Below are positions 1 to 64,000 of a stretch of DNA of 64,000 nt, piece by piece (within the stretch, counting starts at the first letter, position 1; every line of letters starts with the position of its first letter). Where the stretch lies: NCBI GenBank assembly GCA_043745805.1, contig JAYTSD010000017.1, positions 32,001 through 96,000 on the forward strand, given 5' to 3'. The translations under genes and the position numbers were made by a program. The notes under the pieces were generated by a model, which worked only from the letters and a program-made list of their open reading frames with translations, was not told the origin of the DNA and did no database searches. Source of the stretch: Fibrobacteria bacterium (GTDB lineage Bacteria > Fibrobacterota > Fibrobacteria > UBA11236).

Positions 1-1
1 T

Positions 2-1237
2 AATGCATTGAATGCTTGTTTATTTTCACCAGAAAAAAGCAAAGCCTTATCTTCGGATCATGGAACAACTTTGCAATTAAATTTAAAACCCAGCGCCTTA
101 ACCCATGGTACGGCAGGAGTGGTGAGTACGGTTGATTCTGTTAAGGTGGAAATAGTAGGCGATTCTATGAATACGCTTAATTATACCTTTCTGGGATCTT
201 TGCTTAGTCCGAATATTTATGATTTGCCTGCGGGATTAAATCGTCATATCAAAGTGAACTTATTTCACAATGGACATATTACTTATTTAGGAGAATCTAC
301 GGTTGATTTTCCTTTCGGTAAAAAAGTGGAGGTAACTTTAAAGTGTGCGCCTCAATTTTCGCGTATTACGGCATTCTTTCACTTACCCAATCAAGGGCCG
401 TTGATCTCATCGGGTGAACTTTTTCTAAAAGGGTCCGATCAAAATTATGCGACAGCTTTAGAAAAGCAAGGTGAGTTTGCTTTTTTCCATATTGAAGATG
501 TGGTGGGTAACTTAAAATATACTGTCGCCTTAATTTTAAAAGATGTGAATGGAAAAATCATTTATCGTGCCGATGATGCCGGATTTAATTTAAACTTGGG
601 TGAGCAAGTGAGTTTGAATTTGCCTTTAATCGCTCAGCAGGCTTCCGCAGGATTTTCCTTGCAATTATTGCCTACGCCGCAAGCGGAATTGGCAGTGAGT
701 TTCCCAAGCAGCATTCATAATCCTTTAAAAAGTGGCGATTTAATTATTTCCGAACTTTATGTGTCTCCTGCCACCAAGGATTCTGGGGATAAAGGAGAAT
801 GGTTTGAAATTGCTAATCGGAGTGCCGATACTTTAAAATTAAACGGATGCCGCATCACCCGCGATCGCAATAGCCAAGCTATTTCAAAGTCCTTAGATCT
901 TTCTTTGGCTGAAAATATTGCACCGGAAAAAGCCATAACTTGGGGTAAATCCGCAGCGCCATCGCAATTTCATTATGCTGATTTTAATTTAACGGAATCC
1001 TTAACGACCTTGTATTTGTTATGTGCCCAAGATACTTTAACCTTGGACTCATTGCGTTATTCACCGAGTATCTCCGATTCCTTAGCAATACAAATTAAGA
1101 CGGGATGGGTAAGTACTTTAAATCATCGGCAATTGGAAAATCGTCAAGCGCCAAAAAGTTGGTGTTATTCTTCGCAAGCAGACACGGCTTCCGTGAAAGC
1201 TACACCAAGAAGTTTATGGTCGAGTTGTACGGAATAA
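2..1237 (+). CDS. Putative lipoprotein with C-terminal lamin-tail (LTD) domain; 5' end probably truncated by the window edge
   Basis: Frame is open to the window start with lipobox-like LNAC. The LTD signature GDLIISELY...DKGEWFEIANRSADTLKLNGCRI is present. Confidence 0.7.
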   Translation, partial: NALNACLFSPEKSKALSSDHGTTLQLNLKPSALTHGTAGVVSTVDSVKVEIVGDSMNTLNYTFLGSLLSPNIYDLPAGLNRHIKVNLFHNGHITYLGESTVDFPFGKKVEVTLKCAPQFSRITAFFHLPNQGPLISSGELFLKGSDQNYATALEKQGEFAFFHIEDVVGNLKYTVALILKDVNGKIIYRADDAGFNLNLGEQVSLNLPLIAQQASAGFSLQLLPTPQAELAVSFPSSIHNPLKSGDLIISELYVSPATKDSGDKGEWFEIANRSADTLKLNGCRITRDRNSQAISKSLDLSLAENIAPEKAITWGKSAAPSQFHYADFNLTESLTTLYLLCAQDTLTLDSLRYSPSISDSLAIQIKTGWVSTLNHRQLENRQAPKSWCYSSQADTASVKATPRSLWSSCTE

Positions 1238-1259
1238 ATAGTGCTAAGTAGTAAAAACT

Positions 1260-2060
1260 TTAATCGGAATTAGGAGGCGTTGCAGCAGGGGCAATTAAGC
1301 CTTTCTGCAAGAAACCATAAGTAAAGCCAATAGCGCCATAAGTAAGTAAACCACCCATTAAAAATTCGGGATAGATCATTCCAAATCCACTACTGTATCC
1401 CAAAACGATACCGATTATTTGTATGAGATTTAGCCATTTACCTTTACGTCTAACCAGTTTAGGCAAATAAAGCGGACTCACCATCAATATGCCAGTGAAA
1501 ATTAAAATAAGCGGTAAATAAATTATTTGTCCTGTTCCCGCAGCAATCATATTGTGTTTGTAAATCAAAAGAATATTTACCGCAACCCAACCACCCGCAA
1601 AGGTGGAAGGTAGTCCATGAAAATAATTCACTAATTCTTCGGAATCGACAGAATTATAACGGGCCAATCGTAAAGAGGCACATAGCACATATACCGCCAT
1701 GGATATAATCATCAATGGACGATGGTCATTAAACCATAAGGGATCCATGAGTTGCACGGTGAAATAAACAAGGAAACCCGGCGCTACTCCAAAAGCTACT
1801 AAATCAGCTAAGCTATCGAATTGTGCGCCAAAATCGGAAGAGGCTTTTAAAATTTTTGCAGCAAAGCCATCGAGTTTATCAAAAAGTACGCACCAAACAA
1901 TCATCCATGCACCAAGTACCATAGGCGGTTTGGAGAAGCCAAGTAAGTGTTGGGTAGGATCGGCGCTGGTAAATGATTCAGTCATCACCACGATGGAAAA
2001 TATGCCGAGTAAAAAATTTAAACCAGTAAACAAATTGGGAACTAGATATCGTTTTTGCAT
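1260..2060 (-). CDS. pssA: CDP-alcohol phosphatidyltransferase, phosphatidylserine synthase-like
   Basis: N-terminal PNLFT motif; CDP-alcohol phosphotransferase motif DKLDGFAAK...SDFGAQFDSLADLVAFGVAP; LRLARYN and FHGLPST; multiple TM helices. Confidence 0.85.
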   Translation of the reverse strand: MQKRYLVPNLFTGLNFLLGIFSIVVMTESFTSADPTQHLLGFSKPPMVLGAWMIVWCVLFDKLDGFAAKILKASSDFGAQFDSLADLVAFGVAPGFLVYFTVQLMDPLWFNDHRPLMIISMAVYVLCASLRLARYNSVDSEELVNYFHGLPSTFAGGWVAVNILLIYKHNMIAAGTGQIIYLPLILIFTGILMVSPLYLPKLVRRKGKWLNLIQIIGIVLGYSSGFGMIYPEFLMGGLLTYGAIGFTYGFLQKGLIAPAATPPNSD

Positions 2061-2077
2061 GGGGTAAAATTTAACCT

Positions 2078-4759
2078 CTAAGGAAGATTTTCGGTATTAA
2101 TTGGAAAGGAAAGTAAGAAATTTTGAGCAGTAGAAATGTAAAGGGTATTTCCGGAAATAATCGGTGTACCGGGCATTTCGGGTAATTTAAATTTGGCTAA
2201 AACTTGATGATTAAAATTGCGTTTTTCTAAAGCGGGTTCATTTGTTCCTATCCAATAAGATTTTTCTCCTATGGCGGGTTTCAAAAATAATTCATTGGGA
2301 AAATTTGTTTGTGCTAAAGTCTCGCCGGTTTGGGCATTTAAGGTGAGCATTTTTTTCGAACCTAAAGTAATAAGCACGACATTTTCGTGATTACCCGATA
2401 GACTAAAGATTTGATCTCCAAAATTACGCGACCATAGGAGGGCCTTGGTATTTTTATCGAGCGCTACAATTTGCCCTTGAGTATAGCCTGCATAGACATT
2501 TTCTTTTCCTGCAAAAACTTCGGTTACTGTACCCGCAGGAAGATTAAAAGACCAAAGGGTATTTCCGGTTTTAGCATTGAGAGCATAAAAGTGACCTTCA
2601 AAATCAATAGCATCCACATTATCAAGGCCTTTGCTTTTTAAAATTTGAAAACCGGTATGTCCTAATTTTTGATTCCAAAGAATTTTTTGTTGTCCTAGGG
2701 AAATAGAAAATAAATGACCTTGCCAATCACTGGCAATAATATTGGAATTGATGACAATGGCTTGGCATAGGGGATTTTTAAGTGTGATTTGACCAACCGA
2801 TCCTAGTGGCATATTGGGAGCTAAAAAATATAAATGATTATTACTACTCACACATAAGGTATCGCCTTTCCAAAAGGCAATGCGCCCATCAATTTCTTCC
2901 GGAAAGTGAAAAGTATTAATGAGTTCGCCATGTGCATTATTGATTAAAGTGATGCTTTGATTATCCTGCTCAATAAAAAAAGTCATATTCTTATGCGGAA
3001 TAATATTGGGATAGCCCGCGGGGCCAGTTTTTCTTTTCCAAATCCAATTTGCATCTAAAAAAGTAGCCATATTTTTTAAGAGGGGATGATTGGAGCTAGC
3101 AGGAACATAAGTAGAGCGCGTCGCTTCTAAAAGACATTGATACGCTTCGGTACGTAGTCCACCAAAATTTTTCAAATTGGAAAAACGATAATTCCACGCT
3201 AAACCATTGCCTGGTTCTAGTGCTAATATTTTTTTGAGTTCACTTTGTGCATTGTTTTGATCTTCTTTTTGCGAGAGCGGAATATAGGTTTGAAATTTTA
3301 ATGTTGGGGAATAGGCCGTGATTTTTAAAAGGTCGGTTTTTAAAACAATGCGTTTACCATCGGCGTAATGTACCCAAATTTTATCTTCACTTGGTAAAAA
3401 TTTGGGATCTTGATCGGCGCCATATTCATAGTTCCATAAAACTTTACCTTCCCGATTCAAGCTTAAACAATTGTGATTAAAGGTTAATACGAGTATGCCT
3501 GCTTCATACAAAATGATTTGTGCCGCAGCAAAATCTTTTTGCCATTCTATTTCACCATTACTGGAATTGAGGGATGTAATTGTCCCTTTGGAATTTAATA
3601 CATAAATATGTTGTCGATTTAAATAAAATTGATCTTGAATTTGCGCCGGAATAGTCCATTTGGGAGTATCATAATTAGGAGCGGTAAGCCATGCAAAGGT
3701 GTTAAGGGTTTGTAGCCCTAGGTTACGGTCTTGATAAAATACATTTAAAGGCTTTTCGGTTTGCCCTTTTAAAGCATGCATGGTTTTTTTGTTTAAGTCT
3801 ACTTGTACGATTCCATCGCTGCATTGAATAAAAATATTTTTGCCGAGTGCTTCACGTGCATCTTGGCTTGGCATTTGGCAATGCTCAAAGGGTAATGTGG
3901 TTTCCCATGCTTTTTTGAAGGCATGAAAATAGCACAGTTTTTTATTACCCCATAAAAGTATTTCGCCTTGATTACCGGAAATGATTTTACCATTTTCAAA
4001 GCCAATTTCTAGTGGAAAGTTAACCTGCAAGTTTCCTTTGGTGTCCATTATTTGGATGGTTTTTCGATTCTGAGAAAAGAGTAAACACACTTCCGCAGTT
4101 AAATCAATAACTTCTTGGTCGCTATTAATTTGTAAGGGCCACATTAAAAAATCGCCTTGTTCTTTTTGTATGCCAAATTGAAAATGGTCGACTTGATTCG
4201 AAGAGGTTCCCGAAAACATTAGATTATACACCATTCCGTGCAAAGTGTTTTGTGGAAAAACTTTAATTAGTCCAGAAATAGCCTTAGCACCAAAATCCAT
4301 GGGTCTTAAGCTTTGTGGGTTTAAGGCAAAGAGTTTTGTGTAAAGTAGCAGCTTTTCGGAAGGCATGAGGCCTGCGGCACTTAAATTAAGCGTAGCCTCA
4401 TAAGGCTCAAGAATGGCTTTCTGAGAGGGAAGGGTATGATTACCTTGGGAAAGGGCTTTTTCATGCAAGCGACCCAGCAAATAATAGGCTTGGGATTTTA
4501 TTTCTTTATTCTGTGAACTATCAATGAGTTTTTGTAATTGATTTTCAACCGGCATAATTTGGTTTTCAATATTTAAACGATAGCGAATAGATTCAATTTC
4601 TCTTTGTTCTTCTGTATACTGCGTATTACGTGGGGATAAGGCTTGGACACAAATAAAAGACCATAGGCATATAGTAAGACTTGTTTTAAGGCTTATGGAA
4701 ATACTTGCAGCGGCCTGTTTAATGGCATTATAAAAAAAATGTGTATTTGAAATCGGCAT
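2078..4759 (-). CDS. Exported PQQ-like/BamB-like beta-propeller repeat protein with TPR-like segments
   Basis: Repeated Trp-docking motifs (SLNSSNGEIEWQ, GKVLWNY, ALNAKTGNTLWSF, ALDKNTKALLWS); TPR-like QAYYLLGRLHE and ILALEPGNGLAW. Confidence 0.7.
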   Translation of the reverse strand: MPISNTHFFYNAIKQAAASISISLKTSLTICLWSFICVQALSPRNTQYTEEQREIESIRYRLNIENQIMPVENQLQKLIDSSQNKEIKSQAYYLLGRLHEKALSQGNHTLPSQKAILEPYEATLNLSAAGLMPSEKLLLYTKLFALNPQSLRPMDFGAKAISGLIKVFPQNTLHGMVYNLMFSGTSSNQVDHFQFGIQKEQGDFLMWPLQINSDQEVIDLTAEVCLLFSQNRKTIQIMDTKGNLQVNFPLEIGFENGKIISGNQGEILLWGNKKLCYFHAFKKAWETTLPFEHCQMPSQDAREALGKNIFIQCSDGIVQVDLNKKTMHALKGQTEKPLNVFYQDRNLGLQTLNTFAWLTAPNYDTPKWTIPAQIQDQFYLNRQHIYVLNSKGTITSLNSSNGEIEWQKDFAAAQIILYEAGILVLTFNHNCLSLNREGKVLWNYEYGADQDPKFLPSEDKIWVHYADGKRIVLKTDLLKITAYSPTLKFQTYIPLSQKEDQNNAQSELKKILALEPGNGLAWNYRFSNLKNFGGLRTEAYQCLLEATRSTYVPASSNHPLLKNMATFLDANWIWKRKTGPAGYPNIIPHKNMTFFIEQDNQSITLINNAHGELINTFHFPEEIDGRIAFWKGDTLCVSSNNHLYFLAPNMPLGSVGQITLKNPLCQAIVINSNIIASDWQGHLFSISLGQQKILWNQKLGHTGFQILKSKGLDNVDAIDFEGHFYALNAKTGNTLWSFNLPAGTVTEVFAGKENVYAGYTQGQIVALDKNTKALLWSRNFGDQIFSLSGNHENVVLITLGSKKMLTLNAQTGETLAQTNFPNELFLKPAIGEKSYWIGTNEPALEKRNFNHQVLAKFKLPEMPGTPIISGNTLYISTAQNFLLSFPINTENLP

Positions 4760-5475
4760 TACGAATTTTTTTGTGGAGGAGGATCAAATTTATAGCCGAC
4801 GCCTCTTACGCTCTTTATGATTAAAGGATTTCCAATATCGGTTTCTATTTTTTGGCGTAGTTTTACTATTTGATTATCTACAGTTCGAGTGGTAGGCATA
4901 TTTTCTAAAGTATAACCCCAAATATTTTGTAATAAATCTTCACGGGTAACCACTTCTCCGCTGCGGCCATAAAAGTATTTTAGAATTTGAAATTCTTTAG
5001 CTGATAAATCGAGTGTTACGCCATTTTTTGTGGCCGTATACTTTTTGAAGTCTAAGTGAAAATCTGCAAAGTCAAGGGTATCAATGGTTGTTGCTGTGGA
5101 AATGGTTTCCAAGGCGACTCGACGTAACATACTTTTTATACGAGCCATTAATTCAATGACGCTAAATGGTTTGGTTACATAATCATCCGCACCACTTTCT
5201 AGCCCTGATATTTTGTTGATTTCTTCATTTTTGGCAGTAAGCATTAGTACAAACATATGCGGAAATTGTTTGCGTATAAATCGACAGACTTCGTATCCAC
5301 TGGCTTTAGGGAGCATTAAATCCAGTAATACCAAATGCGGTTGCCAAGCACTTACTTTGCGCATGGCTTCTTCGCCATCGATGGCGATTTCAATGGCATA
5401 GCCTTCGATTTCTAATAAATCGACCAAGCCTAAGCGGATGGACTCTTCGTCTTCGACGATTAATATTTTATGCAT
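4759..5475 (-). CDS. OmpR/PhoB-family DNA-binding response regulator
   Basis: Receiver motifs ILIVEDE, LLDLMLP, MLTAK and GADDYVTKPF; winged-helix RTVDNQIVKLRQKIE...SVRGVGYKF. Confidence 0.95.
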   Translation of the reverse strand: MHKILIVEDEESIRLGLVDLLEIEGYAIEIAIDGEEAMRKVSAWQPHLVLLDLMLPKASGYEVCRFIRKQFPHMFVLMLTAKNEEINKISGLESGADDYVTKPFSVIELMARIKSMLRRVALETISTATTIDTLDFADFHLDFKKYTATKNGVTLDLSAKEFQILKYFYGRSGEVVTREDLLQNIWGYTLENMPTTRTVDNQIVKLRQKIETDIGNPLIIKSVRGVGYKFDPPPQKNS

Positions 5476-7435
5476 GCTTTTCTAACCCTTTAGAAAAAAT
5501 GATGATCATGTCGGTGCCTTCATTTAATTTGCTATTCACTTTAATGCTGGCATGATGGGAATCTAAAATTTGTTTTACGATGGTAAGTCCCAAGCCACTG
5601 CCTTTGGTTTTGCGCGTAAGCTCATCGCCGGCTCTATAAAATTTATCAAAAATATGTTTTAAATCATTACCGGATATTCCAATACCCTGATCCCGTACAC
5701 TTAAAATTAAATGATGACTATTTAGCGTTACGGTAACGGTTGTGTCTGCAGGTGAATATTTCAGTGAATTCTCTAATAAATTTTGTACCACGGAACGCAA
5801 GGCATGAAAATCCCCTTGTACTACGGTATCCGTGTCCAAATTCAATTGTAATTTTATCTCTGCTTTAGCAAATGACTCTTGCATTAAATCGGCAACTTCT
5901 TTTATCACCTTATCAAGAGTAACGGCAGTAAATTTTTTTGGAGAATTCTTTTCTTCTAGGCGATTGAAATTTAAAATATCTTCAATCATACTTTGCAGGC
6001 GTATGCTTTCTTGCCCAATGAGCTTGGCATAACGACGAATTTTACTTTCTTCGGTTTGTTTACCACTTTCAATAATTTCAGCGAACATACGTATAGCAGT
6101 TAAGGGCGTTTTTAATTCATGGGATACCGCCGACAAAAAATTACTTTTCATTTTAACCATACCACGCTCATTACGCAAACCCACAAAAACAGCGAAAGAT
6201 CCTAATAGCAAGGCCGTTAAAGAGAAACCTAATACGGTATAAAGCAGTATGATTTTTTTATGTCCCAGGGCGGCAACTTCACTGGCTTGCTTTTTGAAAA
6301 TTACCATTTTCCATGTGGGAAATTCGCCATGTAAATTTTTTTCTAAGGCAATGTCGCGTTCGCCGTGCGATTCTTTAGTTTCAGTAGTTAATAAGGGATT
6401 GCCTTTTTGATCATAAAGTTCAAAATCAATTTCGCCCCAAGTGGAAGTTTTATCTTTGAGTACTTCTGAGCGAATATTTTCTACCAAAAGATTTTCATTG
6501 AGACGAATGATGATATTTATTTCTTGATCCACCCAAGGATAACCAATAATGAGAAACGGCTGCCCGTCTTCATAATGAATTTGCATAGGGCTGGTATAAT
6601 CTTCGGCTGCATTGCGAATTAATGCTTCGGGATGAATTTTCCAATCCTGTAAAATAAATTCGGCATTGGATAATATAATATCCGCGCGTTCATGCATAGA
6701 CCAAAAATAATCGCGTACTTCGCGCGGTAGCGTTTCTCGTGAATTCAATAAATTAATACTTTCCGTTAGATAAAAATGAATTTCCGAATAACTGGAAAAT
6801 CCCTCGCTAGTTAATAAAGCATGAATAAATTCTTTACCATGTTGCGCGGCTTCTATATTGAGATTTAAAGCCACCAGACATTTAAGTTCTAATAAAGCAA
6901 TGCCAAAGCGATAAGAAGTGGGAATAGTATTGTCGAAATTATTGTCCAAGGGATGCAATAAGTTGCGGATAAGATGAATACAGGAATTGTAACGACCTTG
7001 ATTGAATTCTTCTTGTATTTGTTTAAATAGCTCGGCCTGTTTAACTGGCCAAGCACTGGGCTCTAAACCCACATTATTTAAATCTTCTTCATTCGCCAGA
7101 TGTTGCGGAAAAAGCATTCGCTCTCTTTGGTAAATAGCGACGGATTGAAATAAAGGCATATGTAATAAATCAGTAGCTAAAGCAATAAATTGTTCGCGAT
7201 CATCAATGCTCCCTATTTTTTGTAATCGAGCTTTTAAGTTTTTTAAATATTCACTTTGAGTTTTTTCCATGACTTGATTTACTGCAGTGAATAACTCTAA
7301 ATTTTTGTTTTCCAGAGATTTTTCTAAAAGAATTCTTTCGTCTTTAGCGGTGCGAAAACTGATATAGCTAAGTATGAGTCCGGGAATCAAAATACTGATA
7401 AGGAATATTAAATACAGATGTTTAGAAAAATTCAC
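5468..7435 (-). CDS. Membrane sensor histidine kinase (HisKA + HATPase_c) with large periplasmic domain
   Basis: Two TM segments; H-box FLSAVSHELKTPLT; N-box NLLENSLKYS; G1 DQGIGI; F-box IFDKFYR; G2 GSGLGL. Overlaps the regulator start. Confidence 0.95.
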   Translation of the reverse strand: MNFSKHLYLIFLISILIPGLILSYISFRTAKDERILLEKSLENKNLELFTAVNQVMEKTQSEYLKNLKARLQKIGSIDDREQFIALATDLLHMPLFQSVAIYQRERMLFPQHLANEEDLNNVGLEPSAWPVKQAELFKQIQEEFNQGRYNSCIHLIRNLLHPLDNNFDNTIPTSYRFGIALLELKCLVALNLNIEAAQHGKEFIHALLTSEGFSSYSEIHFYLTESINLLNSRETLPREVRDYFWSMHERADIILSNAEFILQDWKIHPEALIRNAAEDYTSPMQIHYEDGQPFLIIGYPWVDQEINIIIRLNENLLVENIRSEVLKDKTSTWGEIDFELYDQKGNPLLTTETKESHGERDIALEKNLHGEFPTWKMVIFKKQASEVAALGHKKIILLYTVLGFSLTALLLGSFAVFVGLRNERGMVKMKSNFLSAVSHELKTPLTAIRMFAEIIESGKQTEESKIRRYAKLIGQESIRLQSMIEDILNFNRLEEKNSPKKFTAVTLDKVIKEVADLMQESFAKAEIKLQLNLDTDTVVQGDFHALRSVVQNLLENSLKYSPADTTVTVTLNSHHLILSVRDQGIGISGNDLKHIFDKFYRAGDELTRKTKGSGLGLTIVKQILDSHHASIKVNSKLNEGTDMIIIFSKGLEKHA

Positions 7436-7444
7436 AGCATCTCA

Positions 7445-7681
7445 TTAGAAGAAAATATTTTCTAAGCCTTGTAATATGCCTTCGCCTAAATGCTGATAAA
7501 TAAAATTTCGGGTGAAGGGAAAATTATACACTTCCAAACAAAGCAATACCATACTCAAAACCAGTAAGCTCACAAATAAACCTGTAAAATAATAGAGGAA
7601 AAAAGAAATTAAAGCCCGAGGTTTCTGGGAACGGGGTTGAATTGCAAGGGCATATAAAAAGTGAATAATTTTTTCGGTCAT
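7445..7681 (-). CDS. Small membrane protein of unknown function
   Basis: 78-aa ORF with one long hydrophobic segment, ending 9 bp before the kinase start on the same strand. Confidence 0.5.
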   Translation of the reverse strand: MTEKIIHFLYALAIQPRSQKPRALISFFLYYFTGLFVSLLVLSMVLLCLEVYNFPFTRNFIYQHLGEGILQGLENIFF

Positions 7682-7783
7682 AGTGTAAAATATTATTTTC
7701 CGCTTATGCGGTAGACCGGATTAAAATTACAAAATTTGTAGGAAAAAGCAGTTTATCACGGGTTTAAACTGCCATTGGAAGGA

Positions 7784-8866
7784 TTAATTTAGCGATTGTA
7801 CGGCCACTGCAAAATCGCCGCGATTAATAATACCTGGAAAAATATCATGTAAAAACACCGTGGCCGAATTTTTCCCTACATTTACTAGTACACCGCTAGC
7901 TAAAACTTTATCCGTAACCTTGTGATTGGTGGAATTATAGATTAATAGGACATCTCCAAGTTTAAAACCTTTATTTGCACCTTCGTCGATCAATAAATAA
8001 CCGAATTGTTCAGGTACTTGTTGTTGTTGAACTACAAAAACGACATGGGCGCTTTGATCGCCATTGGGAAGTGGGCTATAAACTTGCCCCGTTAAATCAT
8101 GATATTCATCTACTGGGGTAGCACGCGCTTCGCGCGATATAGTTCCAAAACATTGCACCAAAACGCCAATTGCATTTTTAGTATTAACGCGAGTAATTTT
8201 AACGACACCTTGCGTGGTGACAATTTTACCCAAACGATCGCCACTAGTAAAATGATGAAACATATCACCCGATTCAAAAATTTTATAAAGATCACCGACT
8301 TTAACTCCATCATTGGAGCCTCTGCCAATTTTTATTTCTTCATACAATTGTAAAATAGCGCTTTCATTGGAAGGACTGTATTTAATAGATGTTTCATCGG
8401 GATAAATTTTTCCATGTTGGGTAAACGCAAAAAAGGGCGCATCAAAAATTAATTCGCGGGCAAAATAATGGGTTTCATTAGCGGATTCAGTATTTTTAGA
8501 ATTGCTTTTGATGTCATTGGGATCGGGGATGGGAATATGTTTTGCATCAGTAACTATGGGCAAGCCGTCGATTTTTTTTCGAAAGGCTTTTACTCGAAGT
8601 TCGTTAGCGCTGGGCGCTTTTGCATTTTTAGAAGCTTCCGCTAAGGAGGGTTTGGAATAATCCGCCTTGTTTTTCATGGCCTGATTCTTCGCGGAATCGA
8701 GACCTTCAGCACTTTGAGAATAGTTTTTCCAAACGCTAGGCCATTTAAAGGGATCTTTCAAATAGGTTTTGCTCACTTCCCACAATTCAGCCCCTTTTAG
8801 GGTTTTTGCCTCAATCAGGGTTGATGCGACAATGGTTATCGCAATTATAATGGAAGAAAACTGCAT
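7784..8866 (-). CDS. Exported protein with degenerate LysM and two FlgT_C-like domains (TsaP-like architecture)
   Basis: Signal peptide from the second Met (GAGGG RBS upstream); LWEVSKTYLKDPFKWPSVW LysM-type motif; IGRGSNDGVKVGD and IDEGANKGFKLGD repeats. Confidence 0.6.
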   Translation of the reverse strand: MQFSSIIIAITIVASTLIEAKTLKGAELWEVSKTYLKDPFKWPSVWKNYSQSAEGLDSAKNQAMKNKADYSKPSLAEASKNAKAPSANELRVKAFRKKIDGLPIVTDAKHIPIPDPNDIKSNSKNTESANETHYFARELIFDAPFFAFTQHGKIYPDETSIKYSPSNESAILQLYEEIKIGRGSNDGVKVGDLYKIFESGDMFHHFTSGDRLGKIVTTQGVVKITRVNTKNAIGVLVQCFGTISREARATPVDEYHDLTGQVYSPLPNGDQSAHVVFVVQQQQVPEQFGYLLIDEGANKGFKLGDVLLIYNSTNHKVTDKVLASGVLVNVGKNSATVFLHDIFPGIINRGDFAVAVQSLN

Positions 8867-9240
8867 AAATCCCTCGATCATGGAACTATTTCGAAAATCA
8901 ATCGAAATTCGAAAAACAATGACTAATCATGAGATTTTTTAGGGAATCTGGCAAGGAATTTCCACAAATTAGGCTATAAATCGGGAAATAATTGTCGTTA
9001 TAAAGCCCCTCTTTTGCATGTTTTTAAAAGCGAGCGCTAAAATAGCCCATAAACCACGGAATAACAGGGTTTTGATAGAGGTAAAAAGCGTATTCCTAAA
9101 TGTTGCTTCTAGGTCGTTTATTGGGGCCTTAATAAAGTGCGAAGCAAAGTGCTAATTCGGATAGGCTAAATAACCAGAATTTAACGACTTAAGCCAGCCA
9201 CCCTTTATAATTAAAGCTGCATTCAAAACAGGAGGCAATT

Positions 9241-9501
9241 ATGTTACCAGAACATAATGCAAAATTAATTGAATATTTTACTACCGGCCAGGTAGCGAAA
9301 ATGTTACGCGTATCAGTATCCACTTTAAAGCGATGGTTAGAGGAATCTCCAAATTTAGCTGTGCATCGAGAAAACGCAAGTGGTTGGCGATTATTTACCA
9401 ATTTGGAAATCGCTAAGTTACGCGAATGGCAAAGACGTAAGAAAAAAATCGGAAAAACCTTTAAGCCTTCTACCCTTCGTCCATCCGATGAGAAGGCATA
9501 A
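9241..9501 (+). CDS. Small MerR/BldC/Xis-like helix-turn-helix DNA-binding protein
   Basis: YFTTGQVAKMLRVSVSTLKRW...GWRLFTNLEI motif; AGGAGG RBS upstream; no effector domain. Confidence 0.8.
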   Translation: MLPEHNAKLIEYFTTGQVAKMLRVSVSTLKRWLEESPNLAVHRENASGWRLFTNLEIAKLREWQRRKKKIGKTFKPSTLRPSDEKA

Positions 9502-9504
9502 ATA

Positions 9505-10722
9505 GTGATGAATAAGATGTGTGTCTTACTCTTATGTCTCGGACTCTATGTCTTTACTGCGCAAGCTGCTATTAAGCATTCGCGTGCAGAAGGCTTACCA
9601 GAGTTGTTTGCTTCCAACACAGTTGGCTTAGGCGACATTTGGTTGAGTATAGGATTTTCTTCCTATTTCAAAACTTTAACCGTACATAACGATGTGTTGA
9701 CTGCATTAGTAGATAGCAGTTATCAAAAAGACATTCAACGAGTAGTGGGATCTGATTCTAAAGTGCGTAGGGACATTCTGGTTGCTCCTGATCTGCATGG
9801 CATTATCGGCCTCACTAACTTTTTGCATTTAGAAATCACTAATACTCCATGGGATGGTGAAAAAATTGGCGCGACTACAGCGCATTTAAAATTAACGACA
9901 CCAGGTAATGATAATTTGCGCGTGCTGGGTATTGCGATTAGTATGAATGCTACTTTGGCAACTGATGAGAGTGCAAAGTTAAGTGGGAAGTCAACTCCTG
10001 GCTTTGATCCACAACTTTCGGTTACCGCTATTGCAGATGCCGATCTTATAAAATGGTGGCCGAGTTTTCCTATGAAGCTTTATTTCAATTATTCAAATTT
10101 AGATGAAGTGCGTTTAGCGCATACCTATGAACAACATGTTTTTCAAGTGGCATGGGAATATAAAAGCGAAAAAGTGGGCTATTATGTAAAGGCCGGTGCT
10201 TATTTGTATAAGCCATTACCAAACCCCAGCGATTCTATGACTAAGCTGAATTATCTTCCGTTATTTTATGACATTGGATTTGGCTATAAGAAAAATGTAT
10301 TGGATAAATTTTCTTGCGTGGCAGGTGCCAGTATCGATTTGTTTAAGCCCTTCGCCTTCTATTCGAGCGAAAGTCATAAATCGCCAAAATTATTTTTCCA
10401 AATTACTGGACCGCTCTGGCAACAAGAAACTCGCGCGGAAGCTATTCGGGCTTTGATTTTTCATGAACAGAAACGCAATAAAGTAAAAACGCAAAAAGCA
10501 GATCAAAAAAATATTTCAACTGACAGCAAAAACGATTCAACTATGGCTACACCGGCTTTGCAGGGCGTACAAATGGAAGACATACTCGGCACGCAAAGTG
10601 TGCAAGATGTTAAAGAAAAGAATTTAATGCAGGACGTATTTGAGGATGAAGCCAGTGATTTACTAGAAAAACGTAAACAAATTCGCGGGGAGTTAAAACA
10701 AATTGAGGAGCAGTTAGAATGA
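9505..10722 (+). CDS. Exported putative outer-membrane beta-barrel protein with C-terminal coiled-coil tail (paralog 1)
   Basis: Signal peptide ending AQA; alternating hydrophobic/aromatic strands (YDIGFGYK, GYYVKAGAY); charged helical C-terminus; shares motifs with the next ORF. Confidence 0.5.
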   Translation: MMNKMCVLLLCLGLYVFTAQAAIKHSRAEGLPELFASNTVGLGDIWLSIGFSSYFKTLTVHNDVLTALVDSSYQKDIQRVVGSDSKVRRDILVAPDLHGIIGLTNFLHLEITNTPWDGEKIGATTAHLKLTTPGNDNLRVLGIAISMNATLATDESAKLSGKSTPGFDPQLSVTAIADADLIKWWPSFPMKLYFNYSNLDEVRLAHTYEQHVFQVAWEYKSEKVGYYVKAGAYLYKPLPNPSDSMTKLNYLPLFYDIGFGYKKNVLDKFSCVAGASIDLFKPFAFYSSESHKSPKLFFQITGPLWQQETRAEAIRALIFHEQKRNKVKTQKADQKNISTDSKNDSTMATPALQGVQMEDILGTQSVQDVKEKNLMQDVFEDEASDLLEKRKQIRGELKQIEEQLE

Positions 10723-11978
10723 AAAAAATACTGTATTTATTCATTTTGTGCCTAGCCTGTATTTGCCCTTTGAAAACACATGCTGAAGCGAAACGCTTAC
10801 GTCATGAAGGTTTGTTTGCTTCACAATCTTCGTCTACTTCAGGACGAGGTAACTTAATAGTTACTGCATTTGGAAGAAGTTTTTTATGGGACAATAACGC
10901 TGCGCAAAAGATTCCGCCTACTTTACCTCATTTGGAAATTAATTATGGGGTTACGGATTATCTCGATATTATGGCAGGCACAGGATTGGTGAGTTATACG
11001 CTTCAACCGGGAGAAGTCTATCTGCGTGCAAAAATGACTACACCGGATAATAAAATGATTCGTCTTTTTGCATTTTCACAAATAGTGGAAGTGAATAAAA
11101 ACCTTTCGAATTTTTTTCCTTCTAATGGCTATCGCGTGCAAAATGAGGGTTTTGGTCCCGAAGGATTTATCTATGGAAACTCATCCTTTTTTAATTCGTA
11201 TAAATTCACTACAGCTTTGGATTTAGAATTGATTCGACTCTCTTCATATTTGCCTTTCAAGTTCTACCTGAATTTAGGTATTACAGGTGAATGGGATTCT
11301 TGGATTGAAAAACGCAATCAAAAAGATGCACTTCAAGGCCATTATCAAGCTAGGGATCAAAGCTTTGCTAAAGTGCCGATGAGCTTAGGCTTAGAATTAA
11401 AAACTTATGATTCGGATTTCTTTGTAGAAGTTTCGGGCGAACCTTTTGTCGGTAATGTGAATTCGGAGTTGCAATATTGGTTTGGATCGCGCAAAGAAGG
11501 CGGATGGACACGCTTTCAAATAGGTAACGACAATGGTTCGGCTAAAAATTTTGACGTGCATATTTTTGAAACACCTTGGTATGCCCATGCAGGTACCCGA
11601 GTGAAATATGAAAATGGTTTAACTTTAACGGGCGGATTTTCTTGGTTACTGAGTACCAATCGAGGAGCTGAATTAGGATCTTGCCGTCCTGCATCAAATG
11701 CTTGCCGGGATGAAGGGGTAACGGATGGTTTTTCACCTTTTTATCCGCAGTGGAAAGTTTTTGGACAAATTGAATTTCCCATAATGTTTACCCAACCGTC
11801 AAGTGAATTGTATCGATCCTTTATGCTAAAGCGTTATGAAGAAAAACGCAAAGTAGTAGATGTTGATCAAACTTTGAAAAATACTTCGGCTACGGTGGAA
11901 TCAGATTTAGAAAAAAGAGAAAAGAAATTACAAGAGCGCAGGAAGGAGGCTGACGATCAAAATATTCCTCTTAATTAG
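10719..11978 (+). CDS. Exported putative outer-membrane beta-barrel protein with C-terminal coiled-coil tail (paralog 2)
   Basis: Signal peptide ending THA; LEINYGVTDYLDI and GLTLTGGFSW strands; ATGA overlap with paralog 1. Confidence 0.5.
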   Translation: MKKILYLFILCLACICPLKTHAEAKRLRHEGLFASQSSSTSGRGNLIVTAFGRSFLWDNNAAQKIPPTLPHLEINYGVTDYLDIMAGTGLVSYTLQPGEVYLRAKMTTPDNKMIRLFAFSQIVEVNKNLSNFFPSNGYRVQNEGFGPEGFIYGNSSFFNSYKFTTALDLELIRLSSYLPFKFYLNLGITGEWDSWIEKRNQKDALQGHYQARDQSFAKVPMSLGLELKTYDSDFFVEVSGEPFVGNVNSELQYWFGSRKEGGWTRFQIGNDNGSAKNFDVHIFETPWYAHAGTRVKYENGLTLTGGFSWLLSTNRGAELGSCRPASNACRDEGVTDGFSPFYPQWKVFGQIEFPIMFTQPSSELYRSFMLKRYEEKRKVVDVDQTLKNTSATVESDLEKREKKLQERRKEADDQNIPLN

Positions 11979-14900
11979 CCTCTGCATTTTATGCGGGGTT
12001 AATGTATTAATGCCTCAACAGGCATTTGCGCAACTGTCGCCACAGGAAGAAACACACCTGTGGGCCAAGGCTAATCTATTGGCTGAACAATTGCGAGAGG
12101 AAAAAAAGAAATGGTCAGTATTAGCAGAAGAGTTAGAACGTTTAAAATTTATGGGTGAAGATTATCGCGATTTACAATTGATTCCTAGTCAAATAACACT
12201 GCTCTCAAAAGACGAAGAAGTGCAGTTGGATAAGCGCATTGAGCAAGTGGAAAAACGTCATGCCGATTATCGTAATCAATTACATGACTTAGAAATACCA
12301 CTTAATGATGGTATTTTGGTAGCGCGAGAAATGTTAGAAGGCAATCCGAATACGGATATGATGGAATTAATCTCGCATGATCATTTAGCGCGTGTAGAAA
12401 AATTAATTCGTATTCAAAAAGAGCTTAATCAATTTTGGGATGAAGCTATAGAATTATTAGCGCCCCTGCAAATTAAGATTGGTATTAATCCAGAACGTCA
12501 ACAAGAAGAAGAATATATTAAGGTATTAATGTCGAATATTGGTCGTGCATCCCTGCGCTTCTATCAAAGTTTTAATAATTATAAAGACGGCTTAGCCAAG
12601 CGTGGAACCACTAATGATTGGGAAAAAATGGCTCGTATTGATTTAGGTCGTTTGCAAAAAAGATTGGGATCTCGTAATGCCGAATTAGTTCAACAAGGAT
12701 TGCAACGTTTATGCTTACGCTTTACGGGCAAAATAACTATGGGATCAGGTTATTACTTATTAGGAAATAGTTATTTAGCGCATGCGCAGTATGAGAAAGC
12801 AGCTAGGTCATATGCACGAGTAGAAAACACTAGTCGGAGTTATGCACAAAGTCGTTTGGGTTATTTACAATCTCTATTTGGTGCGCATATGGATGATTCC
12901 TTAGTGTTGGCTTATGGACAGTTTTTGCAAGAAAAAGTATTCGATCAAAAGATGTTTCCTTCAGCCCACTATTTGGCGACACAAAGTTACTACGCCTTAG
13001 GATTGGATTCGGCATTAGAAAGTGAAATGTTACATGATGCGACTAAGGATATTAATCATTATAAATCCTTATTTATTTATGCAAAATCTTTAGTACGGTT
13101 GCATAAGAATAAAGAGGCACGCGCAGTATTGGGGGATTTAAATGCGCAAGCCCAATTGCCACATACATTCCATAATCAAATTCAAATTACCTTAGCGCAT
13201 TTAAGTTATGAAGAAAAATTATATGATCTGGCTTTAAAAGGATATCAAAGCTTATTGGATCAAAATGGATTCCAAGCGGAAGCCTTATATGGCATGATTT
13301 GGAGCAATATTCGCTTAGGGGATATGGATGCTGCGGAATTTATTCTGAAGAAATTGATTGCACAATACCCCAATAATCCCTGGGCTATTGGCGGCTTTAA
13401 TGTATTAGCCCGTAAATTAGCACTCAATGCGGAGAATGCATGGAGTTTAAGCCTGTCCTTGGAAAAAGATAAAGCCCAGTTACAAACGTACAGAAAAAAA
13501 TTACAGAATAGAATTGCAGATCATGCGCTTACGGATGTGGAGGCAAAAAAATTAACTGAAAGATTAAATCAAGCGGAGTCGGCATTATTACAACAACATA
13601 AGGTTCCTATTGAAGATATTTCCAGAATGTATGAACAAGCTTTAGGGCTCTGTGACTTTGTAGAATCGCGTTATCAAACTGGAGAATATACCGATAGAAC
13701 CTATCAACGGGATAGAGAAAATGTGCTACAAAAATTGACGGCTTTAACGAATGAGTCGAGTCCGTCTAATGCAGCAATAGAGGATACCAGTAGTAGTGGT
13801 AGTTTAGCCATGCGTTTAAAAATATTTGAAAATAAATCATTAGCCTTAGATATACGCGTACAACGACGAGCTTGGTTAGAATCGTGGTTAAAATATACGC
13901 AAAGAAAATTAAATGAAGAAATTAATGCCCAGCCTAATGATTCCATAGGCACAGCGAAACAGGCCTATTTACGCAAGCAAACTTTAACCTTGGCCGATCA
14001 GATATCAGAACGCTTAGCCGCTTATAGCGAAGATCTTTTAAATCGCCTCCATCCATTGATGGAAGATCCTGCTTCTTATTCAATTCGCGATTGGTTGCTA
14101 TTCCAAAATGGTTTGTTGAATTATGAACAAGCGGAAAATACTTTGAAAAAACAATGGGCTGCTACGCAATGGTTAGATGCGCAAGGCATTAATAAAGAAG
14201 CGCAATCTACTATTGATTTTATGAGTTATGAAAAACCATGGGAAGAATTATTAGAAAAAAATCCACATTCAGCATATGCGGCAGCAACATTGTATTTCTT
14301 AGGCTTTTCACAAACCGCACGTGGAGAAGCGACAAAGGGCATTCATTCCTTTGAAATGTTGGCGCAGAGTTTCCCTAAATCGTATTATACACAGCAAGCC
14401 TTGGTATTTATTGGAGAATATTTCTTCCGCGAAAACAATTTAATTCGTGCCGAAGAAGCCTTCGATAAAGTATTAGACTTCCCCGATTCCAAATATTTTG
14501 AGCAAGCCCTTTATAAATTAGCTTGGACACGTTTCCGTTCTAGTTCTTATAAGACGGCAATAAGTTCATTCACTTATATCTTAGAAGAATCCTCAACTAA
14601 AGGAAAAATGGAAGGCAAAACTGAGAAGAAAAGTCAGCTTACACAGGAAGCTTTGCAATTCGCGGCTTTGAGTATTGCTGAAGGTGACACCAGTGGAGAC
14701 GGTGGTTTGGGAGCAACTCAAGTTTTTGCTAAAAAATTAGGCGATGGTAAATTGGGTGCTAAGTTAACCCACCGCATGGCAGTTATTTATGCCCAACAAG
14801 GACGTTTGGAAAGAGCTAAAAAAGCTTTGGAAACTTTATTCAAAGATTATCCGGACTATGAAAATTTACCGCAGGCAATGATGGAAATGTCACAGGCATT

Positions 14901-15360
14901 TGATAAAGAACAAAATTATGCAAAGGCTATTGAAGTGCGAGAAGCACTTTTCAGACAATATCATAAAGGATCACCTTGGTATGAAAAACAAACCGTATTA
15001 GCTATTAAAGCGCAAGCGGATACCGTAAATCAATTGGCAACCGAAAGAGTGGCAAATAGTTATTTATATGAAGCAACACAAAACAAAAAGAATACTGTAG
15101 AACAGCAAAAGAAATATTTACGCAAAGCAATTAATACCTATGAAAACTTTTTGCAGGTTTATCCAAATCATCCGCAAAGAGCAAAATATATTTATCAAGA
15201 AGCCGAAGCATATTATGGTTTGGATGATTTTGCGGAAGCCTCTAAACAATATATGCGCGTTTCACGAATTGGGGATGCAAAATTAAAAATGACGGCTGCC
15301 TATAATGCTATTGCTGCGGCGCAGGAATTATTAAAGAAATTGGAAGAGGAAAAGAAATGA
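11950..15360 (+). CDS. Large exported TPR protein (GltC-like region plus N-terminal part of a GltD/AgmU-like protein); start codon uncertain (first ATG at 12010)
   Basis: Many TPR motifs (AEALYGMIW, EQALYKLAWTRFR, YLGFSQ...FPKSYY, AAYNAI). An in-frame hydrophobic signal-like stretch lies upstream of the ATG. Confidence 0.75.
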   Translation: MTIKIFLLISLCILCGVNVLMPQQAFAQLSPQEETHLWAKANLLAEQLREEKKKWSVLAEELERLKFMGEDYRDLQLIPSQITLLSKDEEVQLDKRIEQVEKRHADYRNQLHDLEIPLNDGILVAREMLEGNPNTDMMELISHDHLARVEKLIRIQKELNQFWDEAIELLAPLQIKIGINPERQQEEEYIKVLMSNIGRASLRFYQSFNNYKDGLAKRGTTNDWEKMARIDLGRLQKRLGSRNAELVQQGLQRLCLRFTGKITMGSGYYLLGNSYLAHAQYEKAARSYARVENTSRSYAQSRLGYLQSLFGAHMDDSLVLAYGQFLQEKVFDQKMFPSAHYLATQSYYALGLDSALESEMLHDATKDINHYKSLFIYAKSLVRLHKNKEARAVLGDLNAQAQLPHTFHNQIQITLAHLSYEEKLYDLALKGYQSLLDQNGFQAEALYGMIWSNIRLGDMDAAEFILKKLIAQYPNNPWAIGGFNVLARKLALNAENAWSLSLSLEKDKAQLQTYRKKLQNRIADHALTDVEAKKLTERLNQAESALLQQHKVPIEDISRMYEQALGLCDFVESRYQTGEYTDRTYQRDRENVLQKLTALTNESSPSNAAIEDTSSSGSLAMRLKIFENKSLALDIRVQRRAWLESWLKYTQRKLNEEINAQPNDSIGTAKQAYLRKQTLTLADQISERLAAYSEDLLNRLHPLMEDPASYSIRDWLLFQNGLLNYEQAENTLKKQWAATQWLDAQGINKEAQSTIDFMSYEKPWEELLEKNPHSAYAAATLYFLGFSQTARGEATKGIHSFEMLAQSFPKSYYTQQALVFIGEYFFRENNLIRAEEAFDKVLDFPDSKYFEQALYKLAWTRFRSSSYKTAISSFTYILEESSTKGKMEGKTEKKSQLTQEALQFAALSIAEGDTSGDGGLGATQVFAKKLGDGKLGAKLTHRMAVIYAQQGRLERAKKALETLFKDYPDYENLPQAMMEMSQAFDKEQNYAKAIEVREALFRQYHKGSPWYEKQTVLAIKAQADTVNQLATERVANSYLYEATQNKKNTVEQQKKYLRKAINTYENFLQVYPNHPQRAKYIYQEAEAYYGLDDFAEASKQYMRVSRIGDAKLKMTAAYNAIAAAQELLKKLEEEKK

Positions 15361-18089
15361 TAAATTTGTTAATCATTTTATTTTGCCTAGTTTCTTGTAC
15401 ACGGCATCCTGGAAACGAAACAGCAAAATCATTAGTCGTGGAAAATGTGGTGGTTCAGGTGCCAAAAGATGATAGCGTGGTAACGCTTGATTTTCAAATT
15501 AAAAATTTGGATAGCTTGCGTGCTACCTCCGCTTATGCTTCTGATTTATACTTGTTAACCTTAGATAATTTTTTAGAAGTAGGTGGAAAAGATGAGCGTT
15601 TGCCAGAAATTACCATTTGGAAAGCAAATCATTTATATAATCGAAATGCATTTAAAGAAGCTCTAGCGCTTTATCAAAAATTTCAGCAAAAATATCCCGA
15701 TAGTAAATTTAATGGAGAAGCGGGACAAATGATTGCGCAGTGCTATGCGCAATTGGGTCAGAATGATAAGGCGGAAGCTTTTTATCGTGGTTTATTAACA
15801 CAAGGAGACGTGGCGGTACGCGGTGAAGCACAGGCTAGAGTTGCACAAACCTTATATTTACAAGCAGAAAGCGCTGAAAAAAATGGAGATTTAAAAAAGG
15901 CTTCGGATATTTATGCACGGGTTGCAAATGAATTTCCAACGGTGGAAATCTCACCCGTGGCATTATTCAATGCCGGTGTACTACAAGAAAAAATTAAAGA
16001 TTGGAATTCAGCTATTGCCTTATACCATAAATTTTTTGACGCTTATTATTCGAATAATATGTTGCCAAAAGTTTTATTTCGGGAAGCGAAATGCTTTGAA
16101 CAATTAAGTATTTGGGATTCGGTTGCGCAAAAATATACAAATTTAGCTCGCGCATTTCCCAAATCACCTGAAGCAGAATTGGCGGCTTATAATGCTGGTT
16201 TTGCTTTTGCGAATGCACTTAAGCAAAAAGAAGCGGCTTTGGCATTTGAAAATTATGCCAAACAATTTCCGGATAAATCCGAAGCGCCTAATTTATTATT
16301 TCGAGCGGCGGAAATGTATGGCGAATTGAAAGCTTGGGATAAAGTGGGGGAGTTACAGGGATTATTTGCCAAGCGTTATGCCAGCGATAAAACACGTTTG
16401 ATTCAAGCCCTATGTATGGGCGGCATGGCGGCTTTTCAACAAGAACACTTCGAGGAAGCCAAGAGATTATTAGAAAATACCTTAGCTGAATTTTTTAAAC
16501 AAAAATCAATGGATCCCAATTCGCGTTATTATGCCGCGCAAGCGCAACACACTTTAGCAGAAATGGAATGGGGCAATTTCTTAAAAATTTCGTGGACGGA
16601 TAAAAGCAATAATTTTGAAGCGGTATTAAAAAATAAAACCCAACAAATGAAAAAAACCGTTTCGGCCTATTTACATGTATTTGATCTTAAAATTGTGGAT
16701 TGGAGTTTGCGTTCGGCCAACTCCTTAGGAAATGCTTTTGGTAAATATGCAATTGATATTTATGAAGCACCTAGAAAAGCGATTAAAAAGGATCAAGATG
16801 AATGGGAAATTGAAGCAGATACTTATACCGCACTAATTAATACCATGGGGAAGGCTCAAGATCAATTTGCACAGGTATTAGCACTTGCCGAAAAACAAGA
16901 TGTGCATAATATTTGGGTGGATCAAGCGAGACAACAACTAGGAATATTAGCCACACAACTAATTAATATTCATGCCCAAGTTGAGCAGCGTACTTTAAAG
17001 TCGATCCACGAAGAAGATGGGAATTCCGATAAGGCCATTGCCAATGCATTAAAATTAGCTGGCCGAGTGCGCGATATCGCCGAAATTTCTCAAGGGTATT
17101 ATAAAAGTTACCTCGATATAGCCGCAGAAGTCGTTTTGGATAGCGAAGTGAATACTAAGGTAAGTGTTGCCTTGCTGAACAGCTCTTTGTCCTTAGGCCA
17201 AAGTTATCTGAAAGTGGTTACCCTTGCAAGGGGTGCTAACATTCCCAAAAATTTTCAAGCTATGGAAAGTTTTTATTATAAAGCAAAATTGTTGCAAGAA
17301 GGTTTACCCAAATTTGAAAAAGTGGCTATTGAGTATCTTCGCAATGGATTGGAACTTGCTGAATTATATGGATTAGAAGACAGTTTGCGTATTAATAATT
17401 TGAAAAAATCACTGGGAGAAGAATTGTATACTGAGGCTTATGCCCTTGATTTGTTGGGTCAAGAAGCACTTTTGCATCCCCCTATGCCGGAGAAAATTAG
17501 CGAAGTAGAGAAAAAAACCTATAGTGAAAAATTAGAGAATACGGGATATCAATTACAGGATAAGGCCATAGAAAAATATAAGCAAATTGTGGATTTAGCG
17601 ATGGTTAATAAAGTGGATTTACAGTTTGCTAAAAAGGCTTTTGCCCGTCTTTATCAAGTTGAGCCGGATAAATGGTCGAATGACGACAAGCCCATTTACC
17701 CTTGGAATTCCGAATACCCCTCCATGGAAGAAATTCAAAACTTGAGAAACGATCAGCCGGTATTACCAAACTTTCCTCCGGTTTTGCCAGTTACCCAAGC
17801 GAAAGTAAATATGCCAGTAACACCCAAAGTACATGATTCGACTAAATCTGTGAAGGATTCTGTAACAAAAATAGATACCGTAACAAAATCTGTTGCTCAA
17901 GCCATAAAGAATGATACAGTAGAAAAAGTGGATTCTCCCATAAAAGTTGAGTCCATGTTGAAAGTAGATCCGGTAATTAAAAGGGAAGAGAACATTGACA
18001 TTACAAAGTCAATAATTCCCATGCCTGAGGCAATTATTAAAATGGATACAACTGTTAAAGTAGATACGCTAATTAGCGTCGATAAATAA
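15357..18089 (+). CDS. TPR lipoprotein resembling the C-terminal part of GltD/AgmU-like proteins, with low-complexity K-V-D-[ST] tail
   Basis: Lipoprotein signal MINLLIILFCLVSC; TPRs (ALFNAG, AAYNAGFAF, LLFRAAE); W-x4-AN-xLG...YEAP and NIWVDQARQQL motifs. Confidence 0.75.
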   Translation: MINLLIILFCLVSCTRHPGNETAKSLVVENVVVQVPKDDSVVTLDFQIKNLDSLRATSAYASDLYLLTLDNFLEVGGKDERLPEITIWKANHLYNRNAFKEALALYQKFQQKYPDSKFNGEAGQMIAQCYAQLGQNDKAEAFYRGLLTQGDVAVRGEAQARVAQTLYLQAESAEKNGDLKKASDIYARVANEFPTVEISPVALFNAGVLQEKIKDWNSAIALYHKFFDAYYSNNMLPKVLFREAKCFEQLSIWDSVAQKYTNLARAFPKSPEAELAAYNAGFAFANALKQKEAALAFENYAKQFPDKSEAPNLLFRAAEMYGELKAWDKVGELQGLFAKRYASDKTRLIQALCMGGMAAFQQEHFEEAKRLLENTLAEFFKQKSMDPNSRYYAAQAQHTLAEMEWGNFLKISWTDKSNNFEAVLKNKTQQMKKTVSAYLHVFDLKIVDWSLRSANSLGNAFGKYAIDIYEAPRKAIKKDQDEWEIEADTYTALINTMGKAQDQFAQVLALAEKQDVHNIWVDQARQQLGILATQLINIHAQVEQRTLKSIHEEDGNSDKAIANALKLAGRVRDIAEISQGYYKSYLDIAAEVVLDSEVNTKVSVALLNSSLSLGQSYLKVVTLARGANIPKNFQAMESFYYKAKLLQEGLPKFEKVAIEYLRNGLELAELYGLEDSLRINNLKKSLGEELYTEAYALDLLGQEALLHPPMPEKISEVEKKTYSEKLENTGYQLQDKAIEKYKQIVDLAMVNKVDLQFAKKAFARLYQVEPDKWSNDDKPIYPWNSEYPSMEEIQNLRNDQPVLPNFPPVLPVTQAKVNMPVTPKVHDSTKSVKDSVTKIDTVTKSVAQAIKNDTVEKVDSPIKVESMLKVDPVIKREENIDITKSIIPMPEAIIKMDTTVKVDTLISVDK

Positions 18090-18167
18090 TGCCGACTAAA
18101 AAAAAGCGCAAGAAATAGGCCTATATTGTTTCTTTAGATTTGTGTGTATTCCTCCGATAAAGATACT

Positions 18168-18476
18168 ATGCTAAAAAATAAATCTTTAATAAATGCCTTA
18201 TTCATCGTAACTTTAAGTTTCATTTCAGCTTTTGCGACAACAAAAAAAAGCTCGCTACCCTCTAAAAGCAATACTGATAAGCCTGTAGAAGTCATTTCTA
18301 AAATGTCCGAAGAAATTAGTTTTGGAAAAAATTTAGTGGTGGAAGGTAAAGTGGAAAAGCCACAAGTTCAATTCCCACTTGTTAAAGAAGCCCCTCCCGA
18401 GAAGCCAATTCAATTTGAAACTAGCTTTCTTCCCAAAATACTCTATCTCGAAAGAGAGAATACTTTTACAGAATAA
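18168..18476 (+). CDS. Small exported GltF/CglF-like protein
   Basis: Signal peptide ending AFA. The C-terminal ISFGKNLVVEGKVEKPQVQF...ETSFLPKI matches the I/V-EG-xx-x-KP...SFLPxI pattern I recall for GltF/CglF-like proteins. It lies directly after the TPR genes. Confidence 0.6.
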   Translation: MLKNKSLINALFIVTLSFISAFATTKKSSLPSKSNTDKPVEVISKMSEEISFGKNLVVEGKVEKPQVQFPLVKEAPPEKPIQFETSFLPKILYLERENTFTE

Positions 18477-18639
18477 TTTTGAGTGTGTTGATGAATTTGT
18501 TAAAACTCGAGATTTTTGAGTATGCAATTTAATGTCATTGTGCAAGATCAGTGGTAACATAAAATGGCTATTTCATAAAGGAAACGCCATTGCTTAGGCT
18601 TTTTGACAAATGTTTTATAAGGGAAATTAAAGGGAAAAA

Positions 18640-18668
18640 GTGATAAATGTTACACGTAACATTATAGT
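18640..18668 (+). promoter_or_regulatory. Candidate sigma70-type promoter of the giant gene with a perfect inverted repeat in the spacer
   Basis: GTGATA (18640-45), 17-bp spacer, TATAGT (18663-68); palindrome AATGTTAC-AC-GTAACATT at 18646-18663. Confidence 0.45.
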
Positions 18669-18703
18669 TATCAAAGGGAATATCAATTTTCTTCCGGATT
18701 TAT

Positions 18704-21700
18704 ATGTTGAAGTTTAACGTTAAAATTTACCGATTTTTTGCCATATTGTTTTTTGCCTTTCTAGGTATTCAGTCTGTTTACGCATCCACCCGAACATGGT
18801 CGGGTGGTTCTGGTGTTGATGGCAATTGGCAGACATCGGCTAACTGGGATGTTCTCCCTGTAGCAGGTGACGATTTAATTTTTGCGGGAAGCACGCGCTT
18901 AACTAATGCCAATAATTTTCCGAATGGAACCAGTTTTAAATCAATTACTTTTGCGGTGGGAAGTGGCGCTTGGGTAGTTACAGGTAACGATATTACCTTA
19001 AGTGGTGGTGCAACCGCAATTGCTTATAATTTAACCAGTGCAAACTCTGGCTCCTTAGCTTGTAATATCACTTTTTCTACGACGGCTCCAACCATCACAA
19101 CGGCAGCGAGTGGAACGGGAACATTGACTTTAAGTGGTACTATGGCCACAGCAGGATACACGGTAACCACGGCTGTGAATGGTGCCACCTTAGCATTGAC
19201 CGGAGTGGTAAGTGGCACTGGGGCAATTAGTAAAACAGTTGCTGGAATACTTACTCTTTCGGGTGCAAATACTCTTAGTGGTGGCGTAACAGTTTCGGCC
19301 GGAACCTTGAATATTAATCATAACACCGCGCTAGGAACAGGAACTTTTGCAATTTCTGGTGGCACAATAGACAATACGAGCGGATCGACAGTTACATGTA
19401 CAAATAATAATACGGAGAATATTACTGGTAACATTACTTATACGGGTACAGGTGGAGCAACCCTGGACTTAGGCACAGGAACTTATGGTGATATGGGAGA
19501 TCGTACTTGGACTGTAAGCGCTGGTGTTTTAAAAATGGGCGGACAATTTTGGCATAATAGAAATATGACTAAAAGTGGGAACGGTGAATTGTATTTATAT
19601 GGACCTGGCGATGCTACTTATGGCGGATTCGATTGGCTTTATGGATTTAATGTAACGGCCGGAACACTTACCCTTGTAGGTGCTAGCACGGGAAATATTG
19701 GATCAGGAAATTTAGACGTCCAGAGCGGCGGTACATTAAACATTAATAATAATACGGCTCTTGGTTTGGCAGGAAGTGAAAGATTAAAAATTCATAGTGG
19801 AGCTATAATAGGAAATTCCAGTGGCAGTACCATTACCCTCACAAATAATAATCAATGGAATATGGGCGGTAGCTTTACTTTTCAGGGTCCTAATGATCTT
19901 AACCTAGGAACAGGTGCCGTCACTTGGGGCAATGGTTATACCATTACTACAAGTGCTGGAAATTTAACCATAGGTTCGGTATTAAGCGGTGCTAATTCTT
20001 TGACTAAAGCGGGAGCAGGCAATTTAATACTTTCGGGTGCCAATAGCTATTCCGGCTTAACCACTATTAGTGCAGGAACATTAAAATTAGGAGCAACGGG
20101 TGGCGGAACTAATACTCCATTAGGAACAATTGCAGCAGGAACGGTAGTGTCTGCCACTGGAGCTGCTTTAGATTTAAATGGCTATTCACTCGGTACAGCA
20201 GAAGGTTTAACCCTTAATGGAACGGGTGTTTCTAGTGGTGGGGCATTAACCAATTCCAGTGCTTCCGCAGCAACTTATACCGGAGCCATCGTATTGGGAA
20301 GTGCTAGTAGTATAATTGCTAGTAGTGGAGATATAAATTTAACTACGGGTGGTATTACGGGTGCATTTGGATTAACCCTTGGGGGAACGAGTACCGGAAG
20401 TACAATCACTAGTATTATTGGTAGTGCTGCGGGTACATTATCAAAATCTGGTGCAGGAACATGGGCATTATCTGGAGTAAATACCTTTACTGGGGGCAGT
20501 ACTATTAGTGCTGGAACAATCAGTATTAGTAATGGAAGTAGTTTAGGAGCGCCTTCGGGTGTTAATTTATTAACCTTTACCGGTCCTGGAACATTAGCGG
20601 TTACCTCTGATTTAACTCTTCCTAATAAAATGCTTATCAATCAATCGGCCAGTGCTTCTACAATGACTATTGATGTTGCTTCGGGAATTACTCTGACTAC
20701 CGTGGGAAATATTCGTTCGGACCAAACTGGAAATATTAATTATAAAACCGGTACGGGTACATGGATTAGTAGTTCAGATTGTAGCTATTGTGATAATGGT
20801 TTTTTTATTCAAGCGGGAACTTTTGAAGCGCAAGTTAATAATGCATTTGGTGATATTAGTACCGATTTAATTACCATGGCGGCCAATACTACCCTTCGTT
20901 TAACGACCGATGCGACGGTAAATTTTCAAGCGGGAATAAAAATTAACGGATCAGGGGTAAATATTATTGAGAATCGTATTACTTCGGGTGCAGCGGTTAC
21001 TAATACTGTAAGCAAGTTAGTGGTGAATGGTGCCTATACTGTAAATTTTAGTGCGGGTACAAATGTAACAAGTGGAACGCCTGGATTAACCTTTAGTAAT
21101 GCGAATACTTTGGCCGGAGCCACCATACTTGATGTCGCGAATTCTCCGGCGAGCATGTTGGTGACTTATAGTAGTACTATTACGGGCACGGCAACCAATC
21201 TTACTGTGCAAGGCGCTGGAAATACTACTATAACTGGTGCGATTGCTATTACGAGTGGAACTTTAACTAAGGCGGGAACAGGCACTCTTATTTTGGGTGG
21301 GAACAGTACTTATACTGGCCTCACCACAATCAGTGCAGGAACCCTTAAACTAGGCGCGACTGGTGATGCCACTAATACACCGTTAGGTACAACAGGTGCT
21401 GGAACCGTTGTTTCAGCAACGGGTGCCGCTTTGGATTTAAATGGTTTTTCCTTGGGAACGGCCGAAGGTTTAACCCTCAATGGTACTGGGGTTTCGAGTG
21501 GAGGTGCTTTAACCAATGGTTCGGGAACAGCGGCTACTTACACTGGCGCGCTTGTGTTAGGTAGTGCTAGTACCATACTTTCTAATAGTGGAAATATTGT
21601 ATTGACAACGGGTGGTATTACCGGAGCTTTTGCTTTAACCTTGGATGGAAGTAATGCTGCTAGCAGTATCAGTGGTGTAATAGGTATTGGTGCTGGTACA

Positions 21701-24700
21701 GTAACTAAAGCGGGTACAGGAACGTGGACTCTTTTGGGTGCAAATACCTATTCAGGTGCCACCGCGGTCAATGCTGGATCCTTGGCGGCAGGTGTAGTCT
21801 CAGTGGCGAATACCAGTGGTGCCTTTGGAAATAATTCCGCTGTGACCATGGCCAACGTAGCGTCTACGGTACTTAATATTACTGGTTTTAATACTCAAAT
21901 TGGTTCTCTCACTGGTGGCGGTGGTACGGGTGGAAATGTAACTTTGGGAGCAGCCACCCTTTCCATAGGTGGTGATAATTCAAGTCCTTCGGCTTATGCG
22001 GGAGTTATTTCCGGCACCGGAGCTTTGACTAAAATTGGATCGGGTTCATTAACACTTTCCGGTACCAACACTTACACCGGCGCATCGACCATCAGTGCTG
22101 GTACACTGCTTGTTACGGGATCAACTTCTTCAGGCGCAGTTTCGGTTACGGGAACTCTTGGTGGATCGGGTTCCATGGCTGGCGCCTTAACAGTCAATAA
22201 TGGCGGTACTATTCAATTGAGTGCGGCCAGCTCAACCCTTACATTATCAAGTGCGACCACGCCAACATTTACCGCAACATCGACTCTTACGATTTATGCC
22301 ACTGCTTCCACTTTAGACAAAGTCTCCTTGACCCATGCTACACCAACCTTTGCAGCTGGTAATGTTGCTCTCAACGTAGATGCTACAGGACTTACCGGAA
22401 CTGTTACTGGTGTTACTATTGTGCAAACCACAAATGCCTCAGGAGTTACTGGCACATTCTCATCAATTACCTGTAATAATGGGTATACCGCAACTCCGCA
22501 TTATAATGCAGCAACTATTACGCTTGACATAACCGTAAGCCCAATGAAAAAATACTGGACGGGATCGGGCACTTGGAATGCTGCGAATACAAATTGGGCA
22601 ACCTCATCGGGTGGCACCTATAATCAAACCTTTGTTGCGGGTGATACAGCAGTCTTTGAAGGAACTGCGGGCACGGTTACTGTATCGTCTCCTAATAATC
22701 CTGGAGGCATCATTTTCAATGTGGCAGGTTATACTGTGAGCAGTGGAACTATTACTATGGCCAATAATCCCACTGTTATCACGGCTACACAATCGGGAAC
22801 TATCAATTCAATTCTTGCGGGTGCAGTAGGCATGACCAAGAATGGAGCCAATACATTGACATTAGGCGGATCCAGTACTTATACCGGAACTACAACTATT
22901 AGCGTGGGAACACTTAAACTAGGTGCAACGGGTGATGCGACAAACACCCCACTTGGAACAACCGGTGCAGGGACAAGTGTTACTTCAGGCGCAGCATTGG
23001 ATTTAGGTGGATTTGCTTTAGGAACTGCCGAAGCCTTAACTCTTAATGGGACAGGGGTTTCGAGTGGTGGCGCTTTAATGAATTCAGGTGCAGCAACTAC
23101 TTATAGTGGTTTAGTAACTCTTGGAAGTACGGGTGTCAGTATCCTAGGGGGAACTGGAACCATTGCTTTAAGTAATGTAGGTACTATCACAGGCTCTGGA
23201 TTTACATTAGCTCTGGGTGGTGCTCAGGGTGGTAGTATTACCAGTATAATCGGTACTGGTGCAGGAACAGTAACAAAACAAGACGCAGGGACATGGACGC
23301 TCTCAGGATCTAGTACCTATACTGGCCTTACTACTGTTAGTGCAGGAACACTAAAATTAGGTGCAACCGGTGGCGCAACCAACACTCCATTGGGAACAAC
23401 AGGTGCAGGCACAAGTGTTACTGCTGGCGCCGCATTGGATTTAGGTGGATTTGCTTTAGGAACTGCCGAAGCTCTTACCCTTAATGGCACAGGGTTATCG
23501 AGTGGTGGTGCGTTAATGAATTCTGGCGCGGCAACAACTTATAGCGGTTTGGTGACACTTGGAAGTACCGGTGTCAGCATAATGGGCGGAACAGGAACCA
23601 TTGCTTTAAGTAATGTGGGTACGATTACAGGTTCAGGCTATGCTTTGACTTTAGGTGGTGCGCAAGGTGGAAGTATAACTAGTATTATTGGTACCGTTGC
23701 AGGTACGATAACCAAACAAGATGCAGGGACTTGGACATTATCTGGAGCAAGTACATATACAGGTGCGACCACAGTTAATGGTGGAACTTTGGCCGCTGGT
23801 GTCATTACCAATGCATTTGGAAGTAACTCAGCTGTAACAATGGCAGATGTGGCAGGAGCAATTTTAAATATTACTGGTTATGCAAATACAATTGGCTCAG
23901 TAACAGGAGGTGGAACCACCGGTGGTAATGTAAATTTAGGAGCGGCCATCCTTACCGTTGGGGGTGACAATACAAGCCCTGCGGCTTATGCAGGTGTCAT
24001 ATCAGGTACTGGAGATATTACCAAAACTGGTTCCGGAACTCTTTCGCTTTCAGGAACTAACACTTATAGCGGGACAACAACTATAAGTGCAGGTATTGCT
24101 TCGGCTGTTGGAACCACCTCGGCTTTTGGAACTTCATTATTAAAACCCAATGGAGGTACGATTCAGGTTTTGAATAATGGAGCTGGAAATAATGGTACTA
24201 TTACATTTACTAATAATATTACTCTCAATTCCACTAATACGGGCACTTTTGATGTCAATAATAATGGATCGAATACCGGTAATACTGTTGTTTTTTCCAG
24301 TGCCACTACTAATTTTGGAAATGGACAACTGAATTTTACTGGAGGCAATTCCTATAATGTTCAAATTACCACTTTCAAATTGGGTGCAGGAACTGGAGCC
24401 GGTACTACAATATTAAATCCTACTACGGCAAATATTTACATTTCCACGATTACTTCTACAACTGGATGGGTTCACACACTGCAATTAGACGGAACAAGCA
24501 GTGGAAATATAGTTTCGGGAGTATTCTCGGATGGAAGTTCAGTAGGACCCGTAAATAAAACGAATACCAGTACTTGGATATTAAGTGGGGCTAACACTAA
24601 TACCGGTGCAATTACCGTTACAGCGGGGACTTTGCAAATTGGAAATGCAGGAACTACAGGCTCTCTTTCTACAACGTCTACCATTGCCAATAATGCGACC

Positions 24701-27700
24701 TTAACCTTTAATCGCACGAACACAATCACCCAAGGTACGGATTTTGTATCCGTTATTTCAGGTTCTGGTGCCTTGATCCAAAATGGTAGTGGTGGAACTT
24801 TAGTTTTAAATGGATCAAATACTTATACCGGCGCTACCACCGTAAGTGCTGGAACTCTCAAATTAGGTGCAACTGGCGGTGGAACCAATACGCCACTGGG
24901 GACAACCGGTGCGGGAACAAGTGTTACCGCAGGCGCCACTTTGGATTTAGCTGGATACGCACTTGGAACTGCCGAGGCATTAACATTAAATGGAACAGGT
25001 ATTTCCAGCGGTGGTGCTTTAATGAACTCTGGTGCTGCGACTACATACAGTGGATTAGTAACACTGGGAAGCACAGGGGTGAGTATACTTGGTGGAACAG
25101 GAACTATTGCTTTAAGCAATGTCGGTACTATAACAGGTTCAGGATATGCATTAACCTTGGGCGGTGCTCAAGGTGGAAGCATCACTAGTATAATTGGTAC
25201 TGTAGCAGGTACGGTAACAAAACAGGATGCAGGGATATGGACGCTTTCTGGATCAAATACTTATACCGGTCTTACCACTATAAGTGCAGGAACCCTCAAA
25301 TTAGGGGCAACAGGTGATGCAACAAATACACCATTAGGGACAACTGGATCTGGGACAAGTGTTACCTCGGGCGCGGCTTTAGATTTAGCGGGCTATGCAT
25401 TAGGCGCAGCGGAAGCCTTAACGCTAAATGGAACAGGCGTTTCCAGTGGCGGTGCATTAACCAATAGCTCTGGCACGGCAGCGACTTATACGGGAGCCAT
25501 AGTTTTGGGAAGTGCTAGTTCAATTGTATCAAGTAGTGGAGATATTAATTTAATTACTGGAGGGATTACCGGGGCCTTCGGGTTAACTCTGAGTGGAACC
25601 AATACGGCAAGCACCGTAACGAGTGTCATCGGCATCGGTGCCGGTACACTCACTAAATCTGGAACAGGAACGTGGACATTATCCGGTATAAATACATATA
25701 CCGGTGCCACGGCAGTCAATGCCGGAACTTTAGCAGCAGGGGTAGTTTCGGTGGCGAATACCAGTGGTGCTTTTGGAAATAACTCCGCTGTTACCATGGC
25801 GAATGTGGCGTCTACTGTACTTAATATTACAGGTTACAATACTCAAATAGGTTCGCTTACTGGCGGTGGTGCAACAGGGGGTAATGTAACCTTGGGTGCA
25901 GCTACACTTACGGTAGGTGGGGATAATACTAGCCCATCAGCTTATGCAGGTGTGATTTCGGGAACTGGGGCCATGACTAAAATTGGAACTGGCACAATAA
26001 CTTTAGGTGGTGCAAACACGTATACCGGTGCCACAACTGTGAATGCAGGATCCTTGGCGGCAGGTGTAGCCTCAGTGGCGAATACCAGTGGTGCCTTTGG
26101 AAATAACTCTGCCGTTACCATGGCAAATGTAGCAACGGCTATACTTAATATTACAGGTTACAGTACTCAAGTTGGTTCACTTACTGGCGGCGGAGGTACA
26201 GGAGGTAATGTAACTTTGGGCGCAGCCACACTTTCGGTAGGTGGTGATAATACTACCCCTGCAGCATACGCCGGCGTAATTTCGGGAACTGGTGGATTCA
26301 CTAAGATTGGAACGGGCACAATAACTTTATCCGGTGCCAATACCTATTCTGGAGCAACGACGGTAAGTGTCGGATCCTTGGCGGCAGGTATAGCCTCAGT
26401 GGCGAATACCAGTGGTGCCTTTGGAAATAACTCTGCCGTTACCATGGCAAATGTAGCAACGGCTATACTTAATATTACAGGTTACAATACTCAAGTAGGT
26501 TCACTCACTGGCGGTGGAGGTACTGGAGGTAATGTAACCTTGGGTGCAGTCACACTTTCTGTTGGTGGCGATAATACTAGCCCGGCCGCATATGCTGGAG
26601 TAATTTCGGGAACAGGGGCCCTTACAAAAATTGGAACAGGTACCTTTATTGTTTCAGGATCCAATACTTTTTCGGGTGTTACCACGGTGAGTGCAGGAAC
26701 ACTAAAGCTTGGGGCAGCGGGTGGTGTTACCAACACACCACTAGGAACTACTGCTGGGATAACAAGTGTTACCTCAGGTGCCGCATTGGATTTAGGGGGA
26801 TTTGCCCTTGGCACCGCCGAGGCCTTAACCCTTAATGGTACTGGTATTTCGAGTGGTGGCGCATTAATGAATTCGGGTGCGGCGACTACCTATAGCGGTT
26901 TAGTAACGCTTGGAAGTACCGGAGTTAGTATTCTTGGCGGAACGGGAACAATCGCTTTAAGTAATGTTGGCACTATTACCGGTTCAGGGTATGCTTTAAC
27001 TTTGGGTGGTACTCAGGGTGGAAGTATTATCAGTATCATCGGCACGGGCACGGGAACCTTGAGCAAACAGGATGCTGGAACTTGGACCTTGTCGGGAGCG
27101 AATACTTATGCCGGCGCGACGGCAGTCAATGCTGGAACATTAGCGGCAGGTGTAGTCTCAGTGGCTAATACCAGCGGTGCTTTTGGAAATAACTCTGCGA
27201 TTACGATGGCCAATGTAGCGTCCACGGTACTGAATATTACAGGTTACAATACGCAAATTGGTTCTCTCACAGGTGGCGGTGCTACTGGCGGAAATATAAC
27301 TTTGGGAGCTGCTACACTTTCGATAGGTGGGGATAATACGAGTCCATCGGTTTATGCTGGAGTAATATCTGGTACGGGAACTTTAACTAAAATTGGGACA
27401 GGGACATTTATTATTTCAGGTTCCAACACCTACTCAGGAACAACTACCATTAGTGCCGGTACTTTAAAACTAGGTGCAACAGGTGATGCTACGAATACTC
27501 CGCTAGGAACAATAGGCGCAGGCACAGTTGTTTCAGCAACTGCTGCGGCATTGGACTTGAATGGTTATTCGCTGGGTACAGCGGAAGGCCTAACACTCAA
27601 TGGAACCGGTGTTTCCAGCGGTGGTGCTTTAACCAATAGCTCAGCATCGGCAGTAACTTATACTGGAGCAATTGTACTCGGAAGTGCTAGTAGTATCGTT

Positions 27701-30700
27701 GCGAGTAGCGGGGATATCGCCTTAACCACAGGTGGCATAACGGGTGCTTTTGGTTTAACCCTGGATGGAACCAGTACAGGGAGTACGGTTACAAGTGTAA
27801 TAGGTACCGGCGCAGGTACGTTAACAAAAGCAGGTGCAGGTAATTGGATTCTTTCCGGATCGAATACTTATACCGGTCTTACTACAATTAGTGTGGGTAC
27901 GCTTAAGTTAGGCGCAGCGGGCGGCGCAACGAATACGCCATTGGGAACGGTGGCTGCGGGAACCGTGGTTTCGGCTACAGCTGCCGCTTTAGATTTGAAT
28001 GGTTATTCATTGGGTACGGCGGAAGGCCTAACCATTAATGGAACCGGTGTATCGAGCGGTGGTGCTTTAACGAATGGATCTGCCTCAGCGGTTGCTTTCA
28101 CTGGAACCATTGCATTAGGTAGTGCAAGTACTATTGCCTCGAATAGTGGAAATATTGTACTTACCACCGGAAATATAACAGGTGCATTCGCTTTAACACT
28201 TACAGGTAGTAATACTGCTAGCAGTATTTCCAATGTAATTGCTATTGGTGCAGGCACTATTACAAAATCCGGTGCTGGAACATGGACTTTATCTGGAACA
28301 AATACTTTTACCGGTTTGACCACGGTTAGTGCTGGAACATTTAATCTTACGGGATCGTTAGGATCGGGCGCTGGTTTAACTGTGAGTGCAGGTGCAGTAA
28401 CAGGTACAGGTACAGTAACAGGTACTGTAACTATTGCCAATGGAGCTACTGTTGCACCAGGCGCTTCCGGCATTGGCACATTAAATACCGGAGCCACCGT
28501 TTTAAATAATACTACGACACTCACTTACACTTTAGGAATTAGCCGCTCAAAAATTGTAGCGACTGGTAATCTTACTTTGGATGGGACTATTAATGTTACC
28601 GCCGGATCAGATTTCGCTCCTGGCAGCTATCCGATCTTAACGTATACGGGAACATTAACCAATAATACCTTGGATGTAGGAACTGTACCTGACGGTTATT
28701 TTGGAACGGTTACGGCTTCGGCAGGTACGGTTTATTTGAATTTAGCGAATTATTCCGGTTGGACTTATGTTACCACGATTAATTTTAATACCACCTCTAC
28801 AGGAGCGAATGTGTCTGGCAATGTGACTAGTTTCCCTATGCTTATTCGCCTTGATTCTAATAATTTCATTTTTGATCAAGCCATGAGTGATGGCCGTGAT
28901 ATCCGTTTTTCGGATGCCGATGGTAGCCCCTTAGTCTATGAAATTGAACGCTGGAGCAGTACTTTAAAAAAAGCTGAAATCTGGGTTTTAGTGCCGCAAG
29001 TGGATGGCAATTCAAAAAGTGATTTTATTAATTTTTACTGGGGTAACTCTTCGGCTACTGCCATGACCAGTAGTGTTAAAGTTTTTGCTTCCACCGCGGG
29101 TTTTGCAGGGGTTTGGCATTTGAATGCTGCCTTTGCCGATGCTTCCTCGAATGTTAATAATGGAACGAATAGTAGTTCCAGCGATACGACTGGTATTATT
29201 GGAAGAGCTCGCGACTTTGCAGTGGGATCGTCTCAGTATGTGGAAGTGCCTTATGCAGCTTCATTAGATTTGTCTAGTTTTACCTTTTCCGCATGGACCA
29301 AGTTAACGACTCCGGGTTCAAATCGTGGAATTATTTCATCATTGTTTGGTGGAAATTATACCTTTGACGCCCAATTACATAACGCTACAGGGATGCATGG
29401 CGATATTGGAAATGGAAGTTCATTTTTAACTTCCGCAGCAGACTATACCACTACTTTAAATGCAGGAGATTGGAATTATGTGACCTGGACTGGAACGGTG
29501 AATGCATGGCAAGTTTACTTGAATGGTGCCTTGGTAGCGAATAGCACTTATGTAGGTACACCCGAATTTATGAAAAGTGGAGAAACACTTCGTATTGGAC
29601 AAACATCTTCCTCAGGATACTTTAGCGGAAGCATTGATGAACCGCGTGTGGATAATGTGGTTCGCAATGCGGATTGGGTTAAATTATCGTATGCGACGCA
29701 AAGATTGAATACTACCACAGTTAATTTTCCCAATACTACTCTTTCTACCTTTGCCTATTCTTCCAAAATTTATGTTAACACCTCGGGGTCGGGTGCCAAT
29801 ATTACCACGGGCCAAACGAATTTTCCACTATTGGTAAGACTATCAAAAGCAAATTTTGATTTCAGTCAAGCGAAAACCGATGGCGGTGACCTGCGCTTTG
29901 CCGATAGCACAGGCGTCCTACTCTCCTATGAAATAGAACGTTTTGATGCTACAAATAAGTTAGCCGAAATTTGGGTATTAATGCCAACCGTAGCGGGAAA
30001 TAATAATTCCCAATGGTTAAAAATGTATTGGGGTAAATCAACCGCTACAAGTTTATCTTCGAGTGGTTCGGTATTTAATTCCACTAATAGTTATAATGGC
30101 GTTTGGCATTTAAAAGAAGATGGTAATACCACTGCAGGTGGTTATGTCGATGCTACACCTTATGGCAATAATGGTACAGGTACGGCATTTACAAATACAT
30201 CTGATGTTACCGGTAATATTGGTATTGGACAAACTTTTACAGGCAGCACTTGGATTGATTGCGGAGGTGGATCGACAGGTTCATCTTTGCATTTTGGTAC
30301 GGCCTATACACTGGAAACTTGGGTAAAAGCCTCCTCAAATGCAAGCAATGATAAAATCTTAATCAAAGCAGCCGCTGCTACAAATACATCCCCTTATCGC
30401 GAATATGAATTGTCCATGCAAACTGCAACTTTTGAAGGGGATGTAACCACTAGTGGATCGGCTTCAACTGTAAATTCCACCACGGCTCCAGCCCTTAGTA
30501 CTTGGTATCATGTGGCCTCTACTTATGATGGAACCAATATTAAAATGTATGTAAATGGAGTTTTAGAAGCCAGTGTTGCCAAATCTGGTGCTCCAAATGA
30601 TTATGCGCGGGCCCTTTGGATTGGAACCGTGGAAGGGAATCATGCTTTAGCCTTCCATGGAATAATTGATGAAGTTAGAGTGGGGAATGCGGCTAGGACG

Positions 30701-33700
30701 GCCGATTGGATTAAACTGAGTTATGAAACACAAAAATCAGGCGCCACCGCAGTTCAATTAGGACAAAGACCAATTGATTTCACAAACTCCACGCGTTTTA
30801 ATTTTAACACCACGGTTACAGGTGCGAATGTTTCGGGAAATGTAACCAATATACCAATACTGATTAATCTAACGTCCTCTAATTTTGATTTTTCCAAGAC
30901 GACCAATACTGGAACCGATATTCAATTCGTCGATAGAGATGGAAGCTATTTATACCATGAAATCGTTGACTGGGATAAAGGAAATAGCACTGGAAAAGTA
31001 TGGGTTAAAGTTCCCCAAGTCGATGGTAATCTCAGTACTGATTTTATTACTTTATATTATGGTTGCTCGGCTTGTACCGCGAGTCCTTATGCCGTTAAGG
31101 ATTCCGTATGGAGTGGTTACAAATCAGTTTTCCATTTGAATGCCCCCGAAGATTTAGCCTATGATGCAACCACCTTAGCTAATCATGGGGCGTATGCCGA
31201 TAATCAATCCAATGTCACCGGTTTAACTGGAAAAAATGCGCTTAACTTCAATGGCACCTCAAATAAAATTGATGTTCCCAATGAAAGTAATTATGACTTT
31301 ACGACTAATATGACAGTATCCGCATGGGTCAAGGTGACTACCTTGACAAAGGCTTGGCAGGCCATTGTAACCAAGGGCGATGGTTCATGGCGTATCATGC
31401 GGAATAATCAAACTAATGGTGCTGAGTTCTCATTAACTAATGGTTCAAATTATGATGCGGCGGGATCTACTAGTATTAATGATGGCAATTGGCATATGTT
31501 AACCGGAACCTATGATGGCACCACTGCAAAATTGTATGTGGATGGCGCGCAAGATGCCTCTTTGGCTGGGCCGGCTAGCATTGCGAATGGTTCTTATGAT
31601 GTAATGATAGGGGAAAATAAGCAAACTACGGGTCGATATTGGGATGGAAATATTAGCGAAGTACGTTTAGCCAATTCCGCAATTGTACAATCTGCGGATT
31701 TCATTAAGCTCAGTTATGAAAATCAAAAATCCACTAGTACACTTTTTTCCACCACAACTTTTTCTACGGCTTCATTCCAAAAGAGTAAAAAATATCAATT
31801 CAATACTACGGCGTCGGGCGCAAATGTTTCTGGCGATATTTATAGTTTTCCAACCTTAATACGAGTGAATACGAATGCGGCTGGGACAGCCACTCCCATT
31901 GTAGATTTAACTCAATCGGCGGGACAAGATATTCGTTTCTTAGCTTCGGACGGGGTAACTTGGTTAGATTATCAAATTGAAAGATGGGATCCTACTCTTG
32001 ACAGTGGCGAAGTATGGGTTAAAGTTCCTGTGATTCATGGAAATAGCAATGCCGATTTTATCACGATGTATTATCAACAAGCTTCAGGCGTTACTGTACC
32101 CGATGGACAATGTGCCTCTTGTGTCTTTAGTAGTTATAAAGCAGTATATCATTTAAGCGAAAGTCCTGGCGGTTCGGCACCACAATTTACGGATTTGTCA
32201 GGCAATGCCAATCATGGAACGGCACAGGGGGGTGTCTCGGGGGATAAAGTTTCTGCCGATATAGGAACAGGATATCAGCTCAATGGAACTAGTAAATATA
32301 TTAGTACAACCACCCAGTTTACAAATATCAATACATTTACCAATGGGCTATGGTTTAAAACGACGTCTACCACAGGAGGTATGTTATTCGGTTGGGACGG
32401 TGGTCAGGTTGCTTATTCAGGAAGTCATGATAGACATTTGTGGATGGATAATACAGGTAAATTGAATTTTGGAACTTATAATGGTTCATTTCAAAATATT
32501 GCTTCTACGGCTGCCTATAATGATGGCAATTGGCATTATGCCGTAGGTCGCCTCTCTTTAGCGGGTGAATTTCTCTATGTGGATGGCGCTTCGGTTGCTT
32601 CTAATACGGCTTATACCATTGGTGAAAATACCAGTGCATACTGGCGTTTTGGATATGGAAATACTGACTGGAGTCCCACGCCCACATCCAAATATATAAA
32701 TGGAACGCTAGATGAAATTACGGTTTCACATAATGAGCTGAGTGCTGACTGGATAAAATTGGCTTATCAAAATCAAAGGCGAGATGCAAATTCCTTATTT
32801 AATCCCAGCCCAAGCGATTTTCAAAAAACCAAAAAGTTTGTTTTCAATACCACAAAAACAGGTGCCAATATCATGGACAGTGTCACCAACTTTCCTGTGC
32901 TGGTAAGATTTACAGATGCGGATGCAGGACTGTTAAGTTTAGTGCAATCGGGTGCGCCCGATATTCGTTTCTTAGATGGGGATGGAAAAACCTGGCTTAA
33001 TTATCAAGTTGAACGATGGAGTACCGCTACGTCACCGGACTCAGCAGAAATCTGGGTGAAGGTTCCGCAAGTCGATGGAAACAGCGATCATGATTTCATC
33101 ACCATGTATTATCAACAGGCCACAGGGGTTACGGTAGCTGATGGGCAATGCGCCTCTTGTGTTTTTGATACCGCCAATGGATATAAAGCTGTTTATCACT
33201 TAGGAGAAGCCGCGAACACAACTGCGGGTGGATATGCCGATGCGACCCTAAACGCCTATAATGGAACCGGTAGTAGTATGAGCAACACTGCTGTTGCAGG
33301 TGTCATTGGTAAAGCCCAAAGTTTAAATGGATCTTCGGATTATATCTCCGCATCAGGAAAAGCCGTTGTATTAGGGGCTGCGGCTCGTACTTTTTCCATT
33401 TGGGCGAATGTTACGGGATTTTCGGGAGTAAATACCAATGATGGAGCATTGTTTCAGGGTGGTAAAACAGGTGCATCCGCTGGGAAAGATTTCACATTTA
33501 GAGTGGCTGGAAATACCGATGATAATTTCCAAATGAATTATTGGACCACCAATGTTCCAGTTACGGTAACTGGTGCAAAAAATAATTGGAAAAATTTTGT
33601 GATGAATTATTCAGGAACGCGTTCCCAGCTTTGGGTAAACGGAGTTTTAACATTGGATACCGCAGTGACTCTGAGTACCGACACCAATACCACAGGCCCG

Positions 33701-36700
33701 TCAGCATTTCGCATAGGCTATTGGAGCGGTGGATCGCCGGATTATTTGACCGGTTTAGTCGATGAAATGGTGGTATCTAATGTGTTACGCGATTCCAATT
33801 GGATTAAATTAGCGTATCAAAATCAACGCGCTTCAGGTAATATATTTTGGAATACTCGCACTAGTCCAAATAATAAAGTGACTCTTAGTTCTTCAGTATC
33901 CAGCACAGGAATTAATTTATCCTGGGGATCTTCTGTATCAGATTCTACCAATGCGGATTCAGTTGGCCTTTGGGTGAAGTATACCGCACCTACTACTGCA
34001 TACTCCAAATTAAATTTTCCAGATAGTGCGAATACTGGTTCCTTTGTGGTGCGTTTACCTATTGCAGATACCACTTATAGCTATCCCGATTTTGCTCCGC
34101 AAATGTATTATTTCGCCTTAGCGGTTCGTAACACTTCTGGAGTTTGGAGTCCAATAACCAGTACCTCAAGTGATACGGCTATCATTTATGGAACGGCTAA
34201 ATTAGATACCGTGTATGTAGATTCTGCTGGAAGTAATTCGAATAGTTGTTCTGATGCAAAAGAACCTAGACTTGCCAAAAAAACCTTAACCTCCGCATTA
34301 ACATGTAGCCCTACTAATGACACCCTAGTTATTAAAGTTATGGCGGGACTTTATACCAATGCGGGTGATGCCGACTTGGCACCCACGGGCAGTGCATCCA
34401 AGGCTTATAAAATAATGGCCTTAGATAAAAATTCACGTCCGGTTCTTAATACCAACGGAACTACATATACCACGCAATTGAATAGCCATGTGCATTTGTA
34501 TAATGCGGATATTAAATGTGGAGTTGATGCTAAGCCGGGCGTACTCTTTAAGGCTGCCAATACCGATATGACTTTATATGGTTGTCGTATTTTAAATGCT
34601 TCGTCTAGTGTGCGTAATAGTGTGGGTATAAGCGGCGGTAGTAGTTCCACGGCGAGAATTTTAATTGCCAATAATATTATCGATAGTATGAGCCAAACGG
34701 GTATTCAATTGCCTAATGTAGCAGATGTAAATGTATTTAATAATGTGATATATAATGGTGGGGGAGCCGCCACAGATACTGGAATTACGGTTACCGGGGC
34801 TAATGGTACGGTAAGTAATATTGCTATTAGCAATAATATTATTAACGGAACTTCAGTGGGTACTTATACCGCGGATGCCTCTATCGGACAACTGTCCAAT
34901 AATTTATTTCATCGCGTTCCTACAGGATATGAAAATCGTGGATCACAAACTGATGCTTCCAAAGTGGTTAAAGATCCTTTGTTTGCCTCAACGGCTTGGT
35001 CTAGTAAATATATGAAGCTCTTACCCAGCTCGCCAGCTATAGATGCGGGAGTGGATACTGTTCCTACTGCCTTTACTTTTACACGCATTCCTTATACGGA
35101 TATTTTTGGAAGCACTCGACCCGTTGGCACTGCACGTGATATAGGTGCTTATGAGGGAACAGGATATGTTCCAGGATTAACCGGTGATTTTGATAGCTTA
35201 ACCACAACTTCTACGGCTACTACCATTACGGTATACAATAACAAATGGAAAATTGTATTTGACAAAGCCAAAGGGGGAGGCATTAGTGAATTTTATGATC
35301 AAACCGCGCCATCGACCAATTTAATGGGTTCCTCAGCGGTTACCTTATTTGATGCGAAAATTGATAGCTACACTGCTTCTTCGCAAACAACCTTGGCAAG
35401 CGCTCCATCTTACCTTATTCAATCACGGGCGCATATGGGTGTGAAACAAGTTTTAAGCGTTTCCGCTAATTTAGTGTTAAATATTTACTATCATATTTAT
35501 CCTTCGGGACATATTTATGTGACCAGTGAAATGATTAATCAAGCGTCTAGCAACACAGCCATTGGAACAGTTGACTATAATTTGCAGGTTGGTACGGCAG
35601 TTACTGCTTTCCATAGTGGTGGTACAAAAAATGGTTATGGCTATTTAACCACCGCAACGCGTGATGCTTATTTAGGGATATTGCAGGACCTCGATGCTGG
35701 AGCAACTTCGGCTGATACCTGGACCGGAACGCCAACTTTAGGTTCGAATAAATTAGTTTATGCGACCACAAATCTGGAAGACTTAACAGGCTACAATACA
35801 CGTCAACAACATTTTCTTTTATACATAGGCGATGGGGCCATAGACGGTACCAAGGCGGCAACCTTAAATGATGATAATTATACTCCCTCACCTGTTACGG
35901 TATCCGAAGGGTCACTTTTACATTTACGCTCTTGGCAAGATGAATTGGTGGGCCATTGGACTTTTGATGACGGCGCCGGAACAGTAGCTAACGACAAATC
36001 GGTGGTGGGGACTAATCATGGAACTATAACCAGTGGAACTTTTGTGGCGGGTAAATGGGCCAGTGCTTTGCGAATGACCACCTCTTCCGTAGTGACCGTG
36101 CCCACTGCGGCATCTTTAGATGCCGGCTTAGGTAAAACTTATATGTTCTGGGTCAAGCCTGATTTTGCAGCCATGGGCGCAACCGCTCGGTATATTAGTA
36201 AAGGGATTACCACAGGTTCTGGTTGGTATGCGCAAAGACCTTCGGGTTTAAGTCAATTGACATTTTATATTGGTGGAACATCGGGTACCGTAACACTTAC
36301 GGGTAGTACATGGAATCACTTAGCTGCTGTTGTTTCTTCTACTGGTGTATTGTCGCTTTATGTAAATGGAGTACTTAAAACATCGGCCACGGGAATTGTT
36401 GCTCCGGTTACGAATAGTACAAGTTTATTATTTGGTTCCGGTGGGGCAGATGCCAATAGCTTTGCGGGAGATTTAGATGATATTCGCATTTATACAGGTA
36501 ATACCGCGGTTATGGGAGAATCAGATATTCAAGCCATTTATAATCAAGGATTTAGTAGTAAATTAGGTCAATATCATTTGCGCAGCAATAATAATAATCG
36601 CATTGTCGCTGTATTAAATGAAGCCAAGGCGCAAACTCGTTTTCAACCCAAGTTTGTAATTGATAATTGGTACGGCCCGCAAACTCCCGTTTATGTTTAT

Positions 36701-38806
36701 GTGGATGGAGTAAGACAAAAACCTATTACCGATTTTATAAGTGCCACTGTGAATGATAACTTGGGTGGCTATCACTTAGAAATGCAATTCAATAAAAATT
36801 GGACTAATCAAAATGTGGATTTATTTATTGATGATAATGATTCAACGGGATATTTAGGCACTAGTGCAAAAATGAAATCCTTAACTATGAGTTTTGATGC
36901 CTCCACACGGAATTTTAAAATACGTAACACTAGTGATACGGTATTTGGGGTGTATGGATCTAATCAATGGGAATTAATCCTCCATTTGTCAGGTAGCAAT
37001 GCAACGAGCGATGGGGATGGGGGACTTTCCTCATGGAAAACTTCGGAAACCAGTCCAAGCACCTTAATTGACAGTGCGACTGATTTAACCGGTACCGCGC
37101 AATATACTTTGGACATGATGCAATACGATGGGGCAGGCCATTATACCTCGGGTACGGATTTTACTCCTACCTCTGCAACCAATATCAACTATACTATCCT
37201 CGATAGCTCCTCTACACGTTTGCGTATAAAAGATTCCGTTACCCTTAATGGAAGCACTCCTAATTTAACCCTGGTGCGCGTGTTTACCATATATCCTACG
37301 GGAAGAATTTTTGTTTCTCAGAAATGGACGGCCTTATCCGCCAATGCCACATCCCCTGTGCAATTAGTTTTGCAAGGGATGACTAATATGAGTACCACCA
37401 GTGATCCCTGGGCTACCGCCACCTCACAAACCAATGGCCGTTCTGGCAAAATTGGGGGTAACATTGCTACCGATTTCCATTCTTTTGGGGTAAGTATGTT
37501 AAGTGTGAAGCCTGGTGCTGCTTCGGTAGTTATGGGAGCCTCAGCGATCAATGGAAATGCAATATCCTCTTCGCAAGTACGTTTAAATGTTAATAGCACA
37601 TACTTCACAACGGCTAATGTGGCGGGTAATGGTGTAATCACAAATTATATGGTGGATATTGGTAAAGATTATGCGGATTCTGCTACTTTAGATACCGTTT
37701 TAGCAGATGTACAAACGCCTTCGGCTATCACGGCTATAACCGGTTCAACCAATACAGCCGATACTACCGATTATGATTTTAATAATGATGGCTATTCCGA
37801 AGGCGAAGGCGCCTATATGTACAACGCATCCAGCGGTGTGGCCCAATTTCAATTTGCTGCTACAAAGCCACAAGTAAATCCTACTTTCCGAATTCGTTCT
37901 TGGACTTTGGGAACTTTACCTGAATTTGTAATAATCAATAATCAATTACAAGTTTATGGTTATGATTACAATGCTTATTTGAATACTGCTTCAACTGAAG
38001 TGATTTTACAATTCAATAAAACCTTAAGTGGTACCAAAAACATTTATATCAGTCATAAATTGGGTTTGGCAGTTACCCTAACGAATTTCCATGCTGTCAG
38101 TGGACAAGGTGAAGACACCTTAATGTGGACTACCGAAAGTGAACATGATAATTTAGGCTATTACATTTATCGTCGCGTTTCGCCGGATTCCATTTTGGCG
38201 GAGCAAATTGAACAAGTACAAAAATCCATGTCTCCTTTGGCTTTAGCGAGTCAAGCGAAAATGGCTCAAAGCGACAGTGTTAAAACTCTATTTGTGGGCG
38301 CTAATTATTCTGCGGATTCTTTGAAAGCCATGGGTTACTTGCGTATTACCCCACAAATTATTGCCGGTCCATCCGGTGGTAATTCGGTGACTACTTTAAA
38401 ATATGCTTTTGTAGATAAGACCGTACCTTATGAACAATGGCAAGATTATTTATTGGAAACAGTGGATATAAATGGCGTTCGAGAACAATTTGGACCGGTG
38501 CGCGCAAAACCACAAAACCCCTTAGAGACGGCTCTCTATGGAAATTACCCTAATCCGTTTAATCCCATTACAATTATTCGCTTTTCCTTAAAAGAAAAAT
38601 TAAAAATCTCTTTGATTATTTATGATGCGAATGGTCGCACGGTGAGAGAATTAATAAAAACGGATAAACCATTAAATCCAGGCAAGTATCGTTTGGTTTG
38701 GGATGCCCGTGATGAGTTTGGTAATGAACTCCCTTCAGGCCAATACTTCTATCGATTTGTGGCTCCGAAATACAAAAAAACCATGAAAATGCTTTATATA
38801 AAATAA
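18704..38806 (+). CDS. Giant (6700 aa) secreted surface protein/adhesin: autotransporter-associated beta-strand repeats, 5x DUF2341+LamG, right-handed beta-helix, extra LamG, T9SS-type-A/FlgD-like C-terminal domain
   Basis: Signal peptide ending VYA; many LTKxGxGTLxLSGxNTYTGxTxVxAGTL repeats; five NFPxLxRL..DIRF..YEIERW..WVKVP units each followed by LamG (FxGxIDEVR); DPLF..SPAIDAG..DIGAYE beta-helix end; terminal GNYPNPFNP..IYDANGRTVREL..VWDARD..G..SGQYFY. Confidence 0.9.
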   Translation: MLKFNVKIYRFFAILFFAFLGIQSVYASTRTWSGGSGVDGNWQTSANWDVLPVAGDDLIFAGSTRLTNANNFPNGTSFKSITFAVGSGAWVVTGNDITLSGGATAIAYNLTSANSGSLACNITFSTTAPTITTAASGTGTLTLSGTMATAGYTVTTAVNGATLALTGVVSGTGAISKTVAGILTLSGANTLSGGVTVSAGTLNINHNTALGTGTFAISGGTIDNTSGSTVTCTNNNTENITGNITYTGTGGATLDLGTGTYGDMGDRTWTVSAGVLKMGGQFWHNRNMTKSGNGELYLYGPGDATYGGFDWLYGFNVTAGTLTLVGASTGNIGSGNLDVQSGGTLNINNNTALGLAGSERLKIHSGAIIGNSSGSTITLTNNNQWNMGGSFTFQGPNDLNLGTGAVTWGNGYTITTSAGNLTIGSVLSGANSLTKAGAGNLILSGANSYSGLTTISAGTLKLGATGGGTNTPLGTIAAGTVVSATGAALDLNGYSLGTAEGLTLNGTGVSSGGALTNSSASAATYTGAIVLGSASSIIASSGDINLTTGGITGAFGLTLGGTSTGSTITSIIGSAAGTLSKSGAGTWALSGVNTFTGGSTISAGTISISNGSSLGAPSGVNLLTFTGPGTLAVTSDLTLPNKMLINQSASASTMTIDVASGITLTTVGNIRSDQTGNINYKTGTGTWISSSDCSYCDNGFFIQAGTFEAQVNNAFGDISTDLITMAANTTLRLTTDATVNFQAGIKINGSGVNIIENRITSGAAVTNTVSKLVVNGAYTVNFSAGTNVTSGTPGLTFSNANTLAGATILDVANSPASMLVTYSSTITGTATNLTVQGAGNTTITGAIAITSGTLTKAGTGTLILGGNSTYTGLTTISAGTLKLGATGDATNTPLGTTGAGTVVSATGAALDLNGFSLGTAEGLTLNGTGVSSGGALTNGSGTAATYTGALVLGSASTILSNSGNIVLTTGGITGAFALTLDGSNAASSISGVIGIGAGTVTKAGTGTWTLLGANTYSGATAVNAGSLAAGVVSVANTSGAFGNNSAVTMANVASTVLNITGFNTQIGSLTGGGGTGGNVTLGAATLSIGGDNSSPSAYAGVISGTGALTKIGSGSLTLSGTNTYTGASTISAGTLLVTGSTSSGAVSVTGTLGGSGSMAGALTVNNGGTIQLSAASSTLTLSSATTPTFTATSTLTIYATASTLDKVSLTHATPTFAAGNVALNVDATGLTGTVTGVTIVQTTNASGVTGTFSSITCNNGYTATPHYNAATITLDITVSPMKKYWTGSGTWNAANTNWATSSGGTYNQTFVAGDTAVFEGTAGTVTVSSPNNPGGIIFNVAGYTVSSGTITMANNPTVITATQSGTINSILAGAVGMTKNGANTLTLGGSSTYTGTTTISVGTLKLGATGDATNTPLGTTGAGTSVTSGAALDLGGFALGTAEALTLNGTGVSSGGALMNSGAATTYSGLVTLGSTGVSILGGTGTIALSNVGTITGSGFTLALGGAQGGSITSIIGTGAGTVTKQDAGTWTLSGSSTYTGLTTVSAGTLKLGATGGATNTPLGTTGAGTSVTAGAALDLGGFALGTAEALTLNGTGLSSGGALMNSGAATTYSGLVTLGSTGVSIMGGTGTIALSNVGTITGSGYALTLGGAQGGSITSIIGTVAGTITKQDAGTWTLSGASTYTGATTVNGGTLAAGVITNAFGSNSAVTMADVAGAILNITGYANTIGSVTGGGTTGGNVNLGAAILTVGGDNTSPAAYAGVISGTGDITKTGSGTLSLSGTNTYSGTTTISAGIASAVGTTSAFGTSLLKPNGGTIQVLNNGAGNNGTITFTNNITLNSTNTGTFDVNNNGSNTGNTVVFSSATTNFGNGQLNFTGGNSYNVQITTFKLGAGTGAGTTILNPTTANIYISTITSTTGWVHTLQLDGTSSGNIVSGVFSDGSSVGPVNKTNTSTWILSGANTNTGAITVTAGTLQIGNAGTTGSLSTTSTIANNATLTFNRTNTITQGTDFVSVISGSGALIQNGSGGTLVLNGSNTYTGATTVSAGTLKLGATGGGTNTPLGTTGAGTSVTAGATLDLAGYALGTAEALTLNGTGISSGGALMNSGAATTYSGLVTLGSTGVSILGGTGTIALSNVGTITGSGYALTLGGAQGGSITSIIGTVAGTVTKQDAGIWTLSGSNTYTGLTTISAGTLKLGATGDATNTPLGTTGSGTSVTSGAALDLAGYALGAAEALTLNGTGVSSGGALTNSSGTAATYTGAIVLGSASSIVSSSGDINLITGGITGAFGLTLSGTNTASTVTSVIGIGAGTLTKSGTGTWTLSGINTYTGATAVNAGTLAAGVVSVANTSGAFGNNSAVTMANVASTVLNITGYNTQIGSLTGGGATGGNVTLGAATLTVGGDNTSPSAYAGVISGTGAMTKIGTGTITLGGANTYTGATTVNAGSLAAGVASVANTSGAFGNNSAVTMANVATAILNITGYSTQVGSLTGGGGTGGNVTLGAATLSVGGDNTTPAAYAGVISGTGGFTKIGTGTITLSGANTYSGATTVSVGSLAAGIASVANTSGAFGNNSAVTMANVATAILNITGYNTQVGSLTGGGGTGGNVTLGAVTLSVGGDNTSPAAYAGVISGTGALTKIGTGTFIVSGSNTFSGVTTVSAGTLKLGAAGGVTNTPLGTTAGITSVTSGAALDLGGFALGTAEALTLNGTGISSGGALMNSGAATTYSGLVTLGSTGVSILGGTGTIALSNVGTITGSGYALTLGGTQGGSIISIIGTGTGTLSKQDAGTWTLSGANTYAGATAVNAGTLAAGVVSVANTSGAFGNNSAITMANVASTVLNITGYNTQIGSLTGGGATGGNITLGAATLSIGGDNTSPSVYAGVISGTGTLTKIGTGTFIISGSNTYSGTTTISAGTLKLGATGDATNTPLGTIGAGTVVSATAAALDLNGYSLGTAEGLTLNGTGVSSGGALTNSSASAVTYTGAIVLGSASSIVASSGDIALTTGGITGAFGLTLDGTSTGSTVTSVIGTGAGTLTKAGAGNWILSGSNTYTGLTTISVGTLKLGAAGGATNTPLGTVAAGTVVSATAAALDLNGYSLGTAEGLTINGTGVSSGGALTNGSASAVAFTGTIALGSASTIASNSGNIVLTTGNITGAFALTLTGSNTASSISNVIAIGAGTITKSGAGTWTLSGTNTFTGLTTVSAGTFNLTGSLGSGAGLTVSAGAVTGTGTVTGTVTIANGATVAPGASGIGTLNTGATVLNNTTTLTYTLGISRSKIVATGNLTLDGTINVTAGSDFAPGSYPILTYTGTLTNNTLDVGTVPDGYFGTVTASAGTVYLNLANYSGWTYVTTINFNTTSTGANVSGNVTSFPMLIRLDSNNFIFDQAMSDGRDIRFSDADGSPLVYEIERWSSTLKKAEIWVLVPQVDGNSKSDFINFYWGNSSATAMTSSVKVFASTAGFAGVWHLNAAFADASSNVNNGTNSSSSDTTGIIGRARDFAVGSSQYVEVPYAASLDLSSFTFSAWTKLTTPGSNRGIISSLFGGNYTFDAQLHNATGMHGDIGNGSSFLTSAADYTTTLNAGDWNYVTWTGTVNAWQVYLNGALVANSTYVGTPEFMKSGETLRIGQTSSSGYFSGSIDEPRVDNVVRNADWVKLSYATQRLNTTTVNFPNTTLSTFAYSSKIYVNTSGSGANITTGQTNFPLLVRLSKANFDFSQAKTDGGDLRFADSTGVLLSYEIERFDATNKLAEIWVLMPTVAGNNNSQWLKMYWGKSTATSLSSSGSVFNSTNSYNGVWHLKEDGNTTAGGYVDATPYGNNGTGTAFTNTSDVTGNIGIGQTFTGSTWIDCGGGSTGSSLHFGTAYTLETWVKASSNASNDKILIKAAAATNTSPYREYELSMQTATFEGDVTTSGSASTVNSTTAPALSTWYHVASTYDGTNIKMYVNGVLEASVAKSGAPNDYARALWIGTVEGNHALAFHGIIDEVRVGNAARTADWIKLSYETQKSGATAVQLGQRPIDFTNSTRFNFNTTVTGANVSGNVTNIPILINLTSSNFDFSKTTNTGTDIQFVDRDGSYLYHEIVDWDKGNSTGKVWVKVPQVDGNLSTDFITLYYGCSACTASPYAVKDSVWSGYKSVFHLNAPEDLAYDATTLANHGAYADNQSNVTGLTGKNALNFNGTSNKIDVPNESNYDFTTNMTVSAWVKVTTLTKAWQAIVTKGDGSWRIMRNNQTNGAEFSLTNGSNYDAAGSTSINDGNWHMLTGTYDGTTAKLYVDGAQDASLAGPASIANGSYDVMIGENKQTTGRYWDGNISEVRLANSAIVQSADFIKLSYENQKSTSTLFSTTTFSTASFQKSKKYQFNTTASGANVSGDIYSFPTLIRVNTNAAGTATPIVDLTQSAGQDIRFLASDGVTWLDYQIERWDPTLDSGEVWVKVPVIHGNSNADFITMYYQQASGVTVPDGQCASCVFSSYKAVYHLSESPGGSAPQFTDLSGNANHGTAQGGVSGDKVSADIGTGYQLNGTSKYISTTTQFTNINTFTNGLWFKTTSTTGGMLFGWDGGQVAYSGSHDRHLWMDNTGKLNFGTYNGSFQNIASTAAYNDGNWHYAVGRLSLAGEFLYVDGASVASNTAYTIGENTSAYWRFGYGNTDWSPTPTSKYINGTLDEITVSHNELSADWIKLAYQNQRRDANSLFNPSPSDFQKTKKFVFNTTKTGANIMDSVTNFPVLVRFTDADAGLLSLVQSGAPDIRFLDGDGKTWLNYQVERWSTATSPDSAEIWVKVPQVDGNSDHDFITMYYQQATGVTVADGQCASCVFDTANGYKAVYHLGEAANTTAGGYADATLNAYNGTGSSMSNTAVAGVIGKAQSLNGSSDYISASGKAVVLGAAARTFSIWANVTGFSGVNTNDGALFQGGKTGASAGKDFTFRVAGNTDDNFQMNYWTTNVPVTVTGAKNNWKNFVMNYSGTRSQLWVNGVLTLDTAVTLSTDTNTTGPSAFRIGYWSGGSPDYLTGLVDEMVVSNVLRDSNWIKLAYQNQRASGNIFWNTRTSPNNKVTLSSSVSSTGINLSWGSSVSDSTNADSVGLWVKYTAPTTAYSKLNFPDSANTGSFVVRLPIADTTYSYPDFAPQMYYFALAVRNTSGVWSPITSTSSDTAIIYGTAKLDTVYVDSAGSNSNSCSDAKEPRLAKKTLTSALTCSPTNDTLVIKVMAGLYTNAGDADLAPTGSASKAYKIMALDKNSRPVLNTNGTTYTTQLNSHVHLYNADIKCGVDAKPGVLFKAANTDMTLYGCRILNASSSVRNSVGISGGSSSTARILIANNIIDSMSQTGIQLPNVADVNVFNNVIYNGGGAATDTGITVTGANGTVSNIAISNNIINGTSVGTYTADASIGQLSNNLFHRVPTGYENRGSQTDASKVVKDPLFASTAWSSKYMKLLPSSPAIDAGVDTVPTAFTFTRIPYTDIFGSTRPVGTARDIGAYEGTGYVPGLTGDFDSLTTTSTATTITVYNNKWKIVFDKAKGGGISEFYDQTAPSTNLMGSSAVTLFDAKIDSYTASSQTTLASAPSYLIQSRAHMGVKQVLSVSANLVLNIYYHIYPSGHIYVTSEMINQASSNTAIGTVDYNLQVGTAVTAFHSGGTKNGYGYLTTATRDAYLGILQDLDAGATSADTWTGTPTLGSNKLVYATTNLEDLTGYNTRQQHFLLYIGDGAIDGTKAATLNDDNYTPSPVTVSEGSLLHLRSWQDELVGHWTFDDGAGTVANDKSVVGTNHGTITSGTFVAGKWASALRMTTSSVVTVPTAASLDAGLGKTYMFWVKPDFAAMGATARYISKGITTGSGWYAQRPSGLSQLTFYIGGTSGTVTLTGSTWNHLAAVVSSTGVLSLYVNGVLKTSATGIVAPVTNSTSLLFGSGGADANSFAGDLDDIRIYTGNTAVMGESDIQAIYNQGFSSKLGQYHLRSNNNNRIVAVLNEAKAQTRFQPKFVIDNWYGPQTPVYVYVDGVRQKPITDFISATVNDNLGGYHLEMQFNKNWTNQNVDLFIDDNDSTGYLGTSAKMKSLTMSFDASTRNFKIRNTSDTVFGVYGSNQWELILHLSGSNATSDGDGGLSSWKTSETSPSTLIDSATDLTGTAQYTLDMMQYDGAGHYTSGTDFTPTSATNINYTILDSSSTRLRIKDSVTLNGSTPNLTLVRVFTIYPTGRIFVSQKWTALSANATSPVQLVLQGMTNMSTTSDPWATATSQTNGRSGKIGGNIATDFHSFGVSMLSVKPGAASVVMGASAINGNAISSSQVRLNVNSTYFTTANVAGNGVITNYMVDIGKDYADSATLDTVLADVQTPSAITAITGSTNTADTTDYDFNNDGYSEGEGAYMYNASSGVAQFQFAATKPQVNPTFRIRSWTLGTLPEFVIINNQLQVYGYDYNAYLNTASTEVILQFNKTLSGTKNIYISHKLGLAVTLTNFHAVSGQGEDTLMWTTESEHDNLGYYIYRRVSPDSILAEQIEQVQKSMSPLALASQAKMAQSDSVKTLFVGANYSADSLKAMGYLRITPQIIAGPSGGNSVTTLKYAFVDKTVPYEQWQDYLLETVDINGVREQFGPVRAKPQNPLETALYGNYPNPFNPITIIRFSLKEKLKISLIIYDANGRTVRELIKTDKPLNPGKYRLVWDARDEFGNELPSGQYFYRFVAPKYKKTMKMLYIK
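20030..28300 (+). repeat. Internal coding tandem repeats of the giant gene (about 146-aa TNTPLGT modules and about 108-aa ANTSGAFGNNSA modules)
   Basis: By eye, nine TNTPLGT-containing modules and five ANTSGAFGNNSA modules plus one variant. 26048-26162 and 26372-26486 are identical except for one base. Confidence 0.85.
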
Positions 38807-38967
38807 AACCCCAGAGTTGCCTTTTTTGGTACACTTGTAAATATAAAGCTATTGCATAAAATTCAAAAGATTGGAACCCTTATTCCCATTTGGAGCATTA
38901 TTAACAACAAATTTGTGCGCAAGTGCCTTATATTTACTGGGGGAATAAATAAAGTTTAGGGGACAAT

Positions 38968-41025
38968 ATGCAAATTCAGCGAGTTTTAATTTTCATGGCA
39001 TTATTGTCCCATGCGATTTTTGCACAACAAGTTTGTGATTTGACTTTTACCGATTGTCCAAAAACTTTTAATGGAAAAACCTTGGTGGTGGGCAATGATA
39101 TTAAATCCATTGCTGCGAAAATAAGATATTGTACGGAAGGTCAAGTGGTTTCAGGTGGAACAAGTGAGCCAGTTTCCATTGTTTTTATAATTGATAATTC
39201 AGGAAGTATGCGCGGCGGAGATGGCAATGATCCATCAAATGCTCGATTTAATGTTGTTCCTGAATTGATTGATACGCTTTATAAAATTTCACCAGATGTC
39301 GAAGTCGGATTGGTTGTATTTACCAGACGTCTTTTATTTGATGATAGAGTAAATCCTTATTTTAAATCACTATTTAATGATGGTGTTCAACATGACGGTT
39401 ATGTCCCGCTCACTGCACTGAACAAATCATTTGGCAATGGCAAATTAGGTGTAGATACATTAAAAGCATTTTTAAAAATCAATCCCAATGTTGATCTTGT
39501 AAATGGCTTAAATGAGTCCAATAGATATGCATTTACAAATGGACGTAGAACAAATGCGAATGCGAATGACAGTACTAATATTAAAGACGGTACAGATATA
39601 AACCTTGGTTTTGAGGCCGCGAGAGCCGCTATGGCAAGTTCAAAATTTACGGATAAAAATAAACATTTTTTTATTTTCCTATCCGATGGCGAACCTTCTG
39701 GAGTAGATAAAGGCCGACCAGCACAAGATTTGTTTAGATATGGAAGAAATGTACCCACTACTTTCACCATATTTTTTAATAAAGATCCTAAAGCACCTGC
39801 CCCTGGATTAATTACGGAGATGACGGATAGCATTAAAATTAATCACTACTCAACCATCAGCAATCCTAAAAGCAAAGTGACCACTAGTGCTAATCCTAAA
39901 AATGAACTAAAACAAATTCTTTTTCAAAATGTATTCTCTAACATCATTGTAAACAGCAAAGCCAATCAATTTACGCTCAATGATCGCGTATCAACCACTT
40001 CCGACGGTACAGATTTTACCTTTAGCAAGCGCTATCCGTTAAATGCCGACAAAACCGATGTCAAAATGCAAATCAGTTATAACTATAGCGATAATAATGT
40101 GGTTAAGTCAAAAACTGATACCATTAACTTTACCGTGCAGCGCAGTGCCACAGCCACTTTGGCACCAGGATTGGATGCAGTTTGTCATGCTCCCGCCACG
40201 GTAGCGCTTTATTCCAATGGCCAACCCATTACCACGGTTTTGGATGAACAAAAAACTTTGGAAGCGCGTGTTACCTTGCCTACTGGGGAAACTTGCATAG
40301 GTTGCTTTACCACCTTAAGTTCAAGCAATGGAACCGACATTGAAAAATTAAATTTGGCAGCGAACAAAACAATTCTTTCCGGAAACTTTAATCGTTCTAT
40401 TAATTCAAATCCTTCTAAAAATGGTGCGTTAGAGCATGCCGAAACAGATAATATTATTTTAGTTTATCACAATGCCGACGTCCCTTTGGATACGATACGC
40501 GTAAGTTACCCTTTTAAATTTATCCCTCTGATTCCAGGCGATTTAGTAGTGTCAAACCATAATACGGTAGCTAAACCTCAAATCAGTGAAATGTCAAATG
40601 ATTCCCATCAATGGACATTAGTGGGGCCATCTAATTTGCAAGTTGAAAGTAGTGATGCTACTAAGTGCTGTAAAATAATTGATGCCGAGCATGCCAAAAC
40701 AGAATTCTCTTCTTATGTCGGTTTTGTTTTGCAGGCTTCTCGTGCTTTTTCCGTGGATGTAAAAGTCTTCGATCATTTGGGATTGTATATCAATAAATTG
40801 CATTTAAAAGTTTCACAAAATGAATTTGATAAATTGCCTAAAGGCTCAACAAAGGGCACGAGCACTCTAAGTTTATTATGGAATAGTCGCACTGAGGACG
40901 GTGGCTTTGTGGGAACCGGCGTGTATATTTTTAAAACACAGATGCATTTAGAGCCTTTAGCAGGGGCGAAAGATGCGGATAGTAGCTTTGTGCGCACTTA
41001 TGGAGTACTTCGAGCTAGCTATTAA
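38968..41025 (+). CDS. Secreted von Willebrand factor A domain protein with C-terminal sorting-like domain
   Basis: Signal peptide ending IFA; MIDAS IIDNSGSM, GTDI and FLSDGEP; tail VKVFDHLG...LLWNSRTEDGGFVGTGVYIFK. Confidence 0.8.
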   Translation: MQIQRVLIFMALLSHAIFAQQVCDLTFTDCPKTFNGKTLVVGNDIKSIAAKIRYCTEGQVVSGGTSEPVSIVFIIDNSGSMRGGDGNDPSNARFNVVPELIDTLYKISPDVEVGLVVFTRRLLFDDRVNPYFKSLFNDGVQHDGYVPLTALNKSFGNGKLGVDTLKAFLKINPNVDLVNGLNESNRYAFTNGRRTNANANDSTNIKDGTDINLGFEAARAAMASSKFTDKNKHFFIFLSDGEPSGVDKGRPAQDLFRYGRNVPTTFTIFFNKDPKAPAPGLITEMTDSIKINHYSTISNPKSKVTTSANPKNELKQILFQNVFSNIIVNSKANQFTLNDRVSTTSDGTDFTFSKRYPLNADKTDVKMQISYNYSDNNVVKSKTDTINFTVQRSATATLAPGLDAVCHAPATVALYSNGQPITTVLDEQKTLEARVTLPTGETCIGCFTTLSSSNGTDIEKLNLAANKTILSGNFNRSINSNPSKNGALEHAETDNIILVYHNADVPLDTIRVSYPFKFIPLIPGDLVVSNHNTVAKPQISEMSNDSHQWTLVGPSNLQVESSDATKCCKIIDAEHAKTEFSSYVGFVLQASRAFSVDVKVFDHLGLYINKLHLKVSQNEFDKLPKGSTKGTSTLSLLWNSRTEDGGFVGTGVYIFKTQMHLEPLAGAKDADSSFVRTYGVLRASY

Positions 41026-41090
41026 TTTTTAAGAATTTTCAGCATTTATTTTTTACCTTTTCTCCGTGGTTTATTAACCAAGGAGAAAAC

Positions 41091-42209
41091 ATGTCGATTG
41101 ATGTGTCTGCTATTGAGTCACTCGAAAAAAAGACGCCGCTATTTGCGGAACATGTAGCCTTAGGTGGCAAAATGGTTCCTTTTGCTGGTTTTTCTATGCC
41201 CGTACAATATTCCGGAATACGAGTTGAACATGATGCAGTGCGACAAAAACTAGGTCTATTTGATGTTTCACATATGGGCAATATTTTTGTGCAAGGCAAG
41301 GCCGCATTATCTTTTTTACAAATGTTAACTGTAAATAATGTGGAAAAATTGCTCCCCTTTAATGTGCAATATTCTGCTTTTTGTTACTCCAATGGCACCG
41401 TACTCGACGATATTTTAGTCTATAACTTAGGCAATAATACCTATCATATTGTGGTCAATGCTTCGAATATCAGTAAGGCTTGGGCTTGGTTAAACGAGCA
41501 TTTACTTCCTGAAGTATCTTTGCATAATGCCAGTGAAGAGCTGGGTATTTTGTCTTTACAAGGCCCCTTTTCGGAACAAGTGGCACAAAAAATTTGCGCA
41601 TTGAATTTATCGGATGTGAAATATTATTCGGCTTTTAGAACCGAAGTGAATGGTGTGAATATGTTGGTAAGTCGCACGGGATATACCGGAGAAGACGGCT
41701 TTGAATTTTTTCCTGAGAATGTTGACGCACGAAATTTATGGAAAAAATTAATCGAGCTAGGTTCCGAATATGGTATACTGCCCATAGGACTGGGAGCGAG
41801 AGATACCTTGCGATTAGAAGCGGGATATTCTTTATATGGCCATGAACTTTCGGATCAAACGAATTTATTAGAGGCCGGCTTAAGTTGGATTACGGATTTA
41901 AATAAATCTGATTTTATCGGCAAAGCAAGCTTAGTGCAAAAAAAAGCAAGTGGCTTGCAACAGAAAATTGTGGGCTTAGAATTATTAGAAAAAGGCATTC
42001 CTCGTGAGGGTTGCGATGTAGAATATCAAGGCGTGAAGGTCGGGCAATTAACCAGTGGTACAATGTCACCTACGCTTATAAAGGGAATTGGCCTAGCTTA
42101 TCTTCAATCCAATTTAACCGTAATAGGTCAAGAGGTGAATGTGGTGATTCGTGAACAAAGAAAAAAAGCAAAAGTTGTAAGTCGTTATTTTTATAGAAGG
42201 AAGAAGTGA
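41091..42209 (+). CDS. gcvT: Glycine cleavage system aminomethyltransferase T
   Basis: KTPL..H; FAGFSMPVQY; EHDAVR..GLFDVSHMG; SRTGYTGEDGFE; GLGARDTLRLEAG. Confidence 0.95.
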   Translation: MSIDVSAIESLEKKTPLFAEHVALGGKMVPFAGFSMPVQYSGIRVEHDAVRQKLGLFDVSHMGNIFVQGKAALSFLQMLTVNNVEKLLPFNVQYSAFCYSNGTVLDDILVYNLGNNTYHIVVNASNISKAWAWLNEHLLPEVSLHNASEELGILSLQGPFSEQVAQKICALNLSDVKYYSAFRTEVNGVNMLVSRTGYTGEDGFEFFPENVDARNLWKKLIELGSEYGILPIGLGARDTLRLEAGYSLYGHELSDQTNLLEAGLSWITDLNKSDFIGKASLVQKKASGLQQKIVGLELLEKGIPREGCDVEYQGVKVGQLTSGTMSPTLIKGIGLAYLQSNLTVIGQEVNVVIREQRKKAKVVSRYFYRRKK

Positions 42210-42210
42210 A

Positions 42211-44985
42211 TTGGCGGTAAAAACAGCCGGCAAAAGCCCCAAAGAAAAAAAATCATCTATAGCGACAGTGTCTTCCAAAAAGAAAAAAAAGGGAGATACC
42301 AAAGAACAGTCGAAAGAACATGCGCCTACGCGTTTAGAAATTCCCGGACTTTTTTTGCTTTCTATTGCATTAATCTCGGTAATAGCTTTACTTTCCGAGT
42401 TTGTAAAATTCAGTGGAAATAATTTATTAGGTCCTTATTTGGGGGAGTGGTGGGCCTATACTTTAAATGCTACCGTCGGTAGTTTACCTATATTATTCCT
42501 TTTAACGGCTATTAGCATTTTAGGGTTTAAATGGATTTGGCCGCGAGAGGAAAGACATTACAAATTCGTGTATGTTTTTCTGTTATTATTTCTTTCGTCG
42601 GGCCTGTTATTAAGCGTCCATAATATTCCTAAGCCATTGCTCTTGGCCACCGACTATTCACTTTCGGGTGGTTATGTGGGTAATTTTTTAGTGCAAACTT
42701 TTTTTATTCCCTTATTTGGTAAAACTCAATTTGGGCCTTATTTAATAACCTCTCTAGCGATTCTCTTTACCTTGGTTTGGGGCTATAAAGTGAGCGTTGC
42801 CGCAGTGGTGGAAAAAGGTGGCGTCTTGATGGGGAGCTTAGTCTATCCGGTTTTTGACGGTTTAGCGAAGCACAAAAAAGATCGTAATGAGAAAAAATTA
42901 CAAGCGCAAAGCGAAGCGGCTTTGATTGCCTCACTTTCTCCCTTAGAAGCGGCGACTTTACCGACACGAAAGCGCCTTAAAAAAGAAAATATCTTAGCAC
43001 CCGAAAAAGAAAATCCCAATAAAATTAAGGAAACTGGAACGTTACCTACTCTTCTGGCTAGGGATATAGAAATGGAGGACGAAGAAGATTATGCCGAAGA
43101 AGATGATGGTATTGACTACTCCGATCCTTTAGCGGTGCGAAAATCACGCGATTTAAATTTAGAACGTCAACGAGTTACGGAACTTAATGAATGGGAACAA
43201 AAAAGTCGAAGTCCTGAAATTGCCGGTCTTTTACTTAAAGAAAAGCTTAAGGAAAACCTCCATGATAAAGACAGTCATGGCAAAGAAGTAAAAGGTAAAG
43301 AAACGGGTAAAGAAATTAAAAGTGGTAAATCCGAAGCGCCTCATAATGAAAATAATGATTTGCGGGGAGTGGAGAATATTCCAGTCGATGGGGATGCATT
43401 TGGTGAAGAAGCGGATGTAGAGGAAGAAACCTTTGCGCCAATAATACCAATGAAAAAAGCTGCCGCGCGAGGATCTATTCCCAAGCCTGAACAGAATACT
43501 CCGCAGGTTAAATATGATAAATATATGGTTCCAAGTTTGAATACCATGTTTAAAGATCCACCCGTGCAAGCCGTTGAATTTACCGAAGACGAATTGCGTG
43601 AGCAAAGTAAAATGTTAGAAGCGCAATTGCTTAATTTTAAAGTGATGGGCAAGGTCATGCAAATTTGTCCGGGGCCAGTTATTACACGCTATGAATTGGA
43701 ATTAGCTCCTGGTGTAAAAGTTAATCGTATTAGTAGTTTGGCCGATGATTTAGCCTTAGCACTTAAAGCCAAAAGCATTCGCATCCTGGCACCTATACCT
43801 GGTAAATCCTTAGTTGGTGTGGAAGTCCCCAATCGCAAGGCGCAAATTGTTTATATCAAAGATATTCTTCAATGCACAGAGTTTAGTACCGAAGAAGACA
43901 CTTTAAAAATTTGTTTAGGCAAAACCGTTGCGGGTGATCCTTATGTGATGGATTTAACACGTGCGCCACATTTATTAATAGCTGGACAAACGGGATCGGG
44001 AAAATCAGTTTGCATAAATAGTATTATGGCTTCCTTTTTATGTTCTAAAACACCCGATGAATTGCGCATGATATTAGTCGATCCCAAAGTGGTTGAACTT
44101 AAACCTTATGATGAAATTCCACATTTACTTTATCCTGTGATTACTCAGCCTGAAGTGGCGGTACAGGCTTTGAAATGGTCAACCTATGAAATGGATAGAC
44201 GTTATGAAGTTTTAGCGCTTTGTGGGGTGCGTAACATTAAGGGCTTCAATCAAAAATTTCGCGAAGGCAAATTAAGCGAGAAATTAGATGAAGCCGACAG
44301 TAATCTCATGCCCTATATTGTTATTGTGATCGATGAATTAGCAGATCTTATGATGGTAGCAGGCAAAGAAGTGGAAACAAATATCGCGCGCATTGCCCAA
44401 AAGGCACGCGCCGTGGGTATTCATTTGATTTTAGCAACGCAACGCCCATCTACTAATGTTATTACAGGAACGATTAAAGCCAATTTACCGACACGCATTG
44501 CTTTCCAAGTAGCAAGTCAAATCGATGCGCGTACCATTATGGATAAAATGGGTGCGGAAAAACTTTTGGGACGTGGGGATATGCTTTTTCGTCCTATTGA
44601 ATTTCCCGAACCTATGCGTTTACATGGATGTTACCTCGATGATGACCAAGCGCAAGAATTGGCCAAGGCCGCTTCCCAGCAACATGTGAATTATCCGCAA
44701 TTACCAACTTTTAATTTGGACGATGATCCCAGTAGTATGGAAAGTTCAGATGAACCGCGTGATGCTAAATTTCGCGATGCGGCAGAATTAGTGGTTCAGC
44801 TTAAACAAGCCTCCGTGTCCTTATTACAAAGGCGCCTAGGCATAGGTTATGCTCGTTCGGGCCGTTTAGTGGATCAATTGGAGCGTGCAGGCATTGTGGG
44901 TCGTGAACGAGGAAGTAAACCTCGCGAAGTGCTCATGACTGAAGAAGAATTAAATTCATTTTTATCTTCCGGTTTAAACGACTAA
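42211..44985 (+). CDS. ftsK: DNA translocase FtsK
   Basis: N-terminal TM domain, acidic linker, PHLLIAGQTGSGKS Walker A, IDELADLMM, ATQRPS, AEKLLGRGDML, gamma domain SVSLLQRRLGIGY; TTG start. Confidence 0.95.
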   Translation: MAVKTAGKSPKEKKSSIATVSSKKKKKGDTKEQSKEHAPTRLEIPGLFLLSIALISVIALLSEFVKFSGNNLLGPYLGEWWAYTLNATVGSLPILFLLTAISILGFKWIWPREERHYKFVYVFLLLFLSSGLLLSVHNIPKPLLLATDYSLSGGYVGNFLVQTFFIPLFGKTQFGPYLITSLAILFTLVWGYKVSVAAVVEKGGVLMGSLVYPVFDGLAKHKKDRNEKKLQAQSEAALIASLSPLEAATLPTRKRLKKENILAPEKENPNKIKETGTLPTLLARDIEMEDEEDYAEEDDGIDYSDPLAVRKSRDLNLERQRVTELNEWEQKSRSPEIAGLLLKEKLKENLHDKDSHGKEVKGKETGKEIKSGKSEAPHNENNDLRGVENIPVDGDAFGEEADVEEETFAPIIPMKKAAARGSIPKPEQNTPQVKYDKYMVPSLNTMFKDPPVQAVEFTEDELREQSKMLEAQLLNFKVMGKVMQICPGPVITRYELELAPGVKVNRISSLADDLALALKAKSIRILAPIPGKSLVGVEVPNRKAQIVYIKDILQCTEFSTEEDTLKICLGKTVAGDPYVMDLTRAPHLLIAGQTGSGKSVCINSIMASFLCSKTPDELRMILVDPKVVELKPYDEIPHLLYPVITQPEVAVQALKWSTYEMDRRYEVLALCGVRNIKGFNQKFREGKLSEKLDEADSNLMPYIVIVIDELADLMMVAGKEVETNIARIAQKARAVGIHLILATQRPSTNVITGTIKANLPTRIAFQVASQIDARTIMDKMGAEKLLGRGDMLFRPIEFPEPMRLHGCYLDDDQAQELAKAASQQHVNYPQLPTFNLDDDPSSMESSDEPRDAKFRDAAELVVQLKQASVSLLQRRLGIGYARSGRLVDQLERAGIVGRERGSKPREVLMTEEELNSFLSSGLND

Positions 44986-45167
44986 CCTCTACTTAAGCTC
45001 AAACTTCACCAGTAAGATTTTTGACCTTTCAAATTCCCCAAAGTTAAAGTGGCGTATTTAACATAAAATCCGGATTATCAAAAACTGTATTTCAAAGCTA
45101 AAAGGGTTTTGATTATAGTTATAAGAAGTATTTTATGCTTTGGCGATCCTAGTGTACAATAGTTTCG

Positions 45168-45989
45168 ATGGCGCCACTGTTAATCTTAATCGGTAAAATT
45201 TTTCGCAGATCCTATGTTGGGCATATTCTCGAACTAGGAGTGGATGCCTCTTGGTGTTTATTTACCCGCGGCGGCAATCGCAAAAATAATCTCGAACATT
45301 TTCTTTCGCAACTTTACTTTACCGGAGTCGAAGCCTTGCCTTTAATAGCTTTTTTGGCGGTGGTTATTGGGAGCGCAACCATTTTACAAGCGGTAACGGT
45401 AATGCCCAAAATTGGTGCAGGGGATTATTTCGGTAATGTGATGGTGGTGGTGGTGATTCGCGAAGTGGGACCTTTGTTTACCGCCTTTTTGGTGGCCGGA
45501 CGCACAGGATCGGCTTTGTCCACTTATTTAGGTAACATGCAAGTGCAGCAAGAAATTGACGCGCTGCGCACCTTAGGTATCGATCCAGTACGTTATCTAA
45601 TATTTCCTTCCTTTGCAGCGACGGTAATTGCCATGTTTTGTTTAACTGTGTTTTTTAATTTAGTCGCCATTTTCGGTGGTTTTTTTGTGGTCAAAACGTT
45701 AAGTATTTTTCTGCCGAATCTGTCCGGAGTAGAATTGTCACTCTCCATTTTTTTGGATAGAATTTTAGCCTCTATGGGATTAATGGATGGTCTTTTAGGT
45801 ATTGTTAAACCGGTGTTCTTTGGTTTTTTAGTATCGATCATTGCATGTTACCATGGTATGGCCGTAGGAAATGATATTCGTGACGTCCCCAAAGCTACGA
45901 CGCGAGGTGTAGTAAACTCCTTTGTTTTCATTATTTTATTTGATTCTATTTTTGCCATTCCTTTCTTAGCACAGTTGGAGATTTTATGA
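45168..45989 (+). CDS. mlaE: MlaE-family ABC transporter permease
   Basis: IREVGPLFTAFLVAGRTGSA..LGNMQVQQEIDAL..LGIDPVRYL; ATTRGVV. Confidence 0.9.
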   Translation: MAPLLILIGKIFRRSYVGHILELGVDASWCLFTRGGNRKNNLEHFLSQLYFTGVEALPLIAFLAVVIGSATILQAVTVMPKIGAGDYFGNVMVVVVIREVGPLFTAFLVAGRTGSALSTYLGNMQVQQEIDALRTLGIDPVRYLIFPSFAATVIAMFCLTVFFNLVAIFGGFFVVKTLSIFLPNLSGVELSLSIFLDRILASMGLMDGLLGIVKPVFFGFLVSIIACYHGMAVGNDIRDVPKATTRGVVNSFVFIILFDSIFAIPFLAQLEIL

Positions 45990-46747
45990 GTGCTATGATA
46001 TCGGTGCGTAATTTAAAATTTGGATACCCTGATCAAGAACCAATTTTGAAAGGTGTAAATTTTAATTTGTTACCTGGGCAGATATTATTTGTTTGTGGAA
46101 TGAGTGGCCAAGGGAAAAGTACTTTGCTGCGTTTACTAATGGGTCTCGAAAAGCCGAGTGGGGGATTGATTCATATTTTTAATCGTGATATTACCTTATT
46201 AAGCGCTGCGGAATTTAATCAATTAAAAACCCAAGTTGGCTTTGTCTTTCAAAATCCAGCTTTGCTCGCCAATAAAACCGTATGGGAAAATGTGGCTTTG
46301 CCTTTGCAATATCATAATATTGGCGATGAAGATGAAATTCAAAATCGGGTGGATAATGCACTGGAAATGTTACTGATAAAAGAATATCAGCATGAATATC
46401 CTGCAAAATTAAGCCTTGGAATTTTAAAACGTGCTGCGGTGGCGAGAGCCATGATTACCAGACCTAAAGTGGTTTTAATGGATGAACCCACGGCGGGCCT
46501 AGATAGAATTAGTCGATCCGTTTTATTAGCATTAATAGGAAATATTCGTCGGATTAATAATGTAGCGATGATTATCGTGACGCATGATTTAATGGCCGCA
46601 CGAGAATTAGAAGGTGAAATTGGAGTATTACGTGAAGGTGAAATATTGGAGCCTATGGGTTATGAACAATTAAAAACTTGCCAAGATTCTTTTGTGGAAT
46701 ATCTCTTTCGCATTCTTGAAGGGGAATCGATGGAGCGTGCCGTATGA
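45986..46747 (+). CDS. mlaF: MlaF-family ABC transporter ATP-binding protein
   Basis: Walker A GMSGQGKST; Q-loop VFQ; variant signature LSLGILKR; DEPTAGLD; VTHD. Confidence 0.88.
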   Translation: MSAMISVRNLKFGYPDQEPILKGVNFNLLPGQILFVCGMSGQGKSTLLRLLMGLEKPSGGLIHIFNRDITLLSAAEFNQLKTQVGFVFQNPALLANKTVWENVALPLQYHNIGDEDEIQNRVDNALEMLLIKEYQHEYPAKLSLGILKRAAVARAMITRPKVVLMDEPTAGLDRISRSVLLALIGNIRRINNVAMIIVTHDLMAARELEGEIGVLREGEILEPMGYEQLKTCQDSFVEYLFRILEGESMERAV

Positions 46748-47694
46748 AAATTTATTGGCATCAACATAAAAATCTATTAGTGGGGTTTATGGTCACAGCG
46801 GCTGCGATCACTTTTTTAGTAACCTTACTTTTTCTTTTGCATCGCAAAGGGGTTTTCGAAATTCAATATCGTTTAAATGCGGTATTTGAAAGTGGTGTTG
46901 GACTGCGTGAAGGGGCCGATGTACAATTTAATGGCGTCAAAATTGGGCGTGTAGAAGCCGTACATCTTTTTAAAGGCGATAGCAGTTGGCAGGCGATGGG
47001 CAAAGTGGTTTTACGTTTAGCTATCGATAAAAAATACCAAGGATTTATTACTGATAAATCGGTTGCATTTGCTTTGCGGGACAAAAATTTGGTGAGTGAT
47101 AGGGTAGTGAATATTGAAAATTTAGGTCCCTCGCATGGGCATTTGCAAGATAATGATACAATTGCCGTATCGGATTCACGGGATATTGAATCGGTATTAA
47201 GTGCCTTAACCAAACTGATGAATAAAACCGATCAATTATTGGGACGTATGAATCAGGTGGTACAGATGAGTTTGGATCCACATAGTACTGTAGGTGCCTT
47301 GTTAGGATCGCGTGATTTATACGATAGATTCTCCTTAAGTCTCGATAGAATGGACACTGCAATGGGAGAGGGAAAACATTTGTTTGTACGCTTACAAGGT
47401 TTAGAAGGAAAATTATCTGCAACTTTGCCCAGCGTTTTAAGTCATGTAGACAGCACTGCCTATCATTTGTTACGTACCTCACAAGAAGCGGAAAAATTAA
47501 GTACTCATGCTAATTTATTAGCAGATCAAGGTGAAGGCATTTTGAAAAAAACCGATCATTTGTTGAGCGAAGGCGCTGGAAAATTAGAGCAAGCAGGCGA
47601 TTTAATGGATGCGGTTTCGCAATTTTGGTTTATTCGTCACAAACTAGAACAAAAAGGGGATTACCCTTTACTCTCTAATGAATTAGGGCCTTAG
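46744..47694 (+). CDS. mlaD: MlaD/MCE-family protein with long helical C-terminal region
   Basis: N-terminal TM anchor; GLREGADVQFNGVKIGRV MCE motif; heptad-rich C-terminal half. Confidence 0.82.
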   Translation: MKIYWHQHKNLLVGFMVTAAAITFLVTLLFLLHRKGVFEIQYRLNAVFESGVGLREGADVQFNGVKIGRVEAVHLFKGDSSWQAMGKVVLRLAIDKKYQGFITDKSVAFALRDKNLVSDRVVNIENLGPSHGHLQDNDTIAVSDSRDIESVLSALTKLMNKTDQLLGRMNQVVQMSLDPHSTVGALLGSRDLYDRFSLSLDRMDTAMGEGKHLFVRLQGLEGKLSATLPSVLSHVDSTAYHLLRTSQEAEKLSTHANLLADQGEGILKKTDHLLSEGAGKLEQAGDLMDAVSQFWFIRHKLEQKGDYPLLSNELGP

Positions 47695-47695
47695 C

Positions 47696-48625
47696 ATGCA
47701 ATACTTAAGCCTATTTTTTTTCATGATTTTCCTGACTCCATTTTGGGCCATGGCTGGAGATACTTCACCAAAACTTTCGGGTCGAGGTTTACAAGCTTAT
47801 CATGCGGGAAAATACGATTTGGCCAAATTATTTTTTAACCAAGCTCTGCAAGATGCCGTATTAAAAGGCCATGAAGAATGGGTGGTTAAAAGCGCTTTAA
47901 ATTTAGTGGATTTGGAATTAGATGCGCAAAATACAGCCGAAGCCGCGAAAATCTTAAAAACCCTGCAACCCTCAGAAAATAAGGCTTTGCAAGGATTTAT
48001 TCTTTGGAAAAAATCGCAATGTAGCTTTTTAGATCATCAATTTGCAATGGCCTTAATGGAAATTGAAAAAGCCATGCCATTATTGCCCAATCATTCTCCA
48101 GAACTTATGGCTTTGCAATTTGATCAGTATAAATATTTATTAAGCGCTAAAAAATTTATTGCTCATAAAGAAGAGTATCAAAAATTTAAGGCGAGTCTTT
48201 CTAAAAAAGATCAGTGGCGAGCCTTACCCTTAGAGGCAAAGATTTTAATGAGTGAAAATAATTTTGGTGATGCAGCAAAAATTTGGAATGAATGTACCGC
48301 GAGTTATCGCGAAAAAGGACAATTACAAAAAACGGCGGCAAGCTTAAATCAATTGGCCATTTGTCAATTCCGCAATGGGCAAAAAGAATTAGCCAAGGAA
48401 GCGAATTCCAAAGCTATTGGCATTTATGGTGAACTAGGATTGCTTATACCAGGATTAAAGGCGCAAGCCTTAAAAATGAGTCTTACGGAAGATAAAACAG
48501 AACTTGCCAAATTACAGCAAGATATGGATCTTGTAGGTCAAAGAGTTTCTCAATTTGATTTACAAGAGGTCTTACATGAATATGCCCAGGTTTTGGCTAT
48601 TACTCAACCTACTCTTATGCAGTAG
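47696..48625 (+). CDS. Exported TPR-like helical repeat protein
   Basis: Signal peptide ending AMA; GLQAYHAGKYDLAKLFFNQAL and ASLNQLAICQFRNG TPR patterns. Confidence 0.65.
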   Translation: MQYLSLFFFMIFLTPFWAMAGDTSPKLSGRGLQAYHAGKYDLAKLFFNQALQDAVLKGHEEWVVKSALNLVDLELDAQNTAEAAKILKTLQPSENKALQGFILWKKSQCSFLDHQFAMALMEIEKAMPLLPNHSPELMALQFDQYKYLLSAKKFIAHKEEYQKFKASLSKKDQWRALPLEAKILMSENNFGDAAKIWNECTASYREKGQLQKTAASLNQLAICQFRNGQKELAKEANSKAIGIYGELGLLIPGLKAQALKMSLTEDKTELAKLQQDMDLVGQRVSQFDLQEVLHEYAQVLAITQPTLMQ

Positions 48626-49997
48626 CTTTGCGGTTAACCTACAGCCCGCCGATTATTTATTTTTTTCTACCCATAAAAATCCCACTCAAGTAGTGTCCGA
48701 TAGTAAATACGCCTATATCCTCACTGAAGGAGGCATTTTGGTTTATGATTATCGCCGGCAAAATTGGATCGATAATATTATTCTCACAGTCCCCGTCAGT
48801 CGCATTAAAATTTCTAAGGAGCGAGGAACTTTATTAGTCGATATTGCTGGTAAAACTTTAGAGTATAATTCCACCTTTCATCGCTTAACGGATGCCTTTA
48901 GTAATGTTACTGAAGACGATGCGACGCTAGGAAAAACGGCCGATCTTAATGGCTTAATGCTCAATAATAATTATGTGTATTTGGGCGACGCTATTCGAGA
49001 TAAATATATGCGTCGCTCACCCGTAGTACAAGCGCGAGTATTTGATTATGATAATTTATGGATGCTCACACAAGGCATGGGATTATTTCAAGGATCGGCG
49101 CGTCGCAAAGAAGCCAATAGTATGTGGTTTGGATTAGATCAAAATGCCACGTTTAGTATTTATGCGGACGATAAAAACTTTTGGTTTGGCTCCAGCAAAG
49201 ATGATGGCGCATTAGTGCGCGCCTCACAAGATTTAAATAACTGGTCCTATTATCCTTCAACTTATGAATCGGGTTTTCCTAATGGATGTGTCAGAGATAT
49301 TATTCGTTGGAAAGATTATCTCTGGTTGGCTACTAATCGCGGCGTAGTACGTATGGAACCTAAAACCAATCAGTATAAGTTCTATTCGCATTTTCAAGGA
49401 GGGACAGAATTGAAAATTTTGTCTTTGCATGTGCATGAGGATCAATTATATGCAGGCACGGAACAAGGGCTTTCTAAAATAGCAGGACCGCAAGAGGATT
49501 TTCAAAATGTGCCCATGCCGCGAGGCGATATAGCTATTGCCGTATTAGGTATGGCTTCCAAGGATAAAGATTTATGGGTAGGCACACAGTATGGACTTTA
49601 TATGTTACATGATCAATGGAAGTCATTAGATGAACTTTCCAAAACCTCCGTAAAAAACAGTATCAATGTACCCGTCCCTGCGGTGAAATATCAGGATACA
49701 ACTTTATATTGGTTAGCCTTGGATAAAATTATGGCAAAACCGAAAAAAGTAGCCGCTAAAATTCTCTTGGAAAGAGAATCGCCCTTTAAACTTTTTGTGG
49801 ACGATAAATTTTTATTTGTGGCTTATAAAACGGGAGTAACGGTTTACAATTTAAAAACTAATTTGTGGACCGATTTTACCCTTTCCGATGGAATCCCCGG
49901 AAATCAAGTTTTAAGCCTTGCCGTACAGGCTGATAAGCTATGGATAGGAACGGATTTAGGTATAATGCGCATTAATGCGCGTCAATATTATCCCTAA
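48576..49997 (+). CDS. Exported beta-propeller protein (two-component regulator propeller/PorZ-like repeats)
   Basis: Signal peptide ending SFA; repeated LWxGTxxG blades (YLWLATNRGV, LYAGTEQGL, LWVGTQYGL, SDGIPGNQV..LWIGTDLGI). Confidence 0.7.
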   Translation: MNMPRFWLLLNLLLCSSFAVNLQPADYLFFSTHKNPTQVVSDSKYAYILTEGGILVYDYRRQNWIDNIILTVPVSRIKISKERGTLLVDIAGKTLEYNSTFHRLTDAFSNVTEDDATLGKTADLNGLMLNNNYVYLGDAIRDKYMRRSPVVQARVFDYDNLWMLTQGMGLFQGSARRKEANSMWFGLDQNATFSIYADDKNFWFGSSKDDGALVRASQDLNNWSYYPSTYESGFPNGCVRDIIRWKDYLWLATNRGVVRMEPKTNQYKFYSHFQGGTELKILSLHVHEDQLYAGTEQGLSKIAGPQEDFQNVPMPRGDIAIAVLGMASKDKDLWVGTQYGLYMLHDQWKSLDELSKTSVKNSINVPVPAVKYQDTTLYWLALDKIMAKPKKVAAKILLERESPFKLFVDDKFLFVAYKTGVTVYNLKTNLWTDFTLSDGIPGNQVLSLAVQADKLWIGTDLGIMRINARQYYP

Positions 49998-50145
49998 ATA
50001 TATCCCTAAACGTCCTTTAAGTTTTTTTAGTCTTTCATGACATTATAATTTCTTGTGATTTGCCTAAAAATTAACCCTTTCGGCTTTTTTTTACTTGTTG
50101 AATTCTTTCACCATCCCGTAATGTGTGAATAGAGAAGTAGAAAAT

Positions 50146-51204
50146 ATGAAGAAAAAATTTAAATTTCCTGTATCGCAACAAGCCAATTTACTGGGTTTAG
50201 AATGGAAAAAACTGGGTGTTTTTGCTCATTCGAATGCGCAACGATTTGAAGAAAAAAAACATCGCTCGGTATTTTTTGGATCGAATCATTTTAAAGGGTA
50301 TCATTGGACATACCCTACCTTAGATTTTGGCGCAACGCTCGGTCGTTTTGATGTGTATTATATTCATGAGGCGCAGCAAATCGATGGAAGTATTTTTGAA
50401 ATTTATTTGCAAGAAAGTGAATTTCAAACTCAACTCGAAGAAGTATTAACCTTACGTTTAGGTGAAGCCGAAATTGCTTTAGTTGAATTTTTGGGAATGC
50501 ATGAAGATCAACATCGCTTTTATGCACGAGACTTAAATAGTGGGCGAGAAATATTGTACAGCCCTAATGATTATTTAGACGCATGGGTTTCTCCCTTACG
50601 TCCCCAGAAAGATACCTGTTACATACAGGTTTATCGCGTTCCCTTACATTCGGTGAATTTAAATATGACCGAAGCGGTATTGTTAACGGCTCCCACTTAT
50701 TTTACTGGCAATGAATTACGCAGTCGTGCTTTAACCTGTTTGCGTTTGAATCCAGGAGGACTCACAGCGCATAAACTCGAACAAAAAGTTTGGGCGCATG
50801 CGAATTGGATGGATTTTTGCGTTGACATGCCTATTCCTTCGGAAGGCTATTTGCAAGCCTTGGTACGTTGGGAAGAGTATGTGGGCGTGGAGTTAGAAAA
50901 CTGTCCGTCCTTCCCTTGTTTTTTGCATGAATTAGAATTTAACCCTTATGCACGTTGTAAAATTGTAGCAGATTTAGGTAAGGCCGTTATTGCAATTCCC
51001 GAGTTTGAATGGGTATTAGAAACCTTGTGGAATGAGCAACCTCGATTGGGTCTTTGGGGTAAAACGCCTCGTCAACTCGAAAGATTTCTCTGCACACAAA
51101 CTATGTTAGATGAGGTATTAGAAGGCCTGAAAAATCGAGGGAAGGCTAAAATTTTACCCGCCCATGTACTGATGGCTCGTTCTTTAGAGCTTACTTTAAA
51201 GTAA
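50146..51204 (+). CDS. Hypothetical cytoplasmic protein, possible C-terminal DUF2384/Xre-MbcA-ParS-like motif
   Basis: Long ORF without a signal peptide; C-terminal WNEQPRLGLWGKTPRQL. Confidence 0.5.
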   Translation: MKKKFKFPVSQQANLLGLEWKKLGVFAHSNAQRFEEKKHRSVFFGSNHFKGYHWTYPTLDFGATLGRFDVYYIHEAQQIDGSIFEIYLQESEFQTQLEEVLTLRLGEAEIALVEFLGMHEDQHRFYARDLNSGREILYSPNDYLDAWVSPLRPQKDTCYIQVYRVPLHSVNLNMTEAVLLTAPTYFTGNELRSRALTCLRLNPGGLTAHKLEQKVWAHANWMDFCVDMPIPSEGYLQALVRWEEYVGVELENCPSFPCFLHELEFNPYARCKIVADLGKAVIAIPEFEWVLETLWNEQPRLGLWGKTPRQLERFLCTQTMLDEVLEGLKNRGKAKILPAHVLMARSLELTLK

Positions 51205-51217
51205 GCTTAAACTTTGT

Positions 51218-52768
51218 TTAAGGCTGTTTTTTCTTTCTATTTACAAATGCTTTTATTATCAAAGCAAAAAATCCAACTAAAAATAAAGCCATAAATAAGT
51301 TTTCAACTTGCGCACCTATTTTTTGATAAAGGGTGTTATAAGTTGTAAGTGGTAATTTGCGGCGTAAAACTCTTTGTTCAAAAAGTTTAGTTTTGCCGAG
51401 TATACGTCCTTGCGCATCATAAAACAAACTAATCCCCGAATTAGCACAGCGCGCAAGGGGCAGGCCCGATTCAACACCTCTAAAGCGGGATATATTCGCA
51501 TGTTGATAGGGTGCATTGCTTAAGCCAAACCATCCATCATTAGTGATATTCACTAATAATTTTGCACCATGTCGTTTGGCTTCACGGACATAATCCGAAT
51601 AAATGATTTCATAGCAAATGGACGGGCTATATGCTTTTTCATTTCCCCAAAGGGCATAATCTTTGCCAGGGCAAAAATCCCCTTCTCCTAAATTCACATA
51701 ATTCAGTAAAGGAAAAATATCGTCGAAGGGTAGGCGTTCGCTAAAAGGGACTAAGCGTAATTTGGAATATTGCTGAGTTTCGGTATTGGAATCGGGAGAA
51801 AATAAAAAGGCCGAATTATAAAAGTAATAAGGCCTTTCTGGTAAATGACTATCAGTATAGTCTAATGCACCTGCTAATATGGGCGCATGGTAGGCCGCTG
51901 CACGGCGTTTACATTCTAAAAATATATCGGGCCGTGTTTTGATAAAGTCGGGAATAGCGGTTTCGGGTAATAGGATTAATTCACTACCGGTTACCGTATC
52001 TCCAAAATGACCATCCATGGTATTCCAAGTTTTTTGCATAACTTCTTGAAAATAACCTTCATTCCATTTTTTAATTTGGGGAATTGACGGCTGTACCATG
52101 CTTATATCCATGCTAGGCTGAGTCGGAACTGGAGTAGCTAGGCGAATGCCACCAAGAATTAACATGAAAGTAGGAATGGATAAAGCTAAAGTTATTTTGC
52201 CGGCACGTTTTTTTTTATTAGTCCATGCGGAATAAATAAATAAGTTTGTGCATACTAATAAAAACGATATGCCTATTGCGCCCACCCAAGCCGCACTTTG
52301 TAAAAAAATCAAATAATGTCCCAAGGTATAGCCAAAATTGTTCCACGGAAAAGACATTTCTCCCTTGGCACGTAAGACTTCGAGTCCCGTCCAAAGAAAA
52401 GGATAAAGGCACAAACCAAAACGAAAGTTTAAGCATTGGCGAAATAACCAACCCAAGCAAGCATTGAATAGCGAGAGAAAAAGAATAAGTAGAATTAAAC
52501 CCATGAAAATGACTAAGGCTGGACCCACCTTCATCACATTATAAATCCACCAATACATGACCAAGTTATAAGCAATGCCGCCGGTAAAATTATAGAGAAA
52601 AGCTTGTTTACTATTAAGGCGAGTGGTGGCTAAAAATGCAGGGACTAAAATTACAAAGCTAAGAAAACCTAAAGGAAAGGGAGGATAGCAAAAGGCCCAT
52701 AAAATATTGGAAAGTAAAATGAGAAAAAATGCTTTTCTCTGCTCAATTTTAGGTAAGGAAAATTTCAA
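51218..52768 (-). CDS. lnt: Apolipoprotein N-acyltransferase
   Basis: TM N-terminus; FPWNNFGY; QPSIPQ; PETA (Glu); YSKLRLVPFSE (Lys); SICYE (Cys); NITNDGWFG; ANSGIS. Confidence 0.95.
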   Translation of the reverse strand: MKFSLPKIEQRKAFFLILLSNILWAFCYPPFPLGFLSFVILVPAFLATTRLNSKQAFLYNFTGGIAYNLVMYWWIYNVMKVGPALVIFMGLILLILFLSLFNACLGWLFRQCLNFRFGLCLYPFLWTGLEVLRAKGEMSFPWNNFGYTLGHYLIFLQSAAWVGAIGISFLLVCTNLFIYSAWTNKKKRAGKITLALSIPTFMLILGGIRLATPVPTQPSMDISMVQPSIPQIKKWNEGYFQEVMQKTWNTMDGHFGDTVTGSELILLPETAIPDFIKTRPDIFLECKRRAAAYHAPILAGALDYTDSHLPERPYYFYNSAFLFSPDSNTETQQYSKLRLVPFSERLPFDDIFPLLNYVNLGEGDFCPGKDYALWGNEKAYSPSICYEIIYSDYVREAKRHGAKLLVNITNDGWFGLSNAPYQHANISRFRGVESGLPLARCANSGISLFYDAQGRILGKTKLFEQRVLRRKLPLTTYNTLYQKIGAQVENLFMALFLVGFFALIIKAFVNRKKKQP

Positions 52769-52771
52769 AAC

Positions 52772-53503
52772 TTAACGCTTATTTTGAGGATGAAAAAGTA
52801 AAACATATTCCCCACGCGGTGTTCTCTCTTTATAGTAAAGCAAAAGCTCGGAAGGCTTGCCATTTAAAAATTCTTCAAATTTTTTCGTAAGTTCACGCGC
52901 CAAAACTAAATACATTTCATCGCCAAATACGGTTTGAATTTCTCCTAAAAAATTTACGATTTGATGAGGAGATACATAAAACGTTAGGGTAGGGGCATGG
53001 GCTTGACCTTCGGGATAACGTAACTTCAAAGTTTCTAATAAGCGTAAGCGTTGGGCACTTTTTTTAGGCGGAAAATTTTCAAATGAAAAATGATCGGTGG
53101 GTAATCCTGAGCAAACCAAGGCGGCGATTAAAGCACAAGGCCCGGGAATAGGAATAACCCGAATGCCTGCTTCTTTGGCTGCACGAATCAAATTATAAGC
53201 GGGGTCAGCAATACCTGGAGTTCCGGCATCACAAATCATGGCAATGCTATTTCCTTTTTGCAGGTATTCCAAATAGACGGGAGTTTTTTTCTCTTTATTA
53301 AAATCGTGATAGGCTTCACTGGGCGTGTTCAAACCAAAATGTTGTAAGAGTACACGAGAATGTCGGGTGTCTTCAGCAAGAATTAAATTCGCGCTGCGCA
53401 AAGCTTTTACGGCTCGAAAAGTAATATCGTCTAAGTTTCCAATTGGTGTAGCCACCACATAGAGGCAAGGTTTTTCGTCATTTAATATGTCACTTTCAAG
53501 CAA
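52772..53503 (-). CDS. rsmI: 16S rRNA (cytidine1402-2'-O)-methyltransferase
   Basis: LYVVATPIGNLDDIT; AEDTR; DAGTPGIADP; PIPGP; ARELTKKFEE; RGEYVL. Confidence 0.95.
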   Translation of the reverse strand: MLESDILNDEKPCLYVVATPIGNLDDITFRAVKALRSANLILAEDTRHSRVLLQHFGLNTPSEAYHDFNKEKKTPVYLEYLQKGNSIAMICDAGTPGIADPAYNLIRAAKEAGIRVIPIPGPCALIAALVCSGLPTDHFSFENFPPKKSAQRLRLLETLKLRYPEGQAHAPTLTFYVSPHQIVNFLGEIQTVFGDEMYLVLARELTKKFEEFLNGKPSELLLYYKERTPRGEYVLLFHPQNKR

Positions 53504-53626
53504 AAATGCCTCCCTATTCTTGCGAGGAAAGATAGAAAAGGGAGAGAGTGATGAACTAAAAAATAGTGGTTAATTAGCGTTCATTTATATTGAAATAGCC
53601 AAAGCGGCGGCATCATGCGGGGGTAA

Positions 53627-56600
53627 TTATTTACGCTGTTTTTTGAATAGTTTAAAAATCCGACTTACTTCTTTGTCACTATTATAGGCCGTTACTTTTA
53701 AGTAATAAAGTCCATTGGCAATATTATGACCAGAACCATCTCGTCCATCCCATACCACTTCCCGATATCCTACTACATTATGTTCTTCTAAGGCTTTTAC
53801 TAAACGCCCTGCACGCGAATAAATTTTGAGGTCCACTTTATCACAAAAATCTGTTAAGCTATATACAAAGGTAGCGGAATCTGCAAAGGGATTAGGGTAA
53901 CTGCCAAGATTTTGCAGAGTTAAGGCATCGCCCAGTCGATAAGTAATGGATTTTTTTGTGATATTTCCACTGATATCAAAAATGGTAAAGGTAAGGGTAT
54001 CGACGGCTATTTTTTGTTTAGGTAAAAATCGTAAATGCAATAAGGGCGTCATCGCTTTATCCGTTTCAAAAACGGCAGAAGTAGAATCGATTTTTTGCTT
54101 GGCACTTATTAAAATTGGCTTGTGTAAAATATTGTCTATGCCATAATTGTCTTGTAAAACAATATCAATCGGGGTATTGCGCGGAACATAATCATCGGGT
54201 AATAAAACTTGTCCATGGGAACTTAATTGAATACCTGGGACTTGTATATCTTGATTTAATAATAAGGCATATATTCCGTTTCGAAAAAAACTAGCGCTCG
54301 CAATGCCTACGCTGGCTAGCGAATCCAATTTTAACCAAGTATTATCTGCAAAGGTTCTAAAATGCCAATCCGGCCTTTGGGCATTATTAAAGGTTTTACT
54401 TTGCACATTCAATTTATTTAAAAGTAAGGGTGTCCAGAATTCAGATAATTTTAAAAGCGCAGAATCATTAGTCAAATTTTGTGATGACATTTGTATGGAC
54501 CAAGCTGTTAATGGGTTATCCCAGGGTTTTAAATAAGCGGGAAGGCTAAGATTATACATAGGCTGGATAAATATTCGTAATGGATTTGAGGGAACATAAT
54601 TTAGACTAAGGAATATCGGATTATTAGGTAGGCTGAAGGGCAGTTTTAGGGTATCGTTCAGGTTACTAAATAAAAATGTTTGTATAGTAAAAATGGTATC
54701 ACTACTATTATTTCCCAAATTGACTTCTTGATCATGAAGTGATTTTAATTCAGCATGTATAGGCATGCGGAGTGCGCTATCCGTTAATGGGAAAAACAAA
54801 GAATCACTTTGCCCTAAGTTTAATTTCTTTGCATATATTAAAGTATCCTTGGTTTTGGCAGACGATCCAGAAGTTAAAATGGCTTGGAAATCAGAGTCAT
54901 GGCCAAAGCCCATATTTTTAAAATGCAACCATATGCCTAATGTATTTTGAATGGGCAAAGAAATAGCTGGATGCAAAAATGCTAAATCAGGAGGTAATTG
55001 AATGGGTAAGGCATAAACTCGAGAGTCTAAATTATTAATCGGTTGTGCCACACTATTCGAGTCCATACTTCCCGCAAGAGCCATACGAAATTTAAGGATT
55101 AATTGCGGCGTTAATAAATCACTGCGGGAGGTTTGTAAAAATATTTTTTGGAAAGAGGTATAAATTTTTTGATCGTCGCTTTGTAAAGTAATGTCTGTCG
55201 AATTTTTTAAATCGTTTTTATTATCAATGGCAAAAGTAATAATGCCACTTTTAAAAGTGATTTGCGAATAGGCTGTTTTTAAACGAAACCCAACGGTTAC
55301 GGAGTCTCCCATTTTGGGATTATTTGGAATGGTGAAAACAGAATCAATCAGCCAATCTAAAGTGGAGAATAGCGCAGAAGTAGTTACGGTGCGGGTATTA
55401 TTCCAAGTGACCAAAACAACTTTTCCCTTGCGAAATCCCTGCGGAAAATTGGTTAAGCTATGTTCCAAGGAAAAGGCATTATTTTTAAGGGTAACCTGGG
55501 TATTACTTTCCAATGAGTCATCTAAATAAATCGAAACCAAGCCTTGTCCATCCGCAAAGGCCAGATTTTGTCCTTGTATAGAGAGCGTATTTTTTCCATT
55601 TAGCGCTTGGGGCTTTAAGATTAATTCTCCTTCTGCTTTGGCCGTTTGTAAGGTTAAAGCCGGATCGCCTAAAAGGTTAAATTCTTCCAATATGGGGGTA
55701 AAGTTTCCTCCGAAAGGTAATTGCACCATGGCTTCGGCTTGTTGCACAATACTTCCTACACTATGCGTTCCCGACGCGAAAGCAGCTTCTAATATTTCTT
55801 GAGAAAGAGCTTCACCCGCTTTACTGGAAATATAACCTGAAGCACCATAAAAGGAAGCGGCGCCACCTTTAGGGTAACGTAGCAGTTCCTCACCCAATGA
55901 GCGTGCGGAAACATCTTCAAAATAACCCGTTAAACATGTGATAGACGAAACAAAGGAAATTGGATAATTACCCTTTAAGCTATCGCCAACTAAGGCTTCG
56001 ATATTAAGTAAACCCGCATCAGACCAAACAGAGCCGCCACCATGACCATAAAAATTTACCCAAGCAAATCCGGAATCCATTTGCTGATAAAAATTTTGCC
56101 TAGCTGTATTGGATTTATAATAAGGCGATTGCGGATAAAGATCAATGCGTGAAAATTCGCGGTCATGATCTACCGCTAAAGTTTGCAACACATAATTTGT
56201 TTGGGCGAAGCCGGCTTCATAACCGGAAATGAGTAAACTTTTATTTTGCCATGAACCAGAATTGCGTTTTTCCAAAGTTAAAATTTTGCGAATGACATGC
56301 GATAAATCCAATTTATTGGCGACCGGAATACGGCCAATTAATAGATCGGGTAAATCATCGTCACCGGAAACTTTGGCAAAGTAATCATCATTTGCCGCAA
56401 TGCCCCAACCTTGAATATTCACTAAATGAGTAGGCACTAAATTTTGTTGAAAGGCTCCCGAAATTTTATCATACCATTGCGAGGTTTCTCCCAAGAGCAA
56501 TACATAAGTAGGAGCTGGCCTAGGCCAATTTTGAAAAGCATATTCTAAAAACCGGCGTAATGCGGCGGGATCCGTTTCTCCATTTCCAAAACTTTGATAA

Positions 56601-58453
56601 ATATGTTGCATGGTTACAACTTGGCAACGTAGGCCTTGGGCGGTGCGTATTGCTAGGAGGGAGTCGAGGGCGTTTCCAAATAAGCGTTTATCCGTAATCA
56701 CAATATAATCGGCACCTTGGGTGGGATGTAATAGATTGGGTAGAGTGTCTAAATGTATTAAGGGCTTTTCGCGATTTTCCCATGCAGATAAAATAAATTT
56801 TGTGGCATGGAATAAGCTGTCTTTAAAAGAAAGCGTTCCTCCTTTAGCGTTAGCTAAAATATTGTAACCTGTGAGTTTCCGTCCCTGTGTATCCCACAGT
56901 GAAATTTTGTCCGCCGTAATATTTTGCAAGGTGAAGCGCGTGAGTCCTAGGCTATCATGAAAGTCATTACTGAAATGCAATTGGTTTTGGGAGGCCGAAA
57001 AAGTAGCGGGAAAATCGAATTCCATATAATTTAAATAGGCGTCTTGTAATTCAATCAATTGTCCTTCATTAGTGCGTATATCATTAATTTTTTGAATGGT
57101 TAAAATATTTTTGCCTTCTTTTAAAAAAGTGGGACTGAGTTTTTGGGATTTCCACACATAAGCGGCTTGCCCTTCCCAGCGGGCTTCATTGCTTCCCACA
57201 TTGGCCACGGTAATATCATGGCTATTGAGTAAAAATTTTAAATGATGATCCGGATCGGCTTTAAAATTATTGGTAATGCCTTTTAAAGCTATGGTGACAT
57301 ATAAGTTACTGTTATCATTGGTCGGTAAACCGTCTTTGTAAGGCGCATAAGGACAATTAAACTCAATATCTATAGCATCTTTGTCCACGCCTTGATTTTT
57401 CCAAAACCAAAAATCACTCAATGCTTCTTCTTTTACTTGATTGCCCAAGTCTTGAATGTCTTGAATAGCTGTACTTCCGGTGCGTAAAATTTCATTGTCT
57501 TCTTCCACATGTAAATGTACGGTATGCTGGGTAGGGATAGCTTTCGATCCAGGCTGGAGAATTTCATTGGCGTCTGAAGCCACAGGAGTTGCTGGCGCTC
57601 GCAAACCCAATCCATTGCCCCAGGTTAACAGGAATGTTGCGTGGTTGGTATAAGGTGATAAATAAGTTGAATTGGTTGTTGCAGCCCCTAAGCCTTGTGC
57701 TCTAGCACCGATGAATTCTAAATAATCGCCTTCATTCCATTGCCCATCGTCTTCCCCTTGTATGTACAACGGGATTTCCAAGCCATTGCGCGTTAAACGC
57801 ATGGATCGCGGATCAATTTTATTGAGAGGCAAGCCTTTACTTTTTAAATCGGCATAAGTGATCACTTCAATATTTTCATCTTGCGTTTCCACTATTAATC
57901 GCTCAGTAGGTAAGGCTAATGTGGAACTGAAACCCTGTCCCGAGCCTGTCGATTTTTTGGCAAGCATATTATTTGCCACGGATCTAAAATTTCGGCTTTG
58001 TGCATAATTCATAATCCAATTCTGTAAAAATATTTCGGCTGGATTATCTGCGGGTGCTGCAAATACAGAACGGAATTTGCCATTCGGTAAAAATTGTAAA
58101 TGAATGCGCGCCTTTAATAGCAAAACTATTTTTTCCCCTTGCTTAACTTTTCGATGCAAAGTCAATGAAGAAACTTGCAAGTCACGGTATTGCTGCGGGG
58201 GCGATAAGGTTAATAAAGGTTCTTCAGAGGTTGTTTTTTGTTGAGGAAGGTTAACCGTTTCAAGCACATCGACTGTACCATTCACACTGCCACCTGGCAG
58301 GGCAAAAGCCTTATGCATATCGCTAGTGGACTCATTTGTTTCAGCGGTCCACAATAATGTTAAAGCATTGGCATCGCTTTGCTCAATGCTCCACGAGGCA
58401 AAAGTAAGGTGGCCCAAAACGAATAAGATTAGGAGAAATATTTTTTTTATCAT
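53627..58453 (-). CDS. C25-family (gingipain/PorU-like) cysteine peptidase with FlgD/T9SS-like C-terminal domain
   Basis: Signal peptide from the ATG at 58453; ADYIVIT; YVLLLGE; PDLLIGRIPV; catalytic-type FYGHGG and SITCLTG; FNLLGDP; terminal SYPNPF..KIYSRAGRLV..WDGRD..G..IANGLYY. Confidence 0.85.
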   Translation of the reverse strand: MIKKIFLLILFVLGHLTFASWSIEQSDANALTLLWTAETNESTSDMHKAFALPGGSVNGTVDVLETVNLPQQKTTSEEPLLTLSPPQQYRDLQVSSLTLHRKVKQGEKIVLLLKARIHLQFLPNGKFRSVFAAPADNPAEIFLQNWIMNYAQSRNFRSVANNMLAKKSTGSGQGFSSTLALPTERLIVETQDENIEVITYADLKSKGLPLNKIDPRSMRLTRNGLEIPLYIQGEDDGQWNEGDYLEFIGARAQGLGAATTNSTYLSPYTNHATFLLTWGNGLGLRAPATPVASDANEILQPGSKAIPTQHTVHLHVEEDNEILRTGSTAIQDIQDLGNQVKEEALSDFWFWKNQGVDKDAIDIEFNCPYAPYKDGLPTNDNSNLYVTIALKGITNNFKADPDHHLKFLLNSHDITVANVGSNEARWEGQAAYVWKSQKLSPTFLKEGKNILTIQKINDIRTNEGQLIELQDAYLNYMEFDFPATFSASQNQLHFSNDFHDSLGLTRFTLQNITADKISLWDTQGRKLTGYNILANAKGGTLSFKDSLFHATKFILSAWENREKPLIHLDTLPNLLHPTQGADYIVITDKRLFGNALDSLLAIRTAQGLRCQVVTMQHIYQSFGNGETDPAALRRFLEYAFQNWPRPAPTYVLLLGETSQWYDKISGAFQQNLVPTHLVNIQGWGIAANDDYFAKVSGDDDLPDLLIGRIPVANKLDLSHVIRKILTLEKRNSGSWQNKSLLISGYEAGFAQTNYVLQTLAVDHDREFSRIDLYPQSPYYKSNTARQNFYQQMDSGFAWVNFYGHGGGSVWSDAGLLNIEALVGDSLKGNYPISFVSSITCLTGYFEDVSARSLGEELLRYPKGGAASFYGASGYISSKAGEALSQEILEAAFASGTHSVGSIVQQAEAMVQLPFGGNFTPILEEFNLLGDPALTLQTAKAEGELILKPQALNGKNTLSIQGQNLAFADGQGLVSIYLDDSLESNTQVTLKNNAFSLEHSLTNFPQGFRKGKVVLVTWNNTRTVTTSALFSTLDWLIDSVFTIPNNPKMGDSVTVGFRLKTAYSQITFKSGIITFAIDNKNDLKNSTDITLQSDDQKIYTSFQKIFLQTSRSDLLTPQLILKFRMALAGSMDSNSVAQPINNLDSRVYALPIQLPPDLAFLHPAISLPIQNTLGIWLHFKNMGFGHDSDFQAILTSGSSAKTKDTLIYAKKLNLGQSDSLFFPLTDSALRMPIHAELKSLHDQEVNLGNNSSDTIFTIQTFLFSNLNDTLKLPFSLPNNPIFLSLNYVPSNPLRIFIQPMYNLSLPAYLKPWDNPLTAWSIQMSSQNLTNDSALLKLSEFWTPLLLNKLNVQSKTFNNAQRPDWHFRTFADNTWLKLDSLASVGIASASFFRNGIYALLLNQDIQVPGIQLSSHGQVLLPDDYVPRNTPIDIVLQDNYGIDNILHKPILISAKQKIDSTSAVFETDKAMTPLLHLRFLPKQKIAVDTLTFTIFDISGNITKKSITYRLGDALTLQNLGSYPNPFADSATFVYSLTDFCDKVDLKIYSRAGRLVKALEEHNVVGYREVVWDGRDGSGHNIANGLYYLKVTAYNSDKEVSRIFKLFKKQRK

Positions 58454-59220
58454 AAAGGGGGATAGCGATAGAAAAATGTGCAATGCAAGCTTTGCGAAAG
58501 TCCTACGGTTTTATTTTGAAAGCTTTCGGTACTTAAAAAACAAGCCTGAATGGGTAATGAATCTTGTGCCGTATAGTTCAATTGTAAGCTGTCTTTTTGT
58601 AAAGTATGTCCATAGATAGGCACATTGCAAGCTGCGGTGGGAAAGCATGTATCCAAAGTACGCTCCCAATTTTTTAATAGCGCGGGTGATTTTTCAAAAA
58701 CCCATAAGCGAATCATTTGACCATTATCGCCTTCTGTACTTAACTCAAAGGTTACCTGCCGATTTTTTTCTTGACTGCGTGGGAGGGGATTATATATTTC
58801 AAATCCTTTTAACACACTAAGCGATTGATATAATAAAGAATCACCCATAATTTTTTGTCCGGTATTTTCCACATAAATGGGTTTAATCGCATACTGAATC
58901 CGATAAGGTGGGGAAGAGTCGGGAAGACTAACTGTCCATGTTCTTGCTGAGGCGGGAATATTAGTAAGAATCCTATTAGGAACGGAGTCAGGATTAAAAG
59001 TGGCATAGGCTTCAAAATAACTCACCTTTTTATCCACACCATAAGTCCAAGTGATTTTTGCACCAATAATTCCTTTTGTCGTGTCCAGTAAATCCAATTG
59101 CAAGGCCGTAACCTGCGCATTCACTAACACTGGTAAAGTTGTTTTGTCGTCGACGCAAAAGAATCCGAGCGACATCCATAAAAGAGCATAAAGGGGGAGT
59201 TGGAATTTTAATTTTTTCAC
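58450..59220 (-). CDS. Putative lipoprotein/exported protein with FN3-like region
   Basis: Likely GTG start giving KKLKF + hydrophobic core + FFC. Its stop overlaps the peptidase ATG (ATGA). Confidence 0.55.
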   Translation of the reverse strand: MKKLKFQLPLYALLWMSLGFFCVDDKTTLPVLVNAQVTALQLDLLDTTKGIIGAKITWTYGVDKKVSYFEAYATFNPDSVPNRILTNIPASARTWTVSLPDSSPPYRIQYAIKPIYVENTGQKIMGDSLLYQSLSVLKGFEIYNPLPRSQEKNRQVTFELSTEGDNGQMIRLWVFEKSPALLKNWERTLDTCFPTAACNVPIYGHTLQKDSLQLNYTAQDSLPIQACFLSTESFQNKTVGLSQSLHCTFFYRYPPL

Positions 59221-59343
59221 TTTCTCGATTATATCAAGAAACGCAAGCGGCATTCCAGCACTCTCTTATTGCAAATCAACATCTTTAAAGTGAATCTTAA
59301 TTTTCCCCACATCATCTTTCCTAAAATTCCTAACTTTACCCGC

Positions 59344-60015
59344 ATGACAACTTCATTTATAGTAGCCCTCGATGGCGTTAGTGGTTCCGGCAAAAGCAGT
59401 ACGGCCCGTGCTGTGGCGGAACAATTGCATATATTCCACTTGGACACTGGGGCCATGTATCGTGCGATAACTTATTTAGCAATGCAAGCGAATTTACCTG
59501 TTGAAGCTACGGAAACCATTGCCAAATTGACTTCCCAAATAAAAATTACCGTTTCCGCTGAAGGGAAATTGCTTTTTGATGGACAGAGTTTCAGCACGGA
59601 AATTCGCAAACCCGAGGTAAGCGCTATGGTTTCCGATTACTGCAAAATCCCCAAAGTACGGGAAATTTTGGTGCATAAACAAAGAGAAATTGGTGCCATG
59701 CAGTCGACGGTGATGGAAGGCCGTGATATTGGCACGGTGGTTTTTCCTAAAGCTCAATTCAAGTTTTTTATGTGGGCCAGCCCTGAGGTGCGGGCTAAAA
59801 GACGGCAACAGGAATTAGCGGAGAAGAATATTTTTCAACCCTACGATGAGGTTTTACATAATTTGGTGGAGCGCGATGAAAAAGATTCTACACGCGATCA
59901 TAGTCCTTTGCTTAAAGCCCCCGATGCCGTAGAAATAGATACTAGCGGCTTAACATTTCCCCAACAAGTTGCTATGATTACCGAGCTTGTTTTAAAAAAC
60001 AAGCCTTCCGCTTAA
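59344..60015 (+). CDS. cmk: Cytidylate kinase
   Basis: IVALDGVSGSGKSS; LDTGAMYRA; VMEGRDIGTVVFP; RDEKDSTRDHSPL; located upstream of rpsA. Confidence 0.95.
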   Translation: MTTSFIVALDGVSGSGKSSTARAVAEQLHIFHLDTGAMYRAITYLAMQANLPVEATETIAKLTSQIKITVSAEGKLLFDGQSFSTEIRKPEVSAMVSDYCKIPKVREILVHKQREIGAMQSTVMEGRDIGTVVFPKAQFKFFMWASPEVRAKRRQQELAEKNIFQPYDEVLHNLVERDEKDSTRDHSPLLKAPDAVEIDTSGLTFPQQVAMITELVLKNKPSA

Positions 60016-60134
60016 GCGTATGAGCCCATCCTAAATGGGGTCATAGGTTTTGATTTTACAGGGGAAGAGATTGGGAAACCGTTTCTTGTTTCAGATGTTT
60101 GGAACTCAACCCGGCGGCCCAGGAGAATAAACGC

Positions 60135-61865
60135 ATGTCAACCAAATTATTATACGGCAGTGCTGAGGATCTTTTAGACTTTGAAGAAGAGTCAAGTTCC
60201 GTTGCAGCTGTTGAAAGCAAAGCTGCTCAATTAGCGCTTTATGACGCAACTCTTAAAGGGTATGCCGAAGGCAGTATCGTTAAAGGTACCATCGTACGTA
60301 TTACGGCGAATGATATTTTTGTCGATATCAACTTCAAATCCGAGGGTGTTATTCCTCGTAATGAATTTAAAGATGAGAGCGAATTAGTTACTGGTAAAGT
60401 TATTGACGTGTTCTTGGAACAAGTTGAAAATGCCGATGGCCAAATCATTTTATCTAAACAACGCGCTGACTTCATGCGCGTATGGGAACGTATTCGCGAA
60501 GCCTATGAACGTGAAGAAATTATCACCGGCACCATTATGCGTCGCATTAAAGGTGGCGTGGTTGTGGACTTGTTTGGTATCGAAGCTTTCTTGCCAGGTT
60601 CGCAAATTGACTTGCGGCAAGTGCCTGATCTCGACGCTTTGATCAATACCAAAATGGATTTCAAAGTTATTAAAGTCAATAAAATGCGCCGTAACATTGT
60701 GGTTTCCCGCCGCGTGGTACTGGAACAAGAACGTTCCAAAATGCGCGATGAAATTATCGACAATTTGGAAAAGGGTCAAATCCGTGAAGGTATTGTCAAA
60801 AACATTACTGATTTCGGTGCCTTTATCGATCTAGGCGGTGTGGACGGCTTATTGCATATCACTGATATGTCTTGGGGTCGCGTCAATCATCCTTCTGAAG
60901 TGGTATCGCTCGGCGACCGCGTCAAAGTGGTGGTTTTGGATTACAATGACAAAAAAGAACGCATTTCATTGGGCATGAAACAATTGACCAAGCATCCATG
61001 GGAAGATGTAGCTGCCAAGTATCCTGAAGCAACTCGCGTTAAAGGTAAAGTTGTTTCGATCACCGATTACGGTGTATTCGTAGAACTTGATCAAGGCGTA
61101 GAAGGTCTTATTCACATTTCTGAAATGTCTTGGACACAACACATTAAACATCCTTCACAAATTGTCACGGTTGGACAAGATGTGGAAGCGATTGTGTTGA
61201 AACTCGATGCAGAAAACGAAAAAATTTCTCTCGGTTTAAAACAAATCACTCCTGATCCATGGCAAAGTATTGATGACGAAATCCCAGTTGGTTCTAAGGT
61301 AACTGGCGAAATACGTAACTTGGCTGCTTTCGGTGCTTTTATCGAAATTAAAGAAGGCGTAGATGGATTAATTCACGTTTCCGATATGTCTTGGACCAAA
61401 AAAATCAATCATCCTTCCGAAGTCTTGAAAAAAGGCGACAAAGTAGAATGTATTGTAATGGCTATCGACAAAGAAAAACGTCGCATTTCTCTTTCCATGA
61501 AACATTTGGAAGAAGACCCATGGGATGCCGTAGCGACTAATTATCCAATGGGTAAAGAAGCTAAGGTGACTATTGCACGTTTGCTTGATCGTGGCGTTAT
61601 CGTAGAAACTACTGACGGCCTCGAAGGTTTTATTCCTACCACTAAGTTAACCTCCGACTCTATCAAGAGCCCAGGCGAAGCTTTCAAAGTAGGCGATGAA
61701 GTTCCTGGCGTAGTAATTGAAATGGATGCTAGCAATCGCAAACTAACCTTTAGCGTAGTTGATTATTTCAAAAATAAAGAAGATGCAGAATGGCGTACTT
61801 ATTTAAATGCGCATAAACCTTCGGCAACTACTATTGGTGATGTAATCCAAATCGAAGGCGAATAG
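60135..61865 (+). CDS. rpsA: 30S ribosomal protein S1
   Basis: Six S1 repeats (AFLPGSQ, FGAFIDLGGVDGLLHITDMSW, EGLIHISEMSW); AGGAG RBS; codon usage typical of a highly expressed gene. Confidence 0.97.
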   Translation: MSTKLLYGSAEDLLDFEEESSSVAAVESKAAQLALYDATLKGYAEGSIVKGTIVRITANDIFVDINFKSEGVIPRNEFKDESELVTGKVIDVFLEQVENADGQIILSKQRADFMRVWERIREAYEREEIITGTIMRRIKGGVVVDLFGIEAFLPGSQIDLRQVPDLDALINTKMDFKVIKVNKMRRNIVVSRRVVLEQERSKMRDEIIDNLEKGQIREGIVKNITDFGAFIDLGGVDGLLHITDMSWGRVNHPSEVVSLGDRVKVVVLDYNDKKERISLGMKQLTKHPWEDVAAKYPEATRVKGKVVSITDYGVFVELDQGVEGLIHISEMSWTQHIKHPSQIVTVGQDVEAIVLKLDAENEKISLGLKQITPDPWQSIDDEIPVGSKVTGEIRNLAAFGAFIEIKEGVDGLIHVSDMSWTKKINHPSEVLKKGDKVECIVMAIDKEKRRISLSMKHLEEDPWDAVATNYPMGKEAKVTIARLLDRGVIVETTDGLEGFIPTTKLTSDSIKSPGEAFKVGDEVPGVVIEMDASNRKLTFSVVDYFKNKEDAEWRTYLNAHKPSATTIGDVIQIEGE

Positions 61866-61890
61866 CCTTTTATTTAACTAAATCTGATTA

Positions 61891-61925
61891 AAATCCCGTA
61901 ACTTCACTGTTGCGGGATTTTTTTT
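61891..61925 (+). terminator. Rho-independent terminator after rpsA
   Basis: Stem AAATCCCGTAAC / GTTGCGGGATTT (one G-U pair) followed by a T run. Confidence 0.8.
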
Positions 61926-61972
61926 GCGTAAAATATTACCTTTGTAGTATAAACTCATCACGAGAACATATT

Positions 61973-62752
61973 ATGTCTGAATTTTCCAAACTCCCAACAC
62001 TTTTTATTTCTCATGGCGCACCGACCTTAGCCATGGAAAATAATGCAACCACCCAGTTTTTGGCGAACTTGGGAAAAAGTTTGCCCAAGCCTGAAGCCAT
62101 CGTTTGCATTTCCGCGCATTGGGAAACCGAAGCAACGGCTGTTACGGCTTGGAAAAGATCGGATTTGATTTATGATTTTTATGGATTTCCGGAAGCGCTT
62201 TATACCATTGAATACCCCGCATTAGGTAGTCCTGCTATTGCAACACGCCTACAAAGTTTACTCCTTAAAAGTGAAAAAAAATGCAGCTTAGAGCTGCGTA
62301 GAGGTTTAGATCATGGGGCATGGATTCCTTTACGCATTATGTTTCCCGATGCGGATATTCCGGTATTGCAACTTTCATTACAAACGCGTTATTCCACCCA
62401 ACATCATTTTGAATTAGGTAAAGCGATTGCGGCTTTGCGTGACGAAGGGGTGTTAATTATGGGTAGCGGAGGAGCTACGCATAATTTAGGAACATTAGAT
62501 TTCTCCTCTGAAGCATCAGCTCCTTGGGCAGTGGAATTTATGCATTGGCTCGATAGCGCCATTGTAAGTCGCGATGAAGAGTCACTTCTCGATTACCGTA
62601 ACCGACAACGCTTTGCTGCGCGCTGCCATCCTCGCGAAGAGCATTTTCTTCCGCTATTTGTAGCCCTAGGCGCATCCGAAGGAAAAGGCCGTATTTTACA
62701 TCAGGAAATGGCCTTTGGCTCTTTAAGCCTTTCGGCCTATGCCTTTGATTAA
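61973..62752 (+). CDS. DODA-type (LigB-like, class III) extradiol ring-cleavage dioxygenase
   Basis: PTLFISHGAP; SAHW; IYDFYGFP; RGLDHGAW; GSGGATHNL; HPREEHFLPL. Confidence 0.92.
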   Translation: MSEFSKLPTLFISHGAPTLAMENNATTQFLANLGKSLPKPEAIVCISAHWETEATAVTAWKRSDLIYDFYGFPEALYTIEYPALGSPAIATRLQSLLLKSEKKCSLELRRGLDHGAWIPLRIMFPDADIPVLQLSLQTRYSTQHHFELGKAIAALRDEGVLIMGSGGATHNLGTLDFSSEASAPWAVEFMHWLDSAIVSRDEESLLDYRNRQRFAARCHPREEHFLPLFVALGASEGKGRILHQEMAFGSLSLSAYAFD

Positions 62753-62907
62753 GAATAAATAAAAACCTGCAAATCCCTTTAATTCAGGGGTTTCAGTGAT
62801 TGAGAGAATTGAGGGCCTTTGCTTTTTTAAGCATTGGCTCTTTTTTTATGTACTAAGATAGAGGTTTACTCTCGACCTCAAGCGACGCCTCCTGCTATGC
62901 TGCTAAG

Positions 62908-63687
62908 ATGAGTTTTACGGCCCGCATCGTTCAATGCATTTTATTCATTTTACTGCTACCCTTAGGGGCGCAAACGATATTCTATTCTAAGACACCCATA
63001 GATTCACAAACTTTAGCTCGAAAAAAGCATGCTTTTCCAGAAATGGATATGCAAGAAAAAATGGCTTTAAACACTCGTTTTGAATTGGGTAATTATTTAG
63101 TTGAAATGCAAAACTATGCACAAGCCGAAATGGAATTCAATAAATTGTTACCCTATTTTCCCGAAGACAGAAAATTGCTTTCCATATTGGGTGCTTGTCA
63201 ATTAATGCTTGAAAAAATGGATTCGGCAGAAATAAATTTATTGCATGCTCTACAATTAGACTCTAACAATACTATGATCCTAAATCTTCTGAGTCGCGTT
63301 TATCTCTCTCAGCACCGTGAGGGTCTGGCGATTCAAATGTTAGAGCAATCCTTAAATTATGAACCGTCACAAATATCCTTGCGATTATTGTTATGTCAGT
63401 TATTAGTGAATAGCAATGATTTTTCCAAGGCAGAGCCACAAGTGAAATTATTGTTTCAAGCGAATGACCATCCCATTAATGCGGAAGCTCATTATTTATG
63501 GGGAAATATTTATACCAAACGGGGCCAACTGCCAGAAGCTCTTTTGCAGTATCAAAAAGCCTATGTGCAACAACCGCATTCCGATATTTTTCTTTTGGCT
63601 CTCGCATCGGCGTATCAACGTGTACATCAGTATAAAGCGGCACTACCGCTTTGGCAAAAAAAAATGGAACTCGAAGCACAGAAATGA
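62908..63687 (+). CDS. Exported TPR protein
   Basis: Signal-like N-terminus; TPR motifs (FELGNYL, ILGACQL, AEAHYLWGNIY). Confidence 0.75.
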   Translation: MSFTARIVQCILFILLLPLGAQTIFYSKTPIDSQTLARKKHAFPEMDMQEKMALNTRFELGNYLVEMQNYAQAEMEFNKLLPYFPEDRKLLSILGACQLMLEKMDSAEINLLHALQLDSNNTMILNLLSRVYLSQHREGLAIQMLEQSLNYEPSQISLRLLLCQLLVNSNDFSKAEPQVKLLFQANDHPINAEAHYLWGNIYTKRGQLPEALLQYQKAYVQQPHSDIFLLALASAYQRVHQYKAALPLWQKKMELEAQK

Positions 63688-63711
63688 ACTTCGAGTTCCA
63701 TTAAAGGGATA

Positions 63712-63999
63712 TTATTCTATATCCTCAGCATCAGTATCCTCAACACCTTCTTCTTCGGTATCTTCACCACCTTCAGGAGCTGTAGTCGCCTCTAAGTCAA
63801 AGAGTCGTTTGAGGGGAATTATTTTCAAACCCTTTTTAGGATCTACTGCATCCGACATTTTATCGGCGGCAAAACCTATTAATAAAGGATGTTCAGGATG
63901 ATTAATTACGGCTTTTACAAAAGGAGAACTGCTGAAACCTGGCATTAAAAAATTGACTACATAAGTATCAAAGTCAACTTCTTCCATCATTTCATGAGC
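63712..63999 (-). CDS. C-terminal part of a protein ending in a receiver-like domain with acidic tail (5' part lies outside the window)
   Basis: Frame is open to the window edge; FDTYVVNFLMPG resembles the receiver beta3 motif; E/D-rich terminus. Confidence 0.5.
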   Translation of the reverse strand, partial: AHEMMEEVDFDTYVVNFLMPGFSSSPFVKAVINHPEHPLLIGFAADKMSDAVDPKKGLKIIPLKRLFDLEATTAPEGGEDTEEEGVEDTDAEDIE

Positions 64000-64000
64000 T

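Follow-up and report, generated by a model that had tools for sequence, protein, structure and literature searches.

The question raised by this locus is whether a compact run of envelope genes, a 6700-aa surface protein and a vWA protein, encoded one after another in the 64-kb window (the whole stretch of DNA analysed), form a single system, as the initial annotation had supposed. All eight ORFs were confirmed at the claimed positions, all on the + strand. The co-oriented, closely packed run of HTH, barrel, TPR and small-protein genes is seen as claimed, with successive gaps of 3, -4, 31, -4 and 54 nt inside 9241-18476, and this interval is a conserved six-gene cassette. It opens with an 86-aa MerR/BldC-like HTH protein (9241..9501, +; Pfam MerR_1, E 3e-8), which takes the same first place in 18 of 19 full loci (L031-L049). 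The barrels B1 (9505..10722, +; 405 aa) and B2 (10719..11978, +; 419 aa), the TPR proteins TPR1 (12010..15360, +; 1116 aa) and TPR2 (15357..18089, +; a 910-aa lipoprotein) and the small secreted protein F (18144..18476, +; 102-110 aa) follow. The frame of TPR1 is open from 11911, and translation therefore probably begins before 12010. A gap of 227 nt separates the small gene from the giant gene (18704..38806, +); the vWA gene (38968..41025, +) lies 161 nt further on, and gcvT a further 65 nt. Runs X1 and X2, from which this DNA possibly derives, contain one 10.7-kb contig that spans the junction of small and giant gene; 0.72-kb contigs span it in X3 and X4 of the same study, and a mis-assembly there is therefore unlikely. 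Promoter and terminator scans were at chance (29 vs 30.8 and 7 vs 8.3, respectively). No description of this cassette was met in a literature search that covered mainly open papers.

Neither B1 nor B2 belongs to a Pfam or NCBIfam family. The proposed paralogy of the two barrels holds at profile level (HHalign 99.9%, E 4e-36), although pairwise BLAST finds no similarity between them. B1 has 79 homologues, all named ones being from Fibrobacterota. B2 is present in 71 of 251 genomes, and no copy was detected in the 113 genomes belonging to family f4. The AF2 model of B2 (pLDDT 86) is a 12-stranded plugged barrel with an N-terminal plug and C-terminal helices, the latter being shared by B1. Its best fold match is 4rl8, a COG4313 channel (Z 18.2, rmsd 3.1, 231 aligned), next to FapF 5o65 (Z 17.8). 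GltA is described as OmpA-like; for membership of the GltA/GltB families, B1 and B2 gave no NCBIfam/Pfam match, and the FapF-like model of B2 was compared with a set containing no Glt barrel. According to PMC9603273, the capsule proteins GfcD/YjbH have an N-terminal barrel of this FapF type, so the fold of B2 favours the machine reading. The corresponding family, PF06082, matches neither B1 nor B2 and detects only a borderline relative (E 0.036). No sequence relatives with Glt or capsule names were detected for the two barrels, which counts against the machine reading.

Contig C8 of this genome encodes a 1190-aa GltD-type paralogue that is matched, in colinear order, by the C-terminal half of TPR1 followed by the N-terminal half of TPR2: residues 680-1103 of TPR1 align with residues 124-553 (E 4e-24), and residues 55-523 of TPR2 with residues 571-1076 (E 2e-30). 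By these alignments, TPR1 and TPR2 together make up a split GltD-like protein, and the placement of the cassette in the Agl-Glt/Nfs lineage is supported. The GltD assignment runs via the C8 paralogue, the f4 orthologues of which match Fisuc_1893, and via Fisuc_1893 itself, listed as a GltD homologue in Table S3 of Luciano et al., and not via Myxococcus sequences. TPR1 consists of an N-terminal helical part, a weakly GltC-like TPR stretch and the N-half of the GltD-like protein. The profile of residues 317-606 matches a Fisuc_1892-sized gene (E ~1e-13) and the C8 copy (HHalign 94%), at a level that generic TPRs also reach. NF033756 (GltC) misses TPR1, NF033758 matches neither TPR1 nor TPR2, no separate GltE/NfsE lipoprotein gene lies in the cassette, and none of the curated Glt models (GltC, GltE, CglF, CglB) matches any cassette protein. 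The colinearity of the TPR pair speaks for the suggestion of a Glt-type scaffold, and the lack of matches to the curated Glt models speaks against it. PDB sequence searches with the TPR profiles return generic TPR proteins and one rhamnosidase domain, and a plasmid collection yields one weak generic TPR match. The TPR2 family has an invariant Cys14, and its tail matches the ancillary domain of rhamnosidase 3w5m (residues 116-245, E 5e-11). TPR2 relatives end in this sugar-binding-like domain, a point in favour of the machine reading; it is degenerate in the present genome, which again counts against that reading.

Protein F comprises 102 aa from the ATG at 18168, or 110 aa from a GTG; it carries the motif GKVEKPQV in the alignment and belongs to no Pfam/NCBIfam family. 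Its size and position fit GltF, whereas the CglF model NF033764 gives no match at E up to 1. In the Atlas, the top three clusters are from Myxococcota and one of them is named CglF, with a score of 0.87 (bar 0.9). The GltF/CglF-like character of protein F is thus taken only as a lead.

Motor genes are not encoded within the 64-kb window, and the expectation that any motor would lie elsewhere proved correct: an AglRQS/GltG-like module is located at C4:63994-66627, beside polysaccharide-export genes. It combines an AglR/Q/S-type motor (one ExbB-like and two ExbD-like proteins, C4:63994-65621) with a GltG-like protein, whose AgmX/PglI C-terminal domain reaches 75 bits with NF033768 (cut-off 40). 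Against the full-length GltG model the same protein reaches 59 of 650 bits, and it has no N-terminal FHA part. A predicted complex of its periplasmic part with protein F scored 0.00, which is no evidence either way. In related genomes the connection is direct: of 53 loci, 30 have such motor genes immediately 3' of the cassette, and in 26 of these 30 wza-wzc come next; the other four, one of them at a contig edge, count against the machine reading. Where the operon is split, Q-S-G keeps its place in front of wzc, both here and in each of 12 further genomes that were examined. A Q orthologue is found in 70 of 75 cassette-positive genomes and in none of the 176 others. For most of these negatives the tests covered B2, Q and the giant domain alone, and the genomes are related to one another, 113 of the negatives coming from one family; both points weigh against the machine reading. 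Five cassette-positive genomes have no Q orthologue at the threshold, a further point against. The gene wbaP is too generic for profiling beyond families f1 and f2. The C-terminus of the linked Wza is an amphipathic helix, so this Wza may need no barrel partner, which again counts against. The conserved wza-wzc link, invisible to the initial annotation, is the strongest functional clue. It is highly probable that the cassette and the C4 motor form one machine, and probable that this machine acts on the polysaccharide of the linked wza-wzc genes.

Together, the observed homologies, folds, gene order and co-inheritance point to an Nfs-like machine acting on a surface polysaccharide. The cassette would encode the outer-membrane and periplasmic half of a second machine of Agl-Glt/Nfs type, one specific to Fibrobacterota. 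As regards energy coupling, the ExbB/ExbD/ExbD (AglRQS-like) proton motor would drive the single-pass GltG/TonB-like protein, which would in turn engage the lipoprotein-anchored TPR1+TPR2 scaffold and protein F. Physical contacts of scaffold and protein F with the B1/B2 pair of plugged barrels are likewise proposed. The putative substrate is the Wzx/Wzy polysaccharide exported by the motor-linked Wza-Wzc, which the machine may capture, spread or move, in the manner of Agl-Nfs with Exo. Export of the giant protein would be separate, via the SprA/PorU T9SS; this protein would most likely serve the same trait at the cell surface, as a lectin or adhesin that binds the polymer or tethers it to surfaces. 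As a whole, this explanation is given a slightly better than even chance of being correct; for the giant protein as a functional partner of the machine, the chances are evenly balanced.

The giant protein comprises a PATR stalk, DUF2341/LamG modules, a conserved tail of ~1200 aa and a T9SS-type CTD; PATR repeats, DUF2341, LamG and a C-terminal FlgD_ig/Por_Secre_tail-like domain are all recognized by Pfam/NCBIfam. The conserved tail displays lectin and glycan-supersandwich folds, in the order supersandwich, LamG, Ig-like, supersandwich, Ig-like. Fold matches of this tail to neurotoxin receptor-binding domains reflect the LamG jelly-roll only, are tied with an arabinanase domain and are functionally meaningless. 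The giant ORF bears a CTD, as had been claimed: FlgD_ig is above its cut-off (27.6 vs 27 bits) and TIGR04183 borderline below (21.8 vs 23), while Por_Secre_tail matches 13 of 17 homologues. Both a signal peptide and a C-terminal sorting domain, the marks of T9SS cargo, are present. Members of the family in relatives measure 2749-5997 aa, and a search aimed at longer members gave at least two hits for the giant domain among 7999 scored.

Across the phylum Fibrobacterota, the giant family is co-inherited with the cassette at the genome level. Its private domain is present in 61 of the 75 cassette-positive genomes and in one of the 176 others; its absence from the remaining 14 counts against the machine reading. 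It tracks the cassette more tightly than FliF/flagella, MglA, SprA or another large CTD protein. The alternative with the most weight, plausible and still the less probable account, keeps cassette and motor as a polysaccharide machine and regards the giant protein as independent, co-lost through shared lifestyle and placed here by a chance rearrangement. Conserved linkage of the cassette to CTD adhesins, set beforehand as the test of the original proposal, is indeed not observed: the giant gene adjoins the cassette in one of 58 genomes holding both, stands alone among unrelated neighbours in 15 genomes, and no giant or vWA homologue occurs in 53 cassette loci. Furthermore, ~75 ORFs of this genome have a CTD-like tail, and pgm-rlmD-STAS, the usual occupants of the slot behind the cassette in relatives, are ~60 kb distant here. 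FliF is lost in parallel in genera g2 and g27 as well as in family f4, and flagella are encoded in 39 of 40 cassette-positive control genomes, so lifestyle accounts for part of the co-loss. Independence is nevertheless difficult to reconcile with the 17 flagellated cassette-negative genomes, only one of which (G151, 77% complete) has the giant domain. In addition, three of the four apparent exceptions carry full TPR1 and TPR2, and another CTD protein, of 1841 aa and taken as control, occurs only sporadically (5 of 80 genomes).

It is unlikely, in turn, that the locus serves hybrid gliding, with an AglRQS-like motor moving the scaffold, the giant protein as a moving adhesin of the SprB/RemA kind and the polysaccharide as gripped slime. 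The joint inheritance of motor, scaffold, polysaccharide export and one giant CTD family would agree with gliding, as would the mglA/mglB-like genes of this genome and the GldL/GldM/GldN models, none of which is over cut-off in five genomes (the control genomes being silent too). The polysaccharide operon is closed by mltG here and in three of three family-f1 genomes examined, and the MltG homologue AgmT serves Myxococcus gliding according to PMC11444678. On the other hand, the core complex is judged insufficient for motility by Luciano et al., and Fibrobacter goes unmentioned in a 2026 gliding review. MglA, present in 34 of 40 cassette-positive and 29 of 40 cassette-negative genomes, does not follow the cassette, the GltG-like protein has no cytoplasmic FHA part, no CglB-type adhesin was found, and nearly all cassette-positive genomes are flagellated.

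The 685-aa vWA protein (Pfam VWA_2), with DxSxS at residue 76 of the ORF and a CTD-like tail, had been put forward as the counterpart of CglB, an adhesin which is a lipoprotein with beta-propeller and vWA domains. This equation is not sustained: the protein has no CglB model match and no lipobox, and its gene is confined to family f1 (17 of 31 genomes, against none of seven others of the order), where it never lies at the cassette. It is a family-restricted passenger, outside the system.

TonB-like uptake, with the plugged barrels opened for a small molecule, or Tol-Pal-like maintenance, with a merely positional wza-wzc link, is distinctly improbable: the COG4313 channel as best fold match of B2 and the scores of the motor genes with TolQ/ExbB and ExbD/TolR models would fit, but the motor remains with wza-wzc where the operon splits, a 2000-residue GltD-like scaffold is foreign to uptake systems, and a separate paralogous cluster beside mreBCD exists even in cassette-negative genomes. 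SprA (TIGR04189 over cut-off) is encoded in this genome and, in total, in 77-78 of 80 genomes, most cassette-negative ones included, and PorU- and PorZ-like genes are encoded apart from the cassette. Because SprA is near-universal, the cassette is not the CTD secretion route, and the first suggestion that it secretes or anchors CTD proteins in general is very improbable, with any CTD gene at only 3 of 53 loci, despite the two CTD proteins adjoining it here and the silent GldL/M/N models.

Agrebi et al. 2015, a study concerned with capsule biogenesis and with surface motility, may already have proposed a link between Glt and capsule. Compared with the group 4 capsule proteins GfcD/YjbH, a FapF-like barrel is likewise tied to a wza/wzc locus, as given in PMC9603273; in contrast, PF06082 does not match here, two separate barrels with C-terminal helices replace one double barrel, and the system is motor-coupled. 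The Agl-Glt gliding machine with CglB shares the same protein classes, and mglA/mglB-like genes accompany them in this genome; it differs in its CglB-type lipoprotein, in the FHA part of GltG and in that MglA does not track the cassette here. In Bacteroidota, SprB is a gliding adhesin and RemA a gliding lectin with wza/wzc. The giant CTD protein of variable length and the SprA, PorU- and PorZ-like genes resemble the T9SS gliding adhesins of that phylum, whereas the PATR/DUF2341/LamG repeats, the co-inherited AglRQS-like motor and GldL/M/N models not over cut-off in five genomes set the present system apart. It is doubtful that proton motor and scaffold, Wza/Wzc polysaccharide and a T9SS-exported giant lectin-like adhesin together move the cell or its matrix; if true, such a hybrid machine would unite Myxococcota and Bacteroidota gliding principles in one system.

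The widespread Glt core complex of Luciano et al. 2011, represented in Fibrobacter succinogenes by Fisuc_1892-1897, likewise contains GltD-, GltC-, GltG- and AglRQS-type genes. The Fisuc-type cluster, found in all five family-f4 genomes tested, has its counterpart at a different place in this genome, C8:182288-191671, next to mreBCD. Its Fisuc_1893-type protein is homologous to TPR1 and TPR2, and the window cassette is a paralogue of the cluster with two separate barrels and an F-like gene.

Finally, the likeness to Agl-Nfs of Myxococcus xanthus, as described in PMC3858216, covers two barrels, C- and D-type TPR proteins, a small F-like protein, a G-like transducer, an ExbB/ExbD/ExbD motor and a Wza/Wzc-exported polysaccharide (Exo there, ExoA being of Wza type), and nfsA-H are arranged in a similar order to the genes here (barrel, barrel, C, D, F, G). 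Unlike in Agl-Nfs, motor and wza-wzc often share one operon, HTH and STAS genes are included, the GltD-like protein is split and preceded by a fused GltC-like stretch, E and H were not found as separate genes, the barrels are FapF-like and 12-stranded, and a T9SS-type giant protein is co-inherited. Since the motor genes are fused to a Wzx/Wzy-Wza-Wzc locus phylum-wide, a polysaccharide role is directly testable, and the system offers an independent parallel to Agl-Nfs. What is new here is the 6700-aa CTD protein, which is retained or lost along with the machine and is a candidate for its surface partner; with it comes the possibility that surface motility or holdfast formation has gone unrecognised in the polymer-degrading Fibrobacterota.

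The ORF check on the window recovers all eight genes as first described. Six of them, encoding by domain scan a MerR-type HTH protein, two barrel-like proteins (B1 and B2), two TPR proteins (TPR1 and TPR2) and a small protein, F, lie on the + strand at 9241-18476 with gaps of 3, -4, 31, -4 and 54 nt; the scan assigns no family to the barrel-like and small proteins. Larger gaps of 227 and 161 nt set apart the gene of the 6700-aa giant protein (18704-38806; PATR/DUF2341/LamG and a borderline T9SS-type C-terminal domain, CTD) and the last gene, bearing a vWA domain (38968-41025). The cassette-giant junction is spanned by one 10.7-kb contig in two runs, a possible source of the DNA, and by 0.72-kb contigs in two more runs from that study. 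The six-gene cassette is a unit, and the giant and vWA genes lie physically outside it. Upstream of the cassette, and conserved there only within family f1 and at one f2 locus, runs a divergent gene (7784-8881, - strand) that has an FlgT_C domain, begins with a degenerate LysM-like region and is presumably TsaP-like.

The B1 homologues bearing names are from Fibrobacterota, as are all 53 loci of the GTDB scan, which are partly the same contigs as 19 loci excised around B2. In these 19 the order B1-B2-TPR1-TPR2 is constant; 18 have a called HTH gene, and in one TPR2 is short and F is missing. B2 occurs in 71 of 251 phylum genomes (0/113 in family f4), and four B2-negative genomes with full TPR1 and TPR2 bring the cassette-positive total to 75; these tallies take in one unpublished genome, G194, and the results are the same without it. 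The literature search found no published description of the cassette. Agrebi et al. in 2015 reportedly may anticipate the capsule link.

The initial annotation placed any motor outside the window, and the orthologous module of this genome indeed lies on contig C4 (63994-69683). The cassette runs straight into motor genes in 30/53 GTDB loci (ExbB/TolQ-like, two ExbD-like, GltG-like), and wza and wzc come next in 26 of the 30. The C4 module continues into wzx, glycosyltransferase, wbaP-like and wzy-like genes, the whole motor-polysaccharide operon (C4:63994-82310; L052:7995 to L053:6311 in the excised loci) comprising AglR-, AglQ-, AglS- and GltG-like genes (R, Q, S, G), wza, wzc, the genes just named, a heptosyltransferase-like gene and mltG. 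Q-S-G precede wzc in all 12 other split-operon genomes excised; R was labelled in 10 of them, wza in 11, and the overlap filter masked the remainder. A Q orthologue (E 3e-51 or better; paralogues 4e-39 or worse) is found in 70/75 cassette-positive genomes versus 0/176 others. The mltG gene is last in the operon also in the three other f1 genomes examined, and in most motor operons the two exbD-like genes flank a STAS (anti-sigma antagonist-like) gene (e.g., L041:13534-13860), which is absent there in f1.

Overall, the most likely reading, of moderate confidence, is that an Nfs-like, proton-driven machine would handle, at the cell surface, the Wzx/Wzy polysaccharide that the cell makes, and that the giant protein would serve the same trait as a lectin or adhesin secreted by a separate route. 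Counting against it are the lack of a direct Glt model match, the C-terminal helix that Wza itself carries, and the missing private domain (a giant-protein stretch used as profile) in 14 cassette-positive genomes. The last 1200 aa of the giant protein are conserved phylum-wide, and the tail model (pLDDT 72) has two supersandwiches, a mutarotase-like one at 3-229 (Z about 14) and one at 557-897 that scores Z 15.6 against a rhamnogalacturonan lyase domain; between them lies a LamG domain (231-449; Z 22 against an arabinanase domain). These modelled folds are glycan-associated, fold likeness alone being no proof of function.

The private-domain profile (506 aa, without LamG or CTD), built from cassette-positive genomes with six candidates scored per genome, matches 62/251 genomes: 61/75 cassette-positive and 1/176 others (G151, 77% complete). 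B2 and the private domain alike occur in 1/10 genomes of genus g2 and 2/6 of g27. Since independent losses are few, perhaps five to seven, co-inheritance of giant and cassette is a strong lead, short of proof. Flagella track the same g2 and g27 pattern, and the giant gene may be tied to the cassette by lifestyle only, an account that fits with a polysaccharide role, overlaps the preferred reading and is credible if somewhat doubtful. Among 80 chosen control genomes (40 cassette-positive, 40 negative), FliF occurs in 39 positive and 17 negative genomes, of which 17 only G151 has the private domain; MglA occurs in 34 and 29, SprA in 78/80 and another large CTD protein in 5/80. An mglB-mglA-mglB-like locus (C6:128863-131972 here, its 615-aa MglA with a long C-terminal extension) is present in 63/80, independent of the cassette.

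The cassette had initially been linked to CTD adhesins and the vWA protein, and neither link is conserved: giant or vWA homologues occur in 0/53 GTDB loci up to 10 kb beyond the TPR2 match (seven being too short downstream to judge), a small CTD gene in 3/53, and, by contig coordinates, cassette and giant adjoin in this genome alone among 58 with B2 and the private domain, the two being 90 kb apart in one other. Giant homologues in 15 excised genomes (2749-5997 aa, with one more truncated by a contig end) are solitary with unrelated neighbours. The vWA family is present in 17/31 f1 genomes (0/7 others in the order) and never at the cassette. The F-gcvT slot in f1 is occupied by pgm, rlmD and STAS, shifted here about 60 kb downstream (C17:110320-114151). 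An iterated profile finds CTD-like tails on about 75 ORFs of this genome. Among the other readings, a hybrid gliding system is unlikely, uptake or envelope maintenance improbable, and general CTD secretion highly improbable. The window also holds a T9SS attachment-type region (48555-59253) with a PorZ-like propeller (48555-49997), a 359-aa protein without assignment (50125-51204) and a CTD-bearing 1618-aa PorU-like C25 peptidase (53627-58483); C8:73115-77272 carries a second PorU.

B1 and B2 are paralogous members of a small family (117 matches among 1.84 billion representatives). B2 is predicted as a 12-stranded plugged barrel (pLDDT 86), its nearest structural matches being COG4313 (Z 18.2) and FapF (Z 17.8). 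The TPR2 family is a lipoprotein whose terminal domain matches residues 116-245 of rhamnosidase 3w5m, which we take to be its CBM67 module; this tail is degenerate in the window TPR2.

The proposed Glt-like scaffold holds in part: curated Glt models match no cassette protein, and the TPR pair is colinear with a GltD-type protein. TPR1 680-1103 aligns to residues 124-553 of a 1190-aa protein of contig C8 and TPR2 55-523 to residues 571-1076, and since they align in this order they are best read, from sequence, as a split GltD-like protein, linked to Myxococcus only indirectly, via the Fisuc-type cluster. The TPR1 profile also weakly matches a 744-749-aa gene upstream of the GltD-type gene, and the stretch ahead of the GltD-like part is possibly GltC-like. 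A 1465-aa ORF (G244:C80:2560-6519, another genome) joins the TPR1 C-half, TPR2 N-half and TPR2 tail in a single chain, apparently an unsplit paralogue. The F-CglF relation (Atlas score 0.87) is a lead only. The 1190-aa protein belongs to a second Glt-core cluster (C8:180853-191671; L051:4854-15672), which lies beside mreBCD-pbp2, encodes a TPR-fused PorP/SprF-like barrel (742 aa), the GltD-type protein, R, Q, S, G, an 88-aa G-type C-terminal ORF and a PopA-like barrel, and has an orthologue in 5/5 f4 genomes. Given that SprA is present and that GldL/M/N models had no match over cut-off in five genomes (the control genomes being silent too), the cluster may, speculatively, energise the T9SS of Fibrobacterota. 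In order and size it corresponds to Fisuc_1892-1897, for which Luciano et al. (PMC3169522) give GltC, GltD, AglR, AglS and GltG homologues.

The wiring inferred here is built on the Glt contact model as outlined by Cambillau and Mignot (PMC11761067). Wartel et al. (PMC3858216) describe nfsA-H as a single cluster, paralogous to gltA-H, and Nfs with AglRQS as assembling the Wza-exported Exo coat. PMC9603273 assigns the FapF fold, which the B2 model resembles, to the first (N-terminal) barrel of GfcD/YjbH.
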